The notes under the pieces: generated by a model
The model's input: the letters and a program-made list of their open reading frames with translations, nothing else
Database searches by the model: none
What the model was told of the DNA's origin: nothing
Assembly: GCA_964509695.1 (NCBI GenBank)
Contig: CAZDXN010000001.1
Span: 51,188-115,187, forward strand
Length of the DNA: 64,000 nucleotides
DNA from: an uncultured Pseudomonadales bacterium
GTDB taxonomy: Bacteria > Patescibacteriota > Microgenomatia > UBA1400 > MFAQ01
Direction: 5' to 3'
Made by a program: the position numbers and the translations under genes
Shown: positions 1 to 64,000 of the stretch, in pieces
Numbering within the stretch: the stretch's first letter is position 1
How the letters are laid out: every line of letters begins with the position of its first letter

Positions 1-380
1 TTAGTTTTATCGTCCAACGGGCCACTCGTCTCCTGTTCGGCGTTGACGTCTCTGATACTCAAACAGGCCTAAAGGTCTTCCGTCGCGAGGTCCTCGAAAA
101 GGTTTTACCTCGGTTGGTGGTGAAGCGCTGGGCCTTTGACCTTGAGATGCTTGCCGCCGCCCATAGGCTTGGTTTCACCCGGATTTATGAATCTCCAATT
201 GAACTTCAATTCAACTTTGCTAGCAATATCGGTCTGGGTTCAGTCGTGAACTTCGTCAACGACTACCTAGCCATTTTCTATCGGACTCATCTGCTTCACT
301 ACTACGATGATTCTCACCACGATCTCTGGGCCGACGACCCCGATCTGAAACTAAAGTACACCTCAATAAGTAGCGTCTAA
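1..380 (+). CDS. GT2 family glycosyltransferase, C-terminal fragment (5' end lies outside the window)
   Basis: The frame is open from position 3. The translation ...DTQTGLKVFRREVLEKVLPRLVVKRWAFDLEMLAAAHRLGF is a typical DPM1/GtrB-like GT2 C-terminal region. The listed 88-aa ORF at 114..380 is its tail. Confidence 0.6.
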   Translation, partial: SFIVQRATRLLFGVDVSDTQTGLKVFRREVLEKVLPRLVVKRWAFDLEMLAAAHRLGFTRIYESPIELQFNFASNIGLGSVVNFVNDYLAIFYRTHLLHYYDDSHHDLWADDPDLKLKYTSISSV

Positions 381-2027
381 CATTTGTCTGGCTGTTGAAT
401 TGGTAGGATCCAGCCTGAGCGCTTCTCTGAATGCCTCAATTGCCTTTTCTTTGTTATTTCCCGTCACGTAAATTACCCCCAAGATTCTCCAAGACTCGGT
501 GGTGGGGTTAATTTTTATTCCCTTCAAGACTATTTCCTCCGCACCCTTTAAATCATTTTTTTTGACCGAGATAACCGCCAACTGCAGATAAGTCTGCCAA
601 ATCATCGGATTAATTTCCAAAGCTTTGTAATAGTATTTTGTCGCCTCGTCTAATCTATCGGAAGAAAGATAGGCGTTCCCCAAATTGTGGTATGCATAGG
701 AATATCTCGGGTTGATGGTCACCGCTTTTTTAAACTCCTCAATAGCTTTGTCCCATTCTTTTCTTCTCGAATATAGATCTCCGAGATTGTTGTGATTTTG
801 ATCGCTTGACGGAGATATCTTCTCCATCGATAGCCAAAGAGAATCTTCACTTTTCCAATCTCGGTTCCTCACGATTGTTCTTGTTCCTAGTGCCAGCAAC
901 AAAATTACCAAAATTGTAATATTGACGCCTTTCGGAACCTTTTTTCCGATCAACCTCTCATATATCAGAATACTGGTCACGATCAGACCGATCAATCCAA
1001 AGTAGGTATATCTCTCCGCCACGATCCAAGTCACCCCCCAAGGCGTCAGAGTGATGGATATCCCCCAAAAAAACCACATAATCCAAAAGGCAATTCTCTT
1101 GTCGCGAAACCATCCCCAGACCGCCAAAGACACTAATAGAAGTGATATCACGAAGTACCAGACAATCTGAGTTACCGTAAAACTCATTTCCGAGTGATAC
1201 AGGGTCAGTTTGTCGGGCCAAAGGAGCAATGAAAGATAATTGGAGATGGCGACAGGGGCTTGTAGCAGTGGGCTGGGCCGGCTCAGGTCACTCCCCTTGG
1301 TTTCAACAAAGGAGGTAATTCTGGTATTTAATCCAGCTAGGTTAATCAAGGTAAATCCGATAGCAGTTGAATAAAAAACCACCAACCTCTTCCAATTTTT
1401 TCGAAAAGTTCCCTGCAGTATTTCATAGATAGTTAGGATTGGCGCGATACTGATCGTAATTTGGGCAAAACTTAATGAGCCAAGATATGCCAGCCATCCC
1501 CTCCAGTCTGTTTTTACCGACGAACTCTTTAGGTAGAAAAAAACCGCCAGTAGTCCAAAAAACGTCCCCGCAGAATACGGCGCTGCAGATATCCAAACTA
1601 CCCCTTCGGTTAATAATGGGTGAACCGCAAAGATTAGAGCCGCCGCCAAAGCCATCCCAAATCCGGTCAACCCAAGCAGGATAACATAAATCAAATTAGC
1701 CGAGCCGGCATGGAAAAGGACATTGACCAGTCTATAAGGGAGGGGATTGTCGTGAGCTATAAGCGCCGTAAAATACCGGACAATTATGTAAGCGAAGCCA
1801 AAGGGGTTAGCGGCAAGGCTAGTAAACAACTTCGTTTTAAGTGGATTTCTCAAAATTCCGGGAAGGTCATCAGAGACAAAGGCATTGTTAAGGGAGTTAA
1901 TATATACCAACAAAACCGTCATTGTTATTAAGAAAAATACCCACCACTTCATTTCAACCCGCCGCTCTTTAGGTCTGGGCGCCTCAATCTTTAACTCGTT
2001 TTTCTTTTGTCTCTGTTTTTTGCTCAT
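363..2027 (-). CDS. Polytopic membrane protein with C-terminal TPR repeats (TMTC/PMT-like GT-C candidate)
   Basis: The N-terminal 400 aa are strongly hydrophobic with multiple helices and an early FVSDD loop motif. The C-terminus carries several TPR units (AYHNLGNAY, AIEAFREALRLDP). Confidence 0.55.
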   Translation of the reverse strand: MSKKQRQKKNELKIEAPRPKERRVEMKWWVFFLITMTVLLVYINSLNNAFVSDDLPGILRNPLKTKLFTSLAANPFGFAYIIVRYFTALIAHDNPLPYRLVNVLFHAGSANLIYVILLGLTGFGMALAAALIFAVHPLLTEGVVWISAAPYSAGTFFGLLAVFFYLKSSSVKTDWRGWLAYLGSLSFAQITISIAPILTIYEILQGTFRKNWKRLVVFYSTAIGFTLINLAGLNTRITSFVETKGSDLSRPSPLLQAPVAISNYLSLLLWPDKLTLYHSEMSFTVTQIVWYFVISLLLVSLAVWGWFRDKRIAFWIMWFFWGISITLTPWGVTWIVAERYTYFGLIGLIVTSILIYERLIGKKVPKGVNITILVILLLALGTRTIVRNRDWKSEDSLWLSMEKISPSSDQNHNNLGDLYSRRKEWDKAIEEFKKAVTINPRYSYAYHNLGNAYLSSDRLDEATKYYYKALEINPMIWQTYLQLAVISVKKNDLKGAEEIVLKGIKINPTTESWRILGVIYVTGNNKEKAIEAFREALRLDPTNSTARQMLDATY

Positions 2028-3481
2028 TGTTTAGGGGCCTTTATACAATATATCCTAACAATCTCTTCATTACGGCCTGATAGCGACATCAGCTTGAATG
2101 GCAAGAATAGAATCATCCCGATAATCCCCCAAAAAAATCCTTTTCGGAAGCCTCCACTGATCACGGCCAGAGGAAATTCATAACTAGTTGTACCCTGTCT
2201 TTTTATTATCAAACCCGCCTTTTTAATTAACTGTAACCATTTTTTCTTCTTCCATAAATTGACGTGTGTTCTATCAAAGTAGGCAAAATATTCTTTCCCC
2301 AAAAACCTTTCACTCCAGTTTCCAACCAGCGGTACTTCGAACACCAGACACCCGTCGTTTTTTAGACTACCGGACAGTTTAGATAGCGACAGTAGCGGAT
2401 TCTTTAAGTGCTCGAGGACATGAAAGGCGGTGATCAAGTCGTATTTATTTCCAGGCTTGAAATTCTCAATTGTTCCGGCTGAAATATGTTTATTTGATAC
2501 TCTAGGTTCTTTGTCTGTCCCCCAAGCGTCAAACCCGTTTTTCCGAGCCATCAAAACGAAATTTCCATCCCCGCACCCAACATCTAGGAGAGTTTTATGC
2601 CTTGAGCCGGTGGTTCTCAGTACTTCTTGCAGTCTTTGCCTATCGACAAAGTCTTGGACGTATTTATCAAACACCGGTCTTACCCCACCGATTGAATGAA
2701 ATAAGCATAGTGCCAGGCGAAACAATTTTTCAACTCCATTGAAGTTTTTTAGTATCGTCATTAGACGATTCTTCCGTATGTTCAGTTTTAAATCACTGGT
2801 CTTTAGTTTTTTTACCGTCAGTGATCCTTTATGGTAAACCACAGCTTTCGGACAATACCAACACGAACCACCATTTTTTATCGCCCGAATTGATAGATCT
2901 ACATCTTCATAGTGATATTTAAACCATTCATCAAACCCGTTAATCTCCCAAAAGAAGTTGGCATCAATCATAAACACCGTCCCCACGACATACGATAATG
3001 GTCTCGGCCTTTCGTATTGTCCCCGGTCGGCTTCTCCGTGCCCCCGTCCGAAACCCGTTCCCCACAAACTATAAAATCCGCCCGCGTTATCTATCCTCTT
3101 GTCTCGATAGCGGATGACTTTTGGTTGGACCAAATACTTGTTGTTCTTCCCAGTAAACACCACCAAATTGGCGATAAATTTTGGGTCGACGATGGTGTCG
3201 TCGTTTAGGAAAATCAGCTTTTCACCACGGGCCTTAATCGCCCCGAAATTATTCCCACCCGTAAAAAAACGGTTTTCTCCGGCATCAACAACCTTAACCA
3301 ATTTATTTCTGAGATATTTACTTTTGAGAAAACGTGAATCTCTATTGCCCGAACCGTTATTCACTACGATTACCTCGATATTGGAATACGTTGATACGAG
3401 AATCGAATCGAGACACTCTTCCAAATCGATTCCCCCGAAACGCGAACATATTATTAGTGAAATTTTGCCTTGATTAGACAT
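2024..3481 (-). CDS. Bifunctional GT2 glycosyltransferase / class I SAM methyltransferase fusion
   Basis: N-terminal LIICSRFGG...VIVVNNGS and FLNDDT motifs indicate GT2. The C-terminal LLDVGCGDGNF ... AFHVLEHL motifs indicate a Rossmann methyltransferase. Confidence 0.7.
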   Translation of the reverse strand: MSNQGKISLIICSRFGGIDLEECLDSILVSTYSNIEVIVVNNGSGNRDSRFLKSKYLRNKLVKVVDAGENRFFTGGNNFGAIKARGEKLIFLNDDTIVDPKFIANLVVFTGKNNKYLVQPKVIRYRDKRIDNAGGFYSLWGTGFGRGHGEADRGQYERPRPLSYVVGTVFMIDANFFWEINGFDEWFKYHYEDVDLSIRAIKNGGSCWYCPKAVVYHKGSLTVKKLKTSDLKLNIRKNRLMTILKNFNGVEKLFRLALCLFHSIGGVRPVFDKYVQDFVDRQRLQEVLRTTGSRHKTLLDVGCGDGNFVLMARKNGFDAWGTDKEPRVSNKHISAGTIENFKPGNKYDLITAFHVLEHLKNPLLSLSKLSGSLKNDGCLVFEVPLVGNWSERFLGKEYFAYFDRTHVNLWKKKKWLQLIKKAGLIIKRQGTTSYEFPLAVISGGFRKGFFWGIIGMILFLPFKLMSLSGRNEEIVRIYCIKAPKQ

Positions 3482-4484
3482 TCTTTAACCAATTAAACCC
3501 CTTGCTTATTAGTTGTCGGGTTCCAATATTTCCAAAAATTATCCTCTCATATTCATTATGATTACCCCCGTTTATTTTCATTCGTCTTCGATAGTCGATC
3601 AACTTGTCAAGATGGACCAAATCCCACCACAAACCTCTGACAATCCAAATAATCATTTTCGTCTCACCAGCAAAACATAGTTTCAAGCAAACGAATCCCC
3701 AGCCCAAAATATGCAAGGGCAACATCCACCACATTTTCGAAGGTGCGTTTTTAATAATGTTGGCAGTGTTATTTTTAGCCCCTTCAAAAAATATTCTGTA
3801 CCTCGTTCGGGCGTTTAAACTGCTTTTTTGGTAGTGTCTCACCCGGGCTTGGGGGCAGTATATGATCTGATATCCCAGCTTCCACACCCGCCAACAGAGA
3901 TCAGTTTCCTCAGCATAGATTATGTAGTTCTCGTCAAATCCGCCAATCCTTTCAAATACCCTCTTTCTTATCGCCATAGCCGCGCTCCTTGCCCCGAAAA
4001 TTAGTCTTTCCTCATTCCAATTTTTTTCATTTTCATCAACGCCTATTTCATAGGGAAAGCCGAAGGGGGACAGAAAATGACCTCCCGATTCAACCCTCTC
4101 ACTATCTTTGGAAACAAGTTTGGCCTGCATTGCGCCGATCTTAGGACTAGACTCAAATTTGTCGGCCGCTATCGACAAAAAGTCTGTTTCAAGTCCGGTA
4201 TCAATGTCCAAAAACACCAAATAACGCCCTCTGGCCTTTGCCGCACCCAAGTTTCTTGACTTCGCTGCCCCCAAATTGGTCTTGTTTTCGATAACAAAAA
4301 CGTTCTCATATCGATCGTACTGACTCAATATTTTTCCTGATTCATCATTGGAAGCGTCGTTGATAACTATGATTTCAATGTCTTTTAAGCCATATTTTAA
4401 TACCGAATCGAGGCATGGTCCGATATAACGTCCCGCGTTGAAACAGGGAATAATCACCGAAATCGATATCTCCTTTTTTTTCAT
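3474..4484 (-). CDS. GT2 family glycosyltransferase
   Basis: ISISVIIPCFNAGRYIGPCLDSV...IIVINDASNDES and LVFLDIDT (DxD) motifs. The start was moved to the internal Met (MKKKEISIS), which abuts the upstream stop. Confidence 0.75.
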   Translation of the reverse strand: MKKKEISISVIIPCFNAGRYIGPCLDSVLKYGLKDIEIIVINDASNDESGKILSQYDRYENVFVIENKTNLGAAKSRNLGAAKARGRYLVFLDIDTGLETDFLSIAADKFESSPKIGAMQAKLVSKDSERVESGGHFLSPFGFPYEIGVDENEKNWNEERLIFGARSAAMAIRKRVFERIGGFDENYIIYAEETDLCWRVWKLGYQIIYCPQARVRHYQKSSLNARTRYRIFFEGAKNNTANIIKNAPSKMWWMLPLHILGWGFVCLKLCFAGETKMIIWIVRGLWWDLVHLDKLIDYRRRMKINGGNHNEYERIIFGNIGTRQLISKGFNWLKNV

Positions 4485-4485
4485 G

Positions 4486-5487
4486 TCAATACGGCCTCCC
4501 GGAAAGATAATTTGTAAATTTCCCCCAATACCAGCCAAGGCTTCTCCGATCAATCAAATAAGCATCAATCATATCAGAAGGGACTCCCTCGTTCACTCTA
4601 GCGGAAAGCCCCACAATAACCGCCTTAATAATTGAGATGAACATCCGAAGCTTCCCCTTGATCAAAAAGGAAATTCCGATCAAAAGCCAGGCCACGGTTA
4701 CCGCTAGCAATAATTTCAATTTCAAAAAACCTATAGAATTTTTCCGCAATGTCCAAAGTTGATTCCTCCCCCCCAAAAAACTAGTATTTTGGCCCGACTG
4801 TTCACTTGATTTACTCCCGGAGGAACCAAAAGCATGGCGGAAAGTCAAAAAGGGGCAAAACTTATTTTGAAAGCCTGTATTTATTACCCGCCAAAAATAG
4901 TCAGGTTCCTCCCAATACATATAATAATTTTTATCAAAACCGCCGAGTTTCCGAAATATATCAGTTCTCGCAAACATTGCCGCTCCCTTTCCGGAAAAAA
5001 TAAAAGGGGAGTCGTCGAACTGACCTATGTCCCTTGCACCTTGGGCCATCTCCGCCAAGAATCCAAAGGGACTGATTTTTTCTCCAGCCGAATCAAAAAT
5101 TCTCCCCTTCCACCTTAGTAGCTTAAAAACACCCGCTCCGAGCTGATCCTGTTTAGCCAACCAAGCGCTCAACCCTCTAATATCCGCCTCAATCAATTTT
5201 GTGTCCGCATCAACAAAAATCAACCACTCTTCCTTAACTAGTCTAAGTGCCCGGTTCCTGGCGGCCGCTGGTCCGATATTTTGTCGGTTGGCAATTAGTT
5301 TTACCCGAGCAGACTTTTTTTGCAAGTATTTGACAATCGCCACACTATCGTCGGTCGAGTTATTATCAACGACTATTATTTGGGCAAAGGCCTTATTTTT
5401 CAGCAAAGACCTAAGGCAATCCGTGAGGTAACGCCCGTCATTATAGTTGGAGATAACAACAGAAAAGCGATAATTAACGATAGGCAT
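4486..5487 (-). CDS. GT2 family glycosyltransferase
   Basis: FSVVISNYNDGRYLTDCLRSL...IIVVDNNSTDDS and LIFVDADT motifs. Confidence 0.75.
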   Translation of the reverse strand: MPIVNYRFSVVISNYNDGRYLTDCLRSLLKNKAFAQIIVVDNNSTDDSVAIVKYLQKKSARVKLIANRQNIGPAAARNRALRLVKEEWLIFVDADTKLIEADIRGLSAWLAKQDQLGAGVFKLLRWKGRIFDSAGEKISPFGFLAEMAQGARDIGQFDDSPFIFSGKGAAMFARTDIFRKLGGFDKNYYMYWEEPDYFWRVINTGFQNKFCPFLTFRHAFGSSGSKSSEQSGQNTSFLGGRNQLWTLRKNSIGFLKLKLLLAVTVAWLLIGISFLIKGKLRMFISIIKAVIVGLSARVNEGVPSDMIDAYLIDRRSLGWYWGKFTNYLSGRPY

Positions 5488-7210
5488 AAATTAAACCGTC
5501 AGGAAATCTTTTAACCTGTATTTTGAAACCATTTTTCCTTAAATAATCAGTTAACTGCTTACAATCATGGTCTTCGTCAAGACGATGATACTCCATTACA
5601 ATACAGCCAATATTCGAAATAACGTTCGGGGGGCAATTTAATAAAATTTCATACTCCGCTCCTTCACAATCAAGTTTAAGTAAGTCGATATGCGGTAACT
5701 TATACCCCTCGACTAATTTTTCCAAAGTTACCGTACGGACAATTTGTTTAGAGAGTTTATCATTCCCAAAATAAAATGAGTGAGCCGCGTGGTTATCGCC
5801 TGAAATTATTAGGTTTCTCCTGCCAGTCAAACCAGCAACTGCGTAGTTCAAAGCAATAATGTTTTTTTTCTTATTCAGTTTTATATTTCTTGATAGCAAT
5901 GCATGGTTCTCTCGTTCAGGTTCCAAAACATATATTCGGCAATCATCATGAACCAGCTCAGATATCTTTAACGCGAAGACACCAATGTGGGCTCCAACAT
6001 CCAAAACCACCCTAAACAATTTTGGATCAAGAAATGGAGGAAAATAAATCTTTCTTATCAATATTTCATCCAATATTCCCAGATCAATTGAGCCCGACCT
6101 AACCGTATACTTAGTACCAGTTTTAGCTTGATATACAATCTGTTTGTTTTTGACTAATCCAAAACAATCAGCATAGAACTCTCGCCAATTTATAAAAGTC
6201 GACTTCACCACTCTAAAGTTAGTCAACAGCAAAGTTAACCAAAATAGCTTTCTTAAACTAAACATTCTGAGAGTACCCGCTACCCCCCCAAGCCAACTAA
6301 TTTGTCCTGTCGATATAGTTTTATAAACCCAATATCCGTTCAGAAAAAATAAGTATAAACCAAATCTCCAAATATGCCCCCACCTAGGTTTGTAAACATG
6401 CTTAAAATAATAGCGAAGAAAATTTTGCATCCTTTCCCCGGCATCATTTCGCCGGGTATAAACACCACCTTGAGAAATGTGGTGATCAACCCGGACCTTC
6501 GAGTTAAACACCAGCCGATTTCCCAAAGTCTTAATTTTCTGGGCCAGATCCAGCTCACACCACTCAGCCACTCCTCTAAAGCTAAAGTCGAACCCCCCTA
6601 CTTTTCTAACCAAAGCCCGTCTGACGGTCATATTGCAGGCTTCCAGATAGTCAACATTGATCAAGCCCTTTAATCTCAGGCAAGATCGGAAATTTGATCC
6701 GGGTGACCAGGCCCCGCTTCGAAAAACCCTCCCCACTTGATACATTCCATTTTCGAGAAAAACCTTGTTCCAGATCTCTCCTAGCCACTTGCTAAATCCA
6801 CTTTTATTGTAGAAAAAAAATATATCGCGTTGTCTCAAAATCTTTGGAGGAATAATTGTCGGTCCACTGACTCCGCCGATCTTACTATCCTCAAAAATTT
6901 CAATAATAGATTTCGCCCAATCTGGTGAAACCACCACGTCATCATCGATCCACGAGACCAATTTCCCCCTTGCCTTTCTCCAGCCAAGGTCGCGTACTTT
7001 AGCCAGCTGCTTCTCTTCGAAAACATAAAATCTGATTAGTAATCTGTTCTTAAACTCATCAACAATCCGTTTGGTTCCGTCGGCTGAGCCGCCGTCAATG
7101 ATAATTACTTCGAACCCCTTATAGCTTTGTTTTGTCAGACTAAGAAGCGTCTTGGCCAACGACGCCGCCCGGTTATAAGTACAAATAACTACCGATAATT
7201 CCAACTTCAT
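5474..7210 (-). CDS. GT2 glycosyltransferase fused to FkbM-family methyltransferase
   Basis: The N-terminus LSVVICTYNRAASL...VIIIDGGSADGT indicates GT2. The C-terminal VLDVGAHIGVFAL ... MEYH region matches the FkbM-type methyltransferase pattern. Confidence 0.7.
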   Translation of the reverse strand: MKLELSVVICTYNRAASLAKTLLSLTKQSYKGFEVIIIDGGSADGTKRIVDEFKNRLLIRFYVFEEKQLAKVRDLGWRKARGKLVSWIDDDVVVSPDWAKSIIEIFEDSKIGGVSGPTIIPPKILRQRDIFFFYNKSGFSKWLGEIWNKVFLENGMYQVGRVFRSGAWSPGSNFRSCLRLKGLINVDYLEACNMTVRRALVRKVGGFDFSFRGVAEWCELDLAQKIKTLGNRLVFNSKVRVDHHISQGGVYTRRNDAGERMQNFLRYYFKHVYKPRWGHIWRFGLYLFFLNGYWVYKTISTGQISWLGGVAGTLRMFSLRKLFWLTLLLTNFRVVKSTFINWREFYADCFGLVKNKQIVYQAKTGTKYTVRSGSIDLGILDEILIRKIYFPPFLDPKLFRVVLDVGAHIGVFALKISELVHDDCRIYVLEPERENHALLSRNIKLNKKKNIIALNYAVAGLTGRRNLIISGDNHAAHSFYFGNDKLSKQIVRTVTLEKLVEGYKLPHIDLLKLDCEGAEYEILLNCPPNVISNIGCIVMEYHRLDEDHDCKQLTDYLRKNGFKIQVKRFPDGLIYAYR

Positions 7211-7231
7211 GGCTTCTAGTATACTTGAGGC

Positions 7232-8251
7232 ATGTTTGATTACCTCATGCGCCGCGCCAAAGTACTCTACGCCATCTCTCCGTTAATCAGGGCGGTTGTC
7301 CGAAAGATCACCACCTCCTCAACCTACAAATCATTTGTTCAAAATAGAATCAAAGCCCAAATCGCTGACCGTACGGTCCCACTCAATTTAATTATCGAAA
7401 CTTCCAGTTTGTGCAATGCCGCCTGTTTGATGTGCCCGTACCGGTCGCTGAAACGGGCTAGGAAAATCATGGACCGGCCGACCTGGGAAAAGATAATTGA
7501 CCGACTCAAAAAAGAGAAGCTTTTGATCAACAAGGTCTTTTTTAGCGGGATGGGTGAGCCGCTAATCGACCCCGATTTGCTAGATAGAATAAAGCAGGTC
7601 AAAGACCTAGGCTACTACATCAAACTTTACACCAACGCCTCTTGGCTCAAACCGGAAGTTTCTCAAAAATTAATTGATCTAAAAGTAAACGAGATAAATA
7701 TCAGCTTCAATGGCACCAACAAACGTGAATATGAATCGATTATGAAACTGGATTATGACACGACCCTCCGAAACATCGAGTCTCTTCTGAAAATCAAAAC
7801 GGAAAACCATACCGACCAGCCAATTGTCCGCATCTCTTCGGTCCTCCTCAAGCAAAACGAAAAAAATGTCAAAAGCCATCTTGATCGTTGGTCCAAAGTA
7901 GTCAAATCGGTTGGCGTCAGTATCGCCCACGAATGGGGAGGGACAATTTCTGCCAAGACCAGTCATCATTTTGACAAAACCCGAGTCTTCCCCTGTCGCT
8001 CCCTTTGGCACACCATCAATATCGACAGCTGTGGCAACTTCGTCATCTGTTGCCGCGACTACGAGTCAAACTTTGTTTTGGGAAACATTATGACCGACTC
8101 TTTTGCCAAGATCGAGAAAAGCCCGCTTTTATCCAAGTTCCGTTCTCTCCATCTTGGTTACGATCAAAGCAAACTTCCCGAAATGTGTAAACGCTGCAAC
8201 TTCCCATATCAGGAGGGAGTTGAGTGGTTCCTTCCCCGCTCTAGCGATTAA
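7232..8251 (+). CDS. Radical SAM protein with C-terminal SPASM/twitch-like Cys cluster
   Basis: A CNAACLMC (Cx3Cx2C) motif follows IIETSSL. The C-terminus has CRSLWHTINIDSCGNFVICC...CKRCNF, an auxiliary Fe-S cysteine pattern. Confidence 0.7.
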   Translation: MFDYLMRRAKVLYAISPLIRAVVRKITTSSTYKSFVQNRIKAQIADRTVPLNLIIETSSLCNAACLMCPYRSLKRARKIMDRPTWEKIIDRLKKEKLLINKVFFSGMGEPLIDPDLLDRIKQVKDLGYYIKLYTNASWLKPEVSQKLIDLKVNEINISFNGTNKREYESIMKLDYDTTLRNIESLLKIKTENHTDQPIVRISSVLLKQNEKNVKSHLDRWSKVVKSVGVSIAHEWGGTISAKTSHHFDKTRVFPCRSLWHTINIDSCGNFVICCRDYESNFVLGNIMTDSFAKIEKSPLLSKFRSLHLGYDQSKLPEMCKRCNFPYQEGVEWFLPRSSD

Positions 8252-9257
8252 GCCTGCGCTTCAGTATTCCCAGATAATTCCACGTTTGCCAATTGATCAC
8301 CGACAGGGCATATATCATCATAATCAACCAACACATCACCGGATGGAGAAACCACGCTGGGTCTCTTCGCTTCAAGTAGCCTCTAACAGCGAATATCGTT
8401 GGCAATACCAAAGTTAGACTATAGAAAACATATGCCAAGATCTTTTTTTGATCTTTCTTTTTGTCATAAAGTAGGTAGCGCCTCCGTGATAAATCCCTAA
8501 GGTACAAGTCCTCCATGTATCGCTTCCGCTTCAGGAAAAACTCGACAAATCCCTCCCCCGAATCATGAATGATATCGTTTTTTACCACGGCGTACTTGCG
8601 ATGTCCCTTTTTGATGAGGTCACAGTTGACGTCAATATGGAAAAAGTGTTTCTCGTCGACCCTAGCCTGATTCAACAACCTTCGCTTAATCAAGAAACCA
8701 TTTGCCCCCAAAGTCGGAATTTCATTTTTGTCAAACTCAACCAAGAAATATTTACCTTTATCACTTACCTTCCCCAGCAAACTCCAATCGTCATCAAGAT
8801 ATGACTGACGATCGGCTCGTCCTAGGAAAAAAGCCACTGGATCATTGGCCCCTATCAGGGCAAAGTAGCGGTTAAGAATTTTATCTCTTTGGTTGTGACG
8901 GTATCTCCAGGTATAACAACCGGTGATTGAGGGCTCGTCCGTCAATACCCCCACCATCGTTTTCAGCCAATTTTTGGTTGGCAAAATATTGTCACAATCG
9001 ATCTCCAAAACGATTTCATTTTTGGCATATCTTAGGGCCACCGCCTTTGCCGATTCCGGTCCGCCCGTTTTTTCCGAAATTACCCTGCCCCCAAATTTCT
9101 TTATTATGTCCACCGTGCCATCAGTCGACCCCCCGTCGGCCACCATGATCTCTACCTTTTTCTGGTCATATATCTGGTTCCGAACACTTTTTAAGGCCCT
9201 TTCCAGAATCGGTCCGCTATTAAAAGTGGCCATGACGACACTCACGGATTTTGTCAT
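8241..9257 (-). CDS. GT2 family glycosyltransferase with C-terminal membrane-anchored tail
   Basis: VSVVMATFNSGPILERALKSV...VADGGSTDGT motif. The C-terminus is hydrophobic. It is a paralog of 40863..41936 (KRRDPAWFLHPVMCW vs KKRDSAWFAHPFLCW). Confidence 0.7.
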   Translation of the reverse strand: MTKSVSVVMATFNSGPILERALKSVRNQIYDQKKVEIMVADGGSTDGTVDIIKKFGGRVISEKTGGPESAKAVALRYAKNEIVLEIDCDNILPTKNWLKTMVGVLTDEPSITGCYTWRYRHNQRDKILNRYFALIGANDPVAFFLGRADRQSYLDDDWSLLGKVSDKGKYFLVEFDKNEIPTLGANGFLIKRRLLNQARVDEKHFFHIDVNCDLIKKGHRKYAVVKNDIIHDSGEGFVEFFLKRKRYMEDLYLRDLSRRRYLLYDKKKDQKKILAYVFYSLTLVLPTIFAVRGYLKRRDPAWFLHPVMCWLIMMIYALSVINWQTWNYLGILKRRLNR

Positions 9258-9278
9258 ATCGCTATACTATATCCAACT

Positions 9279-10373
9279 ATGGCCAAATTACCACTGGTTT
9301 CGATCATCATCGTCGACTACAAGAAAGATAATCCCTATCTTCCCGAATGTCTCGAAGCCATTCAAAGGCAAACCTACAAAAACTTCGAAGTCATTCTCGT
9401 TACCGACCACCCTGTTACTTTGTCATCCTCGCGAAAGCGGGGATCCATTCCCTCGCTCATCAAAAAGTCCTTCGGTCACTACGTCGGCCCGGCCGAGAAA
9501 CGCGACTGGGGAGCGAAGAAGGCTTCCGGGGGAATTCTTGCTTTCATCGATGACGACGCCTATCCTCACCCGGAGTGGCTTGAAAATATAGTTAAAAACT
9601 TCGGAAAAATGTCATTCCCGCGAAAGCGGGAATCTATATCAAATGGATCCCCGATCGAGTCGGGGATGACAGGTGATATCGCTGGGGTGGGAGGACCGGG
9701 AGTAACCCCACCGAATGTTTCATGGACGGAGGAGGCTTCTGGCTGGATGTCAGCTTCACCCTTGGGGGCGGGGGTCAACACTTATCGATTTTTCCCCAAT
9801 TCTCGGAAATTTGTTGATGATTATCCCTCTATGAATCTTGCCATTCGCCGGAGCGATTTTTTGGCTGTGGGAGGCTACGATAGTAACTACTGGCCCGGAG
9901 AGGACACCATGCTTTGCCTCGACCTAACCAGCAAACTAAAGAAGAAAATTATTTATGATCCCAATGTCTTGGTCTATCACCATCGTCGTCCACTTTGGAA
10001 ACCTCATTTGAGGCAGAATGGCAGTTTTGGTCTGCATCGCGGCTTCTTCGCCCGCGTTCTCCCCCAAACCTCTTTCCGTCCTATTTACCTCGGGCCATCT
10101 TTCATGCTCCTCGGCCTTTGCTATCTAATTATTTATCAATTTTTACCAATTCATAATTCCTCATTCTTAATTCTAAATTCAATATCCTACATGGGCTGGT
10201 TTCTCTTCTCCGGCTACCTCCTTGCCCTGCTAGCCAATTCTATCTGGGTCTATCAAAAATCAAAAAGCGGTTTCCAGGGGATTCTTGCCTTTATTGTTGT
10301 CTTCATCACTCACCTCTGGTACGGCGCCCGCTTCCTTCAGGGCTTCTTCCTCACCAAGAATCTATCTCGCTAA
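9279..10373 (+). CDS. GT2 family glycosyltransferase (membrane-anchored) carrying three in-frame palindromic element insertions
   Basis: VSIIIVDYKKDNPYLPECLEAIQRQ and ILAFIDDDAYP motifs. The C-terminus has TM helices. Three short palindromic elements are embedded in-frame (see repeat features). Confidence 0.65.
   Translation: MAKLPLVSIIIVDYKKDNPYLPECLEAIQRQTYKNFEVILVTDHPVTLSSSRKRGSIPSLIKKSFGHYVGPAEKRDWGAKKASGGILAFIDDDAYPHPEWLENIVKNFGKMSFPRKRESISNGSPIESGMTGDIAGVGGPGVTPPNVSWTEEASGWMSASPLGAGVNTYRFFPNSRKFVDDYPSMNLAIRRSDFLAVGGYDSNYWPGEDTMLCLDLTSKLKKKIIYDPNVLVYHHRRPLWKPHLRQNGSFGLHRGFFARVLPQTSFRPIYLGPSFMLLGLCYLIIYQFLPIHNSSFLILNSISYMGWFLFSGYLLALLANSIWVYQKSKSGFQGILAFIVVFITHLWYGARFLQGFFLTKNLSR
9421..9450. 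repeat. Short GC-rich palindromic element inserted in CDS (tgtcatcctcgcgaaagcggggatcc...)
   Basis: Imperfect hairpin TCATCCTCGCG-AAA-GCGGGGAT. It belongs to the same family as the elements at 9610, 9645 and 13261. Confidence 0.6.
9610..9636. repeat. Short GC-rich palindromic element (tgtcattcccgcgaaagcgggaatcta), perfect hairpin
   Basis: ATTCCCGC-GAAA-GCGGGAAT is a perfect 8-bp stem with a 4-nt loop. It is translated in-frame as SFPRKRES. Confidence 0.7.
9645..9671. repeat. Short GC-rich palindromic element in inverted orientation (ggatccccgatcgagtcggggatgaca)
   Basis: Its reverse complement begins TGTCATCCCCGAC..., matching the TGTCATYCC family. It lies 9 nt after the previous element. Confidence 0.6.
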
Positions 10374-10378
10374 TTTCT

Positions 10379-11497
10379 CTATGCCACAAAATATCCTTGG
10401 ATAAAAAACATCAAGAGGATTACGTGTAGGATCGAGAAGATGCCGGCAATGATGACCTTAAGATACAGGTTGTTTATTTCGGAGAGGACAAGGTAGAGCG
10501 TAAGTATTGGCAATACGAAGCGGGGGATCGACAGCAATGTCCCGGTAACGGTAGGAAAAATAAGCATCGCCAATCCGAAAAGGTTGAGTCCCAACCGATC
10601 CGGTAGGTTTCCCGCAGCCCTTTTCTTAATAATCTTATTAAGATCATAAAGAAGAATTAAAAAGGCAAATATAAAAATGCTAAATTCCACAACGGCGATA
10701 AAGTAGGTGTAGTTGAGATCGGCGGTTAGAAATATCTTCAAGTAGCGGTACAAAACCTGAGGCAAGAGGATTATTTTGGTAGTGCGTCCAGCCCCGAACT
10801 GTGGTTGGACATGAAAAAACTTCAGCCCATCCCCCGTAGTAAACCATAGATATCCAGCATAGCTGGCAAATCCCAATATGGGAGCCAGTAGTAGGGATAG
10901 TCGACGACGAGCGCTGGAAAGTAATAGGGGAATCACCAAAAAGATACCAACTACTCGTGTTATTCCAGAAAGGTAGGCAAAAAAAGCAGCAGCCAAAAAA
11001 TTACCCTTCTTATTAAATAAAAGGCAAAGTAGGACCAAGACGATGAACAGGCTTTCGCTATAAGCAGATTGTAAAAAAAACGATGTCGGGAAGGTTAGTA
11101 AAAAAATAATGAACCACTTGGCGTTCTTGCTCAATCCAGTCAATGAAAGATATCTGGGGAGAATCAGCAGACTGGCAATTAGCGATATCCAAGCGATCGA
11201 CAACGCTACTAAGGGGAAAATCAGACCTGACACAGAAGCCAGCGAACGAATCAGAATTGGATACAGTGGGAAAAACGCCACCTCGTTCCTCTCATATCCA
11301 GAGAGAGCGATATTGAGGTAATGAAGTCCGTCAAATCCAGCAAATCGCTTTACAAAATCTGGAAGACGAAAAGAATCTAGTAAGTCCGGAAAAGAAAAAT
11401 AACCCAGATAAGGCACAATTTTTGTAGCTAGAAAACTGACAACAAAATTAAGAAAAAGAGAAATCAAACCGAAATACAAAATCTGACGGGCCCGCAT
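10379..11497 (-). CDS. Polytopic membrane protein, GT-C-like (PIG-V/mannosyltransferase-like motif)
   Basis: About 10 predicted TM helices. The DGLHYLNIALSGYERNEVAFFPLYP motif resembles GT-C mannosyltransferase loop motifs. Confidence 0.45.
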   Translation of the reverse strand: MRARQILYFGLISLFLNFVVSFLATKIVPYLGYFSFPDLLDSFRLPDFVKRFAGFDGLHYLNIALSGYERNEVAFFPLYPILIRSLASVSGLIFPLVALSIAWISLIASLLILPRYLSLTGLSKNAKWFIIFLLTFPTSFFLQSAYSESLFIVLVLLCLLFNKKGNFLAAAFFAYLSGITRVVGIFLVIPLLLSSARRRLSLLLAPILGFASYAGYLWFTTGDGLKFFHVQPQFGAGRTTKIILLPQVLYRYLKIFLTADLNYTYFIAVVEFSIFIFAFLILLYDLNKIIKKRAAGNLPDRLGLNLFGLAMLIFPTVTGTLLSIPRFVLPILTLYLVLSEINNLYLKVIIAGIFSILHVILLMFFIQGYFVA

Positions 11498-11512
11498 TTT
11501 TCTATTTTACCC

Positions 11513-13051
11513 TCACGAGACTTCCTTACGCGCCATTGTCAGGTTGTATACGTGCTGTCTCACCCGCCTCATGGCGCGGAAGCCATAGGTGAATAGAAAT
11601 TGCCAGTCTCGGATTCGTCCGCTTCCCAAGAACTGGATTTGTCGCCATAGAAATTTTGGTGAGAAAGCGATGCCATACATCTTTCTGATCGCTTCGTAAT
11701 ACCTCTCATGAGGAATCGGTGTCTTTACAATCAATTTACTCATATCGTGATCGTTGTAATCACTTGTTAGAAGGACACCCTTTTCAAGACACTCGACATG
11801 ATATGGCGTGTAGTCCAAGGGCGTGCACAAGGTGACTTGGAGAGTCCGAGCTAGTCCCGAGTTCATCAGGTACCTGACGTACTCCACCGTTTGGTCCAGC
11901 ATCTTTTGCGTTTCCCAGTAGTACCCCACCATCATCGTCAGGTGAGGGTGAAGCCCGTACTTGGTCATCCAGTAGAGACAACGTTCAATATATTTTCTCT
12001 GATAGCCCTTATTTATCCGTCGGAGGGTTTCGTCACTACCCGACTCCAGTCCGATCAGGACGAAGCGGAAATTTGCTTTAGCCATTAGCTTAATTGTCTC
12101 CTCATCCAGATATTCGAAACGGGTATTAATCCCAAAATAACACCCCTTCTTGTGTAGGCCTCGGTCAATAATTCCTTGAGCGAACTCCCTCGCATCTGTT
12201 CCCCGGTACCAGACTCCGGAATCGTCAAAGATTTCCTTGACGTGATATTTGTTGATGAGCATCTCGTATTCGTCCAGACTGTTCTCCACCTTCATTTTGG
12301 TGAAGGTTAGGTCTGGTCCGTTGTAGCGGCAGAAGGTACACTTGCCGAACATACAGTCGCGGATGACACTGGTAGCATAAGTGCCGGGAGTTTGGAGGTA
12401 GTTTCCGTTTTCGAAAGCGTAATTCTTCCACCCGACCAGATCACGGTCGATGATCGGGGAGTTATTCACCGGTTCGACCCGTCGAAATTCTCCGGTGTCT
12501 CGATACTCCTTGTTCTTTACTCTGATTGTCAACCCTTCGATGTCACAACTCTTCCGCCAGTCGGTGTGGTCCCGAACAAAAGGCAACAGTTTTGCCAAGA
12601 CAAAATCCACATGATTACTTTTGAGAACAATATCGGTTCTCGAATTATCCAAGGTCTCCTCCGGCTTTCTCATCGAGTGATAACCGGTCATGATAAAGAT
12701 CGTCTTGGGCAAAACATTTTTTAGGTCGTTCGTCAGTTTCCAATAAAACTTCATCACCGGCGTAGTACTTTCAAAGACAACCACATCGGGTCTCCATTTC
12801 ACCAAGTCAGTTGACCACTTCTCAAATGTTTTTAGTTGGGCATTGCCGTCATCCCAACGGACTTTAAACTTGAGCTGTTTCAGCCAAGTCGCCGCTTGGG
12901 CGTAGGTCACTGGTAGTAGGTAAGTTGGCGTTTTGAAATACTGGACGTTTCGGTTCTGGGAGACCATCGCCTTCTGGCCTTTGGAGTTCACAATCGGCGG
13001 ATACGATATCGCCACCCTCAGCGTCCTATTACTTGTTGTTGTTCTTCTCAT
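11513..13051 (-). CDS. B12-binding radical SAM protein (variant Cx4Cx2C cluster)
   Basis: An N-terminal Rossmann-like B12-binding region is followed by a RDCMFGKCTFCRY radical SAM cysteine motif. Its sequence is distinct from the other five B12-rSAM paralogs. Confidence 0.7.
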   Translation of the reverse strand: MRRTTTSNRTLRVAISYPPIVNSKGQKAMVSQNRNVQYFKTPTYLLPVTYAQAATWLKQLKFKVRWDDGNAQLKTFEKWSTDLVKWRPDVVVFESTTPVMKFYWKLTNDLKNVLPKTIFIMTGYHSMRKPEETLDNSRTDIVLKSNHVDFVLAKLLPFVRDHTDWRKSCDIEGLTIRVKNKEYRDTGEFRRVEPVNNSPIIDRDLVGWKNYAFENGNYLQTPGTYATSVIRDCMFGKCTFCRYNGPDLTFTKMKVENSLDEYEMLINKYHVKEIFDDSGVWYRGTDAREFAQGIIDRGLHKKGCYFGINTRFEYLDEETIKLMAKANFRFVLIGLESGSDETLRRINKGYQRKYIERCLYWMTKYGLHPHLTMMVGYYWETQKMLDQTVEYVRYLMNSGLARTLQVTLCTPLDYTPYHVECLEKGVLLTSDYNDHDMSKLIVKTPIPHERYYEAIRKMYGIAFSPKFLWRQIQFLGSGRIRDWQFLFTYGFRAMRRVRQHVYNLTMARKEVS

Positions 13052-13095
13052 TTTTATTGTTTTGATTTTTTGAGTTTTCTCAGTTTTGAGTTTTT

Positions 13096-13785
13096 TTAAA
13101 AGAATACCTCCGTAATAATATTTGTCCCATTTACGCCTTGGCCTCTCAGTATGTCATATACCTCATTGATCATGTCACTATTGCCGCAAAGATAGCAAAC
13201 CGTCTTCAGGTCCACAGGATGCTTTCGTAGGTACTCTGTCACCCTCCCGAAATAAACATTGTCATTCCGAGCGGAACGAAGTGAAGTCGAGGAATCTCTT
13301 GAAATACAAACAATATATTTTCCTTCCGGATAATCCTTCCTATCATATTGCTCATTCACATAACTCACTCCATGCAAAACCGTGTAGTCCAGTTTGGGGT
13401 AGGAGAGCGCAAACGAGTGAAATGGGGCAATCCCGGTGCCGGTCCCGATAAATAAATATTTGTTCTTAGAATCCTCTGAATTGGCAATGGTGAACGATCC
13501 ATAGGCTCCGTCAATGGTAACTTCGTCACCGATCTCTAGTTTTTGTAGGATTGGTGACAATGACCCCCCCTTAACAGCCTTAATCAAAAACTCTAGATAT
13601 TTTTCATCTCTTCCGGAATAGGTTGAGTACTCGCGGTTGATTGCTTCCTTCGGTAGTCCAAGGTTCACACACTGCCCCGGAATAAATTCAAAACCCCTTC
13701 TCTCCACTCGAATCACAAAAGTCGAATCTGTCAAATGCCTAACCTTTAGTACTTTTACCATCGTAATCTTATTCATTATGGACAA
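13096..13785 (-). CDS. FNR-like FAD/NAD(P)-binding oxidoreductase (ferredoxin reductase-type) with in-frame palindromic insertion
   Basis: REYSTYS (RxYS FAD motif) and IGTGTGIAPF (NAD-binding) motifs. The true start is probably the ATG at 13776 (MNKITMVKV). Residues RDSSTSLRSARNDN are encoded by a palindromic element. Confidence 0.65.
   Translation of the reverse strand: MSIMNKITMVKVLKVRHLTDSTFVIRVERRGFEFIPGQCVNLGLPKEAINREYSTYSGRDEKYLEFLIKAVKGGSLSPILQKLEIGDEVTIDGAYGSFTIANSEDSKNKYLFIGTGTGIAPFHSFALSYPKLDYTVLHGVSYVNEQYDRKDYPEGKYIVCISRDSSTSLRSARNDNVYFGRVTEYLRKHPVDLKTVCYLCGNSDMINEVYDILRGQGVNGTNIITEVFF
13261..13296. repeat. Short palindromic element (gtcattccgagcggaacgaagtgaagtcgaggaatc) inside the FNR-like CDS
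   Basis: Same TGTCATTCC...GGAATC family as the elements in the 9279 gene. It is inserted in-frame. Confidence 0.6.
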
Positions 13786-13793
13786 TTATAACC
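13730..13793. repeat. Direct repeat copy a (about 64 bp) spanning the promoter and 5' end of the FNR-like gene
   Basis: gtcaaatgcctaacctttagtacttttaccatcgtaatcttattcattatggacaattataac. It is about 87% identical to 15054..15116 and has a diverged third copy at 16768..16828. Confidence 0.7.
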
Positions 13794-13880
13794 CCAGAAG
13801 AAATTCCGGGCATTGTGCCCGAATGTGGACAAATCGGCAGTTCAATTGACAATTTGTCCAAATTATCATAATATTTACCT

Positions 13881-15047
13881 ATGATTAATCGTATCCTTTT
13901 CGAACAAATCAAACTGGCGGCAACAAACTCTCCGATTATCGGAATTGTTGGGCCCAGGCAGTCCGGAAAGACAACTCTGGCCAAAACCGTATTTCCCAAA
14001 TACACATATGTCAATCTGGAACAACCAGACACTAGACAATATGCACAAAATGATCCCAAAGCCTTTTTAGCTCAATACAACGATAGGGTAATTTTAGACG
14101 AAATTCAAAGAGTGCCCGAATTATTTTCCTATCTTCAAGTAAAGGTTGATAATGACAAAAAAATGGGTCAATACATTTTGACCGGCTCACAACATTTTCT
14201 AATGTTGCAGTCAATCACCCAGTCTCTTGCCGGCAGGATATCAATTTTTCATCTATATCCACTTTCTTACGAAGAGCTACAAAACTCAAGGAAGCAAAAG
14301 AAAGACCTGTACACTCAAATTTGGTATGGTGGATACCCCCGTCTTTATGATCAAGAAATTTCGCCCTTAATTTGGCTAAACAACTATATTCAGACATATA
14401 TTGATCGTGATGTTAGTTTGATTTCTCAAATTACCAATCTAAAAACATTTGAAACATTTCTACACGTCATCGCCGGAAGAACGGGTCAGCTTTTGAATTT
14501 GTCGACATTGGGAAACGAGATTGGAGTTGCCCATAACACCATAAAATCCTGGATAAATCTATTGGAAACTAGCGGAATAACTTATCTACTTCAACCATAT
14601 CATTCAAACATAACCAAAAGGTTAATAAAAACACCAAAACTATATTTCACTGATACTGGTCTAGTGTGTCGCCTCTTGGGAATAGAAGCCCCCAGCCAGC
14701 TTAACACCCACCCACTCTATGGCTCGATCTTCGAAACACATGTTGTTATGGAATATATAAAATTTTATCTAAACAGAGGTTTATCACCCAACATCTATTT
14801 TTGGAGAGATAAAAAAGGACTGGAGGCCGATTTATACAAAAGCATTCCCGGTTCGAAAACTGATATGTTTGAAATCAAATCCAGCCAGACAATTCCCGAG
14901 AATGCCTTCGCAAACTTAAAACAAATTCAAGAAACGATCAAGGACAAATCAGAGCTAAACGTGATTTATGGTGGAGACGAAAACCAGTCACGCAGTCCCG
15001 GCCGGATAATCTCGTGGTCCTCTCTCCCCAAGTTTTTGTCCAAGTAA
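13881..15047 (+). CDS. AAA ATPase of the DUF4143 family
   Basis: Walker A GPRQSGKTTLAK, a Walker B-like ILDEIQ and a C-terminal DUF4143-like region. Direct repeats flank it. Confidence 0.75.
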   Translation: MINRILFEQIKLAATNSPIIGIVGPRQSGKTTLAKTVFPKYTYVNLEQPDTRQYAQNDPKAFLAQYNDRVILDEIQRVPELFSYLQVKVDNDKKMGQYILTGSQHFLMLQSITQSLAGRISIFHLYPLSYEELQNSRKQKKDLYTQIWYGGYPRLYDQEISPLIWLNNYIQTYIDRDVSLISQITNLKTFETFLHVIAGRTGQLLNLSTLGNEIGVAHNTIKSWINLLETSGITYLLQPYHSNITKRLIKTPKLYFTDTGLVCRLLGIEAPSQLNTHPLYGSIFETHVVMEYIKFYLNRGLSPNIYFWRDKKGLEADLYKSIPGSKTDMFEIKSSQTIPENAFANLKQIQETIKDKSELNVIYGGDENQSRSPGRIISWSSLPKFLSK

Positions 15048-15053
15048 ACATAG

Positions 15054-15116
15054 GTCAAATGCCGCACTTTCAGCACCTTTACCATCGTAATCTTATTCAT
15101 TCCGGACAATTATAAC
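15054..15116. repeat. Direct repeat copy b (duplicate of the FNR-like gene start)
   Basis: Its reverse complement encodes MNKITMVKVLKVRHLT, the same peptide that begins the FNR-like gene. It then diverges. Confidence 0.7.
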
Positions 15117-15147
15117 TCAAAAGGCTTTGACGACGGCCCAACCGGCC

Positions 15148-15176
15148 TTGACATTACCGTCAAAAAGTACTATCAT
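15148..15176 (+). promoter_or_regulatory. Near-consensus sigma70-type promoter TTGACA-N17-TATCAT with inverted repeat TTGAC..GTCAA upstream of abiEi
   Basis: ttgacattaccgtcaaaaagtactatcat lies 42 nt upstream of the 15218 ATG. The spacer holds a TTACCGT motif shared with the second abiE promoter. Confidence 0.55.
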
Positions 15177-15217
15177 TTCATAATTAGTATGTTTTATATA
15201 GTAATTATGAAACAAGT

Positions 15218-15856
15218 ATGAACAAAATCAACTACCTATCAAAGTTAAATTCAGCTAGTTTTTTCACAACAAATACCCTAAGAAGCACTGTGGGTGGAAA
15301 CGATGACGCCTTTAACGCCAATGTGGCTCGGTGGATGAAAAACGGTAGTTTGATTCAATTAAAAAAAGGCGTTTTTGTTACCAAGGAATATTATCAGCTT
15401 TGCACCGACAAACAAATTTATAATGAATTTATAGCCAATATACTCAAAAGACCATCATATCTAAGTGGGGAATATGTTCTGCAGAAATATGGCATGTTAT
15501 CCGAATCGGTTTTCTCGATCACCTCTGTCACTCGAAAGAAGACAAGGAATTACAGTAACAAATTAGGAGTGTTTATATATTCAAATATCAAAGAGAAACT
15601 ATTTACTGGCTTTGACATAGCAACCAGGTCGGGATTTGAGATAAAAGAAGCAACAAAGACAAAGGCGTTGTTTGATTATTTATATTATAGATTGTTAAGG
15701 GTGACAGAAATCAACCAAGAAATTATTGATTCTTTTAGGCTAAATTTAGGCGATTTAACCTCCAGTGATTACCAAGAATTAGAGTACTTTATTGATCTTT
15801 CAGACATCCAAAAATTTGTTAATTTAACACGTTATTTAAAAGAGACCTCAAAATGA
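15218..15856 (+). CDS. abiEi: AbiEi-like antitoxin / transcriptional regulator (type IV TA)
   Basis: It sits immediately upstream of, and overlaps, an AbiEii-type nucleotidyltransferase. The N-terminal ...NGSLIQLKKGVFV resembles the AbiEi wHTH pattern. Confidence 0.5.
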   Translation: MNKINYLSKLNSASFFTTNTLRSTVGGNDDAFNANVARWMKNGSLIQLKKGVFVTKEYYQLCTDKQIYNEFIANILKRPSYLSGEYVLQKYGMLSESVFSITSVTRKKTRNYSNKLGVFIYSNIKEKLFTGFDIATRSGFEIKEATKTKALFDYLYYRLLRVTEINQEIIDSFRLNLGDLTSSDYQELEYFIDLSDIQKFVNLTRYLKETSK

Positions 15857-16698
15857 TTATTGAAGAAATGAAATCATTGATTAATAAGCCCGGTGTACAG
15901 AATAAGTCGAGCTTGTATATTAGAAGCCTGCTAAAAGAGTTTTTGCAAATTTATGTACTCAATCATATTTATTTAAATCCAAAATACAACAAAGTGTTTG
16001 TGTTTACTGGGGGGACCTGTTTACGGCATTGTTTTGGTCTAAATAGGTTATCTGAGGATTTAGATTTTGATCTAAGAGTACCAATTGATGTGGCAGAATT
16101 AAAAAATTCCCTTGAGACTTATTTTAAAACTGAATTTATGTATGAGAGTCTGTCGGCCTCTATGTCACAAGGTGGAAAACAGCTGTTACTTAAATTTCCA
16201 GTGTTAAAAGGTTTGGGCCTAGCGACCCAATCTGAAAGTGATTTGTTGTATGTCAAGATAGATCTATCGCCCATGGCTTCCGAAAAATATGGTGAGAACA
16301 CGACCTTAAAAAATATCAACAACTTTAATTATTTGGTAACCCATTATGATTTGCCGTCGTTGATGGCTGGAAAAATTGTTACTATTTTGACCAGACAGCG
16401 ATTTTTGGGAAAAGCGAATATTAAAGTAATTAAAGGTCGGGACTATTTTGATTTACTGTGGTTTTTAGAGAAAAATGTTTTTCCAAATTTAGACAGGGTC
16501 AATGATTTGTTAAAAAGTTCTTATTCAATGTTGAAGCTACTAGTTTTGTTAGATGAGAAGGTAAAAATGGCAACTACAGTTAGCAAACAGTATCTTAAGC
16601 AAGATTTGATGCCTTTTATTGATAACCCCGTGCTTCTGGATGGGTATATTGAGAATTTCGAGAAGAACTATAACCAGGCCAAAACGTATCTAAAGTGA
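15853..16698 (+). CDS. abiEii: AbiEii/AbiGii-family nucleotidyltransferase toxin (DUF1814)
   Basis: FTGGTCLRHCFGLNRLSEDLDFD is the hallmark NTase motif of AbiEii. Confidence 0.75.
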   Translation: MIIEEMKSLINKPGVQNKSSLYIRSLLKEFLQIYVLNHIYLNPKYNKVFVFTGGTCLRHCFGLNRLSEDLDFDLRVPIDVAELKNSLETYFKTEFMYESLSASMSQGGKQLLLKFPVLKGLGLATQSESDLLYVKIDLSPMASEKYGENTTLKNINNFNYLVTHYDLPSLMAGKIVTILTRQRFLGKANIKVIKGRDYFDLLWFLEKNVFPNLDRVNDLLKSSYSMLKLLVLLDEKVKMATTVSKQYLKQDLMPFIDNPVLLDGYIENFEKNYNQAKTYLK

Positions 16699-16767
16699 AT
16701 TATTCATTGACTGTGTCCGTTTCGTGAGAGCTTTTCATTTCAAAGCCGTCGGGGGTTTCGACACCAG

Positions 16768-16828
16768 CCTAACCTTGAGTACGTTTACCATGTAATAATA
16801 TTCATTTTCTAGCTGAATTGTACAATAT
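16768..16828. repeat. Diverged third copy of the 64-bp direct repeat
   Basis: cctaaccttgagtacgtttaccatgtaataatattcatttt...acaatata aligns with copies a and b. It lies between abiEii and the epimerase gene. Confidence 0.45.
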
Positions 16829-16833
16829 ACCCC

Positions 16834-17760
16834 ATGGCAAAAAAGATTCTTGTCACTGGTGGCGCTGGCTTCATTGGTTCAAATACCACCAAACTACTTT
16901 GCGATAAAGGATTCCAAGTTGTTGTTTTTGATAATCTCTCTACCGGGTATAGGAAGCTTGTCGATACACGGGCAAAATTTATCAAGGGAGATCTCCTAAA
17001 TCAAAACGAGATTACCGAGGCACTCAAGGGGGTTGATCGCGTATTTCACTTTGCCGCCACCAGCTATATCAAAATCAGCATCGACGATTCGATTGGTTGT
17101 TTTCAGAACAATATCATGGCCACGGTCAATCTACTGGAAGCGATGAGAAAAAATAAGATCAAGTATCTGGTCAACTCCTCATCTGCCGCAGTTTATGGCG
17201 AACCGGAAATGATTCCAGTCAAAGAGGACTCCGTCAAACAACCACACCAGCCCTATGGTGGCTCGAAATTGGCAGTCGAGGCGGTTTTGTCTTCCTATTA
17301 CCACTCTTTTGGCATCAACAGCACCTCGCTTCGCTTTTTCAACGCCTACGGTCCGTTTGATGAACAGCGGCCAATTACTCGGGCCGTTCCCAATTGGATC
17401 AAACAAGTCTTAAATAACCAGCCAATTTCTCTCTATTGGAAAGGAAAACAACTTAGAGACTATGTCTTCGTTGAGGACATCGCCAGAGCTCACTTAGCTG
17501 TCATGGATCTATCAGGATATAACTATTTCAATATTGGTTCCGGAAAAGGAATTTTTATGATTGATCTGCTCGAAAGCATTTTCAAGGCGATCGGAAAGCA
17601 GACTCCCACCACAGATCTGGGGGAAAGGCCGGGCGATCCGATGAACTTGGTGGCTGACACGACAAAAATAGAGAAAGCCATTGGTTGGAAGCCCAGTTTC
17701 TCGCTGGATATGGGAATCAAATTAACCGTCGATTACTTCAAGAACTCAAGATTCAAATGA
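16834..17760 (+). CDS. NAD-dependent nucleotide-sugar epimerase/dehydratase (GalE-like)
   Basis: ILVTGGAGFIGS Rossmann motif and a YGGSK catalytic YxxxK motif. Confidence 0.8.
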   Translation: MAKKILVTGGAGFIGSNTTKLLCDKGFQVVVFDNLSTGYRKLVDTRAKFIKGDLLNQNEITEALKGVDRVFHFAATSYIKISIDDSIGCFQNNIMATVNLLEAMRKNKIKYLVNSSSAAVYGEPEMIPVKEDSVKQPHQPYGGSKLAVEAVLSSYYHSFGINSTSLRFFNAYGPFDEQRPITRAVPNWIKQVLNNQPISLYWKGKQLRDYVFVEDIARAHLAVMDLSGYNYFNIGSGKGIFMIDLLESIFKAIGKQTPTTDLGERPGDPMNLVADTTKIEKAIGWKPSFSLDMGIKLTVDYFKNSRFK

Positions 17761-18743
17761 TCATCTCCCAGACTCCCTTACGAATGAGTTTTGTTGGCGG
17801 CGGATCCGACTTGCCGTCTTTTTACCGGAAACAAGTCGGAGCCGTTGTCAGTGCCACCATCGATAAATATATCTACATCAACGTCAACAAAAAATTTGAC
17901 AACCAAATCAGGGCGAGCTATTCCATCACCGAGTTTGTTGACAAACCATCGAAGCTGAAGCACGAGCTGATCCGTGAATCTCTTAAACTTCTTGGAATAA
18001 AAAGCGGAATCGAAATTACTTCTATCGCCGACATTCCCTCGGGAGGCACCGGCCTAGGCTCTTCTAGTAGTTATACCGTTGGACTTCTAAACGCGCTAAA
18101 TGCATACCTTTCCAGATTTTCCAGCAAAGAACACCTAGCCTCTACCGCGTGTCGAGTTGAAATCGATAAGTGTAGAAAACCCATCGGCAAACAGGACCAA
18201 TACGCCGCCGCTTACGGTGGTCTAAATTTGATAGAGTTTCAACCGGATAATTCAGTAGTAGTTAATCCAATCATTTGTAAAGCTGACACCAAACACAAAC
18301 TCAACCAAAATCTATTATTACTCTATACAGGTATTTCTCGTTCTGCTGACGCCATTCTAGTTCACCAAAATAAGAACATGCTCTCAAACCACAAAACCCG
18401 CGATTTATTGGCCCAAATGGTCAAGCTCGCCTATCATCAAGCTGAATCTATTTCAAAAAATAACTTGAAGTCTTTTGGTGAAGCTTTAGATGAAAACTGG
18501 AAGATGAAGACAAAGCTTAGTCAAGGGATTAGCAATCCTACATTCGACAAATGGTATAACACAGCCAAAAGCAATGGGGCTATCGGCGGGAAAATCCTTG
18601 GCGCTGGCGGCGGGGGATTCTTCCTCCTTTATGCCCCCAAAAGTAAGCACGAGTCTATTGTCGAATCTCTCCCCAAGTTAAGAAAAATCAATTTCAATTT
18701 CGACGCGGAGGGTAGTAAAATTATCTATTATCAAGAAAACTAA
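17757..18743 (+). CDS. GHMP-family sugar kinase (HddA/fucokinase-like)
   Basis: The start sits in an ATGA overlap with the epimerase stop. PLRMSFVGGGSDLP N-terminus and the IPSGGTGLGSSSSYTVGLLNAL GHMP ATP-binding motif. Confidence 0.75.
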   Translation: MIISQTPLRMSFVGGGSDLPSFYRKQVGAVVSATIDKYIYINVNKKFDNQIRASYSITEFVDKPSKLKHELIRESLKLLGIKSGIEITSIADIPSGGTGLGSSSSYTVGLLNALNAYLSRFSSKEHLASTACRVEIDKCRKPIGKQDQYAAAYGGLNLIEFQPDNSVVVNPIICKADTKHKLNQNLLLLYTGISRSADAILVHQNKNMLSNHKTRDLLAQMVKLAYHQAESISKNNLKSFGEALDENWKMKTKLSQGISNPTFDKWYNTAKSNGAIGGKILGAGGGGFFLLYAPKSKHESIVESLPKLRKINFNFDAEGSKIIYYQEN

Positions 18744-18754
18744 CTAACTCACAT

Positions 18755-19282
18755 TTATTTGAACAACTCAACTTCAAAGATATTATTGTACTGTTTGAGA
18801 TAACTTGAAGTAAAATATACCCGGTAATATCGGTAGGCGGTATCGTTTTCAAATTCTACTGTGACCGGACTGGCGCCCATTGCTTCTGATCTTGACAGTA
18901 AATCTGTCCAGTCAGAATCATTATTTGACCCCTGCAATTTCCAATCTCTGAGTTGATTAGAAGATGAACGAACGTATACTTCCCTCGCAGTTTTTGTAAC
19001 CCCATCGCCCAAGTCGTACTTCCACCAGTGTGGGTAGGTGGAACTTGAGGAGTTCCAAAATGTATCGTTGTTATTATCAACAGCGTTATCAACCACGTTC
19101 AGACCCTCTATCGTGTCAGCGCTGGCTATTCCACCACTTAAGAAATCTGTCTCGGTTTTACCACCAAGAACTTCCGCTTTTTGTATCACTGGTTCGGCGA
19201 CCGGAGGAATGGCTGTAGGCTTGCAGGCGGCCAAGAACAAAGCCGAAACTAGTAATAAGCCAAGGGTTGTATACGTTTTCAT
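18755..19282 (-). CDS. Lipoprotein with F5/8 type C (discoidin)-like carbohydrate-binding domain
   Basis: Signal peptide with an LAAC lipobox. The NDTFWNSSSSTYPHWWKYDLG motif resembles the discoidin-domain W...P.W..VDLG pattern. Confidence 0.5.
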   Translation of the reverse strand: MKTYTTLGLLLVSALFLAACKPTAIPPVAEPVIQKAEVLGGKTETDFLSGGIASADTIEGLNVVDNAVDNNNDTFWNSSSSTYPHWWKYDLGDGVTKTAREVYVRSSSNQLRDWKLQGSNNDSDWTDLLSRSEAMGASPVTVEFENDTAYRYYRVYFTSSYLKQYNNIFEVELFK

Positions 19283-19289
19283 TAAGTAT

Positions 19290-19499
19290 TTAACTATTAA
19301 TTAATTTTATAGCTTCAGATGGACACGCCAGTGCCGCATTCTTAGCCATTTTATGGGTGGTCTTTTCACCTCCGTCAACCATTTTTCTAACTATCGACAC
19401 CATTCCCGTCTTTCCCTCCTTCATTTCAAAGATCTCAGGCGCCAATTCTACACATAGCCCGCAGCCAATACATAATTTGGGGTCGACTATTGCCTTCAT
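19290..19499 (-). CDS. Small single-cluster ferredoxin
   Basis: CIGCGLCVELAP ... ALACPSEAI cysteine pattern in a 69-aa protein. Confidence 0.7.
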   Translation of the reverse strand: MKAIVDPKLCIGCGLCVELAPEIFEMKEGKTGMVSIVRKMVDGGEKTTHKMAKNAALACPSEAIKLINS

Positions 19500-19578
19500 G
19501 AATGTAAAATACCATATATAGCGAGTTTATGAAAGTCATCTCCTTGCATCCTTGATTTAGAAAAATGATATAAATTAC

Positions 19579-21084
19579 ATGACTATGAAAGTTCTCCTCA
19601 TTAATCCCCCCTGGATATTAGACCAAAAAGACCAAGACTTTTTTCGTGTTACTCAGCCAGAAGGGCTAGGCTATATCAGTGCTGTTCTCAAGCAAGGGAG
19701 CCACGCGGTCAAACTTGTTGATGCTGCCGCCAGCGGCTGGTATAAAAAAAGAACCCTCCCCGATGGCAGAATCTATTACGGTCTTTCACACAATGAAATA
19801 GCCAGTATTATAAGGAAATTCAAACCGAAACTTGTTGGTATCTCTATAATATCGTCCCTGTTAAAAAATAATGGCTATTCACTTGCAAAATATATTAAAA
19901 ATAAATTTCCTTCAACCAAAATCGTCATCGGCGGTCCCCACCCATCGGTGACAGTCAAGGAATCGCTTAATAATTCATTTATAGACTTCGTTGTCTTCGG
20001 AGAGGGAGAAATCACGACCTTGGATTTAGTCAACCAATTGAGTAGACAAAAACCACGTTTCAAAGGAATTAATGGTCTTGCTTACAAATCAAAGGGAAAA
20101 ATATTCATTAACCCCATTAGGGATTTCATCAAAGATTTGGATAGTCTACCCTTCCCCGATCGAAGTCAGTATCCAATGCACGATTATTTTAAGGCTTCAC
20201 AAAAGCTCCTCTCCTCTTTCGCCCTTTCGACCTACAACAAACGCTGGGGAACCGTAATTAGTAGTCGGGGTTGTCCTTACAACTGCATCTTTTGCTCCAT
20301 TCATTTAACAATGGGGAAAATCTGGCGTTCACGCAGCGCCGAAAACGTCATGGCAGAAGTTGAACAACTGGTAAATAAATATCGAATTCAGAAAATTGCC
20401 TTTCTCGACGACAATATGACCTTTGATATTGAAAGAGTTCATCGAATTTGTGACCTTATTTTGGAAAGAAAATTAAAATTTCGATGGAGCACACCAAACG
20501 GAATTAGAGCTGATCGTTTAGACGAGACATTACTACTCAAAATGAAAAAAGCCGGTTGCGTCAGGATCGCCGTGGCTCCAGAAAGTGGCAGTCAAAAAGT
20601 GGTTTATCATTTAATAGGGAAGGCTCTTGATCTGAAAAAAGTTGTCGAAATAGTAAAAATCTGTAAGCGTATCGGGCTTAAAGTCGATTGTTTTTTCGTT
20701 ATGGGTTTACCAGGGGAAACAAAAAGAAACCTCCGTCAAACAATCAACTTTGCCTCCCACTTGAAAAGATTAGGCGCCAGCGGATTCAATTTGGCGATAG
20801 CTACCCCGTTCATTGGGACACGTCTCCATAAAGTATTCACCGACAAGGGCTTTCTCAAACCAGATTTCGATGAGTTTACAATGTTCAGGAATGAGTCTTT
20901 CATCGAAACGGACACTCTCAAAGCTGCCGATCTCATAAGATACAAAAACATCGCAGCGCGGCTGAATAGATTCCCGGTAGAATATATTAAATTTATAATA
21001 CTAGTTCTTTTCCGTGACCCAGAAAGATTTATTCGTCTATTCAAAGCGCAAATCCCCTCGAATTTTGCATTTATAAAGAAATAA
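19579..21084 (+). CDS. B12-binding radical SAM protein (class B)
   Basis: The N-terminal B12-binding Rossmann region (VKLVDAAASG..., GISIISS) is followed by a SRGCPYNCIFCS Cx3Cx2C motif. Confidence 0.75.
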   Translation: MTMKVLLINPPWILDQKDQDFFRVTQPEGLGYISAVLKQGSHAVKLVDAAASGWYKKRTLPDGRIYYGLSHNEIASIIRKFKPKLVGISIISSLLKNNGYSLAKYIKNKFPSTKIVIGGPHPSVTVKESLNNSFIDFVVFGEGEITTLDLVNQLSRQKPRFKGINGLAYKSKGKIFINPIRDFIKDLDSLPFPDRSQYPMHDYFKASQKLLSSFALSTYNKRWGTVISSRGCPYNCIFCSIHLTMGKIWRSRSAENVMAEVEQLVNKYRIQKIAFLDDNMTFDIERVHRICDLILERKLKFRWSTPNGIRADRLDETLLLKMKKAGCVRIAVAPESGSQKVVYHLIGKALDLKKVVEIVKICKRIGLKVDCFFVMGLPGETKRNLRQTINFASHLKRLGASGFNLAIATPFIGTRLHKVFTDKGFLKPDFDEFTMFRNESFIETDTLKAADLIRYKNIAARLNRFPVEYIKFIILVLFRDPERFIRLFKAQIPSNFAFIKK

Positions 21085-21089
21085 ACGAT

Positions 21090-22964
21090 ATGTGCGGAAT
21101 CGCTGGATTTAGATCAGCCGGTAATGAAAATAACAAGGTAACTCTCGACTCGATGTTGGCCACAATTACTCACCGTGGTCCTGATGAGAAGGGCGTTTTG
21201 TTTGATAAAGATCTCTCAATCGGCATGCGTCGACTTTCCATCATCGACCTTAATACCGGCAGTCAACCGATCTTTAATGAAGATAAGTCTATCGTTATTG
21301 TCTTCAACGGTGAAATATACAATTTCCAAAAACTATACCGGGATCTAAAAAGAAAAGGTCACAAATTTAGAACCAAAACAGACACCGAAGCGATCATTCA
21401 TTTATACGAAGATTTGGGTATTAGGTGTGTCGAAAAGCTAAACGGCATGTTTGCCTTTTGTATCTACGATAAATCAAAGGGAAAATTATTTTTTGCCGTC
21501 GATCGAGCTGGCAAAAAACCTTTATACATATATCATTCCGGACCCAATTTTGCTTTTTCCTCAGAACTAAAAAGTTTTTACAAGCTTCCATTTTTCAAAA
21601 AGCGCCTTAATATACCCGCTCTTGATAAATTCTTTCTTTATGGTTATATTCCCTCCCCCCTCACACCATATCTGAATACAGTAAAACTTCCAGGAGGTAG
21701 CCTTGCCGTTTTTGATATGCGCGAAAATAGTTTGACTTACAAGAATTATTGGGACTTTGATTATTCAGAAAAACTCGACCTTTCAGAAGCTGAATGGGTA
21801 AAGAAGATTGATCGTCTTCTCACCCAATCGGTTAGAAGTCGACTTGTATCTGACGTTCCCCTAGGCTGTTTCTTGAGTGGTGGGGTCGATAGTAGTCTCG
21901 TCGTAGCTTGCATGAGCAAGTTCCTCAAGGGTAGAGATATAAAGACTTTTAGCATTGGCTTCGATGAACAAAGAGTGAATGAATCGAATTATGCACGACA
22001 AGTAGCGGATCTGTATCACACCGACCACCATCTAAAGATATTTCCTCAAAACGAGGCGCTTTCCGTTAGCCGGGAAATCTTTACCAAGATGGATGAGCCG
22101 CTAGCCGACCCCTCCATCCTTCCCACTTTTCTACTCTCCCAATTCACTCGCGGTTACGTCACTGTTTCTCTTAGCGGGGACGGTGGCGATGAAATGTTTG
22201 GTGGCTATCCAAAGTATTACATCCACCGCTATGCCCGTTATCTGGACATGCTTCCTGAAAAGCTGAAACTGAGCCTAGCAGAAAAGATATCTCAAAGACT
22301 AAAGACTAGCCCCAATAATAAATATCTAAACTACAAAGCAATTAGATTTTTGAATAGTCTCAAGTACCCACCCATACTTCGAAATCAGATCTGGTCGGGG
22401 AGCTTTTTACCAGATGAGGCCGGCCATCTAATTTCTGACATTAAAAGTAACGCTGTCGACCTAATGACCGAAGCACCGGAACTTATCAGGAGTCAAACAT
22501 TTTCGGACCCTCTCGATATAATGTTATATCTCGACGCCAAGCTAATGCTTAAAGACGCCTATTTAACCAAGGTTGACCGTGCCAGTATGGCCGCATCGCT
22601 CGAAGTTCGCTCTCCATTTTTGGACAAATCGATTCTCGATATTACCGGCCGAATCCCCCTTGGATTAAAAGTAAAAGGCAGACAGACCAAATATCTCCTA
22701 AAGCTAGTTGCAGAAAAATATTTCCCCAGAGAGTTGGTCTATCGCCACAAACAGGGTTTTGGCCTACCCCTCGCCGAATGGTTTCGTCGAAAGGAATTAA
22801 CCTCTGAAATTAGAGAGCTACTAGGACAGAGAAGGGGAGTGGATAGACTTTCAACCTCATATATAAATTCACTGATAAGAATGCATCAAAATGGTACCTT
22901 TGATTACTCAACCCAACTCTGGACTATCTATGCCTACCTCAACTGGGTTCAATATAACCTTTAA
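21090..22964 (+). CDS. asnB: Asparagine synthase (glutamine-hydrolysing)-type amidotransferase
   Basis: MCGIAGF N-terminal nucleophile, SGGVDSS PP-loop and the overall AsnB architecture. Confidence 0.85.
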   Translation: MCGIAGFRSAGNENNKVTLDSMLATITHRGPDEKGVLFDKDLSIGMRRLSIIDLNTGSQPIFNEDKSIVIVFNGEIYNFQKLYRDLKRKGHKFRTKTDTEAIIHLYEDLGIRCVEKLNGMFAFCIYDKSKGKLFFAVDRAGKKPLYIYHSGPNFAFSSELKSFYKLPFFKKRLNIPALDKFFLYGYIPSPLTPYLNTVKLPGGSLAVFDMRENSLTYKNYWDFDYSEKLDLSEAEWVKKIDRLLTQSVRSRLVSDVPLGCFLSGGVDSSLVVACMSKFLKGRDIKTFSIGFDEQRVNESNYARQVADLYHTDHHLKIFPQNEALSVSREIFTKMDEPLADPSILPTFLLSQFTRGYVTVSLSGDGGDEMFGGYPKYYIHRYARYLDMLPEKLKLSLAEKISQRLKTSPNNKYLNYKAIRFLNSLKYPPILRNQIWSGSFLPDEAGHLISDIKSNAVDLMTEAPELIRSQTFSDPLDIMLYLDAKLMLKDAYLTKVDRASMAASLEVRSPFLDKSILDITGRIPLGLKVKGRQTKYLLKLVAEKYFPRELVYRHKQGFGLPLAEWFRRKELTSEIRELLGQRRGVDRLSTSYINSLIRMHQNGTFDYSTQLWTIYAYLNWVQYNL

Positions 22965-22967
22965 CAA

Positions 22968-23882
22968 ATGACCAAAGAGCTTGTTTCCATAATTATTCCG
23001 ACACGAAACCGATGTCAAAAATTACTTCGGTGTTTAAATTCGCTAGAAAAAATCAATTATCCTTACACCGAAACGATCATCGTCGATAACGCCTCATCAG
23101 ACGATACCGTCGCAACAATAAAAAAACGATTCCCAAAGCACAAAGTAATAAGACTTTCAAAAAACAAAGGCGCTGTTGGTGGTAGGAACGCTGGACTCAA
23201 GTTCGCTCGTGGTAAATATTTACTTTTTGTTGACGACGACAATATCGTCACGGTAAATTTCCTAGACAAACTGGTTCAGCTGGCAATCACCGACCCGACG
23301 ATCGGTTTCGTCGGTCCCAAAATGAATTACTTCAAAGACAAAAAACGAATTTGGTTCGCCGGCGTCAAGATAAATCTATTAACCTCATGGACCCATTACC
23401 TTGGAATAAACCAACTGGACCGTGGCCAATTTGATCAAATTAGGGAGATAGATCAGATCCCCAATGTTTGGTTGGTAAAGAGAGAGGTCGTAGAAAAAAT
23501 TGGAGGACTCGATAAGAATTATGTCATGTCCTATGGCGAGTCAGACTGGCCAATGAGAGCAAAGAGGGCGGGGTTCAGGGTTCTATTCTGCCCTGGCTCG
23601 GTCGTTTATCACGATATCGTTCCGCCGAAGAATCTCAAAGAAAACATCCTACTTCGAGCCACACCATATCGAGCCTATTATTTTGCCAGAAATCGGATCA
23701 TTTTTATGCGCCGCTTTACCAGTAAAGCCAACTTTCTAATTTTTCTTTTCATATTCAATAATTTGTTCACCATTTATTATCTTTACACTTATTCTAAAGG
23801 AGGAAAGTTCAATCTTTGTTTTTGGCACCTACGGGGAATCGTTGACGGGATACTTAATAGAAATTATCAATTCAAGGAATAG
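22968..23882 (+). CDS. GT2 family glycosyltransferase
   Basis: VSIIIPTRNRCQKL...IIVDNASSDDT and LLFVDDDN motifs. The C-terminus is hydrophobic. Confidence 0.7.
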   Translation: MTKELVSIIIPTRNRCQKLLRCLNSLEKINYPYTETIIVDNASSDDTVATIKKRFPKHKVIRLSKNKGAVGGRNAGLKFARGKYLLFVDDDNIVTVNFLDKLVQLAITDPTIGFVGPKMNYFKDKKRIWFAGVKINLLTSWTHYLGINQLDRGQFDQIREIDQIPNVWLVKREVVEKIGGLDKNYVMSYGESDWPMRAKRAGFRVLFCPGSVVYHDIVPPKNLKENILLRATPYRAYYFARNRIIFMRRFTSKANFLIFLFIFNNLFTIYYLYTYSKGGKFNLCFWHLRGIVDGILNRNYQFKE

Positions 23883-23919
23883 ATAGACGAATGAAGGCTC
23901 TTACGTTATATTTAGCCAA

Positions 23920-25371
23920 ATGAAAGTTCTGTTAGTTAGCCCCTGGATGAAGACTTTGTATGGTGATGAAAAAACCGTCCCCGGCCATCCTCATCTTGGA
24001 TTGGGGTATCTGACCGCGGTTCTAAAGAAGAATAAACACCAAGTCAGGGTCTTTGACCAGGCCATCGAAAACGATGACGCGAAACTCTATGAATTAATTA
24101 GATCATTCAAACCAGACTTGATTGGATTTAATGCCTTTAGTTATTGCACCAAGTACGTTTCGGATCTTTCACAAGAAGTTAGGAAACGGACCAAAACTCC
24201 ATTAATTCTCGGAGGACCCCATGTCTCCGCGGTTCGTTCTCGCGTACTGGAACAAATGCCCTTTGATTACGCCATCAAAGGTGAAGCCGAAGCTAGTTTG
24301 CTGGTATTTCTAAACGAAATGAAGAAAAAAAAGCCAAAATTTGACACAGTCAAAGGATTAATTTGGCGTAATTCAAAAGGGGAGATTATTGAAAACCAGG
24401 ACATGGCCTACATACATGACCTCGACGCAATTCCTTTTCCGGATTATTCTGAATTCAAATTCGAAAAATATGCCTATTTTACCAGCAAAACCATGCCCAT
24501 CATTACCAGCCGAGGATGCCCCTATGGCTGTAACTATTGCTCGGTCAAGTTATCTATGGGGAGAGGATTCCGCCCACGAAGCCCCCAAAATGTTTTAGCT
24601 GAAATAAAACATTGGTGCGGACAAGGATTCAAAAAATTCGAGATCAATGACGACTGTTTCAGTTTGGACTTGAAAAGAGCCGAGAAAATCTGCGATCTAC
24701 TGATCGAACAAAAGCTAAATATCAGCTACGATATGTATAACGGTATCCGCGCCGACAGGGTAAGTAAGATTCTTCTCCAAAAAATGAAAAACTCAGGCTG
24801 CAAATTCATTTCTTATGGTTGTGAATCAGGAGATCAAAATATCATTATTTCCATGGGAAAGAATCTCAAACTTACGGAAGTAACAAAAGCAGTAAAATTG
24901 ACAAATAAAATCGGCATTAGAAACTCGGTAAACTTTATTATTGGCCACTCAAGCGAAACCAAAAAATCAGCCGAAAAAACACTAGAGTTTGCCAAGAAAC
25001 TTCCCACAGACTTCGTGAACTTTTACAACGTCATTCCTTATCCTGGAACCGATCTATATAACTGGATCGAAAAAAAAGGCCAGTGGATTTATCACCCTGA
25101 CTACATCATGAAGAATATCGGTAGTCGGGACTTGAAACCCGCCTTTGAAACTGAGGGGTTCTCTTCTGAAGAAAGAATTGTAACCCTTAAAAAAGGCTTT
25201 GCCCTTTACGAAAAAAGCGTTCTCAATTTTCGTTTTGGCAAATTCTTTGGGAGAGTCATATATTACCTTACTCGAAATCGAAAGATTTTTTCAGCGGCAC
25301 TCAAGCTGATGCTAAGTACTAAATTGGGCTTTAAATTATATTCTTTAATAACATTTAAATCGCGCCAATAA
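23920..25371 (+). CDS. B12-binding radical SAM protein (class B)
   Basis: TSRGCPYGCNYCS motif and B12-binding N-terminus. Paralog of 19579, 26177, 45863 and 47978. Confidence 0.75.
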   Translation: MKVLLVSPWMKTLYGDEKTVPGHPHLGLGYLTAVLKKNKHQVRVFDQAIENDDAKLYELIRSFKPDLIGFNAFSYCTKYVSDLSQEVRKRTKTPLILGGPHVSAVRSRVLEQMPFDYAIKGEAEASLLVFLNEMKKKKPKFDTVKGLIWRNSKGEIIENQDMAYIHDLDAIPFPDYSEFKFEKYAYFTSKTMPIITSRGCPYGCNYCSVKLSMGRGFRPRSPQNVLAEIKHWCGQGFKKFEINDDCFSLDLKRAEKICDLLIEQKLNISYDMYNGIRADRVSKILLQKMKNSGCKFISYGCESGDQNIIISMGKNLKLTEVTKAVKLTNKIGIRNSVNFIIGHSSETKKSAEKTLEFAKKLPTDFVNFYNVIPYPGTDLYNWIEKKGQWIYHPDYIMKNIGSRDLKPAFETEGFSSEERIVTLKKGFALYEKSVLNFRFGKFFGRVIYYLTRNRKIFSAALKLMLSTKLGFKLYSLITFKSRQ

Positions 25372-26180
25372 TGTTACCTCAAGTCGAAGATATCTTTATC
25401 GTTGTCAACCGGATCAACTCCAAACCATGTGTTTGGTCTTATCTTACCTCAATCGAATATATGCTTCGAAGCAAACTTTACATGAGTTATCTTCTCAGAG
25501 ACGCTAAATCAGTCGGCGACGAACTTAAAATACTCGAAAAGAGAAAGAACAAGGGTCTAAAGGTTTTAGATATCGGCACCGGTTCGGGAATCTTTGCCGT
25601 GTTGTTACGTAAAGAAAATAAGCGAATCAGGTTAGAGGGACTCGACGCCTTCGTCAATACCAGCCAATCCGATCCGAATTTCCACGATACAGCAAAACAA
25701 CAAAAATCACTCTGGGAAAGTCTTTCATCAAGCTACAATGTTAAGTTTTCTCACTACGATGGTCTAAAAATCCCTTACAAAGACGAATCATTTGATATCA
25801 TCACCGCCTACGCCGTTATCGAGCACGTCTTTCCCCCAGACCTAGATAGAGTTGTGAAAGAAATACGTCGTGTCCTGAAAAAGGATGGACTACTCTTCAT
25901 TTTTAAATGTCCGCGGACATTATCATATAACGAACACCTCGCCAAGTTCATAGGGATAAAGGCTCATGATCTGTTGTTTTCCGACAAACAAGTCCGAGAT
26001 TTGTTCAATAAACATCAGTTCAAGATAATTAAACACTGGCGTTCGGATATGGTCCCAGCCTTTCCTGCCAAGCTAACAAATATATTCTATAAACTACTAA
26101 AAGTTCTTGATCACGTTCTGACAGCTAGCCCGCTTCAAATATTTGCCCATCACAACAACCTAGTCGTCAAAAAAAGTTGA
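25371..26180 (+). CDS. Class I SAM-dependent methyltransferase
   Basis: VLDIGTGSGIFAVLL motif I and AYAVIEHV motif. Confidence 0.7.
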   Translation: MLPQVEDIFIVVNRINSKPCVWSYLTSIEYMLRSKLYMSYLLRDAKSVGDELKILEKRKNKGLKVLDIGTGSGIFAVLLRKENKRIRLEGLDAFVNTSQSDPNFHDTAKQQKSLWESLSSSYNVKFSHYDGLKIPYKDESFDIITAYAVIEHVFPPDLDRVVKEIRRVLKKDGLLFIFKCPRTLSYNEHLAKFIGIKAHDLLFSDKQVRDLFNKHQFKIIKHWRSDMVPAFPAKLTNIFYKLLKVLDHVLTASPLQIFAHHNNLVVKKS

Positions 26181-27721
26181 CCATGAAAATTCTCCTAGTT
26201 TACCCAACCATAACTATCTACGGCAAGGACCGATCGGCAGTTTCTCCGATTCCACCATTGGGATTGGCATACATCGCCGCCTATATGGAGAAGCTTGGTC
26301 ATACCATCAAAATTCTCGATTGCGTCGCCGAGGGAATAGAAAACGTCAATAAGGTCAAGGGTGGTTTTCGGGTCGGTCTGGACGATACCAAAATAGCCAT
26401 TGAAATCAAAAAGTTCTCCCCTGACATCGTCGGCATCAGCTCGATGTTCTCGGCCTATGCTCAGGATGCCTATAGGATCGCCTTCTTAGTTAAAAATATT
26501 TCCAAGGAAATTCTGGTCGTCTTCGGTGGCGCCCATGCTTGTGCCCTGACGGATGACGTTCTCAAAAACAAAACAATTGATCTGTGCGTCATCGGGGAGG
26601 GGGAGCTGACCTTTGCCGAGATTGTCGATAAATTTTCCAAAGGGAAGCCGTATTTAAATATCAACGGGGTTGCTTACAAAAAGATGGGGAAAGTAATTTT
26701 TACTAGTCCGCGGGAACTAATCAATGACCTTGACGTGCTTCCTCTGCCGGCACGCCATCTATTGCCCATGGACATATATCTTAATAAACACAAAAATCCA
26801 TTCGTCTATTACGACCGTCATACTTTTATGATCTCTTCCCGTGGTTGTCCGATGAATTGTGTTTATTGTTCGATCCATGCCATTTGGAAAAATAAATGGC
26901 GATCGCGCTCTCCCGAAAGTGTTGTTGACGAAATTGAATATTTGGTCAAACAATATGGCATCAAGGAAATCCATTTTGTTGACGATAATCTTACAGTAAA
27001 CAAGAAACGAGCCGGATCCATTTGTGATCTAATCATCAAAAGAAAACTAAATATTAAGTGGACAGGCCCAAACGGCGTAGCTATTTGGACACTAGACGAG
27101 AAGCTGTTGGACAAAATGAAAAAAAGCGGTTGTTACCGCCTAACCTTCGGAATCGAATCCGGGTCGCAGCAAACCCAGAAGTTCATCCGAAAAAATCTCA
27201 ATCTAGAATATGCCAGAGATATGATAGCCTATTGCAACAAGATTGGAATTTGGACCCTTTCAACTTTTATCGTCGGATTTCCATACCAAGACAAAGACCA
27301 AATCGAGGCTTCGATCAATTACGCCATAAAATCCAAAACCGATTTTGCCACCTTTTACGTATTGATGCCCTTTCCCTCGACAGATGTTTGGAATATCTTA
27401 ATAAGGGAAAACCTCCTAAAAGAAAACGAGTTCTTCAACGAAATTGGCTACTATCTTTCCACCAGAGGAGTGACTTCTAAATACTTCAATCATGAACAAA
27501 TCCAGTTTTTTGCATCCCTCGCCCACAAAAAAGTATTAAAGGAGCAGATATTCCGGCTTATCTTTACCCCGGGTCATTATCTAAAGAAAATTCAAACCCG
27601 AGGGGATTTAGCTTATGCCGGAAAACTGTTGAAACAATTTGGTTGTCTTCTCTATCATTCGCTCGGTCGGCATGTCCGTGTCGGCGGTGCTATTTATCGC
27701 AAATCAGTTACCAGAGAATAG
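26177..27721 (+). CDS. B12-binding radical SAM protein (class B)
   Basis: SSRGCPMNCVYCS motif and B12-binding N-terminus. Confidence 0.75.
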   Translation: MTMKILLVYPTITIYGKDRSAVSPIPPLGLAYIAAYMEKLGHTIKILDCVAEGIENVNKVKGGFRVGLDDTKIAIEIKKFSPDIVGISSMFSAYAQDAYRIAFLVKNISKEILVVFGGAHACALTDDVLKNKTIDLCVIGEGELTFAEIVDKFSKGKPYLNINGVAYKKMGKVIFTSPRELINDLDVLPLPARHLLPMDIYLNKHKNPFVYYDRHTFMISSRGCPMNCVYCSIHAIWKNKWRSRSPESVVDEIEYLVKQYGIKEIHFVDDNLTVNKKRAGSICDLIIKRKLNIKWTGPNGVAIWTLDEKLLDKMKKSGCYRLTFGIESGSQQTQKFIRKNLNLEYARDMIAYCNKIGIWTLSTFIVGFPYQDKDQIEASINYAIKSKTDFATFYVLMPFPSTDVWNILIRENLLKENEFFNEIGYYLSTRGVTSKYFNHEQIQFFASLAHKKVLKEQIFRLIFTPGHYLKKIQTRGDLAYAGKLLKQFGCLLYHSLGRHVRVGGAIYRKSVTRE

Positions 27722-27723
27722 TC

Positions 27724-28440
27724 ATGCGGCCAAAACAAAAACAAATAAACAATCCACACAACGGAATTTCTAACCAGATGAGAATCTTGAATCATCAAAA
27801 TTTCGAATACATAAAAAAAATTCAGAAAAAATACCAGCTCGATTTCAATGGCGTCAGCATATTGGATGTTGGAGTGGGCGGAGGATATTTGGCGGGTGAA
27901 ATTATCAAAGAGAACAGTGTGGTCAAATATATCGGCGTAGATATAGACAATTATCTTGAGAAAAATGTTAAAAATAAAGTCAGTTTTGTCAAAGCCGATC
28001 TTAATCATCTTCCCGACGTCGACGCTCTCTTAAAAACGAAGGAAAAGTACGATTACATTTTTATTTTTGATGTATTAGAACATCTCATTTACTTTCACCA
28101 TATTCTTCAAAACATTCACACGATTCTCTCACCGAAAGGAAAACTATTAATTTCGGTTCCGATTGATATCAATTTATCCACCAAGATAAAGATGGTTTTT
28201 CAGGACAGTTCATTCACGACCCCATTTGCGAGCGTATACGGACATATAAATTTATTCTCATTTCGTCAGTTCGAAGAAGGGTTAAGAAACATCAAGACAC
28301 TAGAAATAATCGATATAAATAAATGTGGACTTGGATATGGGCTATACGACAAAACGTTCCATTTAGATATGTGGGCGAAACTGTGTCCGATGATGTGCGG
28401 AAGGGCCAACCTGTATCTTAGAAAAATTGGTAAACATTAA
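27724..28440 (+). CDS. Class I SAM-dependent methyltransferase
   Basis: ILDVGVGGGYLAGEI and FIFDVLEHL motifs. The start was set at the internal ATG just after the upstream stop. Confidence 0.65.
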   Translation: MRPKQKQINNPHNGISNQMRILNHQNFEYIKKIQKKYQLDFNGVSILDVGVGGGYLAGEIIKENSVVKYIGVDIDNYLEKNVKNKVSFVKADLNHLPDVDALLKTKEKYDYIFIFDVLEHLIYFHHILQNIHTILSPKGKLLISVPIDINLSTKIKMVFQDSSFTTPFASVYGHINLFSFRQFEEGLRNIKTLEIIDINKCGLGYGLYDKTFHLDMWAKLCPMMCGRANLYLRKIGKH

Positions 28441-28451
28441 CAAATAATATT

Positions 28452-29231
28452 ATGAAAACATTTCAGGATAAAAAATCGGAAATAACGTTTTTTGACAATC
28501 TCGCGATTAAGAGTGAATACGATGCCGTTCCCGAACAGGTATATAAAAAAGTTGCCATACGTTGTCACAGATTACTACAAAGCAAGCCATCAAAGATACT
28601 TGAAGTGGGTTGTGGTTCAGGAAAATTTGGTAAGGCACTAGCTCAATTGGGTCATAAAGTTACCGGTATAGATATATCATCTGAGACGGTGAAGAACGCC
28701 AATCGAGAAAAACCAAAAGGTTTCAAAGCGAAAATTCTCGACATGGAAAACCAAAAAAATTTTCCTAAAGACTCCTTCTCTCTAATACTCTGCCCCGGTG
28801 TTCTTCATCATTTACCGAACTTAACTATAAGCCAAGCAATTCCAAACTTCCGTCATTGGCTTGAGCCGGGTGGGTTAGTGGTTTGTTGGGAACCAAATGG
28901 ATCAAACCCAATCACCGCGCTTTCCAAAATTCTCTTTAGACTAGTTTATCTTATAGCTGGTGGTGGTGAATTTGCGACAGTGAATGAAACAAATCATTCA
29001 TTTAAACAATATTTGTCGTCATTTGAAAGAAATGGTTTCAGACTTGTCTCTTCGAGGCCCTTATCTGATAAAAGCACGGCTGGCTTTTCAAATCCTGTCA
29101 TGCGGATCCTCATCGAAATTCGTTGGCTTTTGTATGTTCTAATCGACAAACTGATCCCTCCCCCCTTTTCTGGAGTGATGTTATTCATGATCTATCGAAA
29201 AAAATCATTACTTTCGAAGACATATGCTTAG
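28452..29231 (+). CDS. Class I SAM-dependent methyltransferase
   Basis: ILEVGCGSGKFGKALAQLGHKVTGIDIS motif. Confidence 0.7.
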   Translation: MKTFQDKKSEITFFDNLAIKSEYDAVPEQVYKKVAIRCHRLLQSKPSKILEVGCGSGKFGKALAQLGHKVTGIDISSETVKNANREKPKGFKAKILDMENQKNFPKDSFSLILCPGVLHHLPNLTISQAIPNFRHWLEPGGLVVCWEPNGSNPITALSKILFRLVYLIAGGGEFATVNETNHSFKQYLSSFERNGFRLVSSRPLSDKSTAGFSNPVMRILIEIRWLLYVLIDKLIPPPFSGVMLFMIYRKKSLLSKTYA

Positions 29232-32040
29232 CCAACTAGTCCTTAGCGGATTTCTTTATACGATCGTCGCGATAGCAAGTATTAGAAAGCTTCTTGGTAT
29301 AGGGGAGGGCTTGGGACACAACTGGGATTCACCGTTTTCACCCTTGGCTATAAGTTATCTCTCTATGCTCAAAAACCTCCCGTATGTCTGGAACGGTCAA
29401 CATTCTCTCGGGTTTCCCATTATCTCTTCGATCTCAACCAAGATATGGTGGCTTTTCAATTCTACGGTCGGCATTGTTCTCAAGGGCAGTTTTGTCACCC
29501 AATTTATGATTTTATTTCTAATGATTGGTGGTGGGTTGCTTATGTTCTATTATGTTCGACAAATTCTAAAGACTAGCGGCCGTTCATCACTCTTTTTTGC
29601 ACCATTTTGTGCCGGCTTGTTTTTCATGTTTTCGCCGGTGGTTTTCGGTCACATAGTCGGCGGAGCTTTCAATCAGTTCTTTACTATGGTTGTGTCCCTA
29701 TTACTACTCATTGCCCTACAGGCCGGCGCATCAAGACAAAATATCAATAGAACGTCGATTGAAATATCACTCATTTTTATATTTATCTCCGTCACCCTCC
29801 ACAATCACCTAATTAACATTTTTATCACCATCTGTTACGTTTCACTTTTATATAGCTGGACTATAAAAAGGAAAATCGAATTGGCAGCAAAGACTACGAT
29901 GATTAGCTTGCTATTGGCAGCATACTGGCTTTTCCCAGAAATATACGGCTTGGCCAACTCAAATATTGCTCAAAAACTAAAGGAAAATATCTCCTTCGGC
30001 AACTTGGTTGTGAATGTGCCCAGTATAAGTAATGCGCTTTTTGCTAACGGTTATGTCCGTCGTTTCTATGACTTCATGGTTATAGACGGTCTGTATTCCA
30101 TTTGGAAAGTTGCCGGCCTATCTTTATTCTTCATCATCATCGCTTCAGTATTTCTAGTCGGCGAAACAAATTTTCAAGTCAAAAAATATTCTCTTTTCTG
30201 GTTTGGTTTGTTCTTAATCTTTGTAAATTTCGCTACCGGTTTTACCGGTCCATTAGGATCGGCTATCAAATTTTTGTACGAAAATTTCCCCCCACTATCG
30301 ATTTTTCGTTCTCCCCAATGGTGGATGATGCCCTTAACGATTTGTTTTGCAGTTCTTATTGGCTTGAGCTTCGAGCGATTCGCCAGCTTGCTTCGATTCA
30401 AACTATCAACCAAATTATCGTTGTTCACCCTCTTGGTATTTGTCTTACACCCTTTTTATATATCGGGAGATTTAGGCATTGAAAAACTGTATCAAAGGCA
30501 ACTGGCGACTACCAATTGGTATAAGGCTGATCATCTTGATTTGTACAAAGTTCCGGGTGATTACCGCAAAACGATCGAAATTCTTGCCAAAGACGACTCC
30601 GACTCAAAAGTTCTTCTCCTCCCCCTTAGTTTAAGTCCCTATTTCGAAGTGACATCGTATCAAAAGCAGGGTTCTGGAGTTGACCCGATTCTCGCTTATC
30701 TAGCCCCCAAGCCCGTCATCTTTAACGATATAAATGTTGAATACGACACAAAGAGCACTCTACTCTCTCCGGAGAAAAAACTTTATCGCGACCGGAGTCT
30801 CGAATTTCTAAACCTATTGGGGGTTTTCAATACGAAGTACATTTTATTCAAGAAAGATTACTCTCCTGTTTTTTCTGATTATCGAAACTTCTGGGACGGC
30901 CAAACAGTTTACAGTCTACTGACGAAAAATATCAGCCAAATTGGCGAAATTGTCGAAAACGGTGAGTCGACTCTCCTCGTCAAGCTCAATGACAACCTAT
31001 ATTGGCCCCACGTTTACGTCCCACAAAATATTTTCGTTGTCAGTGGCAATCCACAATCATTATCAGATATTGGTTCTCTGGTTGACGACAAAAAAAAATC
31101 CGCCGTCTTTTTTTCCGAGGCGGTCAGCGGCCCCCAAGTTTCAGATCCTCATGATTTAGATCGTGAAAATGTCTCCCCATCTTCACTTTTTGTAGTCGGG
31201 GAACTGATAAAAAAAATTAAAGGTTATTATCGATCGAAGTTTGATCTTAAAATTCCTCAAGCAGGAGAATACAAGATTTTGGCAAAAAACGACCTCCAAG
31301 ACACCAATTGGAAATTGGTTGAAGAAAAATATTTCGAAAAAGGTCAAACCACATATCTTCTACCGGAACCAAAACCCATCAATCTGGTCGATAAGTTCGG
31401 AGTCATAACGGATTATCAATACGATACCGAATACCTAGTCAGTTTCTATTACAACGATGATAACGACAACACAATATTGACAGTTGTCGAAGAAGGTGAA
31501 AAAGAAAAGCTAGTTCTCGACAAACTCCCGCGCACGGAAGAAAATTTTGTGTTATATCAAACCGTTTTTCGTTCAACCCCAAGGGGCCTACCGGCAATAA
31601 TATCCGTTTCAAACGAAGCGGTGAAAGATCTCAGAGTCGAAAAAGTGACATCTCCCCAGATAATCCTTTGGAAAAAAGGCCGGGTAGAAATGAAAGATAC
31701 TCCAGAAGTAGAGTTGGTAAAGATCAACCCGACGAAGTACCGAATCACCGTGAAGAACGCCACCAAACCATTCGTTTTGATTTTTTCCGAAGCCTACAAC
31801 CAAGGGTGGAAGCTTAGATACATGAACCGTGTGATTTCCAAAGCCAGTCACAAAGTGGTTAACGGATATGCCAATTCGTGGATTGTAGTCCCCAACGAGG
31901 TAGGAGCCAAACGTGATTTTGAGCTGATCATTGAATTTTGGCCGCAAAAACTATTCTATATTGGTCTACTTATAAGTGGTTTTTCACTGATTCTCACCCT
32001 CTCATTTCTGATAAAGTACGCCAATGAAAAAGAATCGTAA
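29224..32040 (+). CDS. Large polytopic membrane protein, YfhO-like GT-C glycosyltransferase candidate
   Basis: About 13 N-terminal TM helices, a large C-terminal extracytoplasmic domain and a terminal TM helix. The C-terminal FSEAYNQGWKL...VNGYANSWIV...EFWPQ block is shared with 50680..52863 and resembles the YfhO-family C-terminal signature. Confidence 0.5.
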   Translation: MLSQLVLSGFLYTIVAIASIRKLLGIGEGLGHNWDSPFSPLAISYLSMLKNLPYVWNGQHSLGFPIISSISTKIWWLFNSTVGIVLKGSFVTQFMILFLMIGGGLLMFYYVRQILKTSGRSSLFFAPFCAGLFFMFSPVVFGHIVGGAFNQFFTMVVSLLLLIALQAGASRQNINRTSIEISLIFIFISVTLHNHLINIFITICYVSLLYSWTIKRKIELAAKTTMISLLLAAYWLFPEIYGLANSNIAQKLKENISFGNLVVNVPSISNALFANGYVRRFYDFMVIDGLYSIWKVAGLSLFFIIIASVFLVGETNFQVKKYSLFWFGLFLIFVNFATGFTGPLGSAIKFLYENFPPLSIFRSPQWWMMPLTICFAVLIGLSFERFASLLRFKLSTKLSLFTLLVFVLHPFYISGDLGIEKLYQRQLATTNWYKADHLDLYKVPGDYRKTIEILAKDDSDSKVLLLPLSLSPYFEVTSYQKQGSGVDPILAYLAPKPVIFNDINVEYDTKSTLLSPEKKLYRDRSLEFLNLLGVFNTKYILFKKDYSPVFSDYRNFWDGQTVYSLLTKNISQIGEIVENGESTLLVKLNDNLYWPHVYVPQNIFVVSGNPQSLSDIGSLVDDKKKSAVFFSEAVSGPQVSDPHDLDRENVSPSSLFVVGELIKKIKGYYRSKFDLKIPQAGEYKILAKNDLQDTNWKLVEEKYFEKGQTTYLLPEPKPINLVDKFGVITDYQYDTEYLVSFYYNDDNDNTILTVVEEGEKEKLVLDKLPRTEENFVLYQTVFRSTPRGLPAIISVSNEAVKDLRVEKVTSPQIILWKKGRVEMKDTPEVELVKINPTKYRITVKNATKPFVLIFSEAYNQGWKLRYMNRVISKASHKVVNGYANSWIVVPNEVGAKRDFELIIEFWPQKLFYIGLLISGFSLILTLSFLIKYANEKES

Positions 32041-34759
32041 ATTACTCCTTCTCTTAATTTTGCCAATTCTATTTTTTTGCCTTTGGGTTTTTTTGAGCAC
32101 ATTCGCCTACCTAAAGAACACGGGGACAGGCTTTCTAACCCTAGAAGATAGTTTTGAAAAACAAAATCTTTCCGGAGATATTACCGTAAACTTGACTAAA
32201 GGGAAAATAGTTACGGGTAGGTTTGTCTCAACTCATGTGAATTTGGGGTCAATATCAATTAGGTTCAGAACCTTCGATCGCATCAACGACGACAAGCTTC
32301 TATTCAGAATCAGGGAAGAAGACAAAATAACTTGGTTCTACCAAGCTGAATACAAAACCGATCAATTCCAACCCAATCAACTATTCCCATTCGGTTTTCC
32401 TCCCCAAAAGGACTCGAAAGGACGAAGTTATGTTTTTGAAATCGAATCATTGGACGGGAGTCTTTTTAACAGTGTTGCCATTGGGGAAACGACCCCAGTT
32501 TTTGTGGCCAGATACACCCTTAGCAAACAGGCCCTACTACTCAACCCGGGACAATTCGTGAAATTTCTTTTCATCAGATTTCAAAACATATCAAAGGATG
32601 ATCAGTTTCTCTCGAGTTGGCGATTCTTCGTCGGCATCCTGTCAGTCTATTGTGCTTCTACTCTTTTAAATAATTCTTTTATCAAGTGGTTTGTGCTTTT
32701 GAATCTCGCCACCATTAGTACGATTATTTTCGACCTAGATCACAACTGGGTTTTCTTATCAGCGATCAGCCTCTTCTGGTTTATCACATTCATAAAATTC
32801 AAAAAAACATCTCGCGACATAGGAAAAATTGCCGTTACATATCTATTTGTCTTAATGGTAGCGACCCTAGCTAATCAAACAAGATATCTCGAAAAGATTT
32901 CAAATTGGGTTTACTATCTCACCCTCATGGCTTTTCTAAGACACATGATCAAAAAGGACATTAGTTCGCTATTTAATAAAATTGCCTCTAGTCAAACCCC
33001 CCAGATCATTCTTATAACTGTCATTGTCGGCATAGTTGTGCATGAAATTTCAAATGTATATTATCTTCCTGTTTTTAGATTGATCGGTGGATTACAGCCA
33101 ATTTTCATCCTCAGTATCTTCATGTTAATCCTCGGAGAGGCATTATTAGTTCTTAGAGGGAAATTGTCCCCCCTCTTTTTTGTGATTTTCATTCTCAAGC
33201 TACCGTTTATTTTCCACGGGAACTGGGAAAATAATTTTTTTGTAACCTACATGACCGACGAGGTTGTTTTTCTATCTCCAATAATCTCACACGTCCATTC
33301 GGGTTCACTTAGCCTAAACGAGTTCCTGATTTTCGGTTACCCGCCATTTTTGTTTAATGTCCTTTATGGTCTTTACAGTCTGCTTTTCGGAATATTGAAA
33401 ATAATGAGTATCCAACTCTCTGAAATCAGAACACTTGAAATTATTTATTACGGGGGAAGGTTATTAGTTCTAACGGCCACTGTTACTGGCTCTTATTTCT
33501 TTCTAAAGGTATTTCGAGAACTTATACCGTCTCGTTTTTATCAGGGACTTTTAATAATTCTTATCAATTTTAACGGTCTCTTCTTTTTATACTCGACCTA
33601 CTTAAAGACAGATAATCTAGTCTGGGCGATGGGGGCGATCGCCATTTATCAAGGATTGGTCTTCTGGAAAAACAGAAACAGGGTTAACTATTATAAGTTT
33701 GGTCTATTTTCCTTAATACCATCACTCATCAATTACTATGGCTACATTTACATTCTTTTTTTTGCCTTGATATCGATCGTCTCTTCAACCCCGAAAAACA
33801 AAGAAATCTCTATCCCAATAAAATCGAAATTAATTTTTACACTCGTTATCCTGCCAATCTTGTGGTTGCTGGCAAACTTCGAACTTGCCCCAAAGATCAT
33901 CGAGGTCGTCTATTATTTCATCAAATTTGCTACCAGCAAAAACGAACTATTTGTTCCGTTCTTTGAAAATATCAACAATTATCCCTCATATATATTTTAC
34001 TTCGATTATCTTAAATTTTTCTTGACTCCCATCCTATTAATTTTTATTGGTTTACTTCTCTTCATGAAAAAAACTAATCTATATTTCAAGTTATTATGTT
34101 TGACTATGGTGCTATTTTTTCTTCAGCTATCAACCGCCTCATATCGTACTGACCGACTATTTATTCCAATTTATATTTTCGCCATTCTTCTGGTTGTTTA
34201 CTTACTTTCCCAAATATACAATTTCCTCTTGAAAAGTAAATTGCGTTTTGTCGTCGCCTTAATAAGCTTGGCTTTAGCCGGACCGATTCTTGCGAGAACC
34301 CTTTTGCTCGCAAAAACATTACAGGGGGAGGACACCCGTTTAACTTTATACAAATATATCCAACAGGAAGTTCCTGAAAAAGCCTCGCTTACTTTTCTTC
34401 ACAACTCAATTTTTGGAGCCTATGCAACTTCTGATTATCTAAAAAGGAATAATTCCAAAATGTTTGACATTAGAGTTATAGATTTGACGGTTGGTCGTGA
34501 GAACGAACGCTTGAAGGAGATTGGTGGCTATTTTATTGTTTCAGCCTTTGATCTTGATATCTTACGGAAATTCGGCAACACCCCATATTACGGTAGGTCG
34601 TTTCAGGAAACCACAGATCTCATCGCGCGAAGTAAGGAAGTGAGCTTCGTCGACAAAATCAATTATCATTCGGAACCATTTGGTCCGATCGATCTCTTCC
34701 CCAACTCGCTTTACGGCATTCAAAATCCACCACTACTCATCTACAAAACAAACGATTAA
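32024..34759 (+). CDS. Fusion of a conserved uncharacterised roughly 110-aa domain (N-terminal, membrane-anchored) with a large polytopic GT-C-like membrane domain
   Basis: The N-terminal TM helix is followed by the ISIRFRTFDRINDD...YKTDQFQPNQLFPFGFP domain, which is also found at 39345 and 52860. About 20 TM helices follow. Confidence 0.5.
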   Translation: MKKNRKLLLLLILPILFFCLWVFLSTFAYLKNTGTGFLTLEDSFEKQNLSGDITVNLTKGKIVTGRFVSTHVNLGSISIRFRTFDRINDDKLLFRIREEDKITWFYQAEYKTDQFQPNQLFPFGFPPQKDSKGRSYVFEIESLDGSLFNSVAIGETTPVFVARYTLSKQALLLNPGQFVKFLFIRFQNISKDDQFLSSWRFFVGILSVYCASTLLNNSFIKWFVLLNLATISTIIFDLDHNWVFLSAISLFWFITFIKFKKTSRDIGKIAVTYLFVLMVATLANQTRYLEKISNWVYYLTLMAFLRHMIKKDISSLFNKIASSQTPQIILITVIVGIVVHEISNVYYLPVFRLIGGLQPIFILSIFMLILGEALLVLRGKLSPLFFVIFILKLPFIFHGNWENNFFVTYMTDEVVFLSPIISHVHSGSLSLNEFLIFGYPPFLFNVLYGLYSLLFGILKIMSIQLSEIRTLEIIYYGGRLLVLTATVTGSYFFLKVFRELIPSRFYQGLLIILINFNGLFFLYSTYLKTDNLVWAMGAIAIYQGLVFWKNRNRVNYYKFGLFSLIPSLINYYGYIYILFFALISIVSSTPKNKEISIPIKSKLIFTLVILPILWLLANFELAPKIIEVVYYFIKFATSKNELFVPFFENINNYPSYIFYFDYLKFFLTPILLIFIGLLLFMKKTNLYFKLLCLTMVLFFLQLSTASYRTDRLFIPIYIFAILLVVYLLSQIYNFLLKSKLRFVVALISLALAGPILARTLLLAKTLQGEDTRLTLYKYIQQEVPEKASLTFLHNSIFGAYATSDYLKRNNSKMFDIRVIDLTVGRENERLKEIGGYFIVSAFDLDILRKFGNTPYYGRSFQETTDLIARSKEVSFVDKINYHSEPFGPIDLFPNSLYGIQNPPLLIYKTND

Positions 34760-35271
34760 CGTCTCAAATTCAGATAGGTCGGCCGTTGACTAGATATTAT
34801 GTATCTCAACAACTCAGGAATTTCTTCTTTTGTCTCGGGCCAAAAAGCCTCAATTTTTGAAAAAACTTCCATGATCTTCCTGTCCTCCTCGGCCCAATGT
34901 GAAAAACCATCATGACCATAATCCCTGTTTCTTCCACCGCCAATTAACTTTACTGGAATACCGTCGCGGTGAAGATAGTTCCGTATTGTCTCGAATGGCC
35001 GGTAAAGAAGAAAGGGTGTAATTGAATAGACAACCGGAATCTGACCCTCGATTGCCAACCCGACAGCCATACCCACCATTGCCTGCTCGGCTGCGCCAAC
35101 ATTAACAAATCTCTTTGGGAAATCTCTTTTGACTCTGTCAAACATCCCATAACCCAAGTCTCCAGTCATCATCCAAATACGATCGTCAAGTCTCATTAGG
35201 TCATGTAATTCATAAGTGAACCACCCTCTCATACTCTCATACCTCTCGGATACCTTTAGCTGCTCGACCAT
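34756..35271 (-). CDS. Transketolase C-terminal subunit, pyrimidine-binding domain only (lacks the usual C-terminal domain)
   Basis: GDLGYGMFDRVKRDFPKRFVNVGAAEQAMVGMAVGLA and DGFSHWAEED motifs. At 171 aa it is too short to hold the C-terminal domain. Confidence 0.7.
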   Translation of the reverse strand: MVEQLKVSERYESMRGWFTYELHDLMRLDDRIWMMTGDLGYGMFDRVKRDFPKRFVNVGAAEQAMVGMAVGLAIEGQIPVVYSITPFLLYRPFETIRNYLHRDGIPVKLIGGGRNRDYGHDGFSHWAEEDRKIMEVFSKIEAFWPETKEEIPELLRYIISSQRPTYLNLRR

Positions 35272-36032
35272 CTTGCCAAGGCTAATTCATAATCATCGGC
35301 TGACATTGTATGGTAATGGGCAGACAGGCCGTTCAAAAAGGGAAGTTGTTCGACATTTGTATAGGCAAAGATGATAGTGGGGTCAGTTGTTTCTGATCTT
35401 AAGGCTACCACAAGGCTCTCTAAGTCATGACCGTCTACCCCGACCAGGTTCCAGCCAAATGATTGCATTGAAATTACCAAACGATTTATATCTATTTCAC
35501 CATACCCCCCATATCCATTAGCATTAACCACCAACCTTAAATTACCTAGTTTCAATTCGCGGGCAATTCTTAGTGCCTCCCAAATACTACCCTCAGCGCA
35601 TTCACCATCCGAGACACAGCAGTAAACATTTCTGGTTCGGTCAGAGAGTGCCATTCCGACCGCGATCGGCAGCCCTTGGCCCAAACTCCCAGTGGACACC
35701 TCTATCCCAAGGTTCAGATTCCTGTCTGGGTGGACACCCAATTCATCGATGCTCGGGTTTTCCAATAGTCCATATCTTTCCATGACGGCATAAAGAGCGG
35801 TGGCTGCATGTCCGTTACTTAGAACGAACTTGTCTTTCGGTTCCTTTATCGAAAAAACGGCCTCAACAATATCCACCACCGATAGAGCAGAACCCAGATG
35901 GGCAACCTTCGCCTTGTAGGACATTTCAATGATTCTTCGGCGATTTGATATTTGTTCTGGCGTCATCATCGGGTATGATATCACGGCCATTGAACCTAGG
36001 CCATTGTGGTTTACAATATCAGAAAATGACAA
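35256..36032 (-). CDS. Transketolase N-terminal (thiamine diphosphate-binding) subunit
   Basis: KVAHLGSALSVVD, SNGHAATALYAVMERYGLL and GSLGQGLPIAVGMAL motifs. The true start is probably an internal Met near 35969-35990. Confidence 0.8.
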   Translation of the reverse strand: MSFSDIVNHNGLGSMAVISYPMMTPEQISNRRRIIEMSYKAKVAHLGSALSVVDIVEAVFSIKEPKDKFVLSNGHAATALYAVMERYGLLENPSIDELGVHPDRNLNLGIEVSTGSLGQGLPIAVGMALSDRTRNVYCCVSDGECAEGSIWEALRIARELKLGNLRLVVNANGYGGYGEIDINRLVISMQSFGWNLVGVDGHDLESLVVALRSETTDPTIIFAYTNVEQLPFLNGLSAHYHTMSADDYELALARWSSS

Positions 36033-36790
36033 AGTTTTTTATTACCGGCGTATCATCGGGGATCGGTAGAGCCTTAACCGAGGAATTGGTTAAGGCTGGT
36101 CATTCAGTCTGGGGGGTGTCGAGAAGACGAGCCCTCCTTATCGGATTGAAAAAACAGTTGAATGCAAACAAGAACTTCAAGTTTTGCTCTATGGACATAA
36201 CCAGTCCTAGTAGTTGGCAACGCCTAATTACAAAAATGTCTTCTGCGAAGTTTGTGCCGCAGGTTGTTGTTTTTAATGCAGCGATCCTCGAAAATGACTA
36301 CCTGTCCAATAACTCCATTGATATGATATCGACTCGAAAGATGATGGAAACAAACTATTTCAGTACCTTATCAGGTCTCAATGAGCTGTCGAAAGTAGTC
36401 AGGAGAAAAACAAAATTTATTTTCGTTGGATCATCCTCGGCTTTTAAAGGCAGTGGGGAAGAGGGGATCGGTTATTCCGGAAGCAAGGCGGCTCTCAATA
36501 CTGCTTTTGAAAGCCTATTTCAAAAATTCAATGCGGCCTACAACTTTAAAATTATTCATTTCGGTCCGATAAAAACGGACATGGTTCCGTTTGATTCGAG
36601 AATATTGTTTATGAGGTCTCCACAGCAAGCAGCGCGGGCGATCATTGAGGCCGTCAAGACCGACGGTCACATTTTCTATTACCCGTGGTTGCCATTTTTT
36701 TTCCTTCGGATTATTAAATTACTGCCATCCCCGATATACTTATCAGTGCTTAACACCATTAATTCTATTCACAGAAAATACAGAAAATAA
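36026..36790 (+). CDS. Short-chain dehydrogenase/reductase (SDR)
   Basis: FFITGVSSGIGRAL (TGxxxGIG) and YSGSKAAL (YxxxK) motifs. The start was set at the internal ATG. Confidence 0.75.
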   Translation: MTKFFITGVSSGIGRALTEELVKAGHSVWGVSRRRALLIGLKKQLNANKNFKFCSMDITSPSSWQRLITKMSSAKFVPQVVVFNAAILENDYLSNNSIDMISTRKMMETNYFSTLSGLNELSKVVRRKTKFIFVGSSSAFKGSGEEGIGYSGSKAALNTAFESLFQKFNAAYNFKIIHFGPIKTDMVPFDSRILFMRSPQQAARAIIEAVKTDGHIFYYPWLPFFFLRIIKLLPSPIYLSVLNTINSIHRKYRK

Positions 36791-36793
36791 ACA

Positions 36794-37756
36794 ATGCTTA
36801 CCAACAAACGGATATCGGTCGTCCCAATTGCCTACAAAGATGAAGGCAATATTCCCGAACTACACAAACGACTAACCATAGTATTAAGGCAGGTTACTCC
36901 TAATTACGAAATTATTTACGTAAATGATGCCAGTCCTGACAAATCACAAGAAATTTTAAAAAAACTTGCCAAAATAGATAAACATCTAACGGTAATTCTC
37001 CATTCGCGCAATTTCGGTGCCCAAAGCGCATTTTCCACCGGGATGAAATATGCCACCGGAGACGCGGTTGTAATAATGGATGGTGATCTACAGGACCCTC
37101 CGTCGCTGATAGTTGAGTTCGTCAAAAAGTGGCTCGCAGGCTATCAGGTAGTTTATGGTGTCCGCAGGAAAAGGGAACGCAGTCTGGGTCGGTTTTGGGA
37201 GAGCATCTATCATGGCTTTTATGTTGTTTTTAATAAACTAAGTTACATCAAGGTGCCTCTCGATGCTGGAGATTTTTCTTTAATGGATCGAGAGGTAGTT
37301 GATCAGATAAACGCTCTTCCTGAAAAGGACCGTTTCATTCGCGGCCTGAGAGCTTGGGTGGGCTTTACTCAGATTGGAGTCAAATACGTTCGCCCGGAAC
37401 GTTTTTCCGGTACAGGAGTTTCCACCAATAGTATTATAAAAGGTACACAATGGGCCAGAAAAGCTGTCTTTTCTTTCTCCTACGCGCCTCTAGAGTGGAT
37501 TTTCTATCTTGCCCTGATAAGCGTTTTGATTTCCCTGCTTGCGGCCGCCACCTACCTAATCATTTACATTATTAATCCGGCGGCGCCTCGGGGCTTCATG
37601 ACGACTCTCTTTGCCGTCCTCTTCGTGGGTAGTATTCAATTGATTTCCCTCGCGATAATCAGTGAATATCTGAGAAGAATTTTTGAAGAGGTGAAGGCCC
37701 GTCCTCATGCAATCATCAGAAGCATTATCAACCCAAAAAGAAGACGTGCGAAATAA
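36794..37756 (+). CDS. Polyprenyl-phosphate sugar transferase, GT2 (GtrB/ArnC/CsbB-like)
   Basis: ISVVPIAYKDEGNIPEL...IIYVNDASPD...VVIMDGDLQDPP motifs plus two C-terminal TM helices. This is the architecture of lipid-carrier sugar transferases. Confidence 0.8.
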   Translation: MLTNKRISVVPIAYKDEGNIPELHKRLTIVLRQVTPNYEIIYVNDASPDKSQEILKKLAKIDKHLTVILHSRNFGAQSAFSTGMKYATGDAVVIMDGDLQDPPSLIVEFVKKWLAGYQVVYGVRRKRERSLGRFWESIYHGFYVVFNKLSYIKVPLDAGDFSLMDREVVDQINALPEKDRFIRGLRAWVGFTQIGVKYVRPERFSGTGVSTNSIIKGTQWARKAVFSFSYAPLEWIFYLALISVLISLLAAATYLIIYIINPAAPRGFMTTLFAVLFVGSIQLISLAIISEYLRRIFEEVKARPHAIIRSIINPKRRRAK

Positions 37757-38639
37757 AATTCGTCAGATTTGTCCCCTGTGCACGAATAAGCAGTATCGGG
37801 TTATTTTCAGGTCAACGTTTAACATTAATAAACACCTGACAACCAAAATATTTTCTGCTAGGCGTTTCCCTGATCTGATCCATGGAACAATAGTCAAATG
37901 CACCAACTGTGGGTTAGTTCGGACCTTGGAGGTAATAAATCCAATGAAACTAAAAATTCTTTATCAAAAAAGCGCTTTCACTTACCAAAATCTTACCAAT
38001 AACCTAAAGACAACATATGGCAGGATTTTAAAAGACGCCAGTAAGTATACAAAAAAAGGATCATTATTAGAAATCGGCTGCGGCAACGGCTTCCTGTTGG
38101 AAGAAGCAATAAAAATCGGCTTTAACAAGGTTGCCGGTGTAGAACCCAGTCTCGATGCCTTTCATCAGGCAAATTACGTCATAAAATCCGCCATTAAGGT
38201 AGATATTCTGCGTCAAAAACAATTCCATCAGAACAGTTTCGACCTAATCGCCGCTTTTCAGGTTTTCGATCATATCGCAAATCCAAATAAGTTTTTAAGT
38301 ATTTGCCATTCATTATTAAAACCAGAAGGAATCTTGGTATTAATGAACCACGATGTCGCTTCCTTGTCTGCAAAAATACTAGGAGAGAAAAGTCCTATTT
38401 ATGATATCGAACACCCTTTTCTATATAGTCAAAATACAATCAGAAGAACACTTGAGAACAACAATTACAAAGTTATGAAAATATATAGCCCAACAGCAAT
38501 ATTTAACCTAAAATACTGCTTGAGGCTTTTACCATTACCAGCTTCAATAAAAAAAATGTTGGAACTATCAAAGAGCTGGTTATTGAATATTAATTTCAAG
38601 ATAAAGCCCGGAAATATAGCCGTTTATGCTCAAAAATAG
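37707..38639 (+). CDS. SAM-dependent methyltransferase with N-terminal zinc-ribbon (CxxC...CxxC)
   Basis: CPLCTN...CTNCGL zinc-ribbon motif, then LLEIGCGNGFLLEEA motif I and AFQVFDHI. Confidence 0.65.
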   Translation: MQSSEALSTQKEDVRNKIRQICPLCTNKQYRVIFRSTFNINKHLTTKIFSARRFPDLIHGTIVKCTNCGLVRTLEVINPMKLKILYQKSAFTYQNLTNNLKTTYGRILKDASKYTKKGSLLEIGCGNGFLLEEAIKIGFNKVAGVEPSLDAFHQANYVIKSAIKVDILRQKQFHQNSFDLIAAFQVFDHIANPNKFLSICHSLLKPEGILVLMNHDVASLSAKILGEKSPIYDIEHPFLYSQNTIRRTLENNNYKVMKIYSPTAIFNLKYCLRLLPLPASIKKMLELSKSWLLNINFKIKPGNIAVYAQK

Positions 38640-39348
38640 ACAAGAGAAAAATATTAGTGAATTTAGTAAGGATGCCGTCAGGCTCGGAGGATATATCTAC
38701 ACAAGTAATCAAAAACTCAGTAGTCTCCTCGCCAACGATCACATTACAGGGCGAACATTGTCTCTCTTGGACCTTACGGATAAGAAAATATTTGATATTG
38801 GCTGTGGAGATGGGGTTTATACTCAAGAGCTCAATTCAAAAGGGAAACCACGGTCGATATTAGCCATTGATCCTTCAATCGAGGCAATCAAAACAGCCAA
38901 GAAAAACAACCGCCATCCCGAAAGGGTGTCCTTCCGGGTTGGCGACATTTATTCACTTCCCAGATTGAAATTTGATATCGCTATTGTCAGAGGGGTAATC
39001 CACCATCTGTATCGGCCGGAGAAGGCAATATGTGAAATTTCCAAAATCGCAAAAACAATTCTCATTATTGAACCAAACGGTTATAACCCTGTCTTGAAAA
39101 TTATTGAAAAAGTATCTACGTATCATATCGAACATGAGGAAAAGTCATTCCCTCCGTTTTTAATTGACCGATGGATCAGAAATAATTCTGGGACAATCAA
39201 AGTCAGAAAGTTCGCAGGCCTAGTCCCCTTTTTTTGCCCAAACTACTTGGCCTCTTTTCTAAAGCGGCTTGAACCGGCAATCGAGAAAATCCCGCTAATA
39301 AACAAAATACTATGTGCTCAGTATTATGTGATCTATGACCTTAAGTGA
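38626..39348 (+). CDS. Class I SAM-dependent methyltransferase
   Basis: IFDIGCGDGVYTQEL motif and RGVIHHL. Confidence 0.65.
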   Translation: MLKNRQEKNISEFSKDAVRLGGYIYTSNQKLSSLLANDHITGRTLSLLDLTDKKIFDIGCGDGVYTQELNSKGKPRSILAIDPSIEAIKTAKKNNRHPERVSFRVGDIYSLPRLKFDIAIVRGVIHHLYRPEKAICEISKIAKTILIIEPNGYNPVLKIIEKVSTYHIEHEEKSFPPFLIDRWIRNNSGTIKVRKFAGLVPFFCPNYLASFLKRLEPAIEKIPLINKILCAQYYVIYDLK

Positions 39349-40175
39349 ATACTCCAAGCAATAAGTTCAGTAATTCAGTCATCAACCTACTTGCAATCGT
39401 CGCCTTGTCTATAACAGGTATTTTCGGCATACTTCGTTATTTGAAATCAGAAAATACCGGTTTTTTTACAGTTGAGACCTCTCCTAAAATTGTAAATATC
39501 GTTTCTCCTCCCGATTCAAGGTTATTAAAGAACAACTATTTCGAGGCAAAATTTAAGGCCACCTTGCCCCACCTCGGGATTGTTTCGATCCGATTCGATA
39601 CTTTCGATCGCATCAACAACGACACACTCAGATTTAAATTAATAAAAATAAATAAGAATGAAAAATTGTACGAGGGTTCTTACAAAACGGATCAATTCCA
39701 ACCTGAAAAACTTTTTCCATTTGGATTTCCTGTGGTTGCTGATTCCGAGGGAGAAACTTTTCAAATTAATCTCACTTCCGAAACAGGATCTCCGTCCTCA
39801 TCGGTCGCCATCAGTCATAATTTGCCATTTATCACTACTAGGTATGTGTTGAATATCAATACCCTAAGACGTGAGCCGATTCTTTTATATCGCTTTTTCC
39901 GCTACAAAATAACCAATTTTATCTCGAATCCTCGTTTCATTAGCTATCTTACTATCTCTTTTCTTCCTCTTTGTCTGTATCTTTTTCTTTACAAGAAGAT
40001 AAAAAACAAATTGGGACTCTTCACCTTTACCATGTTCGTGATATTGATAGGAATTCCCCGGATTTCACCAGAACCGATAGTCGAGATTTTTTCAGCTACG
40101 GCCGTCATATCTTTGATATTACTCACAATTTCATCCGTTCGGAAAGCAATCCATTACAATAACAAAAATGTCTAA
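39345..40175 (+). CDS. Membrane-anchored protein carrying the conserved uncharacterised FRTFDRIN/YKTDQFQ/LFPFGFP domain
   Basis: N-terminal TM helix, then GIVSIRFDTFDRINNDTLRF...YKTDQFQPEKLFPFGFPVVADSEG, then a C-terminal hydrophobic segment. Paralog of 32024 (N-terminus) and 52860. Confidence 0.5.
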   Translation: MNTPSNKFSNSVINLLAIVALSITGIFGILRYLKSENTGFFTVETSPKIVNIVSPPDSRLLKNNYFEAKFKATLPHLGIVSIRFDTFDRINNDTLRFKLIKINKNEKLYEGSYKTDQFQPEKLFPFGFPVVADSEGETFQINLTSETGSPSSSVAISHNLPFITTRYVLNINTLRREPILLYRFFRYKITNFISNPRFISYLTISFLPLCLYLFLYKKIKNKLGLFTFTMFVILIGIPRISPEPIVEIFSATAVISLILLTISSVRKAIHYNNKNV

Positions 40176-40863
40176 TACGTTTATCGAAATACCTACTGAC
40201 GAGCTTTCGGGGCGGTTGGCTTTTACTGTATCCAAATTTATAGACAAAAAAGATATTCGTCAAAAAAGAGTTTTAGACATAGGTTGTGGGTTCGGATGGT
40301 TTGAGGCATGGGCACTTAATCAACAACCTGAAACCATTCACGGAATCGAACTAAAAAGCGATAATCTCAAAAACCTTAAAAAAATGAGAGACAAACGTCT
40401 AAAATGTAAGGTGGGAAGTGCCATCAAGATCCCCTATCCAAATAATAGTTTCGATACAGTGACATCATGGGAGGTGGTCGAACACATTCCGCCTCAGACA
40501 GAAGAGACAATGTTTCGGGAAGTATATCGGGTGCTAAAGCCGAGAGGAGTTTTTTATCTTTCTACTCCCAACTCCCATTTGGTTAGCAGGGTCCTTGATC
40601 CGGCTTGGTGGCTGATTGGGCATCGTCATTATAACCTCGACTTCTTTAGAAGACTCGCCAAGAAGACTGGCTTTCAAATCCGAAGATACGTCGTCAAGGG
40701 TAAAATTTGGGAGCTCCTGACAATAATTAACCTCTATATTTCAAAATGGCTTCTAAAGAGGCCACTTCTATTTCCGACCTTCTTTTCCCGAAGGCGGGAT
40801 AAGGAATACCGTCAAAAAAACGGTTTTGCCTTGATTTTTATAAAATTAACGAAACAAAAATAA
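40168..40863 (+). CDS. Class I SAM-dependent methyltransferase
   Basis: VLDIGCGFGWF motif I and WEVVEHI motif. Confidence 0.7.
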   Translation: MSNTFIEIPTDELSGRLAFTVSKFIDKKDIRQKRVLDIGCGFGWFEAWALNQQPETIHGIELKSDNLKNLKKMRDKRLKCKVGSAIKIPYPNNSFDTVTSWEVVEHIPPQTEETMFREVYRVLKPRGVFYLSTPNSHLVSRVLDPAWWLIGHRHYNLDFFRRLAKKTGFQIRRYVVKGKIWELLTIINLYISKWLLKRPLLFPTFFSRRRDKEYRQKNGFALIFIKLTKQK

Positions 40864-41936
40864 TGTCGTTGACAAAATATCCAAAAATCTCAGTCGTTAT
40901 GCCAATTTTGAACGAGTCATTTCGACTGGCCGGATGTTTGCGGTCTATCAGAGACCAGAACTATCCTCAAGATAAAATTGAAATAATAATTGCGGACGGT
41001 GGGTCGACAGATGATTCGGTAAAAATAGCAAAACAGTTTGGGGCAATTGTTGTCTTTAATCCTCTTAGAACTTCAGAAAGTGGGAAAGCTGCCGCCCTAA
41101 AAGAAAGTAAGGGAGATCTGATTCTCCTCATAGACGGAGACAATTTGCTACCCGATAATAATTGGCTTCGTAAAATGGTTCGGCCCCTATCGGCCGATAA
41201 AAGATTGGTTGGTAGTGAGGCTCTTTACTTCACTCATAGGTATACGGACGGGTTCATCGATAGATACTGTGCCTTAATTGGGATGAATGACCCTCTATGT
41301 TATTGGCTTGGCGCCTACGATAGGTACTCCCTATTATCAGGAAAATGGACGGGCCTTCAGGTTCAGAGTAAAAAACATAAAGATTATCTTGAGGTAAAAT
41401 TGCATCAAGGGAATATTCCGACCATAGGTTCAAATGGTTGTCTCTTTCGCCATTCCATCTTCGAAAAAAACCATGAGCTACAAAGAAAATATCTATTCGA
41501 CATGGATATTTTGGAACTTCTCTGTCATAAATACGGCCCGCAACTTTTCGCCAAAGTTGAAGTGGGGGTGATTCACCTGTATTGCGGCACGAGTCTAAGG
41601 CGGTTCGCCAGGAAACAACACCGAAGGGTCAAAGATTTTCTCTTTCGACGTTCGCTAAAAAATATTTTTGTAGAAAATAGTTATGAGAAAAGGAGATATC
41701 AATACGGGCAGAAAAATCAATTTAACTTACTTTGGGGGTTAGCCGGTTTCTCTCTTTCTTGTCTAACAGTGTTTCCTCTATTGTTTCAGTCACTTTACGG
41801 GTATTCCAAAAAACGTGATTCCGCCTGGTTCGCCCACCCCTTCCTCTGTTGGATAACTTTTGTTATCTATGCCTATGGAGCCGCTGAAAGTTTATTTTTT
41901 AGTAGTGAGTATAGCCGCGAGAAATGGGGAAGATAA
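40863..41936 (+). CDS. GT2 family glycosyltransferase with C-terminal membrane tail (paralog of 8241..9257)
   Basis: ISVVMPILNESFRLAGCLRSI...IIADGGSTDDS motif and a conserved C-terminal KKRDSAWFAHPFLCW. Confidence 0.7.
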   Translation: MSLTKYPKISVVMPILNESFRLAGCLRSIRDQNYPQDKIEIIIADGGSTDDSVKIAKQFGAIVVFNPLRTSESGKAAALKESKGDLILLIDGDNLLPDNNWLRKMVRPLSADKRLVGSEALYFTHRYTDGFIDRYCALIGMNDPLCYWLGAYDRYSLLSGKWTGLQVQSKKHKDYLEVKLHQGNIPTIGSNGCLFRHSIFEKNHELQRKYLFDMDILELLCHKYGPQLFAKVEVGVIHLYCGTSLRRFARKQHRRVKDFLFRRSLKNIFVENSYEKRRYQYGQKNQFNLLWGLAGFSLSCLTVFPLLFQSLYGYSKKRDSAWFAHPFLCWITFVIYAYGAAESLFFSSEYSREKWGR

Positions 41937-44083
41937 TTATTTTATTTACCGCTGTCATCTTATTGTTGGGGATCAACAGTCCTCGTAAATTTTCCATCCC
42001 CAAACAAGTCGATCAAGACGAACTTAGAAAGAATGTCATATCGGATCCGAAATTATTTGCAGACCCTCTGTCGTCAAATTATTTCTGGGTAAACGACGTT
42101 TCCGGAGACAGGCCGAGGAAAGTACATATCAGTTTTATTCACTCCATCGCCGTGGGCGGTTTTTCAATATTTTTCCCCGGGAACATGGAAACAAATTCTT
42201 CGTATGTCCCCGATGATTTTGACGTCTACACCAAACCCGTTGGCGCTGGCTGGGAACTTGCCGATCAAGAAAGACACTTTGGAAGATCATCGTATGTTCT
42301 TAAATTAAAGGAAAATATCGATCTTGAGGGTATCAACCTTGTACTGTTAGGAAGCAAACATGAAAACAGTGAGGTCAGAATATCTGACTTAAAAATCTAT
42401 ACCAAGACAAACGTAAACCTTAGAGAATATCTTTTGTGGCTGGTTTCTTCAAACAGTAAAAGTGTCTGGTCATATTTAGGCTTGTCTATTCTGTTTTATA
42501 TCGTTATTATGGCCCCAGGAATAGGCCTCTTGACGTTTTTCTTTAGCAATAAGAAAAAGTCTGTAGATCTCGGCACTACCTTCGTTTTTGGCCCGCTTCT
42601 TTCGATGCTAGTGCTCGCGGGCTCTACTTTAGGCTATATCATTTCCAAGAACCAAACGTTTCTGTCAATCTATCTCCCTTATTTTGTGATAGGTTCAATT
42701 ATTTTCTTTCGAAAAAAAGTATACCGAAAGTTGGGAGATATCAAATTTCTTCTACTATTATCGATTGCGTTTTTACTAGCCACAACCTTGCTTCAAATAA
42801 CACGAGACACGTTACTTAATCTGAACTATATCGAAACATTTCTGGACAATCTAAATCCTCTTTCCTTGAGTAGCTATTTTGGATATCACGCGGACAACAC
42901 GATGCCCTGGGGAATAGCCAGAAGTTTTTTACATCAAGCGAGTCCGTTTTCACAGGAAGCTCTTCACTATCGCTTGGGTCAACCAGCGAGCAGCGTAACC
43001 AATAGAATTCCAACCTTGTCATTAATAGTCGCCCCAATTTTAGCGTTTTTTGGAGAAAGTCATTTTGTCTTTCAACGTTTTCTTAATGTTTTGGTTTCCT
43101 TTTACTACCTAGCTGTATTTTGGACGATAAAGCAGTTCTTTTCTGAAAAAGTTTCCCGTTTGACCATATTATTGCTTCTATTAAGCGTCCCAATATCGCT
43201 TACTACCTGGAATGCCGAACTTAACATCAAATACGTTTCCATGTACCCCTTGATCTTAGCCGCAGGTTTTTTGGTCAAAGGGGGAACGGGGTCGCTTTTG
43301 TCAATTAGTGGTCTTTTTGTCTTTTCTGTACTCATCCACCCTATGGCAATTTTATTTGCCCCGGCTTTTACAATCGTGTTTTTGCTAAAAAGAAAAACGT
43401 TTGGGGGAATGCTATTCGAGTCAGTTGTTTCCTGTTTGCCAGCGGTCGGTGTTTTGGCTGTATGGTTTGTTCTTACCGCCTTGGTAAAGGACAACCCCGA
43501 CCCTTCCACTGGTTCTATCCCTTCGTCAAATATTTATACTTTTTTCAATGCCGATAGCCTAACTTGGACAAACAAGGCGGCAAATATCATTAATATCTTT
43601 ATCCCTGATTACTTAAATCGTTTCTACCCAAATTTTCTTTCCGGAGAATACGCCCGTTTGTTTTTCAGAACATCTATTATCGGGTCTCTTAGTCCATTTT
43701 TTACCTATTATCTATTTTTCCGCACAAAAATAATCACCATTGCTAATCATTTATTGGTTATAGCATTGAGTGTGATTCCCCAAATTATATTTTGGCTTCA
43801 CCCGCACTATTATGACTTTTCGTCATTTGCTCTTTTTTTCCCTTTTGCCGTTCCGTTCTTATTCGCACTAGTGGTTCAAGAACTAATTAAAGATACTCCC
43901 GGGAAAAGGTTTCTCTACATATTTTCATATGTGGTTTTTATGGGCATAAGCTTTTTTGTCACATCCAATGCCTTTCCTGATCTGAAGTATTGGGACAATG
44001 TAATTTCTACCTACACAATCGCCCTCTGGTCTATATTCATCTTGGTTTCAATATATACATTGAAATCGCAGGCTAAAACATAA
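41924..44083 (+). CDS. Large polytopic membrane protein (GT-C/polymerase-like candidate)
   Basis: An N-terminal TM helix is followed by a soluble domain of about 150 aa, then 12 or more TM helices. No diagnostic motif was recognised. Confidence 0.4.
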   Translation: MGKIIILFTAVILLLGINSPRKFSIPKQVDQDELRKNVISDPKLFADPLSSNYFWVNDVSGDRPRKVHISFIHSIAVGGFSIFFPGNMETNSSYVPDDFDVYTKPVGAGWELADQERHFGRSSYVLKLKENIDLEGINLVLLGSKHENSEVRISDLKIYTKTNVNLREYLLWLVSSNSKSVWSYLGLSILFYIVIMAPGIGLLTFFFSNKKKSVDLGTTFVFGPLLSMLVLAGSTLGYIISKNQTFLSIYLPYFVIGSIIFFRKKVYRKLGDIKFLLLLSIAFLLATTLLQITRDTLLNLNYIETFLDNLNPLSLSSYFGYHADNTMPWGIARSFLHQASPFSQEALHYRLGQPASSVTNRIPTLSLIVAPILAFFGESHFVFQRFLNVLVSFYYLAVFWTIKQFFSEKVSRLTILLLLLSVPISLTTWNAELNIKYVSMYPLILAAGFLVKGGTGSLLSISGLFVFSVLIHPMAILFAPAFTIVFLLKRKTFGGMLFESVVSCLPAVGVLAVWFVLTALVKDNPDPSTGSIPSSNIYTFFNADSLTWTNKAANIINIFIPDYLNRFYPNFLSGEYARLFFRTSIIGSLSPFFTYYLFFRTKIITIANHLLVIALSVIPQIIFWLHPHYYDFSSFALFFPFAVPFLFALVVQELIKDTPGKRFLYIFSYVVFMGISFFVTSNAFPDLKYWDNVISTYTIALWSIFILVSIYTLKSQAKT

Positions 44084-45235
44084 ATGATGCAACACGGCAA
44101 GGTCCTTATCATTTGCCCATTTACCGCTCCGAATCAGGGTGGTGTAGAGTCCCACATCCAGAAGCTACTTAAGTTTTTGGATACCAAAAAAACCAAGGCC
44201 ATCATTGTCAGCTACACCCCACTCACTACCCCAATAAAGTCCCCCTGGTACGAAAAAAAGGATAACTACGAAATCTATCGTATGCCATGGTTTGGCAACG
44301 GTTGGTTCCCGAAAATCGAACACAATCCGATTCTGACTTCTCTCTACCTCGTTCCGGGTTTGTTGTTCCTCAGTCTTTACGTTGGGATCAGACGAAGGAA
44401 TGAAATTAGGGTCGTTCATTCCCATGGCTTCGCCGCTGGATTGATTGGCGCGTTGATGAAACCCATCATCAATAAGAGATCCGTAATTAGTACCCACGCG
44501 ATCTACAATTTTGAGAACCGCCCTCTACTCGCAAAAATTATCAAAGGTATCCTGTCCTGCTACGATTATATCCTCGCTGTCGGAGAACCATCCAAACAAG
44601 AGCTTATCAAGATCGGCCTGTCAAAGGAAAAGATAGAAGTTCATCCCAACTGGGTCGACACGGACTTTTTCAAACCCGCCAACGCTTCCAAGTTCCACAA
44701 AAAATTAACCGCGATCTTTGTTGGTAGAGGATTGAGGAAGAAAGGCCTCTTTCTTTTCGGAGAACTAGCAGTGGAAAATCCGAATCTTGATTTCATCGCC
44801 CGCGTCGCTGAAGGTCCCGATCTGGATGAATTCATTACGAAATTTAGCAATCAAAAAAACCTAGACATCAGGACGGGTTTGCCTCAAGATTTTGAAAAGA
44901 AAATGAAAACCATCAGGGGCGAGTATCAGTCAGCAGATGTCTTTATTATGCCCTCTCTTTACCCAGAAGGTTTTGCCTCGGTAGTAATCGAGGCTGCCAG
45001 TTCCGGCCTAGCCCTTATTTCATCCAATCTCGGCACCCTCCCCAGCATTCTAGAGGGATCAGGCGCTGAGATAGTAACCCCGACCGAAAAAAACATCTCG
45101 GCTGTTCTGCGGAAACTGGACAGAAACAGGTCCCTATTACGGAAACTCCAAATCGGCATGAGACAATTCGCTATAAGCAAGTTTTCCGACGAAAACGCCG
45201 AGGTAATATACAATAGCTACAACTTCCGGCAATGA
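44084..45235 (+). CDS. GT4 family glycosyltransferase (GT-B fold)
   Basis: C-terminal EGFASVVIEAASSGLALISSNLGTLPSIL matches the GT4 E-x7-E region. Confidence 0.75.
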   Translation: MMQHGKVLIICPFTAPNQGGVESHIQKLLKFLDTKKTKAIIVSYTPLTTPIKSPWYEKKDNYEIYRMPWFGNGWFPKIEHNPILTSLYLVPGLLFLSLYVGIRRRNEIRVVHSHGFAAGLIGALMKPIINKRSVISTHAIYNFENRPLLAKIIKGILSCYDYILAVGEPSKQELIKIGLSKEKIEVHPNWVDTDFFKPANASKFHKKLTAIFVGRGLRKKGLFLFGELAVENPNLDFIARVAEGPDLDEFITKFSNQKNLDIRTGLPQDFEKKMKTIRGEYQSADVFIMPSLYPEGFASVVIEAASSGLALISSNLGTLPSILEGSGAEIVTPTEKNISAVLRKLDRNRSLLRKLQIGMRQFAISKFSDENAEVIYNSYNFRQ

Positions 45236-45855
45236 AAAAAATAAAACTTAATCTCGGTTCGGGACCGTCCGGAATAAACGGCTGGGTTAATTATGACACT
45301 GGAGTACTTCCTTGGCTCTCAAGACATCCCCAACTTAGGCATCTAATTTGTGCTTTGGGTCTGTTACCCAAAAATTACGACGTCGAATGGCCTGAAATCC
45401 AACTGGTCGATATAAGACACAAGTTTCCTTTGGAAGATGAATCTGTCGATTTTATTTATTGTTCCCAAGTAATCGAGCATTTTGAAAGATATGAAGCTCT
45501 AAATATACTAAGGGAGTCTCACCGGGTTCTAAAACTTGATGGAGTTATCCGCATCAGTGTCCCGGATATAGAGAAAATGCTTAGTCCTGATTTTACCGCC
45601 AGAGAAATAAACGTCCTCTGGTGGGGATACGAAAAAGATATTCCTCCTGCAAATATTTTCTCCAAGATTTCACGGCTATTTATTCGCGAACATCAATGGC
45701 ACTATGACACTACATCAATGAAAAAGCTCCTCTCTCAAGCTGGCTACAGGAGGGTGAAAACGTGCTCATTCAGAAGAGGTGAAACACCTGATCTTGATCG
45801 AGTTGAGATTGATGCTCACAAAAAGCACAGCCTCTATATAGAGGCAAAGAAATAG
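45232..45855 (+). CDS. SAM-dependent methyltransferase (Methyltransf_11/23-like)
   Basis: KLNLGSG motif I and FIYCSQVIEHF motif. Confidence 0.6.
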   Translation: MKKIKLNLGSGPSGINGWVNYDTGVLPWLSRHPQLRHLICALGLLPKNYDVEWPEIQLVDIRHKFPLEDESVDFIYCSQVIEHFERYEALNILRESHRVLKLDGVIRISVPDIEKMLSPDFTAREINVLWWGYEKDIPPANIFSKISRLFIREHQWHYDTTSMKKLLSQAGYRRVKTCSFRRGETPDLDRVEIDAHKKHSLYIEAKK

Positions 45856-45862
45856 ATCAGAT

Positions 45863-47212
45863 ATGAAAATCTTATTTATATATCCATCCAACGACCCCTC
45901 TTATCCACTACAGCTTGGAGCTCTCTCATCCTTTATAAAACAAGAGAAACATCAGGCAAAGTTGTTATCACTAAAAATTACTGGGACTATAGAAACCGAG
46001 CATTTTTCTGAAATCAAAGGAATCATTAAGGACTTTAACCCGGATTATATTGGTTTCAGTTGTTACGAGACCGCCTTCCCCTGGATAAAAAAAATAAGTA
46101 ACTACATCAAGAAGCACTGGCCGGGGATAAAAATCATTGCCGGGGGATACTTCGCCACGCTCGCCCCCGAAGAAGTTATCTCATTTAAAGCGATAGATAT
46201 TGTTTGCCGAGGTGAGGGGGAATATCCACTGCTCGAGTTGTTCAACAAACCTCAAAAGACTAATATCCAGAACTTATGGATAAAGAAGAGTAATGAAATT
46301 ATCAAAAATCCCATACGACCATTGATTGTGGATCTGGACGAACTTCCCTACCCCGATAGGGAAATGCTCGACTACCAAAACCAGTTGGATCTTGAAAAAA
46401 GGGGTGAAAGGACTATCAAGATAATGGCCACTCGAGGTTGCCCTTATTTTTGCACCTACTGCAGCAACAAATATTTCCGAGCTCTCGTTCCCAATCCCCA
46501 GATATATCTTCGGCTGAGAAGCCCGAAAAACGTCATCGAAGAGATCAAACAACTAAAGTCAAAGTATAACTTTGAACTCGTCGGCTTTCATGACGACAAT
46601 CTGACGCTGGACATCAAATGGCTGAAAAAATTTGCAGGGCTATATAGTAAACAAATCGGTCTCCCGTTTTACTGCGCCACCAGAGTTGAGTATTGTAAAA
46701 ATGAAGTTCTCGACATTCTAAAAAATGCCGGCTGCTACTTACTGCTCATCGGCGTCGAAAGCGGTGACGAAAAATATCGGGCGGGGATGATGAAGCGATT
46801 TATGACTAACAAGGCTACCATCGAAGCCTTCCATCGTGCTAGGGGAAAAGGTCTCCTAACTTGGTCATTCACCATGGTCGGCCTTCCCAAAGAAAATCGG
46901 TTAATGCTGCTGAAGACGATCTGGTTAAATTGGCAGTGTAAGGCTGATTTCGTCATGTCTTCAATTTTTTACCCCTTAAAGGGAACTGAACTAGGAAATC
47001 TTTGTTATGAGAGTGGTTGGGTAAACCAAGAAAAAAAAGAAAATATCACCTCTTATGCTTGGGATACCGTCCTCGATCATCCCATTCTTTCAACACTAGA
47101 AATCCGCTTGGCAAAATATCTGAACTCCCTTACCGCCATCAGAAGCCCTCTATTTTGGGAGCTGACTTCCAGCAGGGTAAAAAATTATTTGCTGGGAAAA
47201 GGAAGACTATGA
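45863..47212 (+). CDS. B12-binding radical SAM protein (class B)
   Basis: ATRGCPYFCTYCS motif and B12-binding N-terminus. Confidence 0.75.
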   Translation: MKILFIYPSNDPSYPLQLGALSSFIKQEKHQAKLLSLKITGTIETEHFSEIKGIIKDFNPDYIGFSCYETAFPWIKKISNYIKKHWPGIKIIAGGYFATLAPEEVISFKAIDIVCRGEGEYPLLELFNKPQKTNIQNLWIKKSNEIIKNPIRPLIVDLDELPYPDREMLDYQNQLDLEKRGERTIKIMATRGCPYFCTYCSNKYFRALVPNPQIYLRLRSPKNVIEEIKQLKSKYNFELVGFHDDNLTLDIKWLKKFAGLYSKQIGLPFYCATRVEYCKNEVLDILKNAGCYLLLIGVESGDEKYRAGMMKRFMTNKATIEAFHRARGKGLLTWSFTMVGLPKENRLMLLKTIWLNWQCKADFVMSSIFYPLKGTELGNLCYESGWVNQEKKENITSYAWDTVLDHPILSTLEIRLAKYLNSLTAIRSPLFWELTSSRVKNYLLGKGRL

Positions 47213-47991
47213 AAAAAAAGATTGAAAAAAACCGTTGGCAAGCTGCCCAAAAATTTGAATACAATGACTGGGCAAATATGCCAAACATCGTAACAGATGA
47301 ATGGAAAGAGCTCGTGAAGAAATATTCAAAACTATTTCCAAAAATCGCCAAAAGCTCTGACCTGAAAGATTCAGACGCCATTCTCGACGTCGGCTGCGGT
47401 CCAACCGTCCCAGCCAGGCTTCTTAGAAAAGGAAGGGTCACTGGTATCGAACCCCTAGCAGATAAACTCAAGATCTCTGGAGGAAAGTACTTACCCGGCG
47501 TAAATATCATCTGCGGCAAAGCCGAAAAAATGCCTTTTAAAGATCACTCATTTCAGTTCGTTGTCTGTCGAAACGTCATTGACCACACCCAGAATCCCAA
47601 GGTAATCATTAAAGAAGTAAAAAGAGTTTTAAAAAAAAATGGTCATTTTCTTCTAATTTCTTACACCTATTCACCTTTTATCACTTTTGTAAAAAACATT
47701 AGCGAGCGCATTGGATTATTTCGCAACATCGGTCATCCATTCACCTTCACACCAGAAATGCTTGACCAACTAGTTCAACCGGAATTTGAAATCAAACAAA
47801 GATATACTATTCACACAGGCAAAGATTCTACTGACTATGGCAAAGTGGGGGAGGAGATTGTTGACAATTCCTTGCTGCACAAGACGATGATATTTATTAA
47901 CAACAAAATTTTGGGAGAACCATGGTTTCTAAAGGAATACGGCTTCTTGTGCATCCCAACACCAAAACATACTAAATATGCCGAAGTCTAA
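47209..47991 (+). CDS. Class I SAM-dependent methyltransferase
   Basis: The start sits in an ATGA overlap with the upstream stop. ILDVGCGPTVPARLL motif I and VCRNVIDH. Confidence 0.7.
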   Translation: MKKKIEKNRWQAAQKFEYNDWANMPNIVTDEWKELVKKYSKLFPKIAKSSDLKDSDAILDVGCGPTVPARLLRKGRVTGIEPLADKLKISGGKYLPGVNIICGKAEKMPFKDHSFQFVVCRNVIDHTQNPKVIIKEVKRVLKKNGHFLLISYTYSPFITFVKNISERIGLFRNIGHPFTFTPEMLDQLVQPEFEIKQRYTIHTGKDSTDYGKVGEEIVDNSLLHKTMIFINNKILGEPWFLKEYGFLCIPTPKHTKYAEV

Positions 47992-49525
47992 AAAGAAAAT
48001 TATTCTAATTAGACCTCTCGTTTTTTCAAAGACGAGACCCTATTACGGTGCTCCACTCGCATTGTTGGCGATTTCCAAAATACTAGCAACCGAGGGTTAC
48101 AAGATAAAGATCATCGATCCGCTAACTCACAGGGACTATGTCACTGCTGTAGTTCGGGAAGCAAAAGACGCCATTTGCGTTGGTATTTCGGCCTTGACGG
48201 GATATTCTATTTTCGATGGATTACAAATTGCCCGGGCTGTCAAAAGGAAATATCCTAAACTTCCGGTCGTTTGGGGAGGCTGGCACCCGTCAATCCTCCC
48301 TCTTGAGACCATCAAAGACGAAAATGTCGATATTGTGGTCTACGGACAAGGCGAAAGAACCTTTACCGAATTGGTCCACTCCATAGAGAAAAATAAAACA
48401 TTAAAAAATATTAAGGGGATAATCTATAAAAATAAGAAGGGAAAAATAGTTCAAAATACACCGAGACCAATCGAATCGTTAGACAACTTCCCCCCCGTTC
48501 CTTATCACCTGATCGACGTAAAGAAATTTCTCGTCCCTCAAGAATACGGGAAAAGATCTCTAGTCTATTACACAAGTTTTGGTTGTCCTCATCGATGCAT
48601 TTTCTGTGTCGAACAAATCGTAAACAACCGTCATTGGGCCGGACTCTCTCCAGAGCGGGCCGTGGAAGAAATCACCGACATGAAACAAAAATACGGAATT
48701 GACTCAATCCAGATTATCGATAGTAATTTCTTTATCAATGAGGATAGGTCCCGGAGGTTCGCCCAACTCTTAATCGATCAAAAAGTGAACATAAAGTGGG
48801 GAAACGTGAACGGCAGAACTAGGCAGATGAGCCAATACAGAGATTCCACCTGGAAGCTAATGAAACAAAGCGGCCTCGAATGCATCCTGATCGGAGCCGA
48901 GTCGGGCAGCAACGAGACTCTGAAATATATGAAGAAAGATATCACCGTCGCTGACACTCTAAATTTGACCAAGTTCTGTGCCAGATATGACATAAAGATT
49001 CTTAGTTCGTTCTTAGTCGGATTTCCTCACTCAGCCGATCCAGAGAAATGTTACAAGATCACCGAAAAGGAACTAGCCACCTCTCTGAGGTTAATCGATA
49101 AAATGTTCAAGATCTATCCTCGAATTAGAATGATGTTTGCCTTATTCCTCCCCTATCCCAGCACCGCCTTGTTCGAAGAAAGCCGGAGAATGGGTTTAGA
49201 GATACCCGAAAGACTTGAAGATTGGCACGAATTTCTGATTGCGGCTGAAGATGCATCCAAAATCAGAGTCCGTCAAAAATGGATTACCCAGGAACAAGCG
49301 CGCCGGATCTTAATGATTTCTATCTATATATTTTTCTTTATGGATCCTGATTCATTCAATTTGGTCACCGCCAAAATTAATAATCCGTTGAAAAAAGCCT
49401 TTCTCCATTTTGGGTTCCAAGTTTTCAAAAAGATTGTTGACTTGCGTTGGAAATATAAATATTTTGGATTACCAATCGACTTTTGGTTTTATAATATTTT
49501 AAGAAAATATAGCGGTCTAGGATAA
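47978..49525 (+). CDS. B12-binding radical SAM protein (class B)
   Basis: TSFGCPHRCIFCV motif and B12-binding N-terminus. Confidence 0.75.
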   Translation: MPKSKKKIILIRPLVFSKTRPYYGAPLALLAISKILATEGYKIKIIDPLTHRDYVTAVVREAKDAICVGISALTGYSIFDGLQIARAVKRKYPKLPVVWGGWHPSILPLETIKDENVDIVVYGQGERTFTELVHSIEKNKTLKNIKGIIYKNKKGKIVQNTPRPIESLDNFPPVPYHLIDVKKFLVPQEYGKRSLVYYTSFGCPHRCIFCVEQIVNNRHWAGLSPERAVEEITDMKQKYGIDSIQIIDSNFFINEDRSRRFAQLLIDQKVNIKWGNVNGRTRQMSQYRDSTWKLMKQSGLECILIGAESGSNETLKYMKKDITVADTLNLTKFCARYDIKILSSFLVGFPHSADPEKCYKITEKELATSLRLIDKMFKIYPRIRMMFALFLPYPSTALFEESRRMGLEIPERLEDWHEFLIAAEDASKIRVRQKWITQEQARRILMISIYIFFFMDPDSFNLVTAKINNPLKKAFLHFGFQVFKKIVDLRWKYKYFGLPIDFWFYNILRKYSGLG

Positions 49526-49535
49526 AGTTCTCTCC

Positions 49536-50675
49536 ATGATGATTTTTATTGCCAATCAATTCGTAGGGAAAAATCTTTCAACAGGCGGAGATATCCTTGC
49601 CGTGGAAATGGCCAAGAGAATCAGGGGGAAACTGACAATACTTGCCCCAATTCAGATTCACGCGCAACTATCAAAGGCACTTCCGAAGGCAACTTTAATT
49701 ACCACCAATGCTTTGTATTCGTCCTCGGCTACAGCATCCACACTCTACGGTGGAATATCTATATTTATTAGCTATCTAATTCGATCGTGGAGAAGTACCT
49801 CGTGGCTTCTAAAGAACATCAAGAGCGGCGATCGAGTCTATCTAACTGGTGATTTTATTTGTAACACCCTACCAGCATGGATAATCAAGATGGTAAAGCC
49901 TGAAACAATAGTTCTCGCGAACTTTTATCATCGAAATCCAAGACCAAACGCACGTCTTGGAAACAACTACGTTGTCAGTGCCTTCTCGCGTTTCCTGCAA
50001 AATATTAGCCTAAAAATTCTAAGAAAGATAATCTTCAAAATCTTTGTTCTTTCAAAAGTTGGAGAGGGCGAGTTGGTCAATGAAGGGTTCATCTCTTCAC
50101 AAATCATTGTTTCTGGAGCAGGGACAAATATTGACAAACAAAGACGAAATCTAGCGAGGAAAAAAAATCAAATTGTTTTTGTGGGGAGAATAAATATTAC
50201 CAAGGGGGCATTCGATCTCATAGAGATCTTTAACCAAGTAGCCAAAAAGAACAATAAAGTCAGACTGATAATGCTCGGTGGATCATCAGGGGCAGACAAA
50301 TCAAAGTTGGAAAAGTTGATAAAGGACTATTCTTTAGGGGATAGGATCAGATATCTAGGGTTCGTAGACGAAATAACAAAAAACAAAATCTTGTCTGAGT
50401 CAAAAGCCTTGGTTTTACCATCGAAAGAAGAGGGCTTCGGAATTGTTATTATGGAAGCACTGGCTCTTAGAACACCAGCGGTCTGTTACGACTTACTGGC
50501 GCTAAAGACAATTTTTTCAAGATATCAATCAGTCAATTTTGTAAAAAAGTTTACGAAACAAAAGTTTGCAGACAAAATCATCAAAGTTGTGTCAGAAAAA
50601 AAAGAAGTCCCAGTAGAAAACCTAGGATCATGGGACGATGTTTACAAAATTCAGTCAAAATATTTTTCGCAATAG
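49536..50675 (+). CDS. GT4 family glycosyltransferase
   Basis: KEEGFGIVIMEALALRTPAVCYD GT4 signature. Confidence 0.7.
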   Translation: MMIFIANQFVGKNLSTGGDILAVEMAKRIRGKLTILAPIQIHAQLSKALPKATLITTNALYSSSATASTLYGGISIFISYLIRSWRSTSWLLKNIKSGDRVYLTGDFICNTLPAWIIKMVKPETIVLANFYHRNPRPNARLGNNYVVSAFSRFLQNISLKILRKIIFKIFVLSKVGEGELVNEGFISSQIIVSGAGTNIDKQRRNLARKKNQIVFVGRINITKGAFDLIEIFNQVAKKNNKVRLIMLGGSSGADKSKLEKLIKDYSLGDRIRYLGFVDEITKNKILSESKALVLPSKEEGFGIVIMEALALRTPAVCYDLLALKTIFSRYQSVNFVKKFTKQKFADKIIKVVSEKKEVPVENLGSWDDVYKIQSKYFSQ

Positions 50676-50679
50676 ATAA

Positions 50680-52863
50680 ATGAAAGAAATACTCAATAAA
50701 ATTGTCCGTCCCGCGATTCCATTATTTCCACTGTTGCTTATTACCGCGATCTTCATTCTTCCGCTTACCAAACCGGGGTTGATTGTTGGAGGCGACTGGA
50801 CCTTTCCCTCCTCCAACCAAGAGCTTCGGGTCTTTGGCGACCGAGCCTTTTCGGTTTGGGTCAACGCTGAAATACCCTTCGGAACACAAGTCTCTCATAA
50901 CAATCTATATTTGTTTCAGATACTTGCCCACCTTTGGGCATCGATCGGATTTAACGGAATAAGCTTCCAAAAGATTACCCTTTTTCTAACAATCTTTGGC
51001 ATTTATGTGTTTTCGTATCGTTTACTTTTAAAGCTCACCAGATCTCCGTTTGCGTCCGTGGTGGGGGCCATGAGTTACCTCTTTTCTCCCATCGTCTTCA
51101 ACTACCTCAATATGGGCTGGAACTATGTCTTGCTTTTTTTGGCCCTCGCCCCTCTCTTTACCCAAATTGCCCTCGACTTCTTCAAAGACGGAAAAAAGAA
51201 ACACATCATCGCCCTTGGCCTAATCTCGGCCATAAGCTTCTTCCAATCCCAATCGATTGTTTGGCTCCCCCTTATTTTTATCTGTATTTTCATCTCTCAA
51301 GTCACTAGAAAAAATTTATTAAAAAACCTTCTGCGTTTCGGCACGGCCTCAATCGGAATCGTCATAATCGTTCTCATCGTTCATCTGCCTTGGCTTCTCC
51401 CCATAATTCTAAACCCCGGCAATATCATTAACAGCACATCAGCAATTGACCTGAAAAGGTTTTCGGAGGTACTCTCAATATCAAATCAATTCCGTCTCTG
51501 GGGGAGTCTATACAACCAAGAATTTGAGCTGGCTTTTCCCCAGGTACTGGTTCTGTTTCCCTTTGCCCCAATCCTAATTTGTGTCCTCTCACCACTATTG
51601 TCCTCGTTTGAAAAAAAAAGGCTGCCGGCTTACCTCCTCGTGTTGCTACTGATATCAATTGCCCCCACACTATACATCTTCCGTGGAGCGATCGCCGACC
51701 TCCCGTTCGCCGCGGTGGTCAGGGATATCAGTAGATTTCTTGTAATTACTTCCCTGGGCTTTTCGTTGGGAATCGCGCTTACACTCTCCGTCAACAAAGG
51801 TCGATTGGGCCGGGTAATTATTTGCATTGTATTAATTCTTTCGGCAATACCGTATTTTCTTGGTAGATTATATACACTAACCGGTGACCCATCGCCGCAA
51901 TCGAACGAGTATAAGGATTTTCGCGCCAGGCTACTATCCCTTCCCGAAATAGAAAACGAATCAACGCTCCCACTTTCTAACCAAACAAACATTTTTTTGC
52001 CCACGGGGGGATTTATCTTCACAAAAACTGACACCCGGTTCAATCGTGACTTTTGGAGTATTGCTGACATCCAAGGCAATTTTTCTCCGATCGCATCGGG
52101 AATGTATTTCACCGATAAGAGCGATTTTCTGATATCCAACCTTGTCCAAAATTATTCGCTGGTAAGTAACAATATTGACCTTTTGACCGCTTTCTTTCGA
52201 GTCTACGGGATTAACAACCTTGTTTATCGTTCTGGACTCGAATCGACTTACAAATCGCAGTTAGATCGTGACGGCATCCAAAAAAAATGTCAGGCAGTCC
52301 TTCCGGAAAGTGATTCTGATTGGTCCATTACCTCGATTTGTACCATTAAAGATACTTACCCCCTCATTTATGCTTCTGTATTACCCCGATATTCAGCCAG
52401 ACCGTTTAGTGAGATATTGTCTGAAAAAAATAATCAAGACCGCATCGTCATTTTGGGCTGTCCGAAAATGATAAAAGAGAAAAGTATTATTTGTAATATT
52501 GGCAAAGTTGATAATTTAGCCTCTACCGCCCCATCCCTGAAGTTTAATAAAATCTCCGAGACGAAGTACCGTCTCGAAGTCGAGGATATCAGGGGGAAAT
52601 TTTTATTAGTTTTTAATCAAACGTATCATCCTGGCTGGGTTATTCGAAGTAAGTTTGGGGAAAAGCTAAACCTTCCCCACATTCTGGTAAATCAATTGGT
52701 TAATGGTTGGGTGGTGGATCCGGCAGGGGATCTGGACAAGGAAGAATACATTATCGAGTTTTACCCTCAGATGCTCTACTCGGGACTATTGCCGATCTCG
52801 TTAATTAGTATCCTAATTATGCTGCTCTACCTCGTCTACCAATCGAAATCAAAAAGTCAATGA
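50680..52863 (+). CDS. Large polytopic membrane protein, YfhO-like GT-C candidate (paralog of 29224..32040)
   Basis: Multi-TM N-terminus and an extracytoplasmic C-terminal domain. The FNQTYHPGWVI...VNQLVNGWVV...EFYPQ block and terminal TM helix are shared with 29224. Confidence 0.5.
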   Translation: MKEILNKIVRPAIPLFPLLLITAIFILPLTKPGLIVGGDWTFPSSNQELRVFGDRAFSVWVNAEIPFGTQVSHNNLYLFQILAHLWASIGFNGISFQKITLFLTIFGIYVFSYRLLLKLTRSPFASVVGAMSYLFSPIVFNYLNMGWNYVLLFLALAPLFTQIALDFFKDGKKKHIIALGLISAISFFQSQSIVWLPLIFICIFISQVTRKNLLKNLLRFGTASIGIVIIVLIVHLPWLLPIILNPGNIINSTSAIDLKRFSEVLSISNQFRLWGSLYNQEFELAFPQVLVLFPFAPILICVLSPLLSSFEKKRLPAYLLVLLLISIAPTLYIFRGAIADLPFAAVVRDISRFLVITSLGFSLGIALTLSVNKGRLGRVIICIVLILSAIPYFLGRLYTLTGDPSPQSNEYKDFRARLLSLPEIENESTLPLSNQTNIFLPTGGFIFTKTDTRFNRDFWSIADIQGNFSPIASGMYFTDKSDFLISNLVQNYSLVSNNIDLLTAFFRVYGINNLVYRSGLESTYKSQLDRDGIQKKCQAVLPESDSDWSITSICTIKDTYPLIYASVLPRYSARPFSEILSEKNNQDRIVILGCPKMIKEKSIICNIGKVDNLASTAPSLKFNKISETKYRLEVEDIRGKFLLVFNQTYHPGWVIRSKFGEKLNLPHILVNQLVNGWVVDPAGDLDKEEYIIEFYPQMLYSGLLPISLISILIMLLYLVYQSKSKSQ

Positions 52864-53771
52864 AAAACAAGCGATCGATCTTCATCGCCATGTCATTGTT
52901 TTTATATGGACTGGTAACCTTCGGGTCTTTTTTGAGGAACTACGAACCCGGCCTGTCAATATTGATCCATGAACACCCCAACCTATTTCTGAAAAATACC
53001 CCGATGCTCGCGGGGAACAAAGTAACCTTCGAAATTGTGTCCCCCCACAACGGACTTGGCATCGTTGCGGTGCGTTTCAGAACATACGGGAGAGTAAACG
53101 ACGATGTCCTGACGTTTCGGATGAAGCCAAAGGGTGCCTCGACCTGGACATACTCCGCAAATTACAAGACAGATCAGTTCCAAGATGGGAAGCTTTTTCC
53201 GTTTGGTTACCCAGTAATCCCGGATTCAAAAAATGGAACCTACTTGATCCAGTTGGAATCACTATCCGGTACTGAGGACAATCATGTTTCCGTAGATACC
53301 GGTAACCCAATCATCGTCAGTAAATATCATTATCCCCAAACAACATCAAAGAATATCCAGTTTGGTTTCAGGAAAGCCTTCAACCTTCTCTCCAACTCCT
53401 CTACAGCCTTTCCCATATTATTTTATTTTTGCCCGTTTTTATTATATTTACTCAATTTATTTTCAATATTCAAAAGAAAAAAACCCTCGTATTTCTCGAT
53501 TCTATTTCCCGCAACGCTGATGCTATCAGCTTACTTCCTCAAGCTTCCCGTTCCTGATTACTGGGAACTCACGCTGGCACTAACCTGGCTTGTTTATGTT
53601 TTGGTAAGCAAAGTATCTTATCGCTTCAGTGTTGCGCTGTCTTTGCTTGCGGCTCTCTATCTGGTGATCCAGTCCCTCAAGAACGATGCCTTCGATGTTG
53701 ATCAGGCTGGGCAATGGCTCTACTACAGTCTTCTTCTGGCCATAATCCAAGTTAAAGCCAAAAGCTATTAG
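52860..53771 (+). CDS. Membrane-anchored protein with the conserved uncharacterised FRTYGRVNDD/YKTDQFQ/LFPFGYP domain
   Basis: N-terminal TM helix, then GIVAVRFRTYGRVNDDVLTF...YKTDQFQDGKLFPFGYPVIPDSKNG, then C-terminal TM helices. Confidence 0.5.
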   Translation: MKNKRSIFIAMSLFLYGLVTFGSFLRNYEPGLSILIHEHPNLFLKNTPMLAGNKVTFEIVSPHNGLGIVAVRFRTYGRVNDDVLTFRMKPKGASTWTYSANYKTDQFQDGKLFPFGYPVIPDSKNGTYLIQLESLSGTEDNHVSVDTGNPIIVSKYHYPQTTSKNIQFGFRKAFNLLSNSSTAFPILFYFCPFLLYLLNLFSIFKRKKPSYFSILFPATLMLSAYFLKLPVPDYWELTLALTWLVYVLVSKVSYRFSVALSLLAALYLVIQSLKNDAFDVDQAGQWLYYSLLLAIIQVKAKSY

Positions 53772-54280
53772 ATTTTTTTAACAAACCTTGCCGGGTTTCC
53801 CGCCCAGATCTCGTCTCTGGGAATATTTTTATTTACCAGAGATAATGCGCCTATGATACTATTGTCACCAATATTAACTCCGGGAAGGATGACACTTCCG
53901 GCTCCGATCCAAACGTTTCTCCCGATTATTATCTCTTTTCCGACCACTCCTAGACTGCCGATCGGCGCCCCTCTCCTATACTTGTAATTTGCCGAGTACA
54001 GTTGGACGTAGGGAGATAGTTTGGTATTGTCGCCAATAGTGATGCCAAAATCACCGTAAAGATTACACCCCTGATTGATATCTACGCGATTTCCCAGCTC
54101 GATGTTATACGTCCCGCCAAACGAGACGTCCCGGCAGATATAAACCCACCCACTGACCTTCTTGAAAGCAAAATAATAGAAATAGTACCTTAATATCGCG
54201 AGAAGGTGTTGCGGTATCCGTTCAAGGATGACCGGCAGTAGTCTCAAAGAAAATCTCCTGGACTGAACGTAAGGTATCAT
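53768..54280 (-). CDS. Hexapeptide-repeat (LbH) sugar O-acetyltransferase
   Basis: GRNVWIGAGSVILPGVNIGDNSIIGALSLV hexapeptide repeats. Confidence 0.75.
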   Translation of the reverse strand: MIPYVQSRRFSLRLLPVILERIPQHLLAILRYYFYYFAFKKVSGWVYICRDVSFGGTYNIELGNRVDINQGCNLYGDFGITIGDNTKLSPYVQLYSANYKYRRGAPIGSLGVVGKEIIIGRNVWIGAGSVILPGVNIGDNSIIGALSLVNKNIPRDEIWAGNPARFVKKI

Positions 54281-54598
54281 ATACTTATAGATGAAAACAA
54301 AGCATTCTCTAATAATAATCGGTCTGATAATTTTATTCTTTACTCCTTCATTAGTAAATCATATTTCGCAGTTTCTAAATTTTTTTCGTTTGCTAGGACT
54401 CCGCAATCGATCGTCTTCTATCGACCGATTCCTACCCAAGTTTTAGCTGGACAGACAAAGAAGTCGTCTTCAGAACAGACCCAACCCTGACAGAGTCCGG
54501 AAAAATTAGACTGGTCAATATTGATGGGATCCAAAGCAATGAAGTAGATTTTACTTATACCCCTCCAAAGTAGCAGAGATCAGTGGCCATTTGACCGC

Positions 54599-55486
54599 CT
54601 AATGGTGTTTTCCGCTCTCAAATAGTTCCACCGGTGACTTTTCCTTAAGTCTCTTGTGGGGAAAGTAATTCCAGATATCGCCAAAAAGCTGGTAATGTTT
54701 GAAAAATGGTTTTTCTGGAATTCCCATTTTGATTAGGTCGGTATAAAAATCGGCTTCGTTGTGGTTATAGTTTTCAACAAAAACAAAATCGACGACCTCA
54801 TCGAAAGTAGGGGTGAATCCATAACGACTGGCTAAGAGTGAATATCGTTTTTGGATCTTTTTACGGGATTTTTCCAGCTCTTGAGGGTTTTTGGGCAAAT
54901 CCTCAAAAGGAGTCTTTTCTTTCCTTTTGGTCATTAGCAAGTTGAGGGCGATCTTGGCGGTAAATTCGTCAGCGCCATTCTCTTTCAGGAAAATTTTTCT
55001 GGCTCTCGGAGTGTTGGTGATCGGGAAAAAGACGGGATCGCTACCTACAAATATCCATCTACCATCCACCATCGCCGCCCTATTCCAGAAACTCCCCTTC
55101 CCAGGAAAGTTCGAGGAGAGAGCCTTGTCAAAAACTTTATAAGTGTCTCCGCTGTATAGGCCATATACGGTGACGTATTGTCCGCGCCTACTTTCGACTT
55201 CAAACATCTGGAAAGTTTGCGTCTTAATTACTTGTTCAAGTTCAGCCAATTGATTCTCGGCTAATAAATCTGGGTTTTTGAGGTAGTATTCGGTCAGCCA
55301 ATTCCTCGACGCGTCAATCCTGAAGTCGAAAATAAGCCATTCATTGAATAGCAAGGTAATCTGCGCGAAATCAGGTGAATTTTGGTCGATGTATTTATCA
55401 TCAAAAAATTCGGAAACAGCCCGTTTCATCAAGTTCGGATTACGATAGGCGTAAGCAATGATTTTACTTAGCCTTATTTTAAGCAT
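54599..55486 (-). CDS. Hypothetical protein (295 aa), no recognisable motif
   Basis: Long ORF with coding-like composition and no TM segments. It lies adjacent to the second abiE pair. Confidence 0.4.
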   Translation of the reverse strand: MLKIRLSKIIAYAYRNPNLMKRAVSEFFDDKYIDQNSPDFAQITLLFNEWLIFDFRIDASRNWLTEYYLKNPDLLAENQLAELEQVIKTQTFQMFEVESRRGQYVTVYGLYSGDTYKVFDKALSSNFPGKGSFWNRAAMVDGRWIFVGSDPVFFPITNTPRARKIFLKENGADEFTAKIALNLLMTKRKEKTPFEDLPKNPQELEKSRKKIQKRYSLLASRYGFTPTFDEVVDFVFVENYNHNEADFYTDLIKMGIPEKPFFKHYQLFGDIWNYFPHKRLKEKSPVELFESGKHH

Positions 55487-55539
55487 AATCAGTATTATAA
55501 TCCATGGGCAATAGTTCCTAAAAAACGGAATAATATTGA

Positions 55540-56319
55540 TTACTCCAAACTTGTTTGCTCAAACAGCTTCTTAAAGTAGCGGATTTTATCGATGTCGCTA
55601 TCAATCAAAATAAACGGTTTGACATCACTTGCTAGTTCTTCGAAATCGAGCGTCTCCAGATAATCCATGATCTTTGTCTTGATCGCGGACAGATCACCAG
55701 TTCCAAACTTTGCCCCCAAGAACTCTTTATCCGGTTTGGTATTTTGAAGAAGGAAAATAATATCGTAAAAATCTCGACCTTTCGCTCTCGCTCTGTTTGT
55801 GATCGTCCAGAGTTTTTGTGCCAGAATTATTGGCTTTGGCGTAATTGTTATCAGCTTGGTGATATCAAACTTATTCAAGACAAAACTCTCGGTAGCATAA
55901 TTTACCTGCTGGTCAAATGTGTCCACCCGAATCAAAATCTTTTCGTCAACATATCCGGACATCTTACTCTCTTGCAAAAGATTTGGGAATTTAATTTTGC
56001 AGTGGAAAGCTCCTTTGTTAACGATACTAATTTCTACCTTCAAACCAAGTTTCTCTAGCTCTTTGGCGATATATTGCGATAAAAGTATAAATTCTCCTTC
56101 CGTTAGATTTTTGTTGTCAAAATCCAAATCTTCAGAAAATCTTTTTGAGTCGTAGACAATTCGCAAACATGTTCCACCCAGAAAAGATAATTTTCGCCCA
56201 ATTTTGTGAGAAAAAATAAGGCTTAATATCAGATATTGAAGATATTCTCTCAGCAACCCACGGTTATATTTGTGGATATCAGACGGGTAAAACTTCTTTA
56301 TTTCTTCAATCGAAATCAT
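55540..56319 (-). CDS. abiEii: AbiEii/AbiGii-family nucleotidyltransferase toxin, second copy
   Basis: LSFLGGTCLRIVYDSKRFSEDLDFD motif. Confidence 0.75.
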   Translation of the reverse strand: MISIEEIKKFYPSDIHKYNRGLLREYLQYLILSLIFSHKIGRKLSFLGGTCLRIVYDSKRFSEDLDFDNKNLTEGEFILLSQYIAKELEKLGLKVEISIVNKGAFHCKIKFPNLLQESKMSGYVDEKILIRVDTFDQQVNYATESFVLNKFDITKLITITPKPIILAQKLWTITNRARAKGRDFYDIIFLLQNTKPDKEFLGAKFGTGDLSAIKTKIMDYLETLDFEELASDVKPFILIDSDIDKIRYFKKLFEQTSLE

Positions 56320-56930
56320 AGTTGCAGATAATCTGTTAACCTATTTATTCTTGTATTTAACACCTCACTACCAAAGACGAACGCAATCTTTTCCAGTTCC
56401 GGCCGATTCAGTTTTTCCTTTAAAAGTTCTTCGTTAAATCTCAACCCCCGGATATCGTCTGTCCCCGCCACTTGGGGATTAAGATAAAGGTAGTCGACAA
56501 TTGTCTTTTCCAATGAGGCAATTTTGTAAGTTGTCCCGTCGTTGGTAATCATTTGATAACCAAAAAATAGCCGTGTATCTAGAGACTTGTAGTCAAAGGT
56601 CCCAATTTTTGTCTCTACACTCAACGTCTTGTTTGTAGTCACAGAGGTAACTCTCATTACCGCTTCGGGAATTATCCCATAGTGATTCAGGGCCAGCTCC
56701 AAAGATACGTAGGAAGGGTCGTAGAGTTTGTTTGCAATCAGGTAAAGATCATAATTTGTAGGTTTGTAGTCCGCAAACATATACTTTTTGCTACGTAGTT
56801 TAGTCACCCAAGTTTTCTTTTCCCATTCATAGAGGGTTTCGAGCCTGAACGCAGGATCCACAACATACAGGTCCTCTATCGAGAAAACCTTCAGTTTGCC
56901 TAGTTTCTGTTTGATGTCGAAGTATTTCAT
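56316..56930 (-). CDS. abiEi: AbiEi-like antitoxin, second copy
   Basis: It lies upstream of, and overlaps, abiEii. Its size and position match the first pair. Confidence 0.45.
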   Translation of the reverse strand: MKYFDIKQKLGKLKVFSIEDLYVVDPAFRLETLYEWEKKTWVTKLRSKKYMFADYKPTNYDLYLIANKLYDPSYVSLELALNHYGIIPEAVMRVTSVTTNKTLSVETKIGTFDYKSLDTRLFFGYQMITNDGTTYKIASLEKTIVDYLYLNPQVAGTDDIRGLRFNEELLKEKLNRPELEKIAFVFGSEVLNTRINRLTDYLQL

Positions 56931-56937
56931 TTCTAAA

Positions 56938-56966
56938 TACTACGCTTTACCGTAGGATTTGTCAAT
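56938..56966 (-). promoter_or_regulatory. Near-consensus sigma70-type promoter TTGACA-N17-TAGTAT (minus strand) for the second abiE operon, probably a leaderless transcript
   Basis: Its reverse complement reads ttgacaaatcctacggtaaagcgtagtat and ends 7 nt before the abiEi ATG. The spacer holds ACGGTAA, the reverse complement of the TTACCGT in the first abiE promoter. Confidence 0.5.
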
Positions 56967-57003
56967 AGAACCAGATGGGTGACTGCTCGGGATTGGTTGT
57001 GTC

Positions 57004-58413
57004 GTGTGGGATAATAAGGCGGTGAAACAGAAAATTGTTTGGCTCGCCCTATTGCCAGCTCTTATTTACTTGTCATCTTTAACCAATTTTTTCTCTGCGG
57101 ACGACTGGTTTCATTTACGGGTTTCAAATATAGACAAATTGTCCGAGTTTTTAAACTTTTTCTCTTTCGAAAAAACCGCACAGTCAATCGCCTTTTATCG
57201 ACCTCTACCCACTCAGGTGTTCTTCTTCGTCTTCCAAAAACTCTTCGGACTCAACCAGATTCCATATCATCTTTTTGTACTCATCTGTTTCGGATATTCG
57301 CTTTATTTAATCCACAAGCTCGCCCTCATCTTGCTGAACTCTGAAAAAAAAGCAGTGCTTGCAACCATGATCTATGGATTTTCGGTCAGTAATTTTACCC
57401 GGCTTTATTTTCTTTCGGCTTTCCAGGAGATCGCCCTGGTCATTTTTGCCTGTCTCTGTCTCCTGAGTCATATCAATAATCAAAAATGGCGGAGCCTGGC
57501 CTTCTTCGTCCTGGCACTTCTGTCAAAGGAAACGGCCGTCATGCTTCCAGTAATTCTGTTGTTCCTGACCTGGTATCAAAAGAAAATCGATTTCCGGAAA
57601 CTTTTGCCTTTTGTCTTAATCCTTCTGCCCTATTTATACTTAAGACTTATCCGATTCGGTGGGGCCGCCGGCGAAACATATATTTGGAACCCCTCTCTGC
57701 TCAAGGCGGGAAACACTCTGATGTGGTACTTTCTTTGGTCTCTGGGGGCGCCCGAGCTACTGATTGACTATATTGGTAGCGGCCTCCGGCCCATCCCGAG
57801 ATTCTTCACCGACTATCCAAGCTGGTGGCCGGTCATCCTCGGCCTACTTTTTGCCAATCTTGGCATCTTGTTTTATTTTTTTATTAGACGGATAAGAAAA
57901 ATCAATAGACTCTTGCTCGCCAGCGGTGTTCTCTTTGTCATCTCACTGCTCCCAGTATTATTCCTACCTCAACACAAATTTGCTCTCGAATTGGGTTTGC
58001 CTTTGATCTGGTTTTCGTTGGGAGTCGCCTCCCTTTTGCCTGAAAAAGGGAAATTCTTTCGTCTCTTCATATTTTCATATCTGGCTCTAAATCTCTCCAT
58101 GAATTACCTGACATATACTAGGCATTACTCAGTCGGAAGAGCCAAGATATCCAGAAAGATATTTGATTATGTAAACAGGAATTATCCTATAGCCCCCCAA
58201 GGATCATATTTTGAGTTTGTCAATGATACTGTAGACTACGGCCCCAGTTGGGGATCGAGTAAGCAAATAGCCAATAGCACCGGCAGGTCTGAGCTCTTCC
58301 GGGTTTTGTATCGAGACCCCGGTTATTCAGTCTATTTCGAGGACTTTCCGGGGGAACGTCCCGTAAACGAGAAAAAAATTCCATTAAGCACTAAAATGTT
58401 TGTCAGTGAATAA
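57004..58413 (+). CDS. Polytopic membrane protein, GT-C-like
   Basis: At least 11 TM helices. The N-terminal FFSADDWFHL loop motif is similar to FVSDDLPGIL of the 363..2027 protein. Confidence 0.45.
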   Translation: MWDNKAVKQKIVWLALLPALIYLSSLTNFFSADDWFHLRVSNIDKLSEFLNFFSFEKTAQSIAFYRPLPTQVFFFVFQKLFGLNQIPYHLFVLICFGYSLYLIHKLALILLNSEKKAVLATMIYGFSVSNFTRLYFLSAFQEIALVIFACLCLLSHINNQKWRSLAFFVLALLSKETAVMLPVILLFLTWYQKKIDFRKLLPFVLILLPYLYLRLIRFGGAAGETYIWNPSLLKAGNTLMWYFLWSLGAPELLIDYIGSGLRPIPRFFTDYPSWWPVILGLLFANLGILFYFFIRRIRKINRLLLASGVLFVISLLPVLFLPQHKFALELGLPLIWFSLGVASLLPEKGKFFRLFIFSYLALNLSMNYLTYTRHYSVGRAKISRKIFDYVNRNYPIAPQGSYFEFVNDTVDYGPSWGSSKQIANSTGRSELFRVLYRDPGYSVYFEDFPGERPVNEKKIPLSTKMFVSE

Positions 58414-60034
58414 AAAAATTATCTTTTTGATCTTGGCCTTAATCTCCTCGGTCTCTCTACTCCTACGGCTGTACCACATTGACCTCCTGCCTCTTTACGC
58501 CGACGAAGTTGGCGGGCACTATCAATTTCTTGGGCAGCTTATCAAAACCGGCAATCCTTACTTCGGTTTCATTTCTTACACCTGGCTTTTTAGCCTCACC
58601 CATCTGGGGGCAAGGTTCGGGGTTGCCCTCTATAGCTCGCTCTTCGTCTTCGCCATTTACCTCCTGACCAAGGCAATCAGCGGCAAAAATAATGTCTCAC
58701 TCTTGGCCGCTGGCCTTACCGCGATCGTCCCCTGGAGTTTCATGATCGGCCGGATCGGCCATTCATTTGTGCCCGTCTTCGTTCTGACCGTAATTCTTCA
58801 CCTTTATTTCTTTCTTCGCTCCTCAACGATCAAAGATTATCTGATCAGCCTGTTCTTCTTGGGCTGGGGTTTATTTTTGTATCCCTCAATGGCGGTGATC
58901 GCTCCTTTCGCGGCGCTATTAGTTTCGGTCTATCTTTTCAGGCTGCTGCCCCAAAGGCGGCGTTTGCCGATCCTAGCAGTGGCCGCGCTGGTTATCACTG
59001 TTTGTGGAATGGTGGTAAATAACCGCTTTAATATTTTTAGTCTCAGTGGGCGAGCCTTGGACTTGGCCATTTGGCGGGATGTCAACACGCCCTGGGAAAT
59101 AGATAAGTACCGTGCTTTAAGCTGGAACTCTACTCCTTCAATTTTCTCCTTCGGTCTGCCTCCAGAACAATTAGCCAACAAACTTGTCTACAACCGTGCC
59201 ATGGCCAACATCTCGACCTTTACCCGAAATTATCTCTCCTTCTTTTCTCCGGACTGGTTATTCCTGAAAGGCGATCCGGTTCTCCGCCACTCTACCGGTC
59301 AAGTCGGCGCCTTCTATCCATTCCTTCTACCATTCATGCTTTACGGAGCCCTTAAGTTTTTCCAAACAGAAGATAAGAAGAGACGGCTCACCTTTCTGCT
59401 TTGGATTCTGATTTCTCCGATTCCGGCGGCAATTACCAAAGACGGTGCCGGTTATTTGCTCCGCGTCGTCACTATGCTCCCATTTCTTACCTATTTTTGT
59501 GCTCTCGGTCTTGCCGACTCATTTAATCTAATTCACAAACGACTTAAGCCTTATTACTTTATTTTCTTGTCACTCATATTCATCTACTCCGCCTATTATT
59601 TCTTCTACGGCTACTTCCACGTCTATCCGGCTCTTTCCGCCCGAGCCTATGAATATGGTTTCAGAGAGCTATCCGATTTCCAGGTCAGCCATCAGAACAA
59701 AACTATGCTTGTTATCTGGGACGGTTACTACCACAACAACGATTTCCGCTTCTGGCAAAAAACACCTTTTGATCGATACGAATCCTTTAAGATAAAACAG
59801 ATCGTCATCGGGGAATCTACCTTCTGGCAAACATTCCCAAATCTCTATTTTTCATCCCCCAAGTCTGCAAAAGAGGTTGGAGATTTCATCAAACAATACA
59901 AGCCATCATTTGTTGTTCTTCCCGATCGATATTTTGTAAAGTATCCGGTTGAGATCGAAAACTTGCTTGACCCAGCCGAGCAGATCAAATACCCCGACCA
60001 AACCACCGCCCTTACAATCTACACGGTCAGGTAA
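58400..60034 (+). CDS. GT-C glycosyltransferase, ArnT/PMT-like (GT39/GT83-type)
   Basis: Multi-TM N-terminus with a YADEVGG first-loop DE motif and a C-terminal soluble domain. Confidence 0.55.
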   Translation: MSVNKKIIFLILALISSVSLLLRLYHIDLLPLYADEVGGHYQFLGQLIKTGNPYFGFISYTWLFSLTHLGARFGVALYSSLFVFAIYLLTKAISGKNNVSLLAAGLTAIVPWSFMIGRIGHSFVPVFVLTVILHLYFFLRSSTIKDYLISLFFLGWGLFLYPSMAVIAPFAALLVSVYLFRLLPQRRRLPILAVAALVITVCGMVVNNRFNIFSLSGRALDLAIWRDVNTPWEIDKYRALSWNSTPSIFSFGLPPEQLANKLVYNRAMANISTFTRNYLSFFSPDWLFLKGDPVLRHSTGQVGAFYPFLLPFMLYGALKFFQTEDKKRRLTFLLWILISPIPAAITKDGAGYLLRVVTMLPFLTYFCALGLADSFNLIHKRLKPYYFIFLSLIFIYSAYYFFYGYFHVYPALSARAYEYGFRELSDFQVSHQNKTMLVIWDGYYHNNDFRFWQKTPFDRYESFKIKQIVIGESTFWQTFPNLYFSSPKSAKEVGDFIKQYKPSFVVLPDRYFVKYPVEIENLLDPAEQIKYPDQTTALTIYTVR

Positions 60035-60041
60035 TCTGCCT

Positions 60042-60071
60042 TTGACATTCGGGTAATCTTCGTAATATAGT
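60042..60071 (+). promoter_or_regulatory. Candidate promoter TTGACA-N18-TATAGT upstream of the higB-like gene
   Basis: tttgacattcgggtaatcttcgtaatatagt. It lies 32 nt upstream of the 60103 ATG. Confidence 0.35.
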
Positions 60072-60102
60072 GAAGTTTAGATAAACAGTTAATAAAGTAG
60101 AT

Positions 60103-60411
60103 ATGTACACCATTATTGTCGAGAAAAAGGTGGAGCGATTTATTAAAAGTCTGCAGAAAAGTGCCCAGGGTAAGGTCGTGCGTCTTAAAAAATTAATGGT
60201 CGAATATGGAGGTGATTTGGGGATGCCTCATTCAAAAATATTATCCAGAAGGCTTTATGAACTAAGGGTCCGCGGAAAACAGGAAATCAGAATCTTCTAT
60301 ACATCGGTAGACCACCGAGTCATCTTGTTTCACGGGTTTATCAAGAAGACGTATCGAACCCTCAAAAAGGAGTTGGAACTCGCTCACAAAATTCTTAAAG
60401 CAATAGTATAA
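60103..60411 (+). CDS. RelE/HigB-like (Gp49 family) toxin
   Basis: About 100 aa. It lies upstream of an HTH antitoxin in HigBA gene order. The ...RVILFHGFIKKT motif is typical of Gp49/HigB-like proteins. Confidence 0.55.
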   Translation: MYTIIVEKKVERFIKSLQKSAQGKVVRLKKLMVEYGGDLGMPHSKILSRRLYELRVRGKQEIRIFYTSVDHRVILFHGFIKKTYRTLKKELELAHKILKAIV

Positions 60412-60424
60412 CACATATGATATA

Positions 60425-60721
60425 ATGACCCCCATGAGAAAACTTAAGTTCAGAAACTTCGATGAGTTGGAAAAGGAACTTTTGGCAGATCCCGAAGTCA
60501 AGAGGCTTTACGATGAAATGGAGTCTGAATATCAAGTAATTTCCGCCGTTATTGGGAAGAGGTTGGAAAAAAAGATGAGTCAAAAAGACCTGGCGGATCG
60601 TATTGGTACCAAACAATCGGCCATTTCCCGTCTCGAGTCTGGTAATTCCAACCCCTCGATTCAATTTCTTGATAAGGTCGCCAAGGCCCTTGATGGCCAA
60701 CTCCAGATAAAAATTATTTAA
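60425..60721 (+). CDS. HTH XRE-family antitoxin (HigA-like)
   Basis: MSQKDLADRIGTKQSAISRLESG helix-turn-helix motif. Confidence 0.7.
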   Translation: MTPMRKLKFRNFDELEKELLADPEVKRLYDEMESEYQVISAVIGKRLEKKMSQKDLADRIGTKQSAISRLESGNSNPSIQFLDKVAKALDGQLQIKII

Positions 60722-60722
60722 A

Positions 60723-61742
60723 ATGACAAGAAAGAATAAAGTCGCTTTTATTACCGGAATCACCGGCCAAGATGGTTCTTATCTAGCCGAATTTTTGTTG
60801 GACAAGAATTACACGGTCTACGGTTTACTTCGTCGAAAAAGTAAACCCGATTACGGCAACGTTTCCCATATCCGCAATCAGATAAACTTCATTTTTGGTG
60901 ACCTGGCTGATCCTGCATGTCTTTCAATGTATCTGGCCAAAATTATGCCCGATGAAATCTATAATCTCGGCGCCCAGTCTCACGTCCACGAATCGTGGCT
61001 GCAACCGTTGGCGACTGCCGATCAGACCGGACTTGGGGCCTTACGCATTTTCGAATCCGTCAGAAATGTCTGCCCGAAGACCCGCGTCTACCAAGCCAGT
61101 ACCAGCGAACTTTTTGGTGAAACCAAGATCTCCCCCCAAGATGAGAACACCCCCATTTCTCCAGCCAATCCTTATGCCGCAGCCAAGGCCCTCGCCCATT
61201 TTGACGCCCGAATCTACCGAAAATCATTCAATTTATTTATTTCAACCGGAATTCTCTTTAACCACGAAAGTCCCAGAAGAAGTCCAGATTTTGTGACGAG
61301 AAAAGTCAGTCTGGCCGTCGCCTCGATTAAATTGGGACTAAAAAGTCACCAAATCCCTTTGGGGCAGGGAGGGGAGCCGGTGGTGAATTCGGCCGGAAAA
61401 CTCGAGCTGGGGAACCTGGACTCGGTTCGGGACTGGGGTTTTGCCGGCGATTACGTCGAGTCAATGTGGAAAATCCTGCAGTACAAAAACCCTGACGATT
61501 TTGTCATTGCCACCGGCAAGGGTCACACCATCAAGGACTTATGTCAGGTCGCCTTCAACTACGTAGGTCTCGATTGGAAAGATTATGTCGTCAGCAATCC
61601 AAAGTGGGTCAGGCCAACAGAGACCGGACCCTTGATCGGAAATGCCGGCAAAGCCAAAAAACTACTCAACTGGAAGCCAAAAACAAGTTTCAAGCAATTG
61701 ATCGAAATGATGGTCGAGTCCGACCTTTCTCTTTTACGCTAA
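60723..61742 (+). CDS. gmd: GDP-mannose 4,6-dehydratase
   Basis: The N-terminus KVAFITGITGQDGSYLAEFLLDKNYTVYGLLRRKS is near-identical to the canonical Gmd N-terminus. It also has the catalytic YAAAK motif. Confidence 0.9.
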   Translation: MTRKNKVAFITGITGQDGSYLAEFLLDKNYTVYGLLRRKSKPDYGNVSHIRNQINFIFGDLADPACLSMYLAKIMPDEIYNLGAQSHVHESWLQPLATADQTGLGALRIFESVRNVCPKTRVYQASTSELFGETKISPQDENTPISPANPYAAAKALAHFDARIYRKSFNLFISTGILFNHESPRRSPDFVTRKVSLAVASIKLGLKSHQIPLGQGGEPVVNSAGKLELGNLDSVRDWGFAGDYVESMWKILQYKNPDDFVIATGKGHTIKDLCQVAFNYVGLDWKDYVVSNPKWVRPTETGPLIGNAGKAKKLLNWKPKTSFKQLIEMMVESDLSLLR

Positions 61743-61816
61743 ACTCTTTTGGTTACAGTTTACACTTAACTATAAACTATGAATTAGGATATTATTGATT
61801 GTCGTATAATACACTC

Positions 61817-62077
61817 ATGGTAAACAAAAAAGGAAATATAAAAAGAAAGAAAATTCTCCAGTATTATGCCGTCTTTCAAGAGGAAGATGACGGTGGTTTT
61901 TCTGTTTGGGTGCCATCACTACCAGGTTGTTGTTCCCAAGGGGACACTCTGGAGGGGGCTACAAACAACATTCGTGAGGCAATCGAACTTTATCTAGAAG
62001 AAACTCCTAACAAAAAGTATCCCAGTGAAGTTCGCCAGAAACAGTTTCTTGTCCCCATCAGGGTATCTTATGCCTAA
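61817..62077 (+). CDS. hicB: HicB-family antitoxin
   Basis: YYAVFQEEDDGGFSVWVPSLPGCCSQGDTLEGA is the HicB N-terminal signature. The start was set at the internal ATG. Confidence 0.7.
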   Translation: MVNKKGNIKRKKILQYYAVFQEEDDGGFSVWVPSLPGCCSQGDTLEGATNNIREAIELYLEETPNKKYPSEVRQKQFLVPIRVSYA

Positions 62078-62300
62078 ATTGCCTCAAATCTCCGCAAATC
62101 AACTTCTTCGAGCACTTCAGAAGATTGGTTTCAGGACAGTCTCACAAAAGGGGAGCCATATTAAATTACACAGAACAATTAACAAGCGCATTCAGACGAT
62201 AATTGTTCCCAACCACAAATCAATCCGCAAGGGAACGCTCAAGAATGGAATTCTTAACCAGATTCCTATTTCGGTCAATGAGTTTCTCAAGCTTCTCTAG
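62070..62300 (+). CDS. hicA: HicA-family mRNA interferase toxin
   Basis: MPKLPQISANQLLRALQKIGFRTVSQKGSHIKL is the HicA/YcfA signature. It overlaps the hicB stop (ATGCCTAA). Confidence 0.7.
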   Translation: MPKLPQISANQLLRALQKIGFRTVSQKGSHIKLHRTINKRIQTIIVPNHKSIRKGTLKNGILNQIPISVNEFLKLL

Positions 62301-62326
62301 ATCCGAATTTTCGATAGAATAGAACT

Positions 62327-63565
62327 GTGGACAAAGCCAAACGATTATTAATATCCCAAACCACCAGAGATACTCTCATTAGTTTCACGGGCTTAGTCAC
62401 GATCGCCGTTGCCGGTATGATTTTTACCGTCATCACCGCTCGGGCCTTGGACCCCGCCTTGTTTGGCGTCTTTTCTGCTCTCAACGCCCTCGTCGGCCTC
62501 CTCTCCAGTCTGGGGGACCTCGGCATCTCCTCGGCCCTAGTTAATTTCATTCCCAAGTTCCCCAACCGCCGCAATATTCTTATCTCAGTTACCTTCTGGT
62601 TTCAAATTACCGTCACCTCGGTTCTGACGTTACTTCTGATTTCCGCCGGGCTGGTACACAACCTCATTGTGCCCGGATCCGAAACAGGCCACTTTGTCAT
62701 TATAGGATTTCTTACCGGTTTCTATATTCTTCAGGGGTTTGCTCTAGGAATATTTAACGCCGAAAAGAAGTTTTTCCAAGCCTCATTTATTCAGGGATTT
62801 GATTCTGTTTTGAAGTTGACTATCACCGCCGCCATCTTTTTTGGCGGTCATCTCAACATCGAACTGGCTCTCCTCGCCAACCTGATCTCCTGCGCCCTGT
62901 CTTTGGTCTATGGTTTTTACGGTGAGTTTCGAAACATCCGACCCATATTTCCGAGAGAACAAATGGCCGAAATCTTCCGGTTCTCCAAATGGATCGCTCT
63001 CTCACGCACTTTTAGCGTCATGATCTCCCGGGTTGATATTCTGCTTCTCAACTTGCTCGCCGGAGGCTTTCAGGCCGGCATTTTCTCTGCCGCCAGCCGG
63101 ATCAGCCTTCTTTTTGTCCTCCTTGTCAGCAGCATCGGTTCTGTCACCGCCCCCCGGTTTTCCTCGTTCATCAATAAGAGCGACATAAAGAAATACCTAG
63201 GCAAAGTCGCAATTCTTGTCGGTGGAGTTAGTCTCTTGATGATCATCACCATTATCTTTGCCGATCCGATTGTCAAACTAGTCTTTGGCTCAAAATATAT
63301 CCAATCAATTTCCATTTTCCAGGCTCTAACCTTGGCTATGATCCCCTTCCTTCTTGGGGTAATAACCACCACTCCGCTTATCTATTCCCTAAACCAGCCA
63401 AAGTTTACTTCCCGCATCACCATCCTCCAAGTCTTGATAATTATTGGTCTTGATCTGGTTTTGATACCCCGATTCCAAGCGCTTGGACCCGTCATCTCTT
63501 TGGGTATTGCCAACACAATCACCCTGATCCTCTCCGGCTGGAAGCTATACTCACTCCTGAAATGA
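62327..63565 (+). CDS. Wzx-like polysaccharide flippase (MOP superfamily)
   Basis: About 12 TM helices. The N-terminal region ...ARALDPALFGVFSALNALVGLLSSLGDLGISSALV is typical of polysaccharide biosynthesis/flippase proteins. Confidence 0.6.
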   Translation: MDKAKRLLISQTTRDTLISFTGLVTIAVAGMIFTVITARALDPALFGVFSALNALVGLLSSLGDLGISSALVNFIPKFPNRRNILISVTFWFQITVTSVLTLLLISAGLVHNLIVPGSETGHFVIIGFLTGFYILQGFALGIFNAEKKFFQASFIQGFDSVLKLTITAAIFFGGHLNIELALLANLISCALSLVYGFYGEFRNIRPIFPREQMAEIFRFSKWIALSRTFSVMISRVDILLLNLLAGGFQAGIFSAASRISLLFVLLVSSIGSVTAPRFSSFINKSDIKKYLGKVAILVGGVSLLMIITIIFADPIVKLVFGSKYIQSISIFQALTLAMIPFLLGVITTTPLIYSLNQPKFTSRITILQVLIIIGLDLVLIPRFQALGPVISLGIANTITLILSGWKLYSLLK

Positions 63566-64000
63566 AAAAAGATCGAATAGTTGTCCATTGTCTCCTTGCC
63601 AACGACGAACGCTTTGTCTGGTATGCCATCAACTCCGTTCTCCCTTTTGTCGATAGAATAATGATTTGGGACACGGGCTCGACCGATAGAACCGTTGCCA
63701 TCATCAAATCAATCAGGTCCAAAAAAATCGAATTCGTTGAAAAGGGACGAGTAGATGCTGAAATGCATACCAAGATGCGCGATCAAATGCTCCAAGAAAC
63801 CAATAAGACGAAATACGACTGGCTTCTGATTCTCGATGGCGACGAAATCTGGCCGGAGACAATGTTCCAAAAAATGCTAACCGAAGCAGAAAAAAAGAAA
63901 CCAATTGCCGTGGTCGTAAAGACAGTCAACTTTGTCGGAGATATTTACCACCGGACCCCAGAGTCTGCCGGCCGTTACCGTTTCGGCGACAAGATCGGCC
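63562..64000 (+). CDS. GT2-like glycosyltransferase, N-terminal fragment (3' end lies outside the window)
   Basis: The frame is open from the ATG at 63562 (ATGA overlap) to the window end. It has WDTGSTDRT and LILDGDEIW (DxD) motifs. Confidence 0.5.
   Translation, partial: MKKDRIVVHCLLANDERFVWYAINSVLPFVDRIMIWDTGSTDRTVAIIKSIRSKKIEFVEKGRVDAEMHTKMRDQMLQETNKTKYDWLLILDGDEIWPETMFQKMLTEAEKKKPIAVVVKTVNFVGDIYHRTPESAGRYRFGDKIG

Follow-up and report, generated by a model that had tools for sequence, protein, structure and literature searches.

Why does a bacterium of the Candidate Phyla Radiation (CPR) carry short palindromes in-frame within its protein genes, and are these palindromes insertions of a dispersed repeat family or old parts of the proteins? 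The question is raised by a 64-kb stretch of DNA (the window) from a Patescibacteria (Microgenomates-like) host, for which an earlier note had reported four such elements in two genes; all four are present in the sequence, and the peptides quoted for them were correct on re-translation. The first host gene (9279..10373, + strand) encodes a family-2 glycosyltransferase (GT2; PF00535, 1.4e-15) with a C-terminal membrane region and is read unbroken across three elements. The second (13096..13785, - strand) encodes a ferredoxin-NADP-reductase-like (FNR-like) oxidoreductase with FAD_binding_6 and NAD_binding_1 domains and is read unbroken across one.

The elements share the form GTCAT-hairpin-ATC. 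Copy 1 (9421-9448, + strand; TGTCATCCTCGCGAAAGCGGGGATCCAT), at site 1 of GT2, consists of a TGTC tag, a stem (ATCCTCGC/GCGGGGAT) with one T.G wobble, a GAAA loop and an ATC tail, and it encodes SSSRKRGSI; the string previously quoted for it stops at 9446, not 9450. Copy 2 (9610-9637, + strand; TGTCATTCCCGCGAAAGCGGGAATCTAT) has the perfect 8-bp stem (ATTCCCGC/GCGGGAAT) and GAAA loop already ascribed to it and encodes SFPRKRESI. Copy 3 (9643-9671, - strand; TGTCATCCCCGACTCGATCGGGGATCCAT) is inverted, has a stem of ATCCCCGA/TCGGGGAT with a loop of 5 nt, and gives GSPIESGMT when read on the GT2 strand. Copies 2 and 3 form a tags-outward ('HH') heterodimer, TGTCAT...ATGACA, at 9610-9671, with 11 nt separating the two GTC...ATC cores. 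All three GT2 copies are of SRM/NTS type: the stem has 8 bp in each, the loop has 4 nt in copies 1 and 2 and 5 nt in copy 3, and a C comes next. The element in the FNR-like gene (13260-13298, + strand; TGTCATTCCGAGCGGAACGAAGTGAAGTCGAGGAATCTC) lies antisense to that gene and gives DSSTSLRSARND in its protein. It had been described as related, and it does belong to the same family, but to a different subtype (GA-type, subtype B; ATTCC-GA-GC ... TC-GA-GGAAT), with tandem G.A mismatches and a loop expanded by 10 nt in place of a plain hairpin. The tag base before GTC was T in 4/4 window copies, and GTC itself was invariant.

The pattern GTCATYCC-N8-30-GGRAT matched 3 times in the window (0.28 expected), a count reached by 0/100 shuffles, and a looser hairpin scan of the 64 kb returned no further clear copy. 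The three GT2 copies folded at -13 to -16 kcal/mol as RNA and at -6.4 to -9.0 kcal/mol as ssDNA (z -2.7 to -4.8), and the FNR copy folded no better than shuffles in either form. They had also been set apart by a GC content far above a local 40%. The contrast is real but modest (about 56% for whole elements, counted from sequence, against a local 44-47%), and as an argument for foreign origin it is weak. The element core lacks stop codons in 5/6 frames, and two spurious ORFs are kept open by the copies. Both had been called antisense, which is correct for 9566..9781 (- strand; copies 2 and 3; ...IPDSIGDP..DSRFRGND...) but not for 9347..9553 (copy 1; ...VILAKAGIH...), which lies on the + strand in another frame.

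The repeat family itself is already known and very widespread in bacteria. Copy 2 is near-identical to the Neisseria NTS consensus (CGTCATTCCCGCGMAVGCGGGAATCYRG; 26/28 positions). NTS, which contains dRS3, is the ssDNA hairpin target of Ssn, a small single-domain GIY-YIG nuclease (cd10448), and recognition by Ssn needs an unpaired GTC tag and a 3' C (Chenal 2025, PMC11893778); the window copies likewise have an orientation-giving GTC tag and a conserved C past the palindrome. The degenerate SRM pattern of the same study, HGTCWYN(0-2)YYVSBRHN(0-5)WNVSBRGN(0-2)RNCYNB, matched exactly the three GT2 copies (0.13 expected) and not the FNR copy, because the loop of the latter is expanded. In Neisseria dRS3 and Rickettsia conorii RPE-6/RPE-4 a single CGTC-tagged REP superfamily has been recognized, the RPE sequences ending in CGTC and RPE-6 and RPE-4 corresponding to CGTC-1 and CGTC-4 (Di Nocera 2013, PMC3733652). 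The likeness to Rickettsia palindromic elements, offered earlier as an analogy, is therefore closer than that, although the link rests on these published equations and not on RPE sequences.

Against Table 1 of Di Nocera 2013, the three GT2 copies agree in stem (8-9 bp), loop (4-5 nt), short tail, conserved C and tags-outward dimer, and the FNR copy deviates. The CGTC REPs resemble the elements here also in the predominance of HH dimers, in occasional intragenic units and in having no linked transposase, none having been found in that study (PMC3733652). They differ in the tag (TGTC in the window; in relatives, CGTC in 25/45 copies, TGTC in 19/45 and A before GTC in 1), in the host phylum, which lies outside the five listed in 2013, and in stem structure, subtypes B (tandem G.A mismatches) and C (a variable inner hairpin, GTCATTGCGAG...GCAATC) exceeding the simple stems then described. 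RPEs are likewise palindromic repeats placed in-frame in functional protein genes (Ogata et al. 2000, as cited in PMC3733652). The same trait, insertion into conserved, intact protein genes, is present here in GT2 and FNR. Classical RPE-1 units measure about 100-150 bp and are larger than the units here (26-39 nt, or a 62-nt doublet), and the RPE host is an obligate intracellular alphaproteobacterium, unlike the free-living or episymbiotic CPR host. The GTAG REP/REPIN-RAYT systems are similar in several ways: their hairpins too are short and tagged, the mobile unit is probably an inverted doublet, the hairpin is recognized as ssDNA, and repeats flank a small partner gene. The tag here, however, is GTC(AT), not GTAG; GTAG occurs in no copy, all having (C/T)GTC then AT except the one A-preceded copy in relatives, and where a partner is known it is a nuclease of the GIY-YIG type and not a transposase of the HUH/Y1 type.

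Insertion had been set against an ancestral origin in the earlier note, with orthologs to decide, and empty sites were found. Site 1 carries 21 nt more than syntenic orthologs, being empty in L003 and L324 and filled in L002. The doublet adds a net 63 nt, its site is empty in L002 and L003, it is absent from 29 orthologs, and among the genomes sampled this one alone has it. At the FNR site L324 is empty, L323 carries the canonical form, 26 nt long, in the same codon position, and L003 has an unrelated low-complexity filler. Intragenic copies were verified in GT2 and FNR orthologs, and at one and the same codon position sister lineages differ in the subtype inserted. Since orthologs with empty sites exist, the elements are true insertions and not ancestral sequence. 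No target-site duplication was found at the window insertions when ortholog flanks were compared, and exact boundaries cannot be set because these flanks have diverged. An empty site, TGCCGTAC, looks like the element's own TGTCATCC.

It is scarcely credible, then, that the peptides are native to the enzymes, whether as ancestral segments or as low-complexity loops that arose by convergence, and that the DNA palindromy is incidental. The same loops do vary across all orthologs, and the filler at the L003 FNR site would suit such an account, but it is already contradicted by the empty sites of the outgroup and of many ingroup orthologs. Identical DNA elements, moreover, recur at unrelated loci, in intergenic DNA and in organisms whose GC ranges from 34% to 69%, against a chance expectation of about 0.1-0.3 copies per window. 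The sites appear to be tolerated loops, as had been supposed: in the predicted GT2 structure, inserted residues 51-60 are coil (pLDDT about 58) and the doublet-encoded residues 111-130 are coil with pLDDT <50.

Further copies had been expected in relatives. Loci were searched with a tag plus 5-bp-closing-stem scan with Markov-shuffle controls, which was used in place of the published SRM regex, as the latter under-detects CPR variants (14 matches, several spurious). CPR-like orthologous loci (543 kb) held 46 copies against 1.4 expected, and non-CPR loci (725 kb) held 6 against 4.2. Several stem subtypes stand side by side in one locus. Near-identical variants of copy 3 lie at L125:11077 and L116:6245, the T.G wobble variant of copy 1 was seen in at least 120 stretches of metagenomic DNA, and the core 24-mer of copy 2 is exact in 109 viral/prophage stretches. 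The HH arrangement was commonest among dimers in metagenome loci (47 HH, 9 TT, 8 HT); CPR loci gave 6 HH, 1 TT and 4 HT. In 14 type-A copies, 98% of cells were paired, against 87% when shuffled and at most 61% when slid; 3/7 pairs had changed on both sides, and 0/500 shuffles attained the score. From the sequence match, the covariation and the insertion polymorphism, the four elements are probably members of the CGTC/TGTC-tagged REP superfamily (Neisseria dRS3/NTS, SRM), residing in a Patescibacteria lineage as non-autonomous units, with any function they have lying at the level of DNA.

Orientation bears on that last point. Among 45 copies (strand and tag statistics include the subtype GTCATTGCGA...GCAATC), 40 lay on one DNA strand and 5 on the other (p about 8e-8, in a sample of syntenic, related loci that are not fully independent). 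A sense orientation was seen in 23/30 intragenic copies, 'in ORF' calls being upper bounds under a simple longest-ORF rule. Together with the good RNA folding and the proposal that many REPs are transcribed RNA elements (Di Nocera 2013, PMC3733652), this orientation could indicate hairpins kept for a role in mRNA, such as translation pausing between domains, RNase protection or attenuation. We regard such a role as improbable: copies inside opposite-strand genes kept the chromosomal orientation and not that of the gene in 5/5 cases, orthologs function without the elements, and the whole window gave no Rfam match at gathering threshold. Conservation extends to features that Ssn recognition requires, the unpaired GTC tag and the 3' C, and SsnA of N. 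meningitidis does not interact with RNA of the same sequence (PMC11893778).

For a DNA-level role the partner nuclease acting on the copies in this genome would, we infer, be a putative Ssn. Characterised Ssn binds the tagged ssDNA strand at the hairpin and cuts a few nt upstream; the activity demonstrated is that of a nuclease, not a transposase (Chenal 2025, PMC11893778). As in the published NTS/SRM systems, the hairpins cluster around particular genes, and in other contigs they bracket ssn genes: those of type A flank a GIY-YIG gene resembling ssn in L027, and those of type B, the GA-type of the FNR copy, flank an ssn gene in L259, in both cases tags-outward and with the geometry of the window doublet at 9610-9671. 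Unlike the published NTS/SRM cases, the 64-kb window and L001-L003 yielded no Ssn/GIY-YIG gene by motif regex on six-frame translations, and phmmer with the L027 Ssn against the same translations gave nothing below E about 0.5. Pfam hits among the small ORFs of the window were to toxin-antitoxin systems, methyltransferases and hexapeptide transferases, with no nuclease among them. An abundant small GIY-YIG family (L142 and P0241-P0360), the only one encountered in Patescibacteria loci, was considered as the cognate Ssn and rejected, as no hairpins lay near its genes in 10 sampled loci and in L142.

These searches would suit an account in which the copies belong to the same family but are decaying relics with no active partner nuclease, their filled and empty sites reflecting homologous recombination or horizontal exchange. 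Degenerate copies exist (one broken pair at site 1 of L117; the 10-nt loop expansion in FNR), the small GIY-YIG family of CPR has no hairpin flanks, and filled and empty alleles occur in one metagenome (L002 against L324), so that recombination between strains is possible. Such relics are nonetheless an unlikely explanation. Compensatory changes preserve stem pairing, the doublet unique to this genome has two perfect hairpins, and different subtypes at one codon position in sister lineages call for new arrivals and not only decay.

Under the preferred reading, these short hairpins of DNA, which bear an unpaired GTC tag 5' and a conserved C 3', would spread in the lineage non-autonomously, either alone or paired in tags-outward doublets. 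The genome is presumably compact, and with little intergenic space the surviving copies would therefore lie mostly in-frame in permissive, disordered protein loops. The added peptides would most likely be by-products, with any function exerted on DNA, possibly at the stage of ssDNA exposed during replication, transformation or recombination; the 40 vs 5 strand bias fits a strand-specific ssDNA process and is only indirectly consistent with cleavage of the tagged strand by a cognate Ssn. The elements had been termed foreign and selfish. That they are an inserted palindromic family stands, but given their match to NTS/SRM, the ssDNA target of Ssn, they may serve a host-side DNA function and need not be purely selfish. 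A bolder proposal, that Ssn-type hairpins of Patescibacteria are actively mobile by a strand-specific ssDNA route, both singletons and tags-outward doublets being REPIN-like non-autonomous units that home again and again to the same permissive codon positions, is conceivable, and we hold it only tentatively.

The setting departs from what is known of the family. Only 2% of N. meningitidis NTS copies are intragenic, so the mostly intragenic copies here present a different situation; the Neisseria family is homogeneous, whereas several stem subtypes share a locus here; and the survey of Chenal 2025 (PMC11893778) drew on RefSeq reference genomes and reports mainly Pseudomonadati, whereas the host here is a Patescibacteria bacterium. 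A literature search on the encoded peptides (RFRGND, VIPAKAGI) and on CPR, hairpins and coding sequences found no prior description, and for this repeat family a Patescibacteria host and a tolerated in-frame intragenic location have not previously been described. New here are the mostly intragenic copies, the repeated striking of the same protein loops by different subtypes, and the strand bias.

A repeat family whose nuclease partner was identified recently is thereby extended into the CPR, where its copies are mostly intragenic and not intergenic. In metagenome annotations the elements give rise to false ORFs and unusual peptides (SFPRKRES, VIPAKAGI, DSRFRGND, ...GMT) and inflate apparent protein divergence, and spotting them improves CPR gene calling and alignments. 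Shared loops, filled and empty alleles and a strand bias of about 8:1 regardless of gene orientation make this a tractable natural system for the spread of CGTC/NTS hairpins. Should the hairpins prove mobile, they would routinely give rise to insertions in protein loops where a genome leaves hardly any intergenic space, and Ssn or another partner would have a cut-and-paste or copy activity so far undescribed.

Three short GC-rich hairpins were located within the family-2 glycosyltransferase (GT2) ORF at 9279-10373 (+), namely copy 1 at 9421-9448 (+; TGTCATCCTCGCGAAAGCGGGGATCCAT), copy 2 at 9610-9637 (+; TGTCATTCCCGCGAAAGCGGGAATCTAT) and copy 3 at 9643-9671 (-; TGTCATCCCCGACTCGATCGGGGATCCAT), and one, copy 4 at 13260-13298 (+; TGTCATTCCGAGCGGAACGAAGTGAAGTCGAGGAATCTC), within the ferredoxin-NADP-reductase-like (FNR-like) ORF at 13096-13785 (-). 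Both reading frames continue uninterrupted through the elements, as the earlier note had claimed, and the peptides listed there match the translation. The element core is stop-free in five of six frames, as read from the sequence, and is closed only in the reverse-strand frame reading GAA TGA. The search pattern of the earlier note matches three times in the window (0.28 expected by chance), and since a looser, hairpin-aware scan of the 64 kb returned no further clear copies, all four are confined to 3.9 kb. Copies 1-3 folded with an 8-bp stem and a 4-5-nt loop both as RNA and as ssDNA; copy 4 folded no better than shuffled sequence. Two details were corrected: ORF 9347-9553, previously called antisense, lies on the + strand in another frame, and local GC, given as 40%, was measured at 44-47%. 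The four copies (9421-13298) sit inside a 64-kb glycosylation/cell-envelope gene cluster, in which defence/addiction modules are also embedded: an AbiEii-family protein and the partner encoded upstream of it (15218-16698; annotation from locus L001), a Gp49-like (DUF891) protein (60103-60411) and a HicB/HicA pair (61799-62300).

By full-text search, GTCATTCC was traced to Chenal et al. 2025 (PMC11893778), where the Neisseria Transformation Sequence (NTS), CGTCATTCCCGCGMAVGCGGGAATCYRG, which includes the classical dRS3 repeat ATTCCC-N8-GGGAAT, and a degenerate Ssn-related motif (SRM) are defined. Copy 2 is identical to the NTS at 26 of 28 positions, the mismatches being the two outermost bases only, and the SRM pattern occurs in the window at exactly the three GT2 copies (0.13 expected). 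Such repeats were earlier classed as CGTC-tagged REPs, with 8-9 bp stems, 4-5 nt loops, a 3-bp tail, predominant tags-outward (HH) dimers, intragenic units and no associated transposase (Di Nocera et al. 2013, PMC3733652); the window copies agree point for point, save for T instead of C before GTC. Neisseria CGTC-1 is dRS3, and R. conorii CGTC-1 and CGTC-4 are RPE-6 and RPE-4 (PMC3733652), so the proposed analogy to Rickettsia palindromic elements is, according to that work, partly one of literal kinship. The elements belong to an already known family (CGTC-REP / dRS3-NTS / SRM) and so do not define a new type; the original observation is confirmed overall, and its interpretation is supported in its core.

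That the elements are insertions is borne out by empty positions in orthologs, at both the protein and the DNA level. In protein alignments (30 orthologs for each of GT2 and FNR), the element positions were gaps in many sequences and held different short peptides in others (among them SSSRKRGSI, SFPTRSGIH, CHSDRSGGI and SFRAKSRNL), several such fillers ending in GMT or ARND. In syntenic DNA comparison, the position of copy 1 (site 1; net +21 nt) was occupied in the window and locus L002 and vacant in both L003 and L324, and the 9610-9671 pair (net +63 nt) was present in the window only, among the syntenic loci compared. The FNR site was empty in L324 and held a canonical 26-nt element in L323 (opposite strand, CGTCATTCCGAGCGAAGTCGAGGAATC); the window element is that of L323 with 10 nt extra in the loop, an expansion that leaves copy 4 without a clean fold or a fit to published patterns. 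In the GT2 protein as modelled by AlphaFold, the 21-residue insert of the pair was coil with pLDDT <50 (residues 111-130) and site 1 was coil between two strands (pLDDT ~58), so the inserted peptides occupy permissive loops. The FNR loop of the L003 ortholog carries low-complexity filler unrelated to the hairpin, which again suggests a tolerant position. Fillers of this kind were seen at L003:12650-12775 and in proteins P0126, P0130 and P0133, examples being KTLKLETEKNQNNGKLK and ERQKTQELKESRTQN, the latter derived from CTCAAGAA-like repeats; hypervariability of the FNR loop has more than one cause.

On a neighbour-joining tree of GT2 proteins built with the insert columns left out, site-1 states were interspersed and outgroups were empty. 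NTS-type filled sequences clustered with an empty one (P0002 with P0004), the GA-type P0011 and empty P0010 were sisters, and so were P0008 (CHSDRSGGI) and P0006 (SFPTRSGIH). Such interspersion calls for recurrent gain, loss or replacement at a single codon position. One metagenome assembly, GCA_040960375.1, contains both site-1 alleles, the filled one in L002 and the empty one in L324. Here L002, L323 and L324 are separate contigs with related but distinct versions of the gene cluster, the FNR site being occupied in L323 and vacant in L324, so sequences of two or more related strains are mixed in the assembly.

The host is a Patescibacteria (Microgenomates-like) bacterium, and Candidatus Collierbacteria MAGs are the nearest named relatives of the window GT2 gene. 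Many TPA_asm MAGs (L113, L114, L117, L118 and others) are titled 'uncultured Pseudomonadales' or 'Gammaproteobacteria'; their GT2 loci are clearly closest to Collierbacteria/Microgenomates, and the titles look like placeholder or mistaken labels. For a census, the neighbourhoods of GT2 orthologs in named genomes (80 loci) were scanned by a tag plus closing-stem rule with Markov-shuffle controls. This search in relatives, proposed in the earlier note, recovered many more copies: 46 in 543 kb of CPR-like loci (1.4 expected by chance), and 6 in 725 kb of non-CPR loci (4.2 expected). Three subtypes were found: type A is NTS-like with perfect stems; type B (ATYCC-GA-SC...GS-GA-GGRAT) has tandem G.A mismatches and includes the window FNR copy; type C consists of GTCATTGCGAG, a variable inner hairpin and GCAATC. 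Covariation among 14 type-A copies is real, with 98% of cells paired (87% shuffled, at most 61% with the register slid), both sides changed in 3 of 7 pairs, and a score reached by 0 of 500 shuffles. In Collierbacteria GT2 genes, type C is frequent in the part that encodes the C-terminal membrane region and is translated there as VIARSE..QS. Examples at L117:10800-10980, L119:10804-10994, L120:1061-1092 and L121:10798-10831 lie in-frame between predicted transmembrane helices (peptides VIARSE..WQS), and the type C stem departs from simple Watson-Crick pairing. Stop-free ORFs of at least 80 codons contained 30 of the 45 credible copies, an upper bound under this simple ORF rule; intragenic location was verified directly in GT2 and FNR orthologs.

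The locus + strand carries 40 of 45 copies (binomial p ~8e-8), a sample that is not fully independent because the loci are syntenic and related. All five copies within minus-strand genes were in + orientation, so copy orientation follows the DNA strand, not gene sense, and the copy-bearing strand was the C-rich one in most loci with copies. Short-spacer tags-outward pairs recurred (window 9611/9646, L133 twice, L143), and a wider sample comprised 47 HH, 9 TT and 8 HT arrangements. In L133 the FNR ortholog is flanked on both sides by tags-outward doublets (2660/2712 and 3660/3712); clustering around envelope genes has been described for the Neisseria NTS, and the window and L133 copies cluster similarly.

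SsnA is a 94-aa single-domain GIY-YIG protein (cd10448) that binds the hairpin as ssDNA only, on the tagged strand only, and cuts a few nt upstream; binding depends critically on the C directly 3' of the palindrome, and cutting on the three bases before it (PMC11893778). Hairpins often bracket ssn genes, the only activity reported for Ssn is that of a nuclease, and in N. meningitidis, where intragenic NTS copies make up only 2%, the system reduces transformation by NTS-carrying DNA (PMC11893778). The exact NTS 24-mer was found in 109 stretches of viral or prophage contigs, among them L027. A 97-aa GIY-YIG gene on L027 (Pfam 2.6e-15) is flanked at both ends, 16-17 nt away, by type-A copies whose tags point outward. 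The wobble variant of copy 1 was found in at least 120 metagenome stretches, on contigs of 34-69% GC; one of these contigs, L259 (40% GC), encodes an Ssn homolog (E 5e-26 against the L027 protein) with type-B copies TGTCATTCCGAGCGAAGCCGAGGAATCCC on both sides, tags outward, 1-7 nt from the coding sequence. Given type A around the L027 gene and type B around the L259 gene, each of the two window subtypes is a bona fide ssn-bracketing hairpin, and the window doublet has their geometry without the gene. The L259 hairpin-ssn-hairpin unit (~354 bp, within 1988-2393) lies between two directly repeated 17-nt sequences, ATAATTTGTATAAATTA, of which one ends 2 nt short of the first hairpin and the other begins 21 nt past the second. 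They may represent either a target duplication or a duplication of the promoter/start region that belongs to the gene downstream.

No Ssn or GIY-YIG gene was found within the 64-kb window or the closest orthologous loci. One small GIY-YIG family was found in Patescibacteria (L142 and homologs, 70-88% identical across many lineages), and was rejected as the hairpin partner because its identity to the L027 Ssn is only 34%, no GTCAT hairpins lie near its genes (10 sampled loci plus L142), and these have their own conserved 5' flank instead. The family (L142:15951-16237; 84-92 aa; 5,523 matches, including one archaeal MAG) is preceded by TTCACCCTGTTAAATAATTTTAAATTT in L142, L193, L196, L197 and L202 and is wedged between housekeeping genes, for example ATP synthase genes (L196), or beside a GT2 gene (L193-L195); it appears to be a distinct homing-type mobile element, with no relation to the GTCAT hairpins. 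An active Ssn is putative for this organism, and so is any mechanism by which the copies move.

New here are the host phylum (Patescibacteria), a majority of copies that are intragenic and in-frame, repeated occupation of identical loop positions by different subtypes, and the strand bias. These four aspects make for a useful natural system in which to address how the hairpins spread.

Follow-up and report, generated by a model that had tools for sequence, protein, structure and literature searches.

The window, that is, the whole stretch of 64,000 nucleotides analysed, contains an FNR-like gene whose start is present as three direct copies (A, B and C) that bracket two cassettes, one with a candidate defence ATPase and one with abiEi/abiEii. 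The repeated segment comprises a -10 box, a short leader and the first 13-16 codons of the gene. The features, with positions in the window, are as follows.

13096-13776, minus strand: FNR-like oxidoreductase gene (FAD_binding_6 and NAD_binding_1; Pfam)
13730-13792, minus strand: copy A, the live copy, with FNR codons 1-16, an 8-nt leader and a TATAAT -10 box
13793-13812: filler A, 20 nt separating copy A from the ATPase unit; contributes one half of a hairpin (13805-13823)
13813-15047, plus strand: DUF4143/AAA_14 ATPase unit, ORF at 13881-15047 (Pfam, PADLOC)
15048-15053: ACATAG, 6 nt from the ATPase stop codon to copy B
15054-15116, minus strand: copy B, the FNR 5' end of another allele, putatively displaced, with a T'-type promoter, ATG and 16 intact codons
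15117-15142: filler B, 26 nt between copy B and the AbiE unit
15143-16698, plus strand: AbiE type IV toxin-antitoxin unit, abiEi at 15218-15856 and abiEii at 15853-16698 (PADLOC, Pfam)
16704-16774, plus strand: internal fragment of a GT2 glycosyltransferase gene, codons about 140-162 (..IDCVRFVRAFHFKAVGGFDTSLT), from alignment to relatives
16767-16774: GCCTAACC, an 8-nt microhomology common to the GT2 parent and the FNR 5' parent (three-way alignment)
16767-16805, minus strand: copy C, a decaying remnant of the FNR 5' end (codons 1-13) that has lost 1 nt and carries K3I and K8N
16806-16833: divergent intergenic region of ancestral type, with the perfect palindrome ATTGTACAAT (16817-16826)
16834-17760, plus strand: NAD-dependent epimerase (Pfam), the first gene of the resumed glycan operon

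The start codon of the FNR-like gene is the ATG at 13776, followed by the conserved N-terminus MNKIxxVKVLKVRHLTDSTF (alignment of 34 homologues). The gene is the first of a pair with a radical-SAM gene (11513-13051), and the pair is kept in about 50 loci. These two genes form the only flank conserved across all relatives: radical-SAM proteins of close relatives are 85-97% identical in amino acid sequence, while everything upstream of FNR is variable among relatives.

The repeat of about 64 bp described in the original prediction is real, and its coordinates were good to within 1-2 nt. On the minus strand it reads GTTATAATTGTCC(ATA/GGA), then ATG and FNR-like codons 1-16 (MNKITMVKVLKVRHLT), which bears out the proposed overlap of copy A with the promoter and first codons of the gene. 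The copy A promoter is of the T' type, GTTATAATTGTCCATA-ATG. A repeat search of the window aligned copies A and B over 63 nt with 87% identity and a spacing of 1324, and copy B encodes the same 16 residues as copy A, both as had been claimed. A 24-nt core, TTTACCATCGTAATCTTATTCATT, has two exact occurrences in the 64-kb window versus 0 expected (100 shuffles). A 47-aa ORF (14966-15109) begins in copy B and extends, antisense, into the 3' end of the ATPase gene. The degraded third copy, which had been placed at 16768-16828, begins at 16767, and its right limit is the ATG at 16805, beyond which lies the different, ancestral-type intergenic region. Copy C is identical to copy A at 35/40 positions, with 92% identity over the 25 nt at 16767-16791. 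The similarity of filler A to the epimerase 5' end was not significant (p=0.22).

The gene content was also as predicted, with the ATPase between copies A and B, abiEi/abiEii between B and C, and then the epimerase. The ATPase unit has its own promoter (TTGACA-17-TAATAT at 13846-13874) and a palindrome, GGACAAAT..ATTTGTCC. Its protein matches the candidate defence profile PDC-S01 (PDLC04790, E=8e-101), with both PF13173 and PF13635 present. Units with the same ends were found elsewhere in unrelated contexts, in L050 (90.7% amino acid identity), L065 (91%) and L066 (84%). For the AbiE unit, a promoter scan detected TTGACA-17-TATCAT at 15148-15176, and the inverted repeat 15176-15190/15198-15212 is the probable AbiEi operator. 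The two genes overlap by 4 nt and encode AbiEi (PADLOC E=1e-43) and AbiEii (PADLOC E=3e-30; Pfam PF08843 E=2e-19), the AbiEi plus AbiEii/DUF1814 nucleotidyltransferase pair of an AbiE operon. Window positions 15143-16692 share 83% nucleotide identity with L055:2599-4148 and 75% with L057, and close homologues occur in unrelated contexts (L055-L061). In the bicistronic abiEi-abiEii arrangement, the overlapping genes and the inverted repeat in the promoter, the module resembles described AbiE systems (PMC3985639, PMC7319586); it is an ordinary one, and only its genomic setting is of interest. Both cargo units are self-contained from promoter through stop codon. GC content is 0.34-0.38 across the cassette region versus about 0.42 elsewhere.

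Most of the 68 nt that separate copy C from the abiEii stop come from the interior of a GT2 gene, with 95% identity over 63 nt to L043:4493-4555. In L043, L045, L052 and L053 that GT2 gene (273 aa) sits between the epimerase and FNR; here only codons about 140-162 of 273 remain. The microhomology GCCTAACC reads AGC CTA ACC in the GT2 parent (L043) and is the reverse complement of codons 11-13 in the FNR parent. Joined to the GT2 interior by microhomology at its left edge, copy C bears the mark of illegitimate recombination, and 16767-16774 is read here as the junction of such an event. To the right of copy C, the palindrome ATTGTACAAT forms an extended -10 box (TGTACAAT) on either strand and is predicted to serve only the epimerase now. 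A GHMP kinase gene (17757-18743) follows the epimerase. Epimerase orthologues with 74-89% identity are found in L054, L053, L043, L045 and L052.

Comparison of the FNR-epimerase interval among relatives uncovered the empty site that the original prediction had anticipated. In L054 the orthologous epimerase (with GHMP) and FNR are divergent neighbours separated by 24 nt. Copy C together with 16806-16833 is orthologous to the FNR/epimerase junction of L054, L047, L046, L048, L049 and L002. The sequential insertion of accessory genes into a glycan locus is upheld by this empty site, by the low GC content and by the occurrence of the cargo elsewhere in unrelated contexts. No second FNR start was found in about 50 related FNR loci. 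AbiE pairs adjoin the FNR start in three independent lineages (the window, L047 and L064). Those of L047 and L064 have other breakpoints and no flanking FNR repeats: in L047 the insertion lies at about epimerase codon 5, and in L064 it is co-directional and lies at -26.

Copies A and B differ at eight positions, two in the leader and six inside codons, and all six codon differences are synonymous. A random substitution in these codons would be synonymous in just 20% of cases, which gives a probability of about 6e-5 for 6/6 under neutral decay. Differences occupy about half of the roughly 11 synonymous sites, and copy B has no replacement change or indel. Copy B differs from the live FNR of L052/L053 at 2 of 47 nt and from copy A at 6; copy A has 3 differences from L045. 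The all-synonymous differences and the closeness of B to L052/L053 therefore indicate that A and B are alleles which evolved as working genes in different lineages. Copy C has a frameshift and two non-conservative replacements, none of which is seen in B, and is therefore probably the older displaced copy.

This pattern bears directly on one conceivable origin of the repeats, in which the gene start was duplicated in place (as a long target-site duplication or in tandem) and the outer copies then decayed neutrally. Such a duplication fits the direct orientation and the drop in identity with distance from the gene, C being more degraded than B, but it is refuted for A versus B by the synonymous differences, copy B is nearer to L052/L053 than to copy A, and the intergenic region of copy C is of the ancestral type, unlike those of A and B. 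We consider it highly improbable. An assembly or binning chimera that joined strain variants at shared sequence is equally hard to credit, even though the data are metagenomic, the locus varies among strains and cargo homologues often come from contigs of 1.3-1.6 kb. With 87% identity and no more than a 24-nt exact core in common, the copies are too short to have misled an assembler; every gene is intact, and the junctions are consistent internally. Moreover, a separate Logan assembly (run SRR12113420) is identical over window positions 12083-25047 (12,965 nt), all three copies included.

Searches for mobile-element features were negative throughout. The search for an integrase or recombinase suggested in the original prediction was run in the cassettes and the scanned ORFs of the window: the four cassette proteins and another 24 ORFs (Pfam; 1-13, 16.8-18.7, 25-28 and 52-64 kb) contained no recombinase domain, and none appears among the Pfam hits precomputed for 12-25 kb. 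The cassettes showed neither terminal inverted repeats nor a transposase. DNA folds of the three copies were no better than those of shuffles (z +0.5 to +0.9), Rfam gave no match, and the 24-nt core was absent from viral contigs. A transposon target-site duplication, one of the identities proposed for the repeat, was rejected, since the repeat is long (63 nt), has allele-type synonymous divergence and is accompanied by neither terminal inverted repeats nor a transposase. The proposal of terminal repeats of a mobilisable unit is unsupported, with no recombinase in the cassettes or scanned ORFs and no terminal inverted repeats or hairpin sites found. Integron attC sites were likewise rejected because the repeats do not fold and no integrase was found in the ORFs scanned.

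The original prediction had also offered an attachment site. If the 63-nt segment were an att site in the FNR 5' end, integrase-less cassettes could be mobilised in trans, each restoring the gene with a replacement FNR start of its own. Direct repeats do bound each cassette, the innermost copy does restore the gene, breakpoints cluster at codons 13-16 and at -21, and AbiE pairs recur beside the FNR start. Synonymous repeat differences are also seen with element-borne replacement gene ends. Phage 21 and e14 in icd are integrative elements of this kind; as here, the duplicated gene end keeps the target intact and the copies differ mainly by synonymous changes. However, phage 21 and e14 have an integrase of their own and recombine at defined att cores in the gene's 3' end, whereas here the 5' end is involved, no recombinase was found in the cassettes or scanned ORFs and one junction is microhomology-mediated. 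The missing recombinase and the core's absence from viral contigs count against an att site, as do the L047 and L064 insertions and the join of copy C to the GT2 interior. Repeat boundaries do not recur in about 50 loci, and neither the FNR segment nor an equivalent repeat was found flanking ATPase or AbiE units elsewhere. Site-specific integration is thus quite unlikely. An integrase is not required if small circles, either excised cassettes or plasmid-like molecules, carried a roughly 65-nt FNR-start segment (T) with cargo and integrated by a single RecA crossover at the FNR start (Campbell-type integration), since T-cargo-T arrays then arise without a dedicated one. The ATPase cassette is exactly T-X-T, with A and B both spanning -21 to codon 16, and it contains the 24-nt identical core inside a 39-nt stretch (13754-13792 / 15078-15116) in which A and B share 95% identity. 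Such a crossover would be expected to leave hybrid or foreign alleles, so the synonymous differences fit as well. Nevertheless, this route does not predict the GT2 fragment and the microhomology at copy C, which ends at codon 13 and not 16; about 65 nt at 87% identity is a poor RecA substrate; and neither a circle-like contig nor a second T-X-T genome was found among viral contigs and about 50 related loci. It also leaves unexplained the first step that put T on a circle. We regard it as unlikely.

The repeats are probably the leftovers of successive homology-facilitated illegitimate recombination (HFIR) anchored in the FNR/radical-SAM pair. At least two successive imports from related Patescibacteria strains would have entered the divergent FNR/epimerase junction of this hypervariable glycan cluster. 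On one side the incoming DNA would pair by homology in the highly conserved FNR/radical-SAM genes, and on the other an illegitimate join would fall a few codons inside the resident FNR gene. Each import would deliver a new working FNR start with its promoter and the adjacent cargo unit, and the resident start would be pushed outward as a dead fragment. In the older event the AbiE unit and the GT2 piece would have arrived, leaving copy C beside the epimerase, where the bidirectional promoter on its side would still drive the glycan operon. In the younger event the present FNR start (copy A) and the DUF4143 ATPase would have arrived, stranding copy B. What we infer from the arrangement is in which direction and order the exchanges took place, that the homologous anchor lay on the FNR side, and that the DNA was taken up by natural transformation. 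At the copy C junction, the anchor may have lain either in FNR, AbiE being the import, or in the epimerase, in which case the promoter fragment was the import.

Several observations count against HFIR. Microhomology could be demonstrated at the copy C junction only, and not for the one at copy B, where the ATPase stop, ACATAG and FNR codon 16 meet. The displaced fragments C and B were cut at nearly one place (codons 13 and 16), a coincidence of a few percent if two independent illegitimate joins in a gene of roughly 680 nt are assumed; it could be accounted for if nothing but short repeats persists stably. Upstream of the T'-type promoter, the three different contexts seen in copy A, copy B and L064 all cease to be homologous within about 2 nt of -21, which hints at a preferred breakpoint. 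No donor genome with FNR-T'-ATPase or FNR-T'-AbiE-truncated GT2 was recovered.

HFIR is known from the naturally transformable S. pneumoniae, A. baylyi and P. stutzeri, where its signature is a microhomology of 3-10 bp at the illegitimate junction and an insertion coupled with a deletion (PMC3240628). The proposed conserved anchor on one side and foreign join on the other would be shared with those cases, and no recombinase is needed. The 8-nt microhomology between otherwise unrelated parents at copy C lies within the 3-10 bp range, and resident DNA was lost with the insertion, as the GT2 remnant, cut on both sides, and the FNR remnants attest. The host group is reported to be competent: natural competence has been demonstrated for Saccharibacteria, and Patescibacteria are described as widely carrying competence genes (PMC10633639, PMC12455944). 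The present case differs in that the mechanism is deduced from sequence only, and in its two successive events at one site, each leaving a recognisable gene-start remnant.

A similar displacement occurs in Rhs, CDI and T6SS effector-immunity arrays, in which successive imports are anchored in the conserved part of a gene and a new module pushes the old variable end outward, producing strings of orphaned allele fragments. For these an HFIR-like mechanism was proposed and the absence of an integrase noted (Kirchberger et al. 2017, PMC5361080, where Jackson et al. 2009 is cited on rhs). Those arrays displace toxin-gene 3' ends and immunity genes, whereas here an oxidoreductase of housekeeping type would have had its 5' end and promoter displaced, with unrelated cargo (the AbiE pair and the DUF4143 ATPase) and in only two steps. 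Integron cassette arrays likewise stack small, single-function cassettes close to the promoter, with repeats of about 60 nt between them. They differ in that no intI was found here, the repeats are pieces of the neighbouring gene and not imperfect palindromes, and each cassette has its own promoter. The locus is a clean but fairly ordinary example of genome mosaicism.

Alignment confirms the three direct repeats that the original prediction had placed around the accessory genes (copies A, B and C). The 24-nt repeat core occurs exactly twice in the 64 kb against no occurrences in shuffled sequences, and no third exact copy was found in the window. The predicted gene content between the copies is also correct (DUF4143 ATPase, abiEi/abiEii, then the epimerase):

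Features of the interval between the FNR-like oxidoreductase gene (FNR) and the epimerase
13730-13792, minus strand: copy A, direct repeat
13881-15047: ATPase gene with AAA_14 and DUF4143 domains, matching PADLOC candidate PDC-S01
15054-15116, minus strand: copy B, 63 nt, 87% identity to copy A
15218-16698: abiEi/abiEii pair, between copies B and C
16767-16805, minus strand: copy C, shorter and degraded, placed by alignment
16834 (start): epimerase gene, next after copy C

A separately made Logan assembly is identical to the window over 12083-25047. From the names that the homologues bear, the organism belongs to the Patescibacteria, probably to the Microgenomates group. Read on the minus strand, the repeat consists of a TATAAT box, an 8-nt leader, an ATG and codons 1-16 of FNR. 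The alignment of 34 homologues shows MNKIxxVKVLKVRHLTDSTF to be the conserved FNR N-terminus, and the start codon is therefore at 13776.

Copies A and B differ at eight positions, six in codons 8-13 and two in the leader. All six codon differences are synonymous (AAA/AAG, GTA/GTG, CTA/CTG, AAG/AAA, GTT/GTG, AGG/CGG); only 20% of random substitutions in codons 8-13 would be, which gives P(6/6) ~6e-5. Copy B has no replacement changes and no indels, and it differs from the live FNR genes of the relatives L052 and L053 at 2 of 47 nt, compared with 6 from copy A. Copy A shows three differences from L045. Given codon differences that are all synonymous, and the closeness of copy B to L052 and L053, each copy evolved in its own lineage as the start of a functioning gene. 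Such a pattern cannot come from a target-site or tandem duplication whose outer copy then decayed. Copy C carries a 1-nt deletion and the changes K3I and K8N at conserved positions; this is true pseudogene decay and makes it the older displaced copy. When annotators meet short direct repeats that encode the start of a neighbouring gene again, these can be allele remnants instead of att sites, and the synonymous/replacement ratio between the copies separates the two.

The TATAAT box, the ATG and all 16 codons are intact in copy B, which opens a 47-aa ORF (14966-15109, minus strand) that enters the ATPase gene from its 3' end in antisense orientation. Its promoter might still be firing, in which case transcription would converge with that of the ATPase gene. 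A GC-rich hairpin at 13805-13823 (CCGGGCA-TTG-TGCCCGA) lies across the point where filler A meets the ATPase unit; on the minus strand it is scored as terminator-like, immediately upstream of the FNR promoter. The fillers, short stretches adjoining copies A (13793-13812) and B (15117-15142) on the cassette side, were considered as decayed 5' ends of the epimerase, with a repeat unit of ~95 nt, but the shuffle test was not significant (p=0.22 and 0.66).

FNR and the downstream 512-aa radical SAM gene are kept as a pair in ~50 fetched loci of other genomes, and the DNA upstream of FNR differs from relative to relative. The empty site expected under the predicted sequential insertion exists, and that part of the prediction was right: in L054, whose FNR is 79% identical to that of the window, epimerase and GHMP kinase orthologues are divergent from FNR with only 24 nt between. 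L046, L047, L048, L049 and L002 also have this divergent junction, with the motif tattgtacaat, and copy C together with the next 28 nt (16806-16833) is orthologous to this ancestral FNR/epimerase junction. Within the 28-nt intergenic region, 16817-16826 is a perfect palindrome, ATTGTACAAT, which on either strand forms an extended -10 box (TGTACAAT) and whose conservation extends to L046-L049, L002 and L054; by its sequence it looks like a minimal bidirectional promoter with near-leaderless transcripts. Copies A and B have a common promoter variant, GTTATAATTGTCC (T'), found elsewhere only in L064. None of the ~50 related loci has a second FNR start within its own locus, and exact look-up of the window epimerase returned no strain variants.

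In the closest relatives (L043, L052, L053, L045), a gene for a 273-aa GT2 glycosyltransferase lies between the epimerase and FNR. A remnant of the same gene occupies the corresponding place in the window: the 68 nt from the abiEii stop to copy C are mostly an internal GT2 fragment (16704-16774, codons ~140-162, IDCVRFVRAFHFKAVGGFDTSLT), 95% identical to L043. The GT2 and FNR fragments overlap by 8 nt, GCCTAACC (16767-16774), which is found in both parental sequences; by a rough estimate, a random join would show such an overlap with a probability on the order of 1e-4. Micro-homology of 3-10 bp at the illegitimate junction, and insertion coupled to deletion, are the signature of homology-facilitated illegitimate recombination (HFIR; PMC3240628). 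A reading of the 68-nt spacer as a divergent FNR remnant ('VETPDGF') was wrong; the sequence is a GT2 fragment, on the other strand. The L043 epimerase orthologue (3230-4326) falls into two ORFs, of 222 aa and 111 aa, the latter containing the N-terminal 45 residues, and is apparently frameshifted or disrupted.

Both cargo units carry their own near-consensus promoter according to the promoter scan, and GC across the cassettes falls to 0.34-0.38. The ATPase unit extends from ~68 nt upstream of its ATG, near (A)AT(C/T)GTGCC, to the stop codon (13813-15047 in the window), and has the same ends in three unrelated contexts: L050:17330-18565 (90.7% aa), L065:216-1450 (91%) and L066 (84%). The DNA downstream of the ATPase is unrelated in these closest homologues. 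The AbiE unit (15143-16692) shares 83% nucleotide identity with L055 and L056, in which it is flanked by a radical SAM gene and by another glycan operon. Its promoter contains a 15-nt inverted repeat, and AbiEi binds a promoter inverted repeat of such a type in characterised systems (PMC7319586). Viewed on its own, the ATPase gene behaves as one discrete unit from promoter to stop, its sharp ends the same in four unrelated contexts, and neither inverted repeats nor a target duplication nor a transposase was seen. Many of its close homologues are on contigs of 1.3-1.6 kb, which means that the assemblies break off on either side of the gene.

No recombinase or transposase domain was detected in the cassettes, in 24 further scanned ORFs or in the precomputed annotation of 12-25 kb. 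The cassettes have no terminal inverted repeats; hairpin potential or attC-like folding of the repeats was not found; the repeat core has no match in viral contigs; and the Rfam search of 13000-17500 gave one sub-threshold chance hit only. A 7-nt inverted match around the ATPase ORF (ACCTATG/CATAGGT) was taken as chance, being absent in L065 and L050. The original prediction had proposed an attachment site, a target-site duplication or the terminal repeats of a mobilisable unit. These are not supported, given the lack of a recombinase in the scanned ORFs, the lack of inverted repeats and the synonymous-only A/B differences.

The best explanation is probably mosaicism of the HFIR type. Successive imports from related strains would have entered the FNR/epimerase junction, each held by homology in FNR and radical SAM on one side and joined illegitimately on the other, a short way into the resident FNR gene. 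The older import would have brought in FNR (B allele)-T'-AbiE-GT2 fragment, joined to copy C, the ancestral intergenic region and the epimerase; the younger, carrying FNR (A allele)-T'-ATPase, would have left copy B stranded. At the copy C junction the reverse polarity is just as possible: the anchor would lie in the epimerase and GHMP genes, and a short piece of promoter, taking some FNR codons along, would have replaced the 3' part of a GT2 gene already truncated by AbiE, giving the epimerase operon a promoter again. Among described systems, the nearest parallels are the displacement arrays at Rhs, CDI and T6SS effector-immunity loci; an HFIR-like process has been put forward for them (PMC5361080). 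Among Patescibacteria, natural competence has been documented (PMC12455944; PMC10633639). DNA exchange between related strains appears here to be resolved through two joins, a homologous one and one by microhomology. The locus would be a nucleotide-resolution example of streamlined uncultured Patescibacteria acquiring defence and toxin-antitoxin genes without mobile-element machinery, at an essential-looking glycan locus.

Breakpoint positions bear on the other readings. The displaced copies B and C are cut no more than 7 nt apart (codons 16 and 13), and in the three T' upstream contexts (A, B and L064) homology ends within ~2 nt of -21. Of the main rivals, Campbell-type integration driven by homology is unlikely, and site-specific integration in trans is slightly less likely still. 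The window, L047 (= L062, L063) and L064 all have AbiE pairs adjoining the FNR start, and these pairs belong to three different subfamilies. Together with the clustering, this keeps alive, at low probability, a preferred capture site, possibly circle-mediated or site-specific. It is improbable that the FNR promoter and gene start act as a preferred landing pad for self-contained defence cassettes, which naturally competent Patescibacteria would take up there time and again with no integrase, in a homology- or microhomology-driven functional analogue of the integron. In its favour are the AbiE pairs beside FNR in three independent lineages, the clustering at -21 and codons 13-16, the identical and sharp ATPase unit ends in four contexts, and an unrelated array in L057 of four AbiE pairs separated by conserved ~38-nt repeats. 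The clustering, if real, would point to integrase-free cassette capture.

The other AbiE loci vary in arrangement. In L047 (7637-9990; same in L062 and L063), from a relative in Hainich groundwater, the epimerase gives way to two AbiE pairs after ~5 codons (GTGGCAAAAAAAAC), with FNR and the ancestral intergenic region left whole; toxin-antitoxin genes were here inserted independently at the FNR/epimerase junction, on the opposite side of the promoter. L064:142-1504 holds an unrelated third pair (202 and 221 aa), co-directional and 26 nt upstream of an FNR with a T'-type promoter (GTTATATAATTGTTCGGA-ATG), as in copies A and B. The array at L057:5229-9967, also present in L058-L061, comprises four tandem AbiEi/AbiEii pairs that are mutually only ~35% identical. 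The direct repeat ATAAGTATTGAGTATGTATCTTTTTCTATAGGATTTTAG follows each pair at spacings of 1612, 1421 and 1645 nt, is much better conserved than the genes, and has its last copy upstream of a 699-aa gene; it was not found in the window or the other loci. A second AbiE pair in the window (55540-56930, minus strand; AbiEii of 259 aa, PF08843, and a putative AbiEi of 204 aa with no Pfam hit) belongs to the same glycan cluster, is divergent from the PMT_2 gene at 57004, and has no flanking repeats that a search could find.

FNR and the ~500-aa radical SAM gene form a tightly conserved two-gene module in L002-L040 (radical SAM 69-78% identical), also present in MAGs that bear the labels Nitrospinae, SAR324, Planctomycetia and Verrucomicrobia. 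Several TPA MAG labels found on Patescibacteria-like contigs (Pseudomonadales, Gammaproteobacteria) look like mis-binning or mislabelling.

Follow-up and report, generated by a model that had tools for sequence, protein, structure and literature searches.

A glycan or glycoconjugate locus combining B12-type radical SAM enzymes with AftD-like GT-C glycosyltransferases

Several described systems resemble parts of the locus reported here. In the tailoring of moenomycin unit F in Streptomyces ghanaensis, MoeGT1, MoeF5 (reportedly an AsnB-like amidotransferase) and MoeK5 unite a glycosyltransferase (GT) with an amidotransferase of AsnB type and a class-B radical SAM (rSAM) enzyme, as does our locus; this is a likeness of gene content. 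The substrate of the moenomycin enzymes is a lipid-linked sugar on the cytoplasmic side of the membrane, as we propose for the present system, moeK5 acting at the earliest, lipid-linked monosaccharide stage (PMC3814723). However, moenomycin is a secreted antibiotic made with one rSAM and no GT-C enzyme, whereas the locus encodes five to six rSAMs, ten methyltransferases and no fewer than four GT-Cs besides a Wzx flippase, and a MoeO5-like prenyl-phosphoglycerate synthase is absent from it.

Class-B rSAMs that methylate carbohydrate-type substrates include GenK, GenD1, Fms7, MoeK5 and Fom3. MoeK5, listed as a Csp3-methylase, shares an SSN cluster with Fom3 and HpnJ, and SD1168 falls within that main cluster (PMC9204698, PMC12931638); SD1168 is a P/C-methylase whose physiological substrate is not known (PMC9204698), and for HpnJ the proposed substrate is a lipid-linked amino sugar (PMC13459092). 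The C-methylases GenK, GenD1 and Fms7 and the diol dehydratase AprD4 combine class-B architecture with sugar substrates, as proposed here, but the aminoglycoside rSAMs act on soluble pseudo-oligosaccharides in secondary metabolism, from clusters without a GT-C partner. HpnJ, of hopanoid cyclitol ether formation, and Sden_1168/SD1168 provide the highest-scoring curated profiles for most of our paralogs; yet membership would require 575-578 bits, and scores of 98-274 bits place the paralogs outside both families. The locus is also devoid of hopanoid or phosphonate genes.

On the transfer side, the mycobacterial arabinan pathway deploys the GT-Cs AftA-D and Emb, and the AftD-type fold with large extracytoplasmic sugar-binding domains is common to two proteins of the locus (29224 and 50680; genes are named by the lower coordinate). 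Its logic, tailoring of decaprenyl-P-arabinose on polyprenyl phosphate followed by dedicated GT-C transfer, is that of our model; it differs in that tailoring falls to DprE1/E2 rather than to rSAMs and methyltransferases, in that identity to AftD is only about 10% with PF11847 unmatched, and in that our host is non-actinobacterial. Finally, the three-component systems (GtrA/GtrB/GtrC; ArnC/ArnD/ArnT; Streptococcus PgfS/PgfM1/PgfE/PgfM2) have counterparts in a putative PgfS/ArnC-like GT2 (36794), GT-Cs and an epimerase, and ArnD sets a precedent for modification of a lipid-linked monosaccharide. In contrast to them, the locus has no detected GtrA-type flippase and its scores lie below cut-offs, while those systems are without radical SAM enzymes. 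In agreement with the initial annotation, our literature search turned up neither a described pathway nor a publication matching the composition of the locus.

Gene content and layout

The window, i.e., the whole analysed stretch of 64,000 nucleotides, was inventoried by Pfam (54 ORFs scanned) and NCBIfam profile searches. Its features, from left to right, are as follows (TM, transmembrane; MT, methyltransferase).

363-2027, minus: polytopic membrane protein, about 8 TM, C-terminal TPR repeats (Pfam TPR only; TM prediction)
2024-3481, minus: GT2-MT fusion (Pfam)
3474-4553, minus: GT2 (Pfam)
4486-5487, minus: GT2 (Pfam)
5474-7210, minus: GT2-FkbM MT fusion (Pfam; NCBIfam FkbM TIGR01444 above cut-off)
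7232-8251, plus: radical SAM/SPASM enzyme (Pfam Radical_SAM and SPASM)
8241-9257, minus: GT2, two predicted C-terminal TM helices (Pfam, NCBIfam, TM prediction)
9279-10373, plus: GT2, two predicted C-terminal TM helices (Pfam, NCBIfam, TM prediction)
10379-11497, minus: 8-TM membrane protein, weak match to a "cell surface glycopolymer formation" family (TM prediction, NCBIfam)
11513-13051, minus: divergent B12-type rSAM paralog (Pfam Radical_SAM, NCBIfam, alignment)
13096-13785, minus: FNR-like flavoprotein, FAD_binding_6/NAD_binding_1 (Pfam, NCBIfam)
from 16834 (block 16834-18743), plus: GalE-like NDP-sugar epimerase/dehydratase (Pfam, NCBIfam)
from 17685 (same block), plus: GHMP sugar kinase, HddA-like below cut-off (Pfam, NCBIfam)
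from 18755 (block 18755-19499), minus: membrane-anchored F5/8 type C (carbohydrate-binding) protein (Pfam, NCBIfam)
19290-19499, minus: 4Fe-4S ferredoxin, 69 aa (Pfam, NCBIfam, alignment)
19579-29231, plus: cassette 1 tailoring part, in order B12-rSAM, AsnB-type amidotransferase (from 21090), GT2, B12-rSAM, MT, B12-rSAM, MT, MT (Pfam, NCBIfam)
29224-32040, plus: AftD-like GT-C glycosyltransferase (AF2 and Foldseek)
32024-34759, plus: polytopic membrane protein, N-terminal "domain X" (about residues 29-200), then about 14 TM (TM prediction, jackhmmer)
34756-35271 and 35256-36032, minus: split, minimal transketolase-like ThDP enzyme (Pfam, NCBIfam)
35945-36790, plus: SDR oxidoreductase (Pfam, NCBIfam)
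36794-37756, plus: PgfS/ArnC/GtrB-like GT2, C-terminal TM helices (NCBIfam below cut-off, TM prediction)
37707-45235, plus: middle block, in order MT, MT, domain-X membrane protein (39345-40175), MT, GT2, 14-TM protein (41924-44083; TM prediction), GT4 (from 44084; Pfam)
45232-50675, plus: cassette 2 tailoring part, in order MT, B12-rSAM, MT, B12-rSAM, GT4 (from 49536) (Pfam, NCBIfam)
50680-52863, plus: second AftD-like GT-C (jackhmmer, pairwise alignment, BLAST)
52860-53771, plus: domain-X membrane protein
53768-54280, minus: hexapeptide-repeat sugar O-acetyltransferase (Pfam, NCBIfam)
57004-60034, plus: two PMT_2-type GT-C membrane glycosyltransferases, starts 57004 and 58400 (Pfam)
60723-61742, plus: GDP-mannose 4,6-dehydratase, Gmd (Pfam, NCBIfam)
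62327-63565, plus: Wzx/MOP-family flippase (Pfam, NCBIfam)

Between 19579 and 53771 all long ORFs lie on the plus strand, with the sole exception of the transketolase pair (34756-36032, minus), and adjacent genes either touch or share a few bases; the near-uniform, tightly packed run described in the initial annotation is thus borne out by the ORF layout. GT genes extend over about 80 kb, and the evidence supports assembly of a surface glycan or glycoconjugate as the task of the whole window together with no less than 10 kb on its left side and 7 kb on its right. The domain searches recovered every accessory enzyme that had been named: AsnB, Gmd, the epimerase, the GHMP kinase, the SDR, the split transketolase, the acetyltransferase, the Wzx-type flippase and the SPASM radical SAM enzyme at 7232-8251, which reached no NCBIfam equivalog. 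The estimate of about ten class I methyltransferases also holds, with eight free-standing genes (starts 25371, 27643, 28452, 37707, 38626, 40168, 45232 and 47017) and two fused to GT2 (2024-3481 and 5474-7210), as do the two GT4 enzymes (44084 and 49536). The remaining GT counts were too high: instead of 11 GT2 enzymes and a separate GtrB-like transferase there are nine GT2-domain proteins, both fusions and the GtrB-like one included, giving 11 Leloir-type GTs (9 GT2 and 2 GT4) rather than 13. The GtrB-like protein (36794-37756), which scores 231 bits against PgfS (NF047588; cut-off 500) and 125 bits against ArnC (cut-off 529) and has two predicted C-terminal TM helices, is probably a polyprenyl-phosphate sugar synthase.

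The host is probably an ultra-small groundwater member of the Patescibacteria (CPR, Microgenomates group), the taxon being judged by one transferable gene, Gmd, whose homologs from 97% down to 70% identity are, where named, all Patescibacteria or Microgenomates. An identical protein is encoded on a contig of assembly GCA_016183355.1, whose accession series suggests a groundwater MAG.

The B12-type radical SAM enzymes

Six B12-rSAM paralogs had been proposed. Five of them (19579-21084, 23920-25371, 26177-27721, 45863-47212 and 47978-49525) carry both B12-binding (PF02310; 53-71 bits, cut-off 32.1) and Radical_SAM (PF04055) domains above Pfam cut-offs, and all five align with a CX3CX2C motif. 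The sixth (11513-13051, minus) lies outside the 19579-53771 interval, matches Radical_SAM but not PF02310 in Pfam and has CX4CX2C (CMFGKCTFC) in place of CX3CX2C; we count it as a divergent paralog because its NCBIfam alignments to HpnJ and BchE cover the greater part of the protein. It has orthologs in three related loci (L008, L009 and L090), that of L009 with identical CX4CX2C spacing (CWWGKCTFC). TM prediction found no TM segments in any of the rSAMs or methyltransferases, which are therefore placed in the cytoplasm.

Pairwise identity among the six paralogs is only 20-37%; therefore, a single shared chemistry is not necessary. Against the NCBIfam class-B profiles (Sden_1168, HpnJ, BchE, ApyD, AprD4, PhpK, HpnR, KedN5, TsrM, QCMT, BzaD, ladderane) none of the six reached a curated equivalog cut-off. 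The best scores were 274 bits for 26177 (Sden_1168; cut-off 575), 210 for 19579 (cut-off 575), 173 for 23920 (ApyD, a RiPP enzyme; cut-off 750), 125 for 45863 (HpnJ; cut-off 578), 130 for 47978 (BchE; cut-off 481) and 98 for 11513 (HpnJ; cut-off 578). HpnJ ranks first or second for five of the six and third for 26177, and the AprD4 profile scores 137 bits against a 500-bit cut-off; 19579 and 26177 both have AprD4 (6fd2) as their best PDB sequence match (E 2.5e-29 and 9.8e-15, respectively). Among the nearest relatives are methylases (Sden_1168, TokK) as well as non-methylases (HpnJ, AprD4 and the cyclase BchE).

In the AF2 model of 26177-27721 (pLDDT 92.5) a Rossmann-like domain at the N-terminus precedes the radical SAM domain in a class-B fold. 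The model matches the cobalamin-rSAM structures TsrM, MgmA, TokK, OxsB and CysS with E values of 1e-19 to 1e-22, and AprD4 ranks equally. Since AprD4, to our knowledge, does not use cobalamin, this fold alone is no proof of cobalamin use; nor does fold comparison with this predicted model separate methylases from other class-B enzymes. Of the heavily C- and O-methylated glycan originally suggested, the glycan locus, the class-B fold and the integral place of the rSAM genes stand, while a C-methylase role is not established, the best profiles being mixed.

We consider a C-methyl (branched-chain) sugar the most likely product of the rSAMs and a deoxygenated or rearranged sugar possible. It is rather unlikely, in our view, that the B12-type rSAMs of this sugar-modifying locus are all non-methylating, catalyzing deoxygenation/diol dehydration like AprD4, ring contraction giving carbocycles like that proposed for HpnJ, Cds and OxsB, or C-C cyclisation, with every methyl group supplied by the ten class I methyltransferases. 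The AprD4 and HpnJ rankings given above accord with such chemistry, as do the glucosamine ring contraction proposed for HpnJ and the B12-type cyclases GrsA/B (PMC13459092), and ten methyltransferases already explain abundant methylation; however, five paralogs keep a B12-binding domain above the Pfam cut-off, the characterised members of the SSN cluster of HpnJ, Fom3, MoeK5 and SD1168 are mostly methylases (PMC9204698), and paralogs this divergent need not share one reaction. More improbable still is a scheme wherein the rSAMs act on a lipid (polyprenyl carrier or membrane lipids, as HpnP, HpnR, Gmm and GrsA) or a protein acceptor (as QCMT, Mmp10 and PoyC) and are merely co-regulated with envelope glycosylation. 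In its favor are the known methylation of lipids and peptides by class-B rSAMs (PMC13459092, PMC12931638), the top NCBIfam match of 23920 to ApyD, the presence of MgmA/QCMT among the best structural matches, and the PMT_2 enzymes and TPR-containing membrane protein, which suggest protein acceptors. Against it, precursor-peptide or lipid-synthesis genes are absent from the window and its relatives, the partner genes conserved in different phyla encode GTs, AsnB, sugar epimerases and GT-Cs, and lipid- and peptide-family scores lie far below cut-offs.

GT-C enzymes and the recurrent rSAM/GT-C cassette

TM prediction yields nine polytopic membrane proteins in the window, Wzx included. Four of the roughly eight GT-C-like proteins initially listed are supported (29224, 50680, 57004 and 58400), while family searches with the others (363-2027, with TM and TPR; 10379-11497; 32024-34759; 41924-44083) gave no family assignment; the first of these has an acidic "SDD" motif right after TM1 and is a possible PMT/TMTC-like GT-C candidate. 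In the 29224-32040 protein, 11 TM are joined to a large beta-rich domain outside the cytoplasm, and a further TM lies at the C-terminus. Its AF2 model (pLDDT 84.2, pTM 0.81) presents a GT-C fold, with an N-terminal multi-TM module and the extracytoplasmic domain, for which Foldseek returned AftD (6w98; E 1.4e-16, TMq 0.55) as best match, followed by STT3, AglB, PglB, ArnT and AftA; D35 of "GHNWD", after TM1 in the first external loop, is invariant across 16 homologs. The 50680-52863 protein is its paralog: jackhmmer aligns the TM part and the C-terminal domain, pairwise identity is 26%, and "GGDW" after TM1 occupies the position aligned with the acidic motif. Neither matches PF11847 (GT-C_AftD) in Pfam even at E 0.1, this domain being found only in remote homologs (P0147, P0148, P0155, P0156). 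The modelled fold and the PgfS/ArnC-like GT2 suggest that both would use a polyprenyl-phosphate sugar donor. The PMT_2 block (57004-60034) keeps its reading frame in a relative (L084), and the flippase (62327-63565) matches Polysacc_synt at 80 bits (cut-off 28.2).

Among the 54 ORFs there is no initiating phosphoglycosyltransferase, Wzy polymerase or chain-length regulator (Bac_transf, Glycos_transf_4 MraY/WecA, Wzy_C, Wzz), the scanned ORFs, covered systematically from 100 aa upward, contain no GtrA-type small flippase, and the search of the window detected no nucleotidyltransferase. As we read it, the assembly route thus has gaps; the missing initiating, polymerase and chain-length genes could lie outside the window or among the membrane proteins without a family.

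Two copies of a cassette occur in the window, each with B12-rSAM(s), methyltransferase(s) and a GT followed by an AftD-like GT-C. One related locus (L085) keeps, at 62% identity, the order ferredoxin, F5/8, B12-rSAM, AsnB, GT2, B12-rSAM, MT, B12-rSAM, MT, GT-C, membrane protein, transketolase, transketolase, SDR, GT2, MT, MT, domain X, MT; thus, the F5/8-ferredoxin pair beside the cassette and the transketolase pair/SDR arrangement are both conserved. When loci were picked by rSAM homology, an AftD-like GT-C followed the rSAM on the same strand in L002-L009, L012, L013, L085 and L086, within 3.5 kb of it in 11 of these loci, often abutting it, and about 7.8 kb away in L009; these forward-sampled loci derive from Bathyarchaeota, Hecatella, Delta- and Gammaproteobacteria, Planctomycetia, Omnitrophota and Beckwithbacteria. 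Conversely, among seven loci picked by GT-C, six (L085, L002, L086, L089, L090, L091) have a B12-rSAM upstream within 2.8 kb, directly abutting the GT-C in L086, L089 and L091, and the seventh (L092) has the GT-C and methyltransferases without a B12-rSAM. In L091, YfhO or PMT_2 GT-C genes alternate with B12-rSAM genes. Overall, the rSAM/GT-C motif recurs in numerous uncultured prokaryotes: Bathyarchaeia, another archaeon, Proteobacteria, Planctomycetia, Omnitrophota and CPR.

The neighborhoods of 82 related loci contain GTs in 44 cases and methyltransferases in 29, and arrays of 2-7 B12-rSAM genes stand beside GTs in 38; hence, the uniqueness of the rSAM density in a glycan context was overstated. 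That the rSAM genes are a genuine component of the locus is upheld by the L085 synteny and the adjacency across phyla. As the genes are neither dispersed nor non-syntenic in relatives, a chance juxtaposition of unrelated rSAM and glycan genes has a negligible probability: nothing speaks for it beyond the fact that both kinds of gene are generally common in the genomes of anaerobes, against gene-for-gene synteny with L085, adjacency kept across two domains of life and overlapping, tightly spaced, co-directional ORFs.

Proposed mechanism and implications

Briefly, we advance, at a probability of roughly 55%, a model in which this surface glycan or glycoconjugate locus directs cytoplasmic tailoring of sugars by rSAMs and methyltransferases and then GT-C transfer outside; its substrate, chemistry, electron supply and final acceptor we infer. 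Cytoplasmic GT2 and GT4 enzymes would assemble sugars on polyprenyl-phosphate carriers, and the PgfS/ArnC-like 36794 product would make polyprenyl-P-monosaccharides. Soluble tailoring enzymes, namely the five to six B12-type rSAMs, ten class I methyltransferases, AsnB, the acetyltransferase, the transketolase-like ThDP enzyme and the SDR, would alter nucleotide- or lipid-linked sugars ahead of export, with the in-locus ferredoxin and FNR-like flavoprotein as a candidate electron source for the rSAMs. The Wzx-type flippase and the GT-Cs (two AftD-like, two PMT_2-like and perhaps others) would then transfer these altered sugars to a protein or a wall polymer on the external face of the membrane, each rSAM presumably producing the modified sugar for its downstream GT-C.

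It is very improbable that the product is instead a secreted, moenomycin-like phosphoglycolipid or oligosaccharide natural product. The GT, AsnB-type amidotransferase and B12-rSAM do mirror unit-F tailoring and content varies between close relatives, but the Wzx flippase, the four or more GT-Cs and the proteins of TPR/PMT type indicate that a polymer or protein is glycosylated outside the cytoplasm. We saw neither a prenyl-phosphoglycerate synthase nor a resistance gene nor a dedicated exporter, and a run of GT genes about 80 kb long is in keeping with a role in building the envelope of a cell with a small genome.

Beyond the surface-glycan model for this locus, we tentatively suggest, at somewhat less than even odds, that the cross-domain cassette of a B12-rSAM and a dedicated GT-C (AftD-like, YfhO or PMT_2) may be an unrecognised route of envelope glycan diversification, in which radical C-alkylation or rearrangement of polyprenyl-phosphate-linked sugars would furnish branched or carbocyclic donors for extracytoplasmic glycosylation. 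We know of no CPR bacterium that makes B12; if the proposal is true, a CPR cell surface would depend on cobalamin scavenged from other organisms.

Cassette architecture of the locus

The window appears to hold a surface-glycan locus carrying a tailoring module in which B12-binding radical SAM enzymes (B12-rSAMs) are coupled to polytopic membrane glycosyltransferases (GT-Cs); the module is the part that appears to be new. A Pfam scan of 54 window ORFs bore out the domain calls of the initial annotation almost throughout: its roughly ten class I methyltransferases (MTs) comprise eight free-standing enzymes and two fused to GT2 domains, and its two GT4 enzymes, SPASM rSAM, AsnB, Gmd, epimerase (GalE-like), GHMP kinase, SDR, split transketolase, acetyltransferase (hexapeptide) and Wzx/MOP flippase are all present by Pfam and NCBIfam. 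The same searches yielded nine GT2-domain proteins, in place of the 11 plus a separate GtrB-like enzyme counted initially. Further, of the six B12-rSAM paralogs counted initially, five carry both expected domains, whereas the sixth is divergent and lies outside the interval 19579-53771. The + strand ORFs of 19579-53771 abut or overlap almost without break in the ORF map; only the two transketolase genes, on the - strand, interrupt the run. The GC content (0.36-0.47) is even along the window, in which Rfam and tRNA scans detected no rRNA, tRNA or Rfam feature.

Selected features of the window. Each B12-rSAM on the + strand has PF02310 and PF04055 above gathering scores and a CX3CX2C motif (Pfam, alignment).
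363-2027: polytopic protein with TM and TPR segments, no family assignment
7232-8251: SPASM rSAM, the only one (Pfam)
10379-11497: polytopic protein, no family assignment
11513-13051, - strand: divergent B12-type rSAM (Pfam: Radical_SAM only)
13096-13785, - strand: FNR-like flavoprotein, adjoining rSAM genes
19290-19499, - strand: ferredoxin, 69 aa, adjoining rSAM genes
19579-21084, + strand: B12-rSAM
23920-25371, + strand: B12-rSAM
26177-27721, + strand: B12-rSAM
32024-34759: polytopic protein, no family assignment
34756-36032, - strand: minimal split transketolase
41924-44083: polytopic protein, no family assignment
45863-47212, + strand: B12-rSAM
47978-49525, + strand: B12-rSAM
57004 and 58400 (starts): PMT_2-type GT-Cs (Pfam)

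The core of the locus consists of a middle block and two cassettes that are paralogous to each other:
Cassette 1, 19.3-34.8 kb: ferredoxin, B12-rSAM, AsnB, GT2, B12-rSAM, MT, B12-rSAM, MT, MT, AftD-like GT-C, polytopic protein with domain X (an unnamed domain)
Middle block: transketolase-like pair, SDR, PgfS/ArnC-like GT2 (231 bits to NF047588, under the cut-off), three MTs, domain-X membrane protein, GT2, 14-TM protein, GT4
Cassette 2, 45.2-53.8 kb: MT, B12-rSAM, MT, B12-rSAM, GT4, AftD-like GT-C, domain-X membrane protein

The reductant for the rSAMs could plausibly be supplied by the ferredoxin and the FNR-like flavoprotein. The split transketolase may be a two-carbon branch-forming enzyme acting on a keto-sugar; its 171-aa Pyr subunit lacks a Transketolase_C domain, and in L085, a close relative, the gene call for the N-terminal subunit gives a 782-aa protein. 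As for the divergent rSAM, Pfam finds no B12-binding domain in it, NCBIfam aligns it to HpnJ and BchE over most of its length, and its cluster motif is CX4CX2C (CMFGKCTFC) as against the canonical CX3CX2C. It represents a genuine divergent subfamily rather than a pseudogene, because a Beckwithbacteria ortholog (locus L009, 1398-2855) keeps the same spacing (CWWGKCTFC).

Defense and toxin-antitoxin islets lie inside the glycan locus at 13881-16698, 55540-56930 and 60103-60721; they comprise a DUF4143 ATPase that PADLOC matches to its candidate system PDC-S01, two AbiEi/AbiEii pairs and a Gp49-like toxin paired with an HTH protein. A 295-aa soluble ORF (54599-55486, - strand), unmatched in Pfam, NCBIfam and PADLOC, separates the acetyltransferase from an AbiE pair. 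Only 3 of 55 genes have a Shine-Dalgarno-like 4-mer in the 20 nt upstream, as compared with ~9% at random positions, and this rarity suggests SD-independent initiation in this organism.

Membrane glycosyltransferases and their recurrent pairing with B12-rSAMs

Hydropathy analysis identified nine polytopic membrane proteins in the window, Wzx among them. The 938-aa protein of cassette 1 (29224-32040) has no match in Pfam or NCBIfam; however, its AlphaFold2 model, built from 16 homologs (pLDDT 84.2, pTM 0.81), is confident and matches AftD, an arabinofuranosyltransferase of mycobacteria, best among solved structures (Foldseek E 1.4e-16, TMq 0.55), followed by STT3, AglB, PglB, ArnT and AftA. Remote sequence homologs carry PF11847 (GT-C_AftD), and the motif GHNWD right after TM1 contains an Asp that does not vary among 16 aligned homologs; the catalytic acid of GT-Cs usually sits just after TM1. 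The cassette 2 protein (50680-52863, 727 aa) is a paralog that aligns in both its TM part and its C-terminal domain, with 26% identity. A full HMMER search recovered ~12,000 cluster representatives at E <= 1e-3 (2,847 at E <= 1e-30); hence this AftD-like family is large, but it is uncharacterised.

Domain X (~150-170 aa) occurs in three copies sharing 36-47% identity: 32024-32620 (the N-terminus of 32024-34759), 39345-40175 and 52860-53771. In each it is placed between an N-terminal TM segment and further TM helices, and two of the three lie directly 3' of an AftD-like GT-C. Neither Pfam nor NCBIfam matches it, and among the fetched loci it is found outside the window sequence (repeated in L001) only in L085. 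Lenient Pfam and NCBIfam searches, together with jackhmmer against all fetched loci, likewise returned no family for the C-terminal part of 32024-34759 or for 41924-44083, 39345-40175, 52860-53771 and 54599-55486.

The initial annotation had raised the question of whether the locus is conserved as a unit, and the comparative data indicate that it is: gene order is kept in L085, and the rSAM/GT-C adjacency recurs across phyla. In L085 (GT-C 62% identical) the order holds from the ferredoxin to the third MT of the middle block, with one MT fewer, while the gene set is kept but reshuffled in L002/L003 (rSAM 57% identity) and L086 (rSAM 53%, GT-C 36%). The rSAM has more than 7,000 homologs. We annotated with the window's own proteins 80 genome loci with homologs of the 26177 rSAM, among the matches listed. 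Of 82 loci, 44 have a GT within 10 kb, 38/82 have at least two B12-rSAM genes (up to seven) and 29/82 a class I MT. A GT-C profile search found the AftD-like GT-C downstream on the same strand in 12 loci (L002-L009, L012, L013, L085, L086), at a distance of <=3.5 kb in 11 of them, often abutting, and of ~7.8 kb in L009. These loci belong to Bathyarchaeota, the archaeon Hecatella, Delta- and Gammaproteobacteria, Planctomycetia, Omnitrophota and the CPR lineage Beckwithbacteria.

We also sampled in reverse, starting from the GT-C, so as to remove ascertainment bias (seven loci, the metagenomes yielding one with a narrow GT-C alignment). A B12-rSAM lies <=2.8 kb upstream of the GT-C in six of the seven (L085, L002, L086, L089, L090, L091), with no gap between the two genes in L086, L089 and L091; in L092 none was found upstream. 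Chance juxtaposition of the rSAM and glycan genes is ruled out by the L085 synteny together with this two-way sampling. Locus L091 (1-19018, Logan SRR22388342) reads YfhO, B12-rSAM, YfhO, B12-rSAM, AftD-like, 980-aa protein, PMT_2, B12-rSAM, PMT_2, with no Leloir GTs or MTs among the alternating genes; the alternation with YfhO and PMT_2 indicates that the pairing extends beyond the AftD-like family. The window is not unique, since the motif occurs widely among uncultured lineages. In the 21 kb of L076 (Omnitrophica UBA6253), seven B12-rSAM ORFs stand beside GT2 genes, a SPASM rSAM and a TPR membrane protein, a higher rSAM density than in the window.

In L084, a close relative (Gmd 97% identical), the PMT_2-PMT_2-toxin/antitoxin-Gmd-Wzx frame is kept but the upstream genes differ, which argues that the cassettes behave as exchangeable modules of a variable surface-glycan island. 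The same locus has HicAB where the window has the Gp49/HTH pair. On the left (L087) at least another 10 kb, and on the right (L088) at least 7 kb, are likewise GT-rich, with GT2, GT4, PMT_2 and MT genes; therefore, the glycan region spans ~80 kb, which takes up a large part of a genome of CPR size. The exact window proteins are also found on one NCBI contig (131.7 kb) and one Logan contig, and an identical TPR membrane protein in assembly GCA_016183355.1 (contig JACPEU010000026.1), probably a groundwater MAG judging by its accession series. Gmd homologs form an unbroken identity series from 97% to 70%, the named members of which are all Patescibacteria or Microgenomates-group. Among the matches listed, the closest named rSAM relatives include members of the Shapiro-, Gottesman- and Beckwithbacteria, and also archaea; Bathyarchaeota and Methanoperedens are among the rSAM-search matches. 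These archaeal matches led us to consider an archaeal source, which we regard as less likely given that the named Gmd relatives of high identity all belong to Patescibacteria; with moderate confidence, the window probably comes from a CPR bacterium.

Chemistry of the B12-type rSAMs

In the AF2 model of 26177 (pLDDT 92.5), a Rossmann-like domain at the N-terminus precedes the radical SAM domain, and the Foldseek matches of the model to TsrM, MgmA/QCMT, AprD4, TokK, OxsB and CysS are indistinguishable in significance (E 1e-19 to 1e-22), methylases not separating from non-methylases. Since enzymes of mixed activity match equally, the model establishes a class-B fold but no one chemistry. All six paralogs stay below the curated cut-offs of every NCBIfam family, with Sden_1168, HpnJ, BchE and ApyD as their best matches (98-274 bits vs cut-offs of 481-750). 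On this point the C-methylated glycan envisaged initially is only partly supported. The solved structure nearest by sequence is AprD4, a diol-dehydratase of sugars (E 2.5e-29 for 19579). This last match lends weight to a serious rival, namely that the rSAMs deoxygenate or rearrange the sugar instead, as do the ring contraction of a lipid-linked glucosamine proposed for HpnJ and the B12-type cyclases GrsA/B (PMC13459092). Against it, MoeK5, GenK, Fms7 and Fom3 are Csp3-methylases (PMC12931638), and Fom3, MoeK5 and HpnJ co-cluster in a sequence similarity network, in the same main cluster as SD1168, whose physiological substrate is unknown (PMC9204698). Weighing this clustering and literature, we consider sugar C-methylation the single most likely chemistry. 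With only 20-37% mutual identity and separate orthologs in other loci, the paralogs probably differ from one another in substrate or position.

We rejected the idea that the similarity to Sden_1168/PhpK points to a phosphonate glycan: there is no PEP mutase, and the ThDP enzyme is of the transketolase type, not the phosphonopyruvate decarboxylase type. A full-text literature search returned no match for 'Sden_1168'. Many homologs of 26177-27721 are named 'anaerobic magnesium-protoporphyrin IX monomethyl ester cyclase' by JGI, probably a mis-annotation propagated from BchE similarity, because they sit in glycan loci of non-phototrophs.

Proposed mechanism and significance

Briefly, we advance the following plausible mechanism. 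All rSAMs and MTs are predicted to be soluble by hydropathy analysis; being soluble, and needing SAM and low-potential electrons, they have their site of action in the cytoplasm. The donors of GT-C enzymes are sugars carried on polyprenyl phosphate and used on the outer face of the membrane (decaprenyl-P-arabinose for AftD, Und-P-Ara4N for ArnT), and in known systems (DprE1/E2, ArnD, MoeK5) the sugar is tailored while lipid-linked. As the order of rSAM (with MT and GT) followed by GT-C is conserved, each cassette would make a modified polyprenyl-P-sugar (or NDP-sugar), which its GT-C would then move onto a wall polymer or protein. For the ancillary steps we infer that AsnB may amidate uronic acids, as do the amidotransferases MoeF5 and WbpS, that the acetyltransferase and Gmd with the epimerase could add further decoration, and that the transketolase-like/SDR pair possibly installs a two-carbon branch.

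The nearest precedents are moenomycin unit-F tailoring, where formation of the first monosaccharide intermediate requires moeK5 (PMC3814723), the aminoglycoside rSAMs, the mycobacterial DPA/AftD pathway and the Gtr/Arn/Pgf three-component systems, but the locus is a member of none of these. Our literature searches found no description of class-B rSAMs in envelope or surface glycan loci or in a CPR context, and the rSAM-GT-C motif itself appears to be undescribed.

To our knowledge, the class-B rSAM family is very large, most of its members lack a known function and every member characterised as acting on carbohydrates belongs to an antibiotic pathway; so far as we are aware, the surface chemistry of CPR, DPANN-type archaea, Bathyarchaeia, Omnitrophota and Planctomycetota is essentially unknown. 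The window and its relatives present, in these same lineages, a recurrent operon-level coupling of class-B rSAMs with GT-Cs. If our reading is correct, it would predict new branched or rearranged sugars, provide a functional handle on thousands of mis-annotated "BchE-like" genes, and imply a B12 dependency of surface biogenesis in minimal-genome episymbiotic bacteria, which here devote ~80 kb to it.
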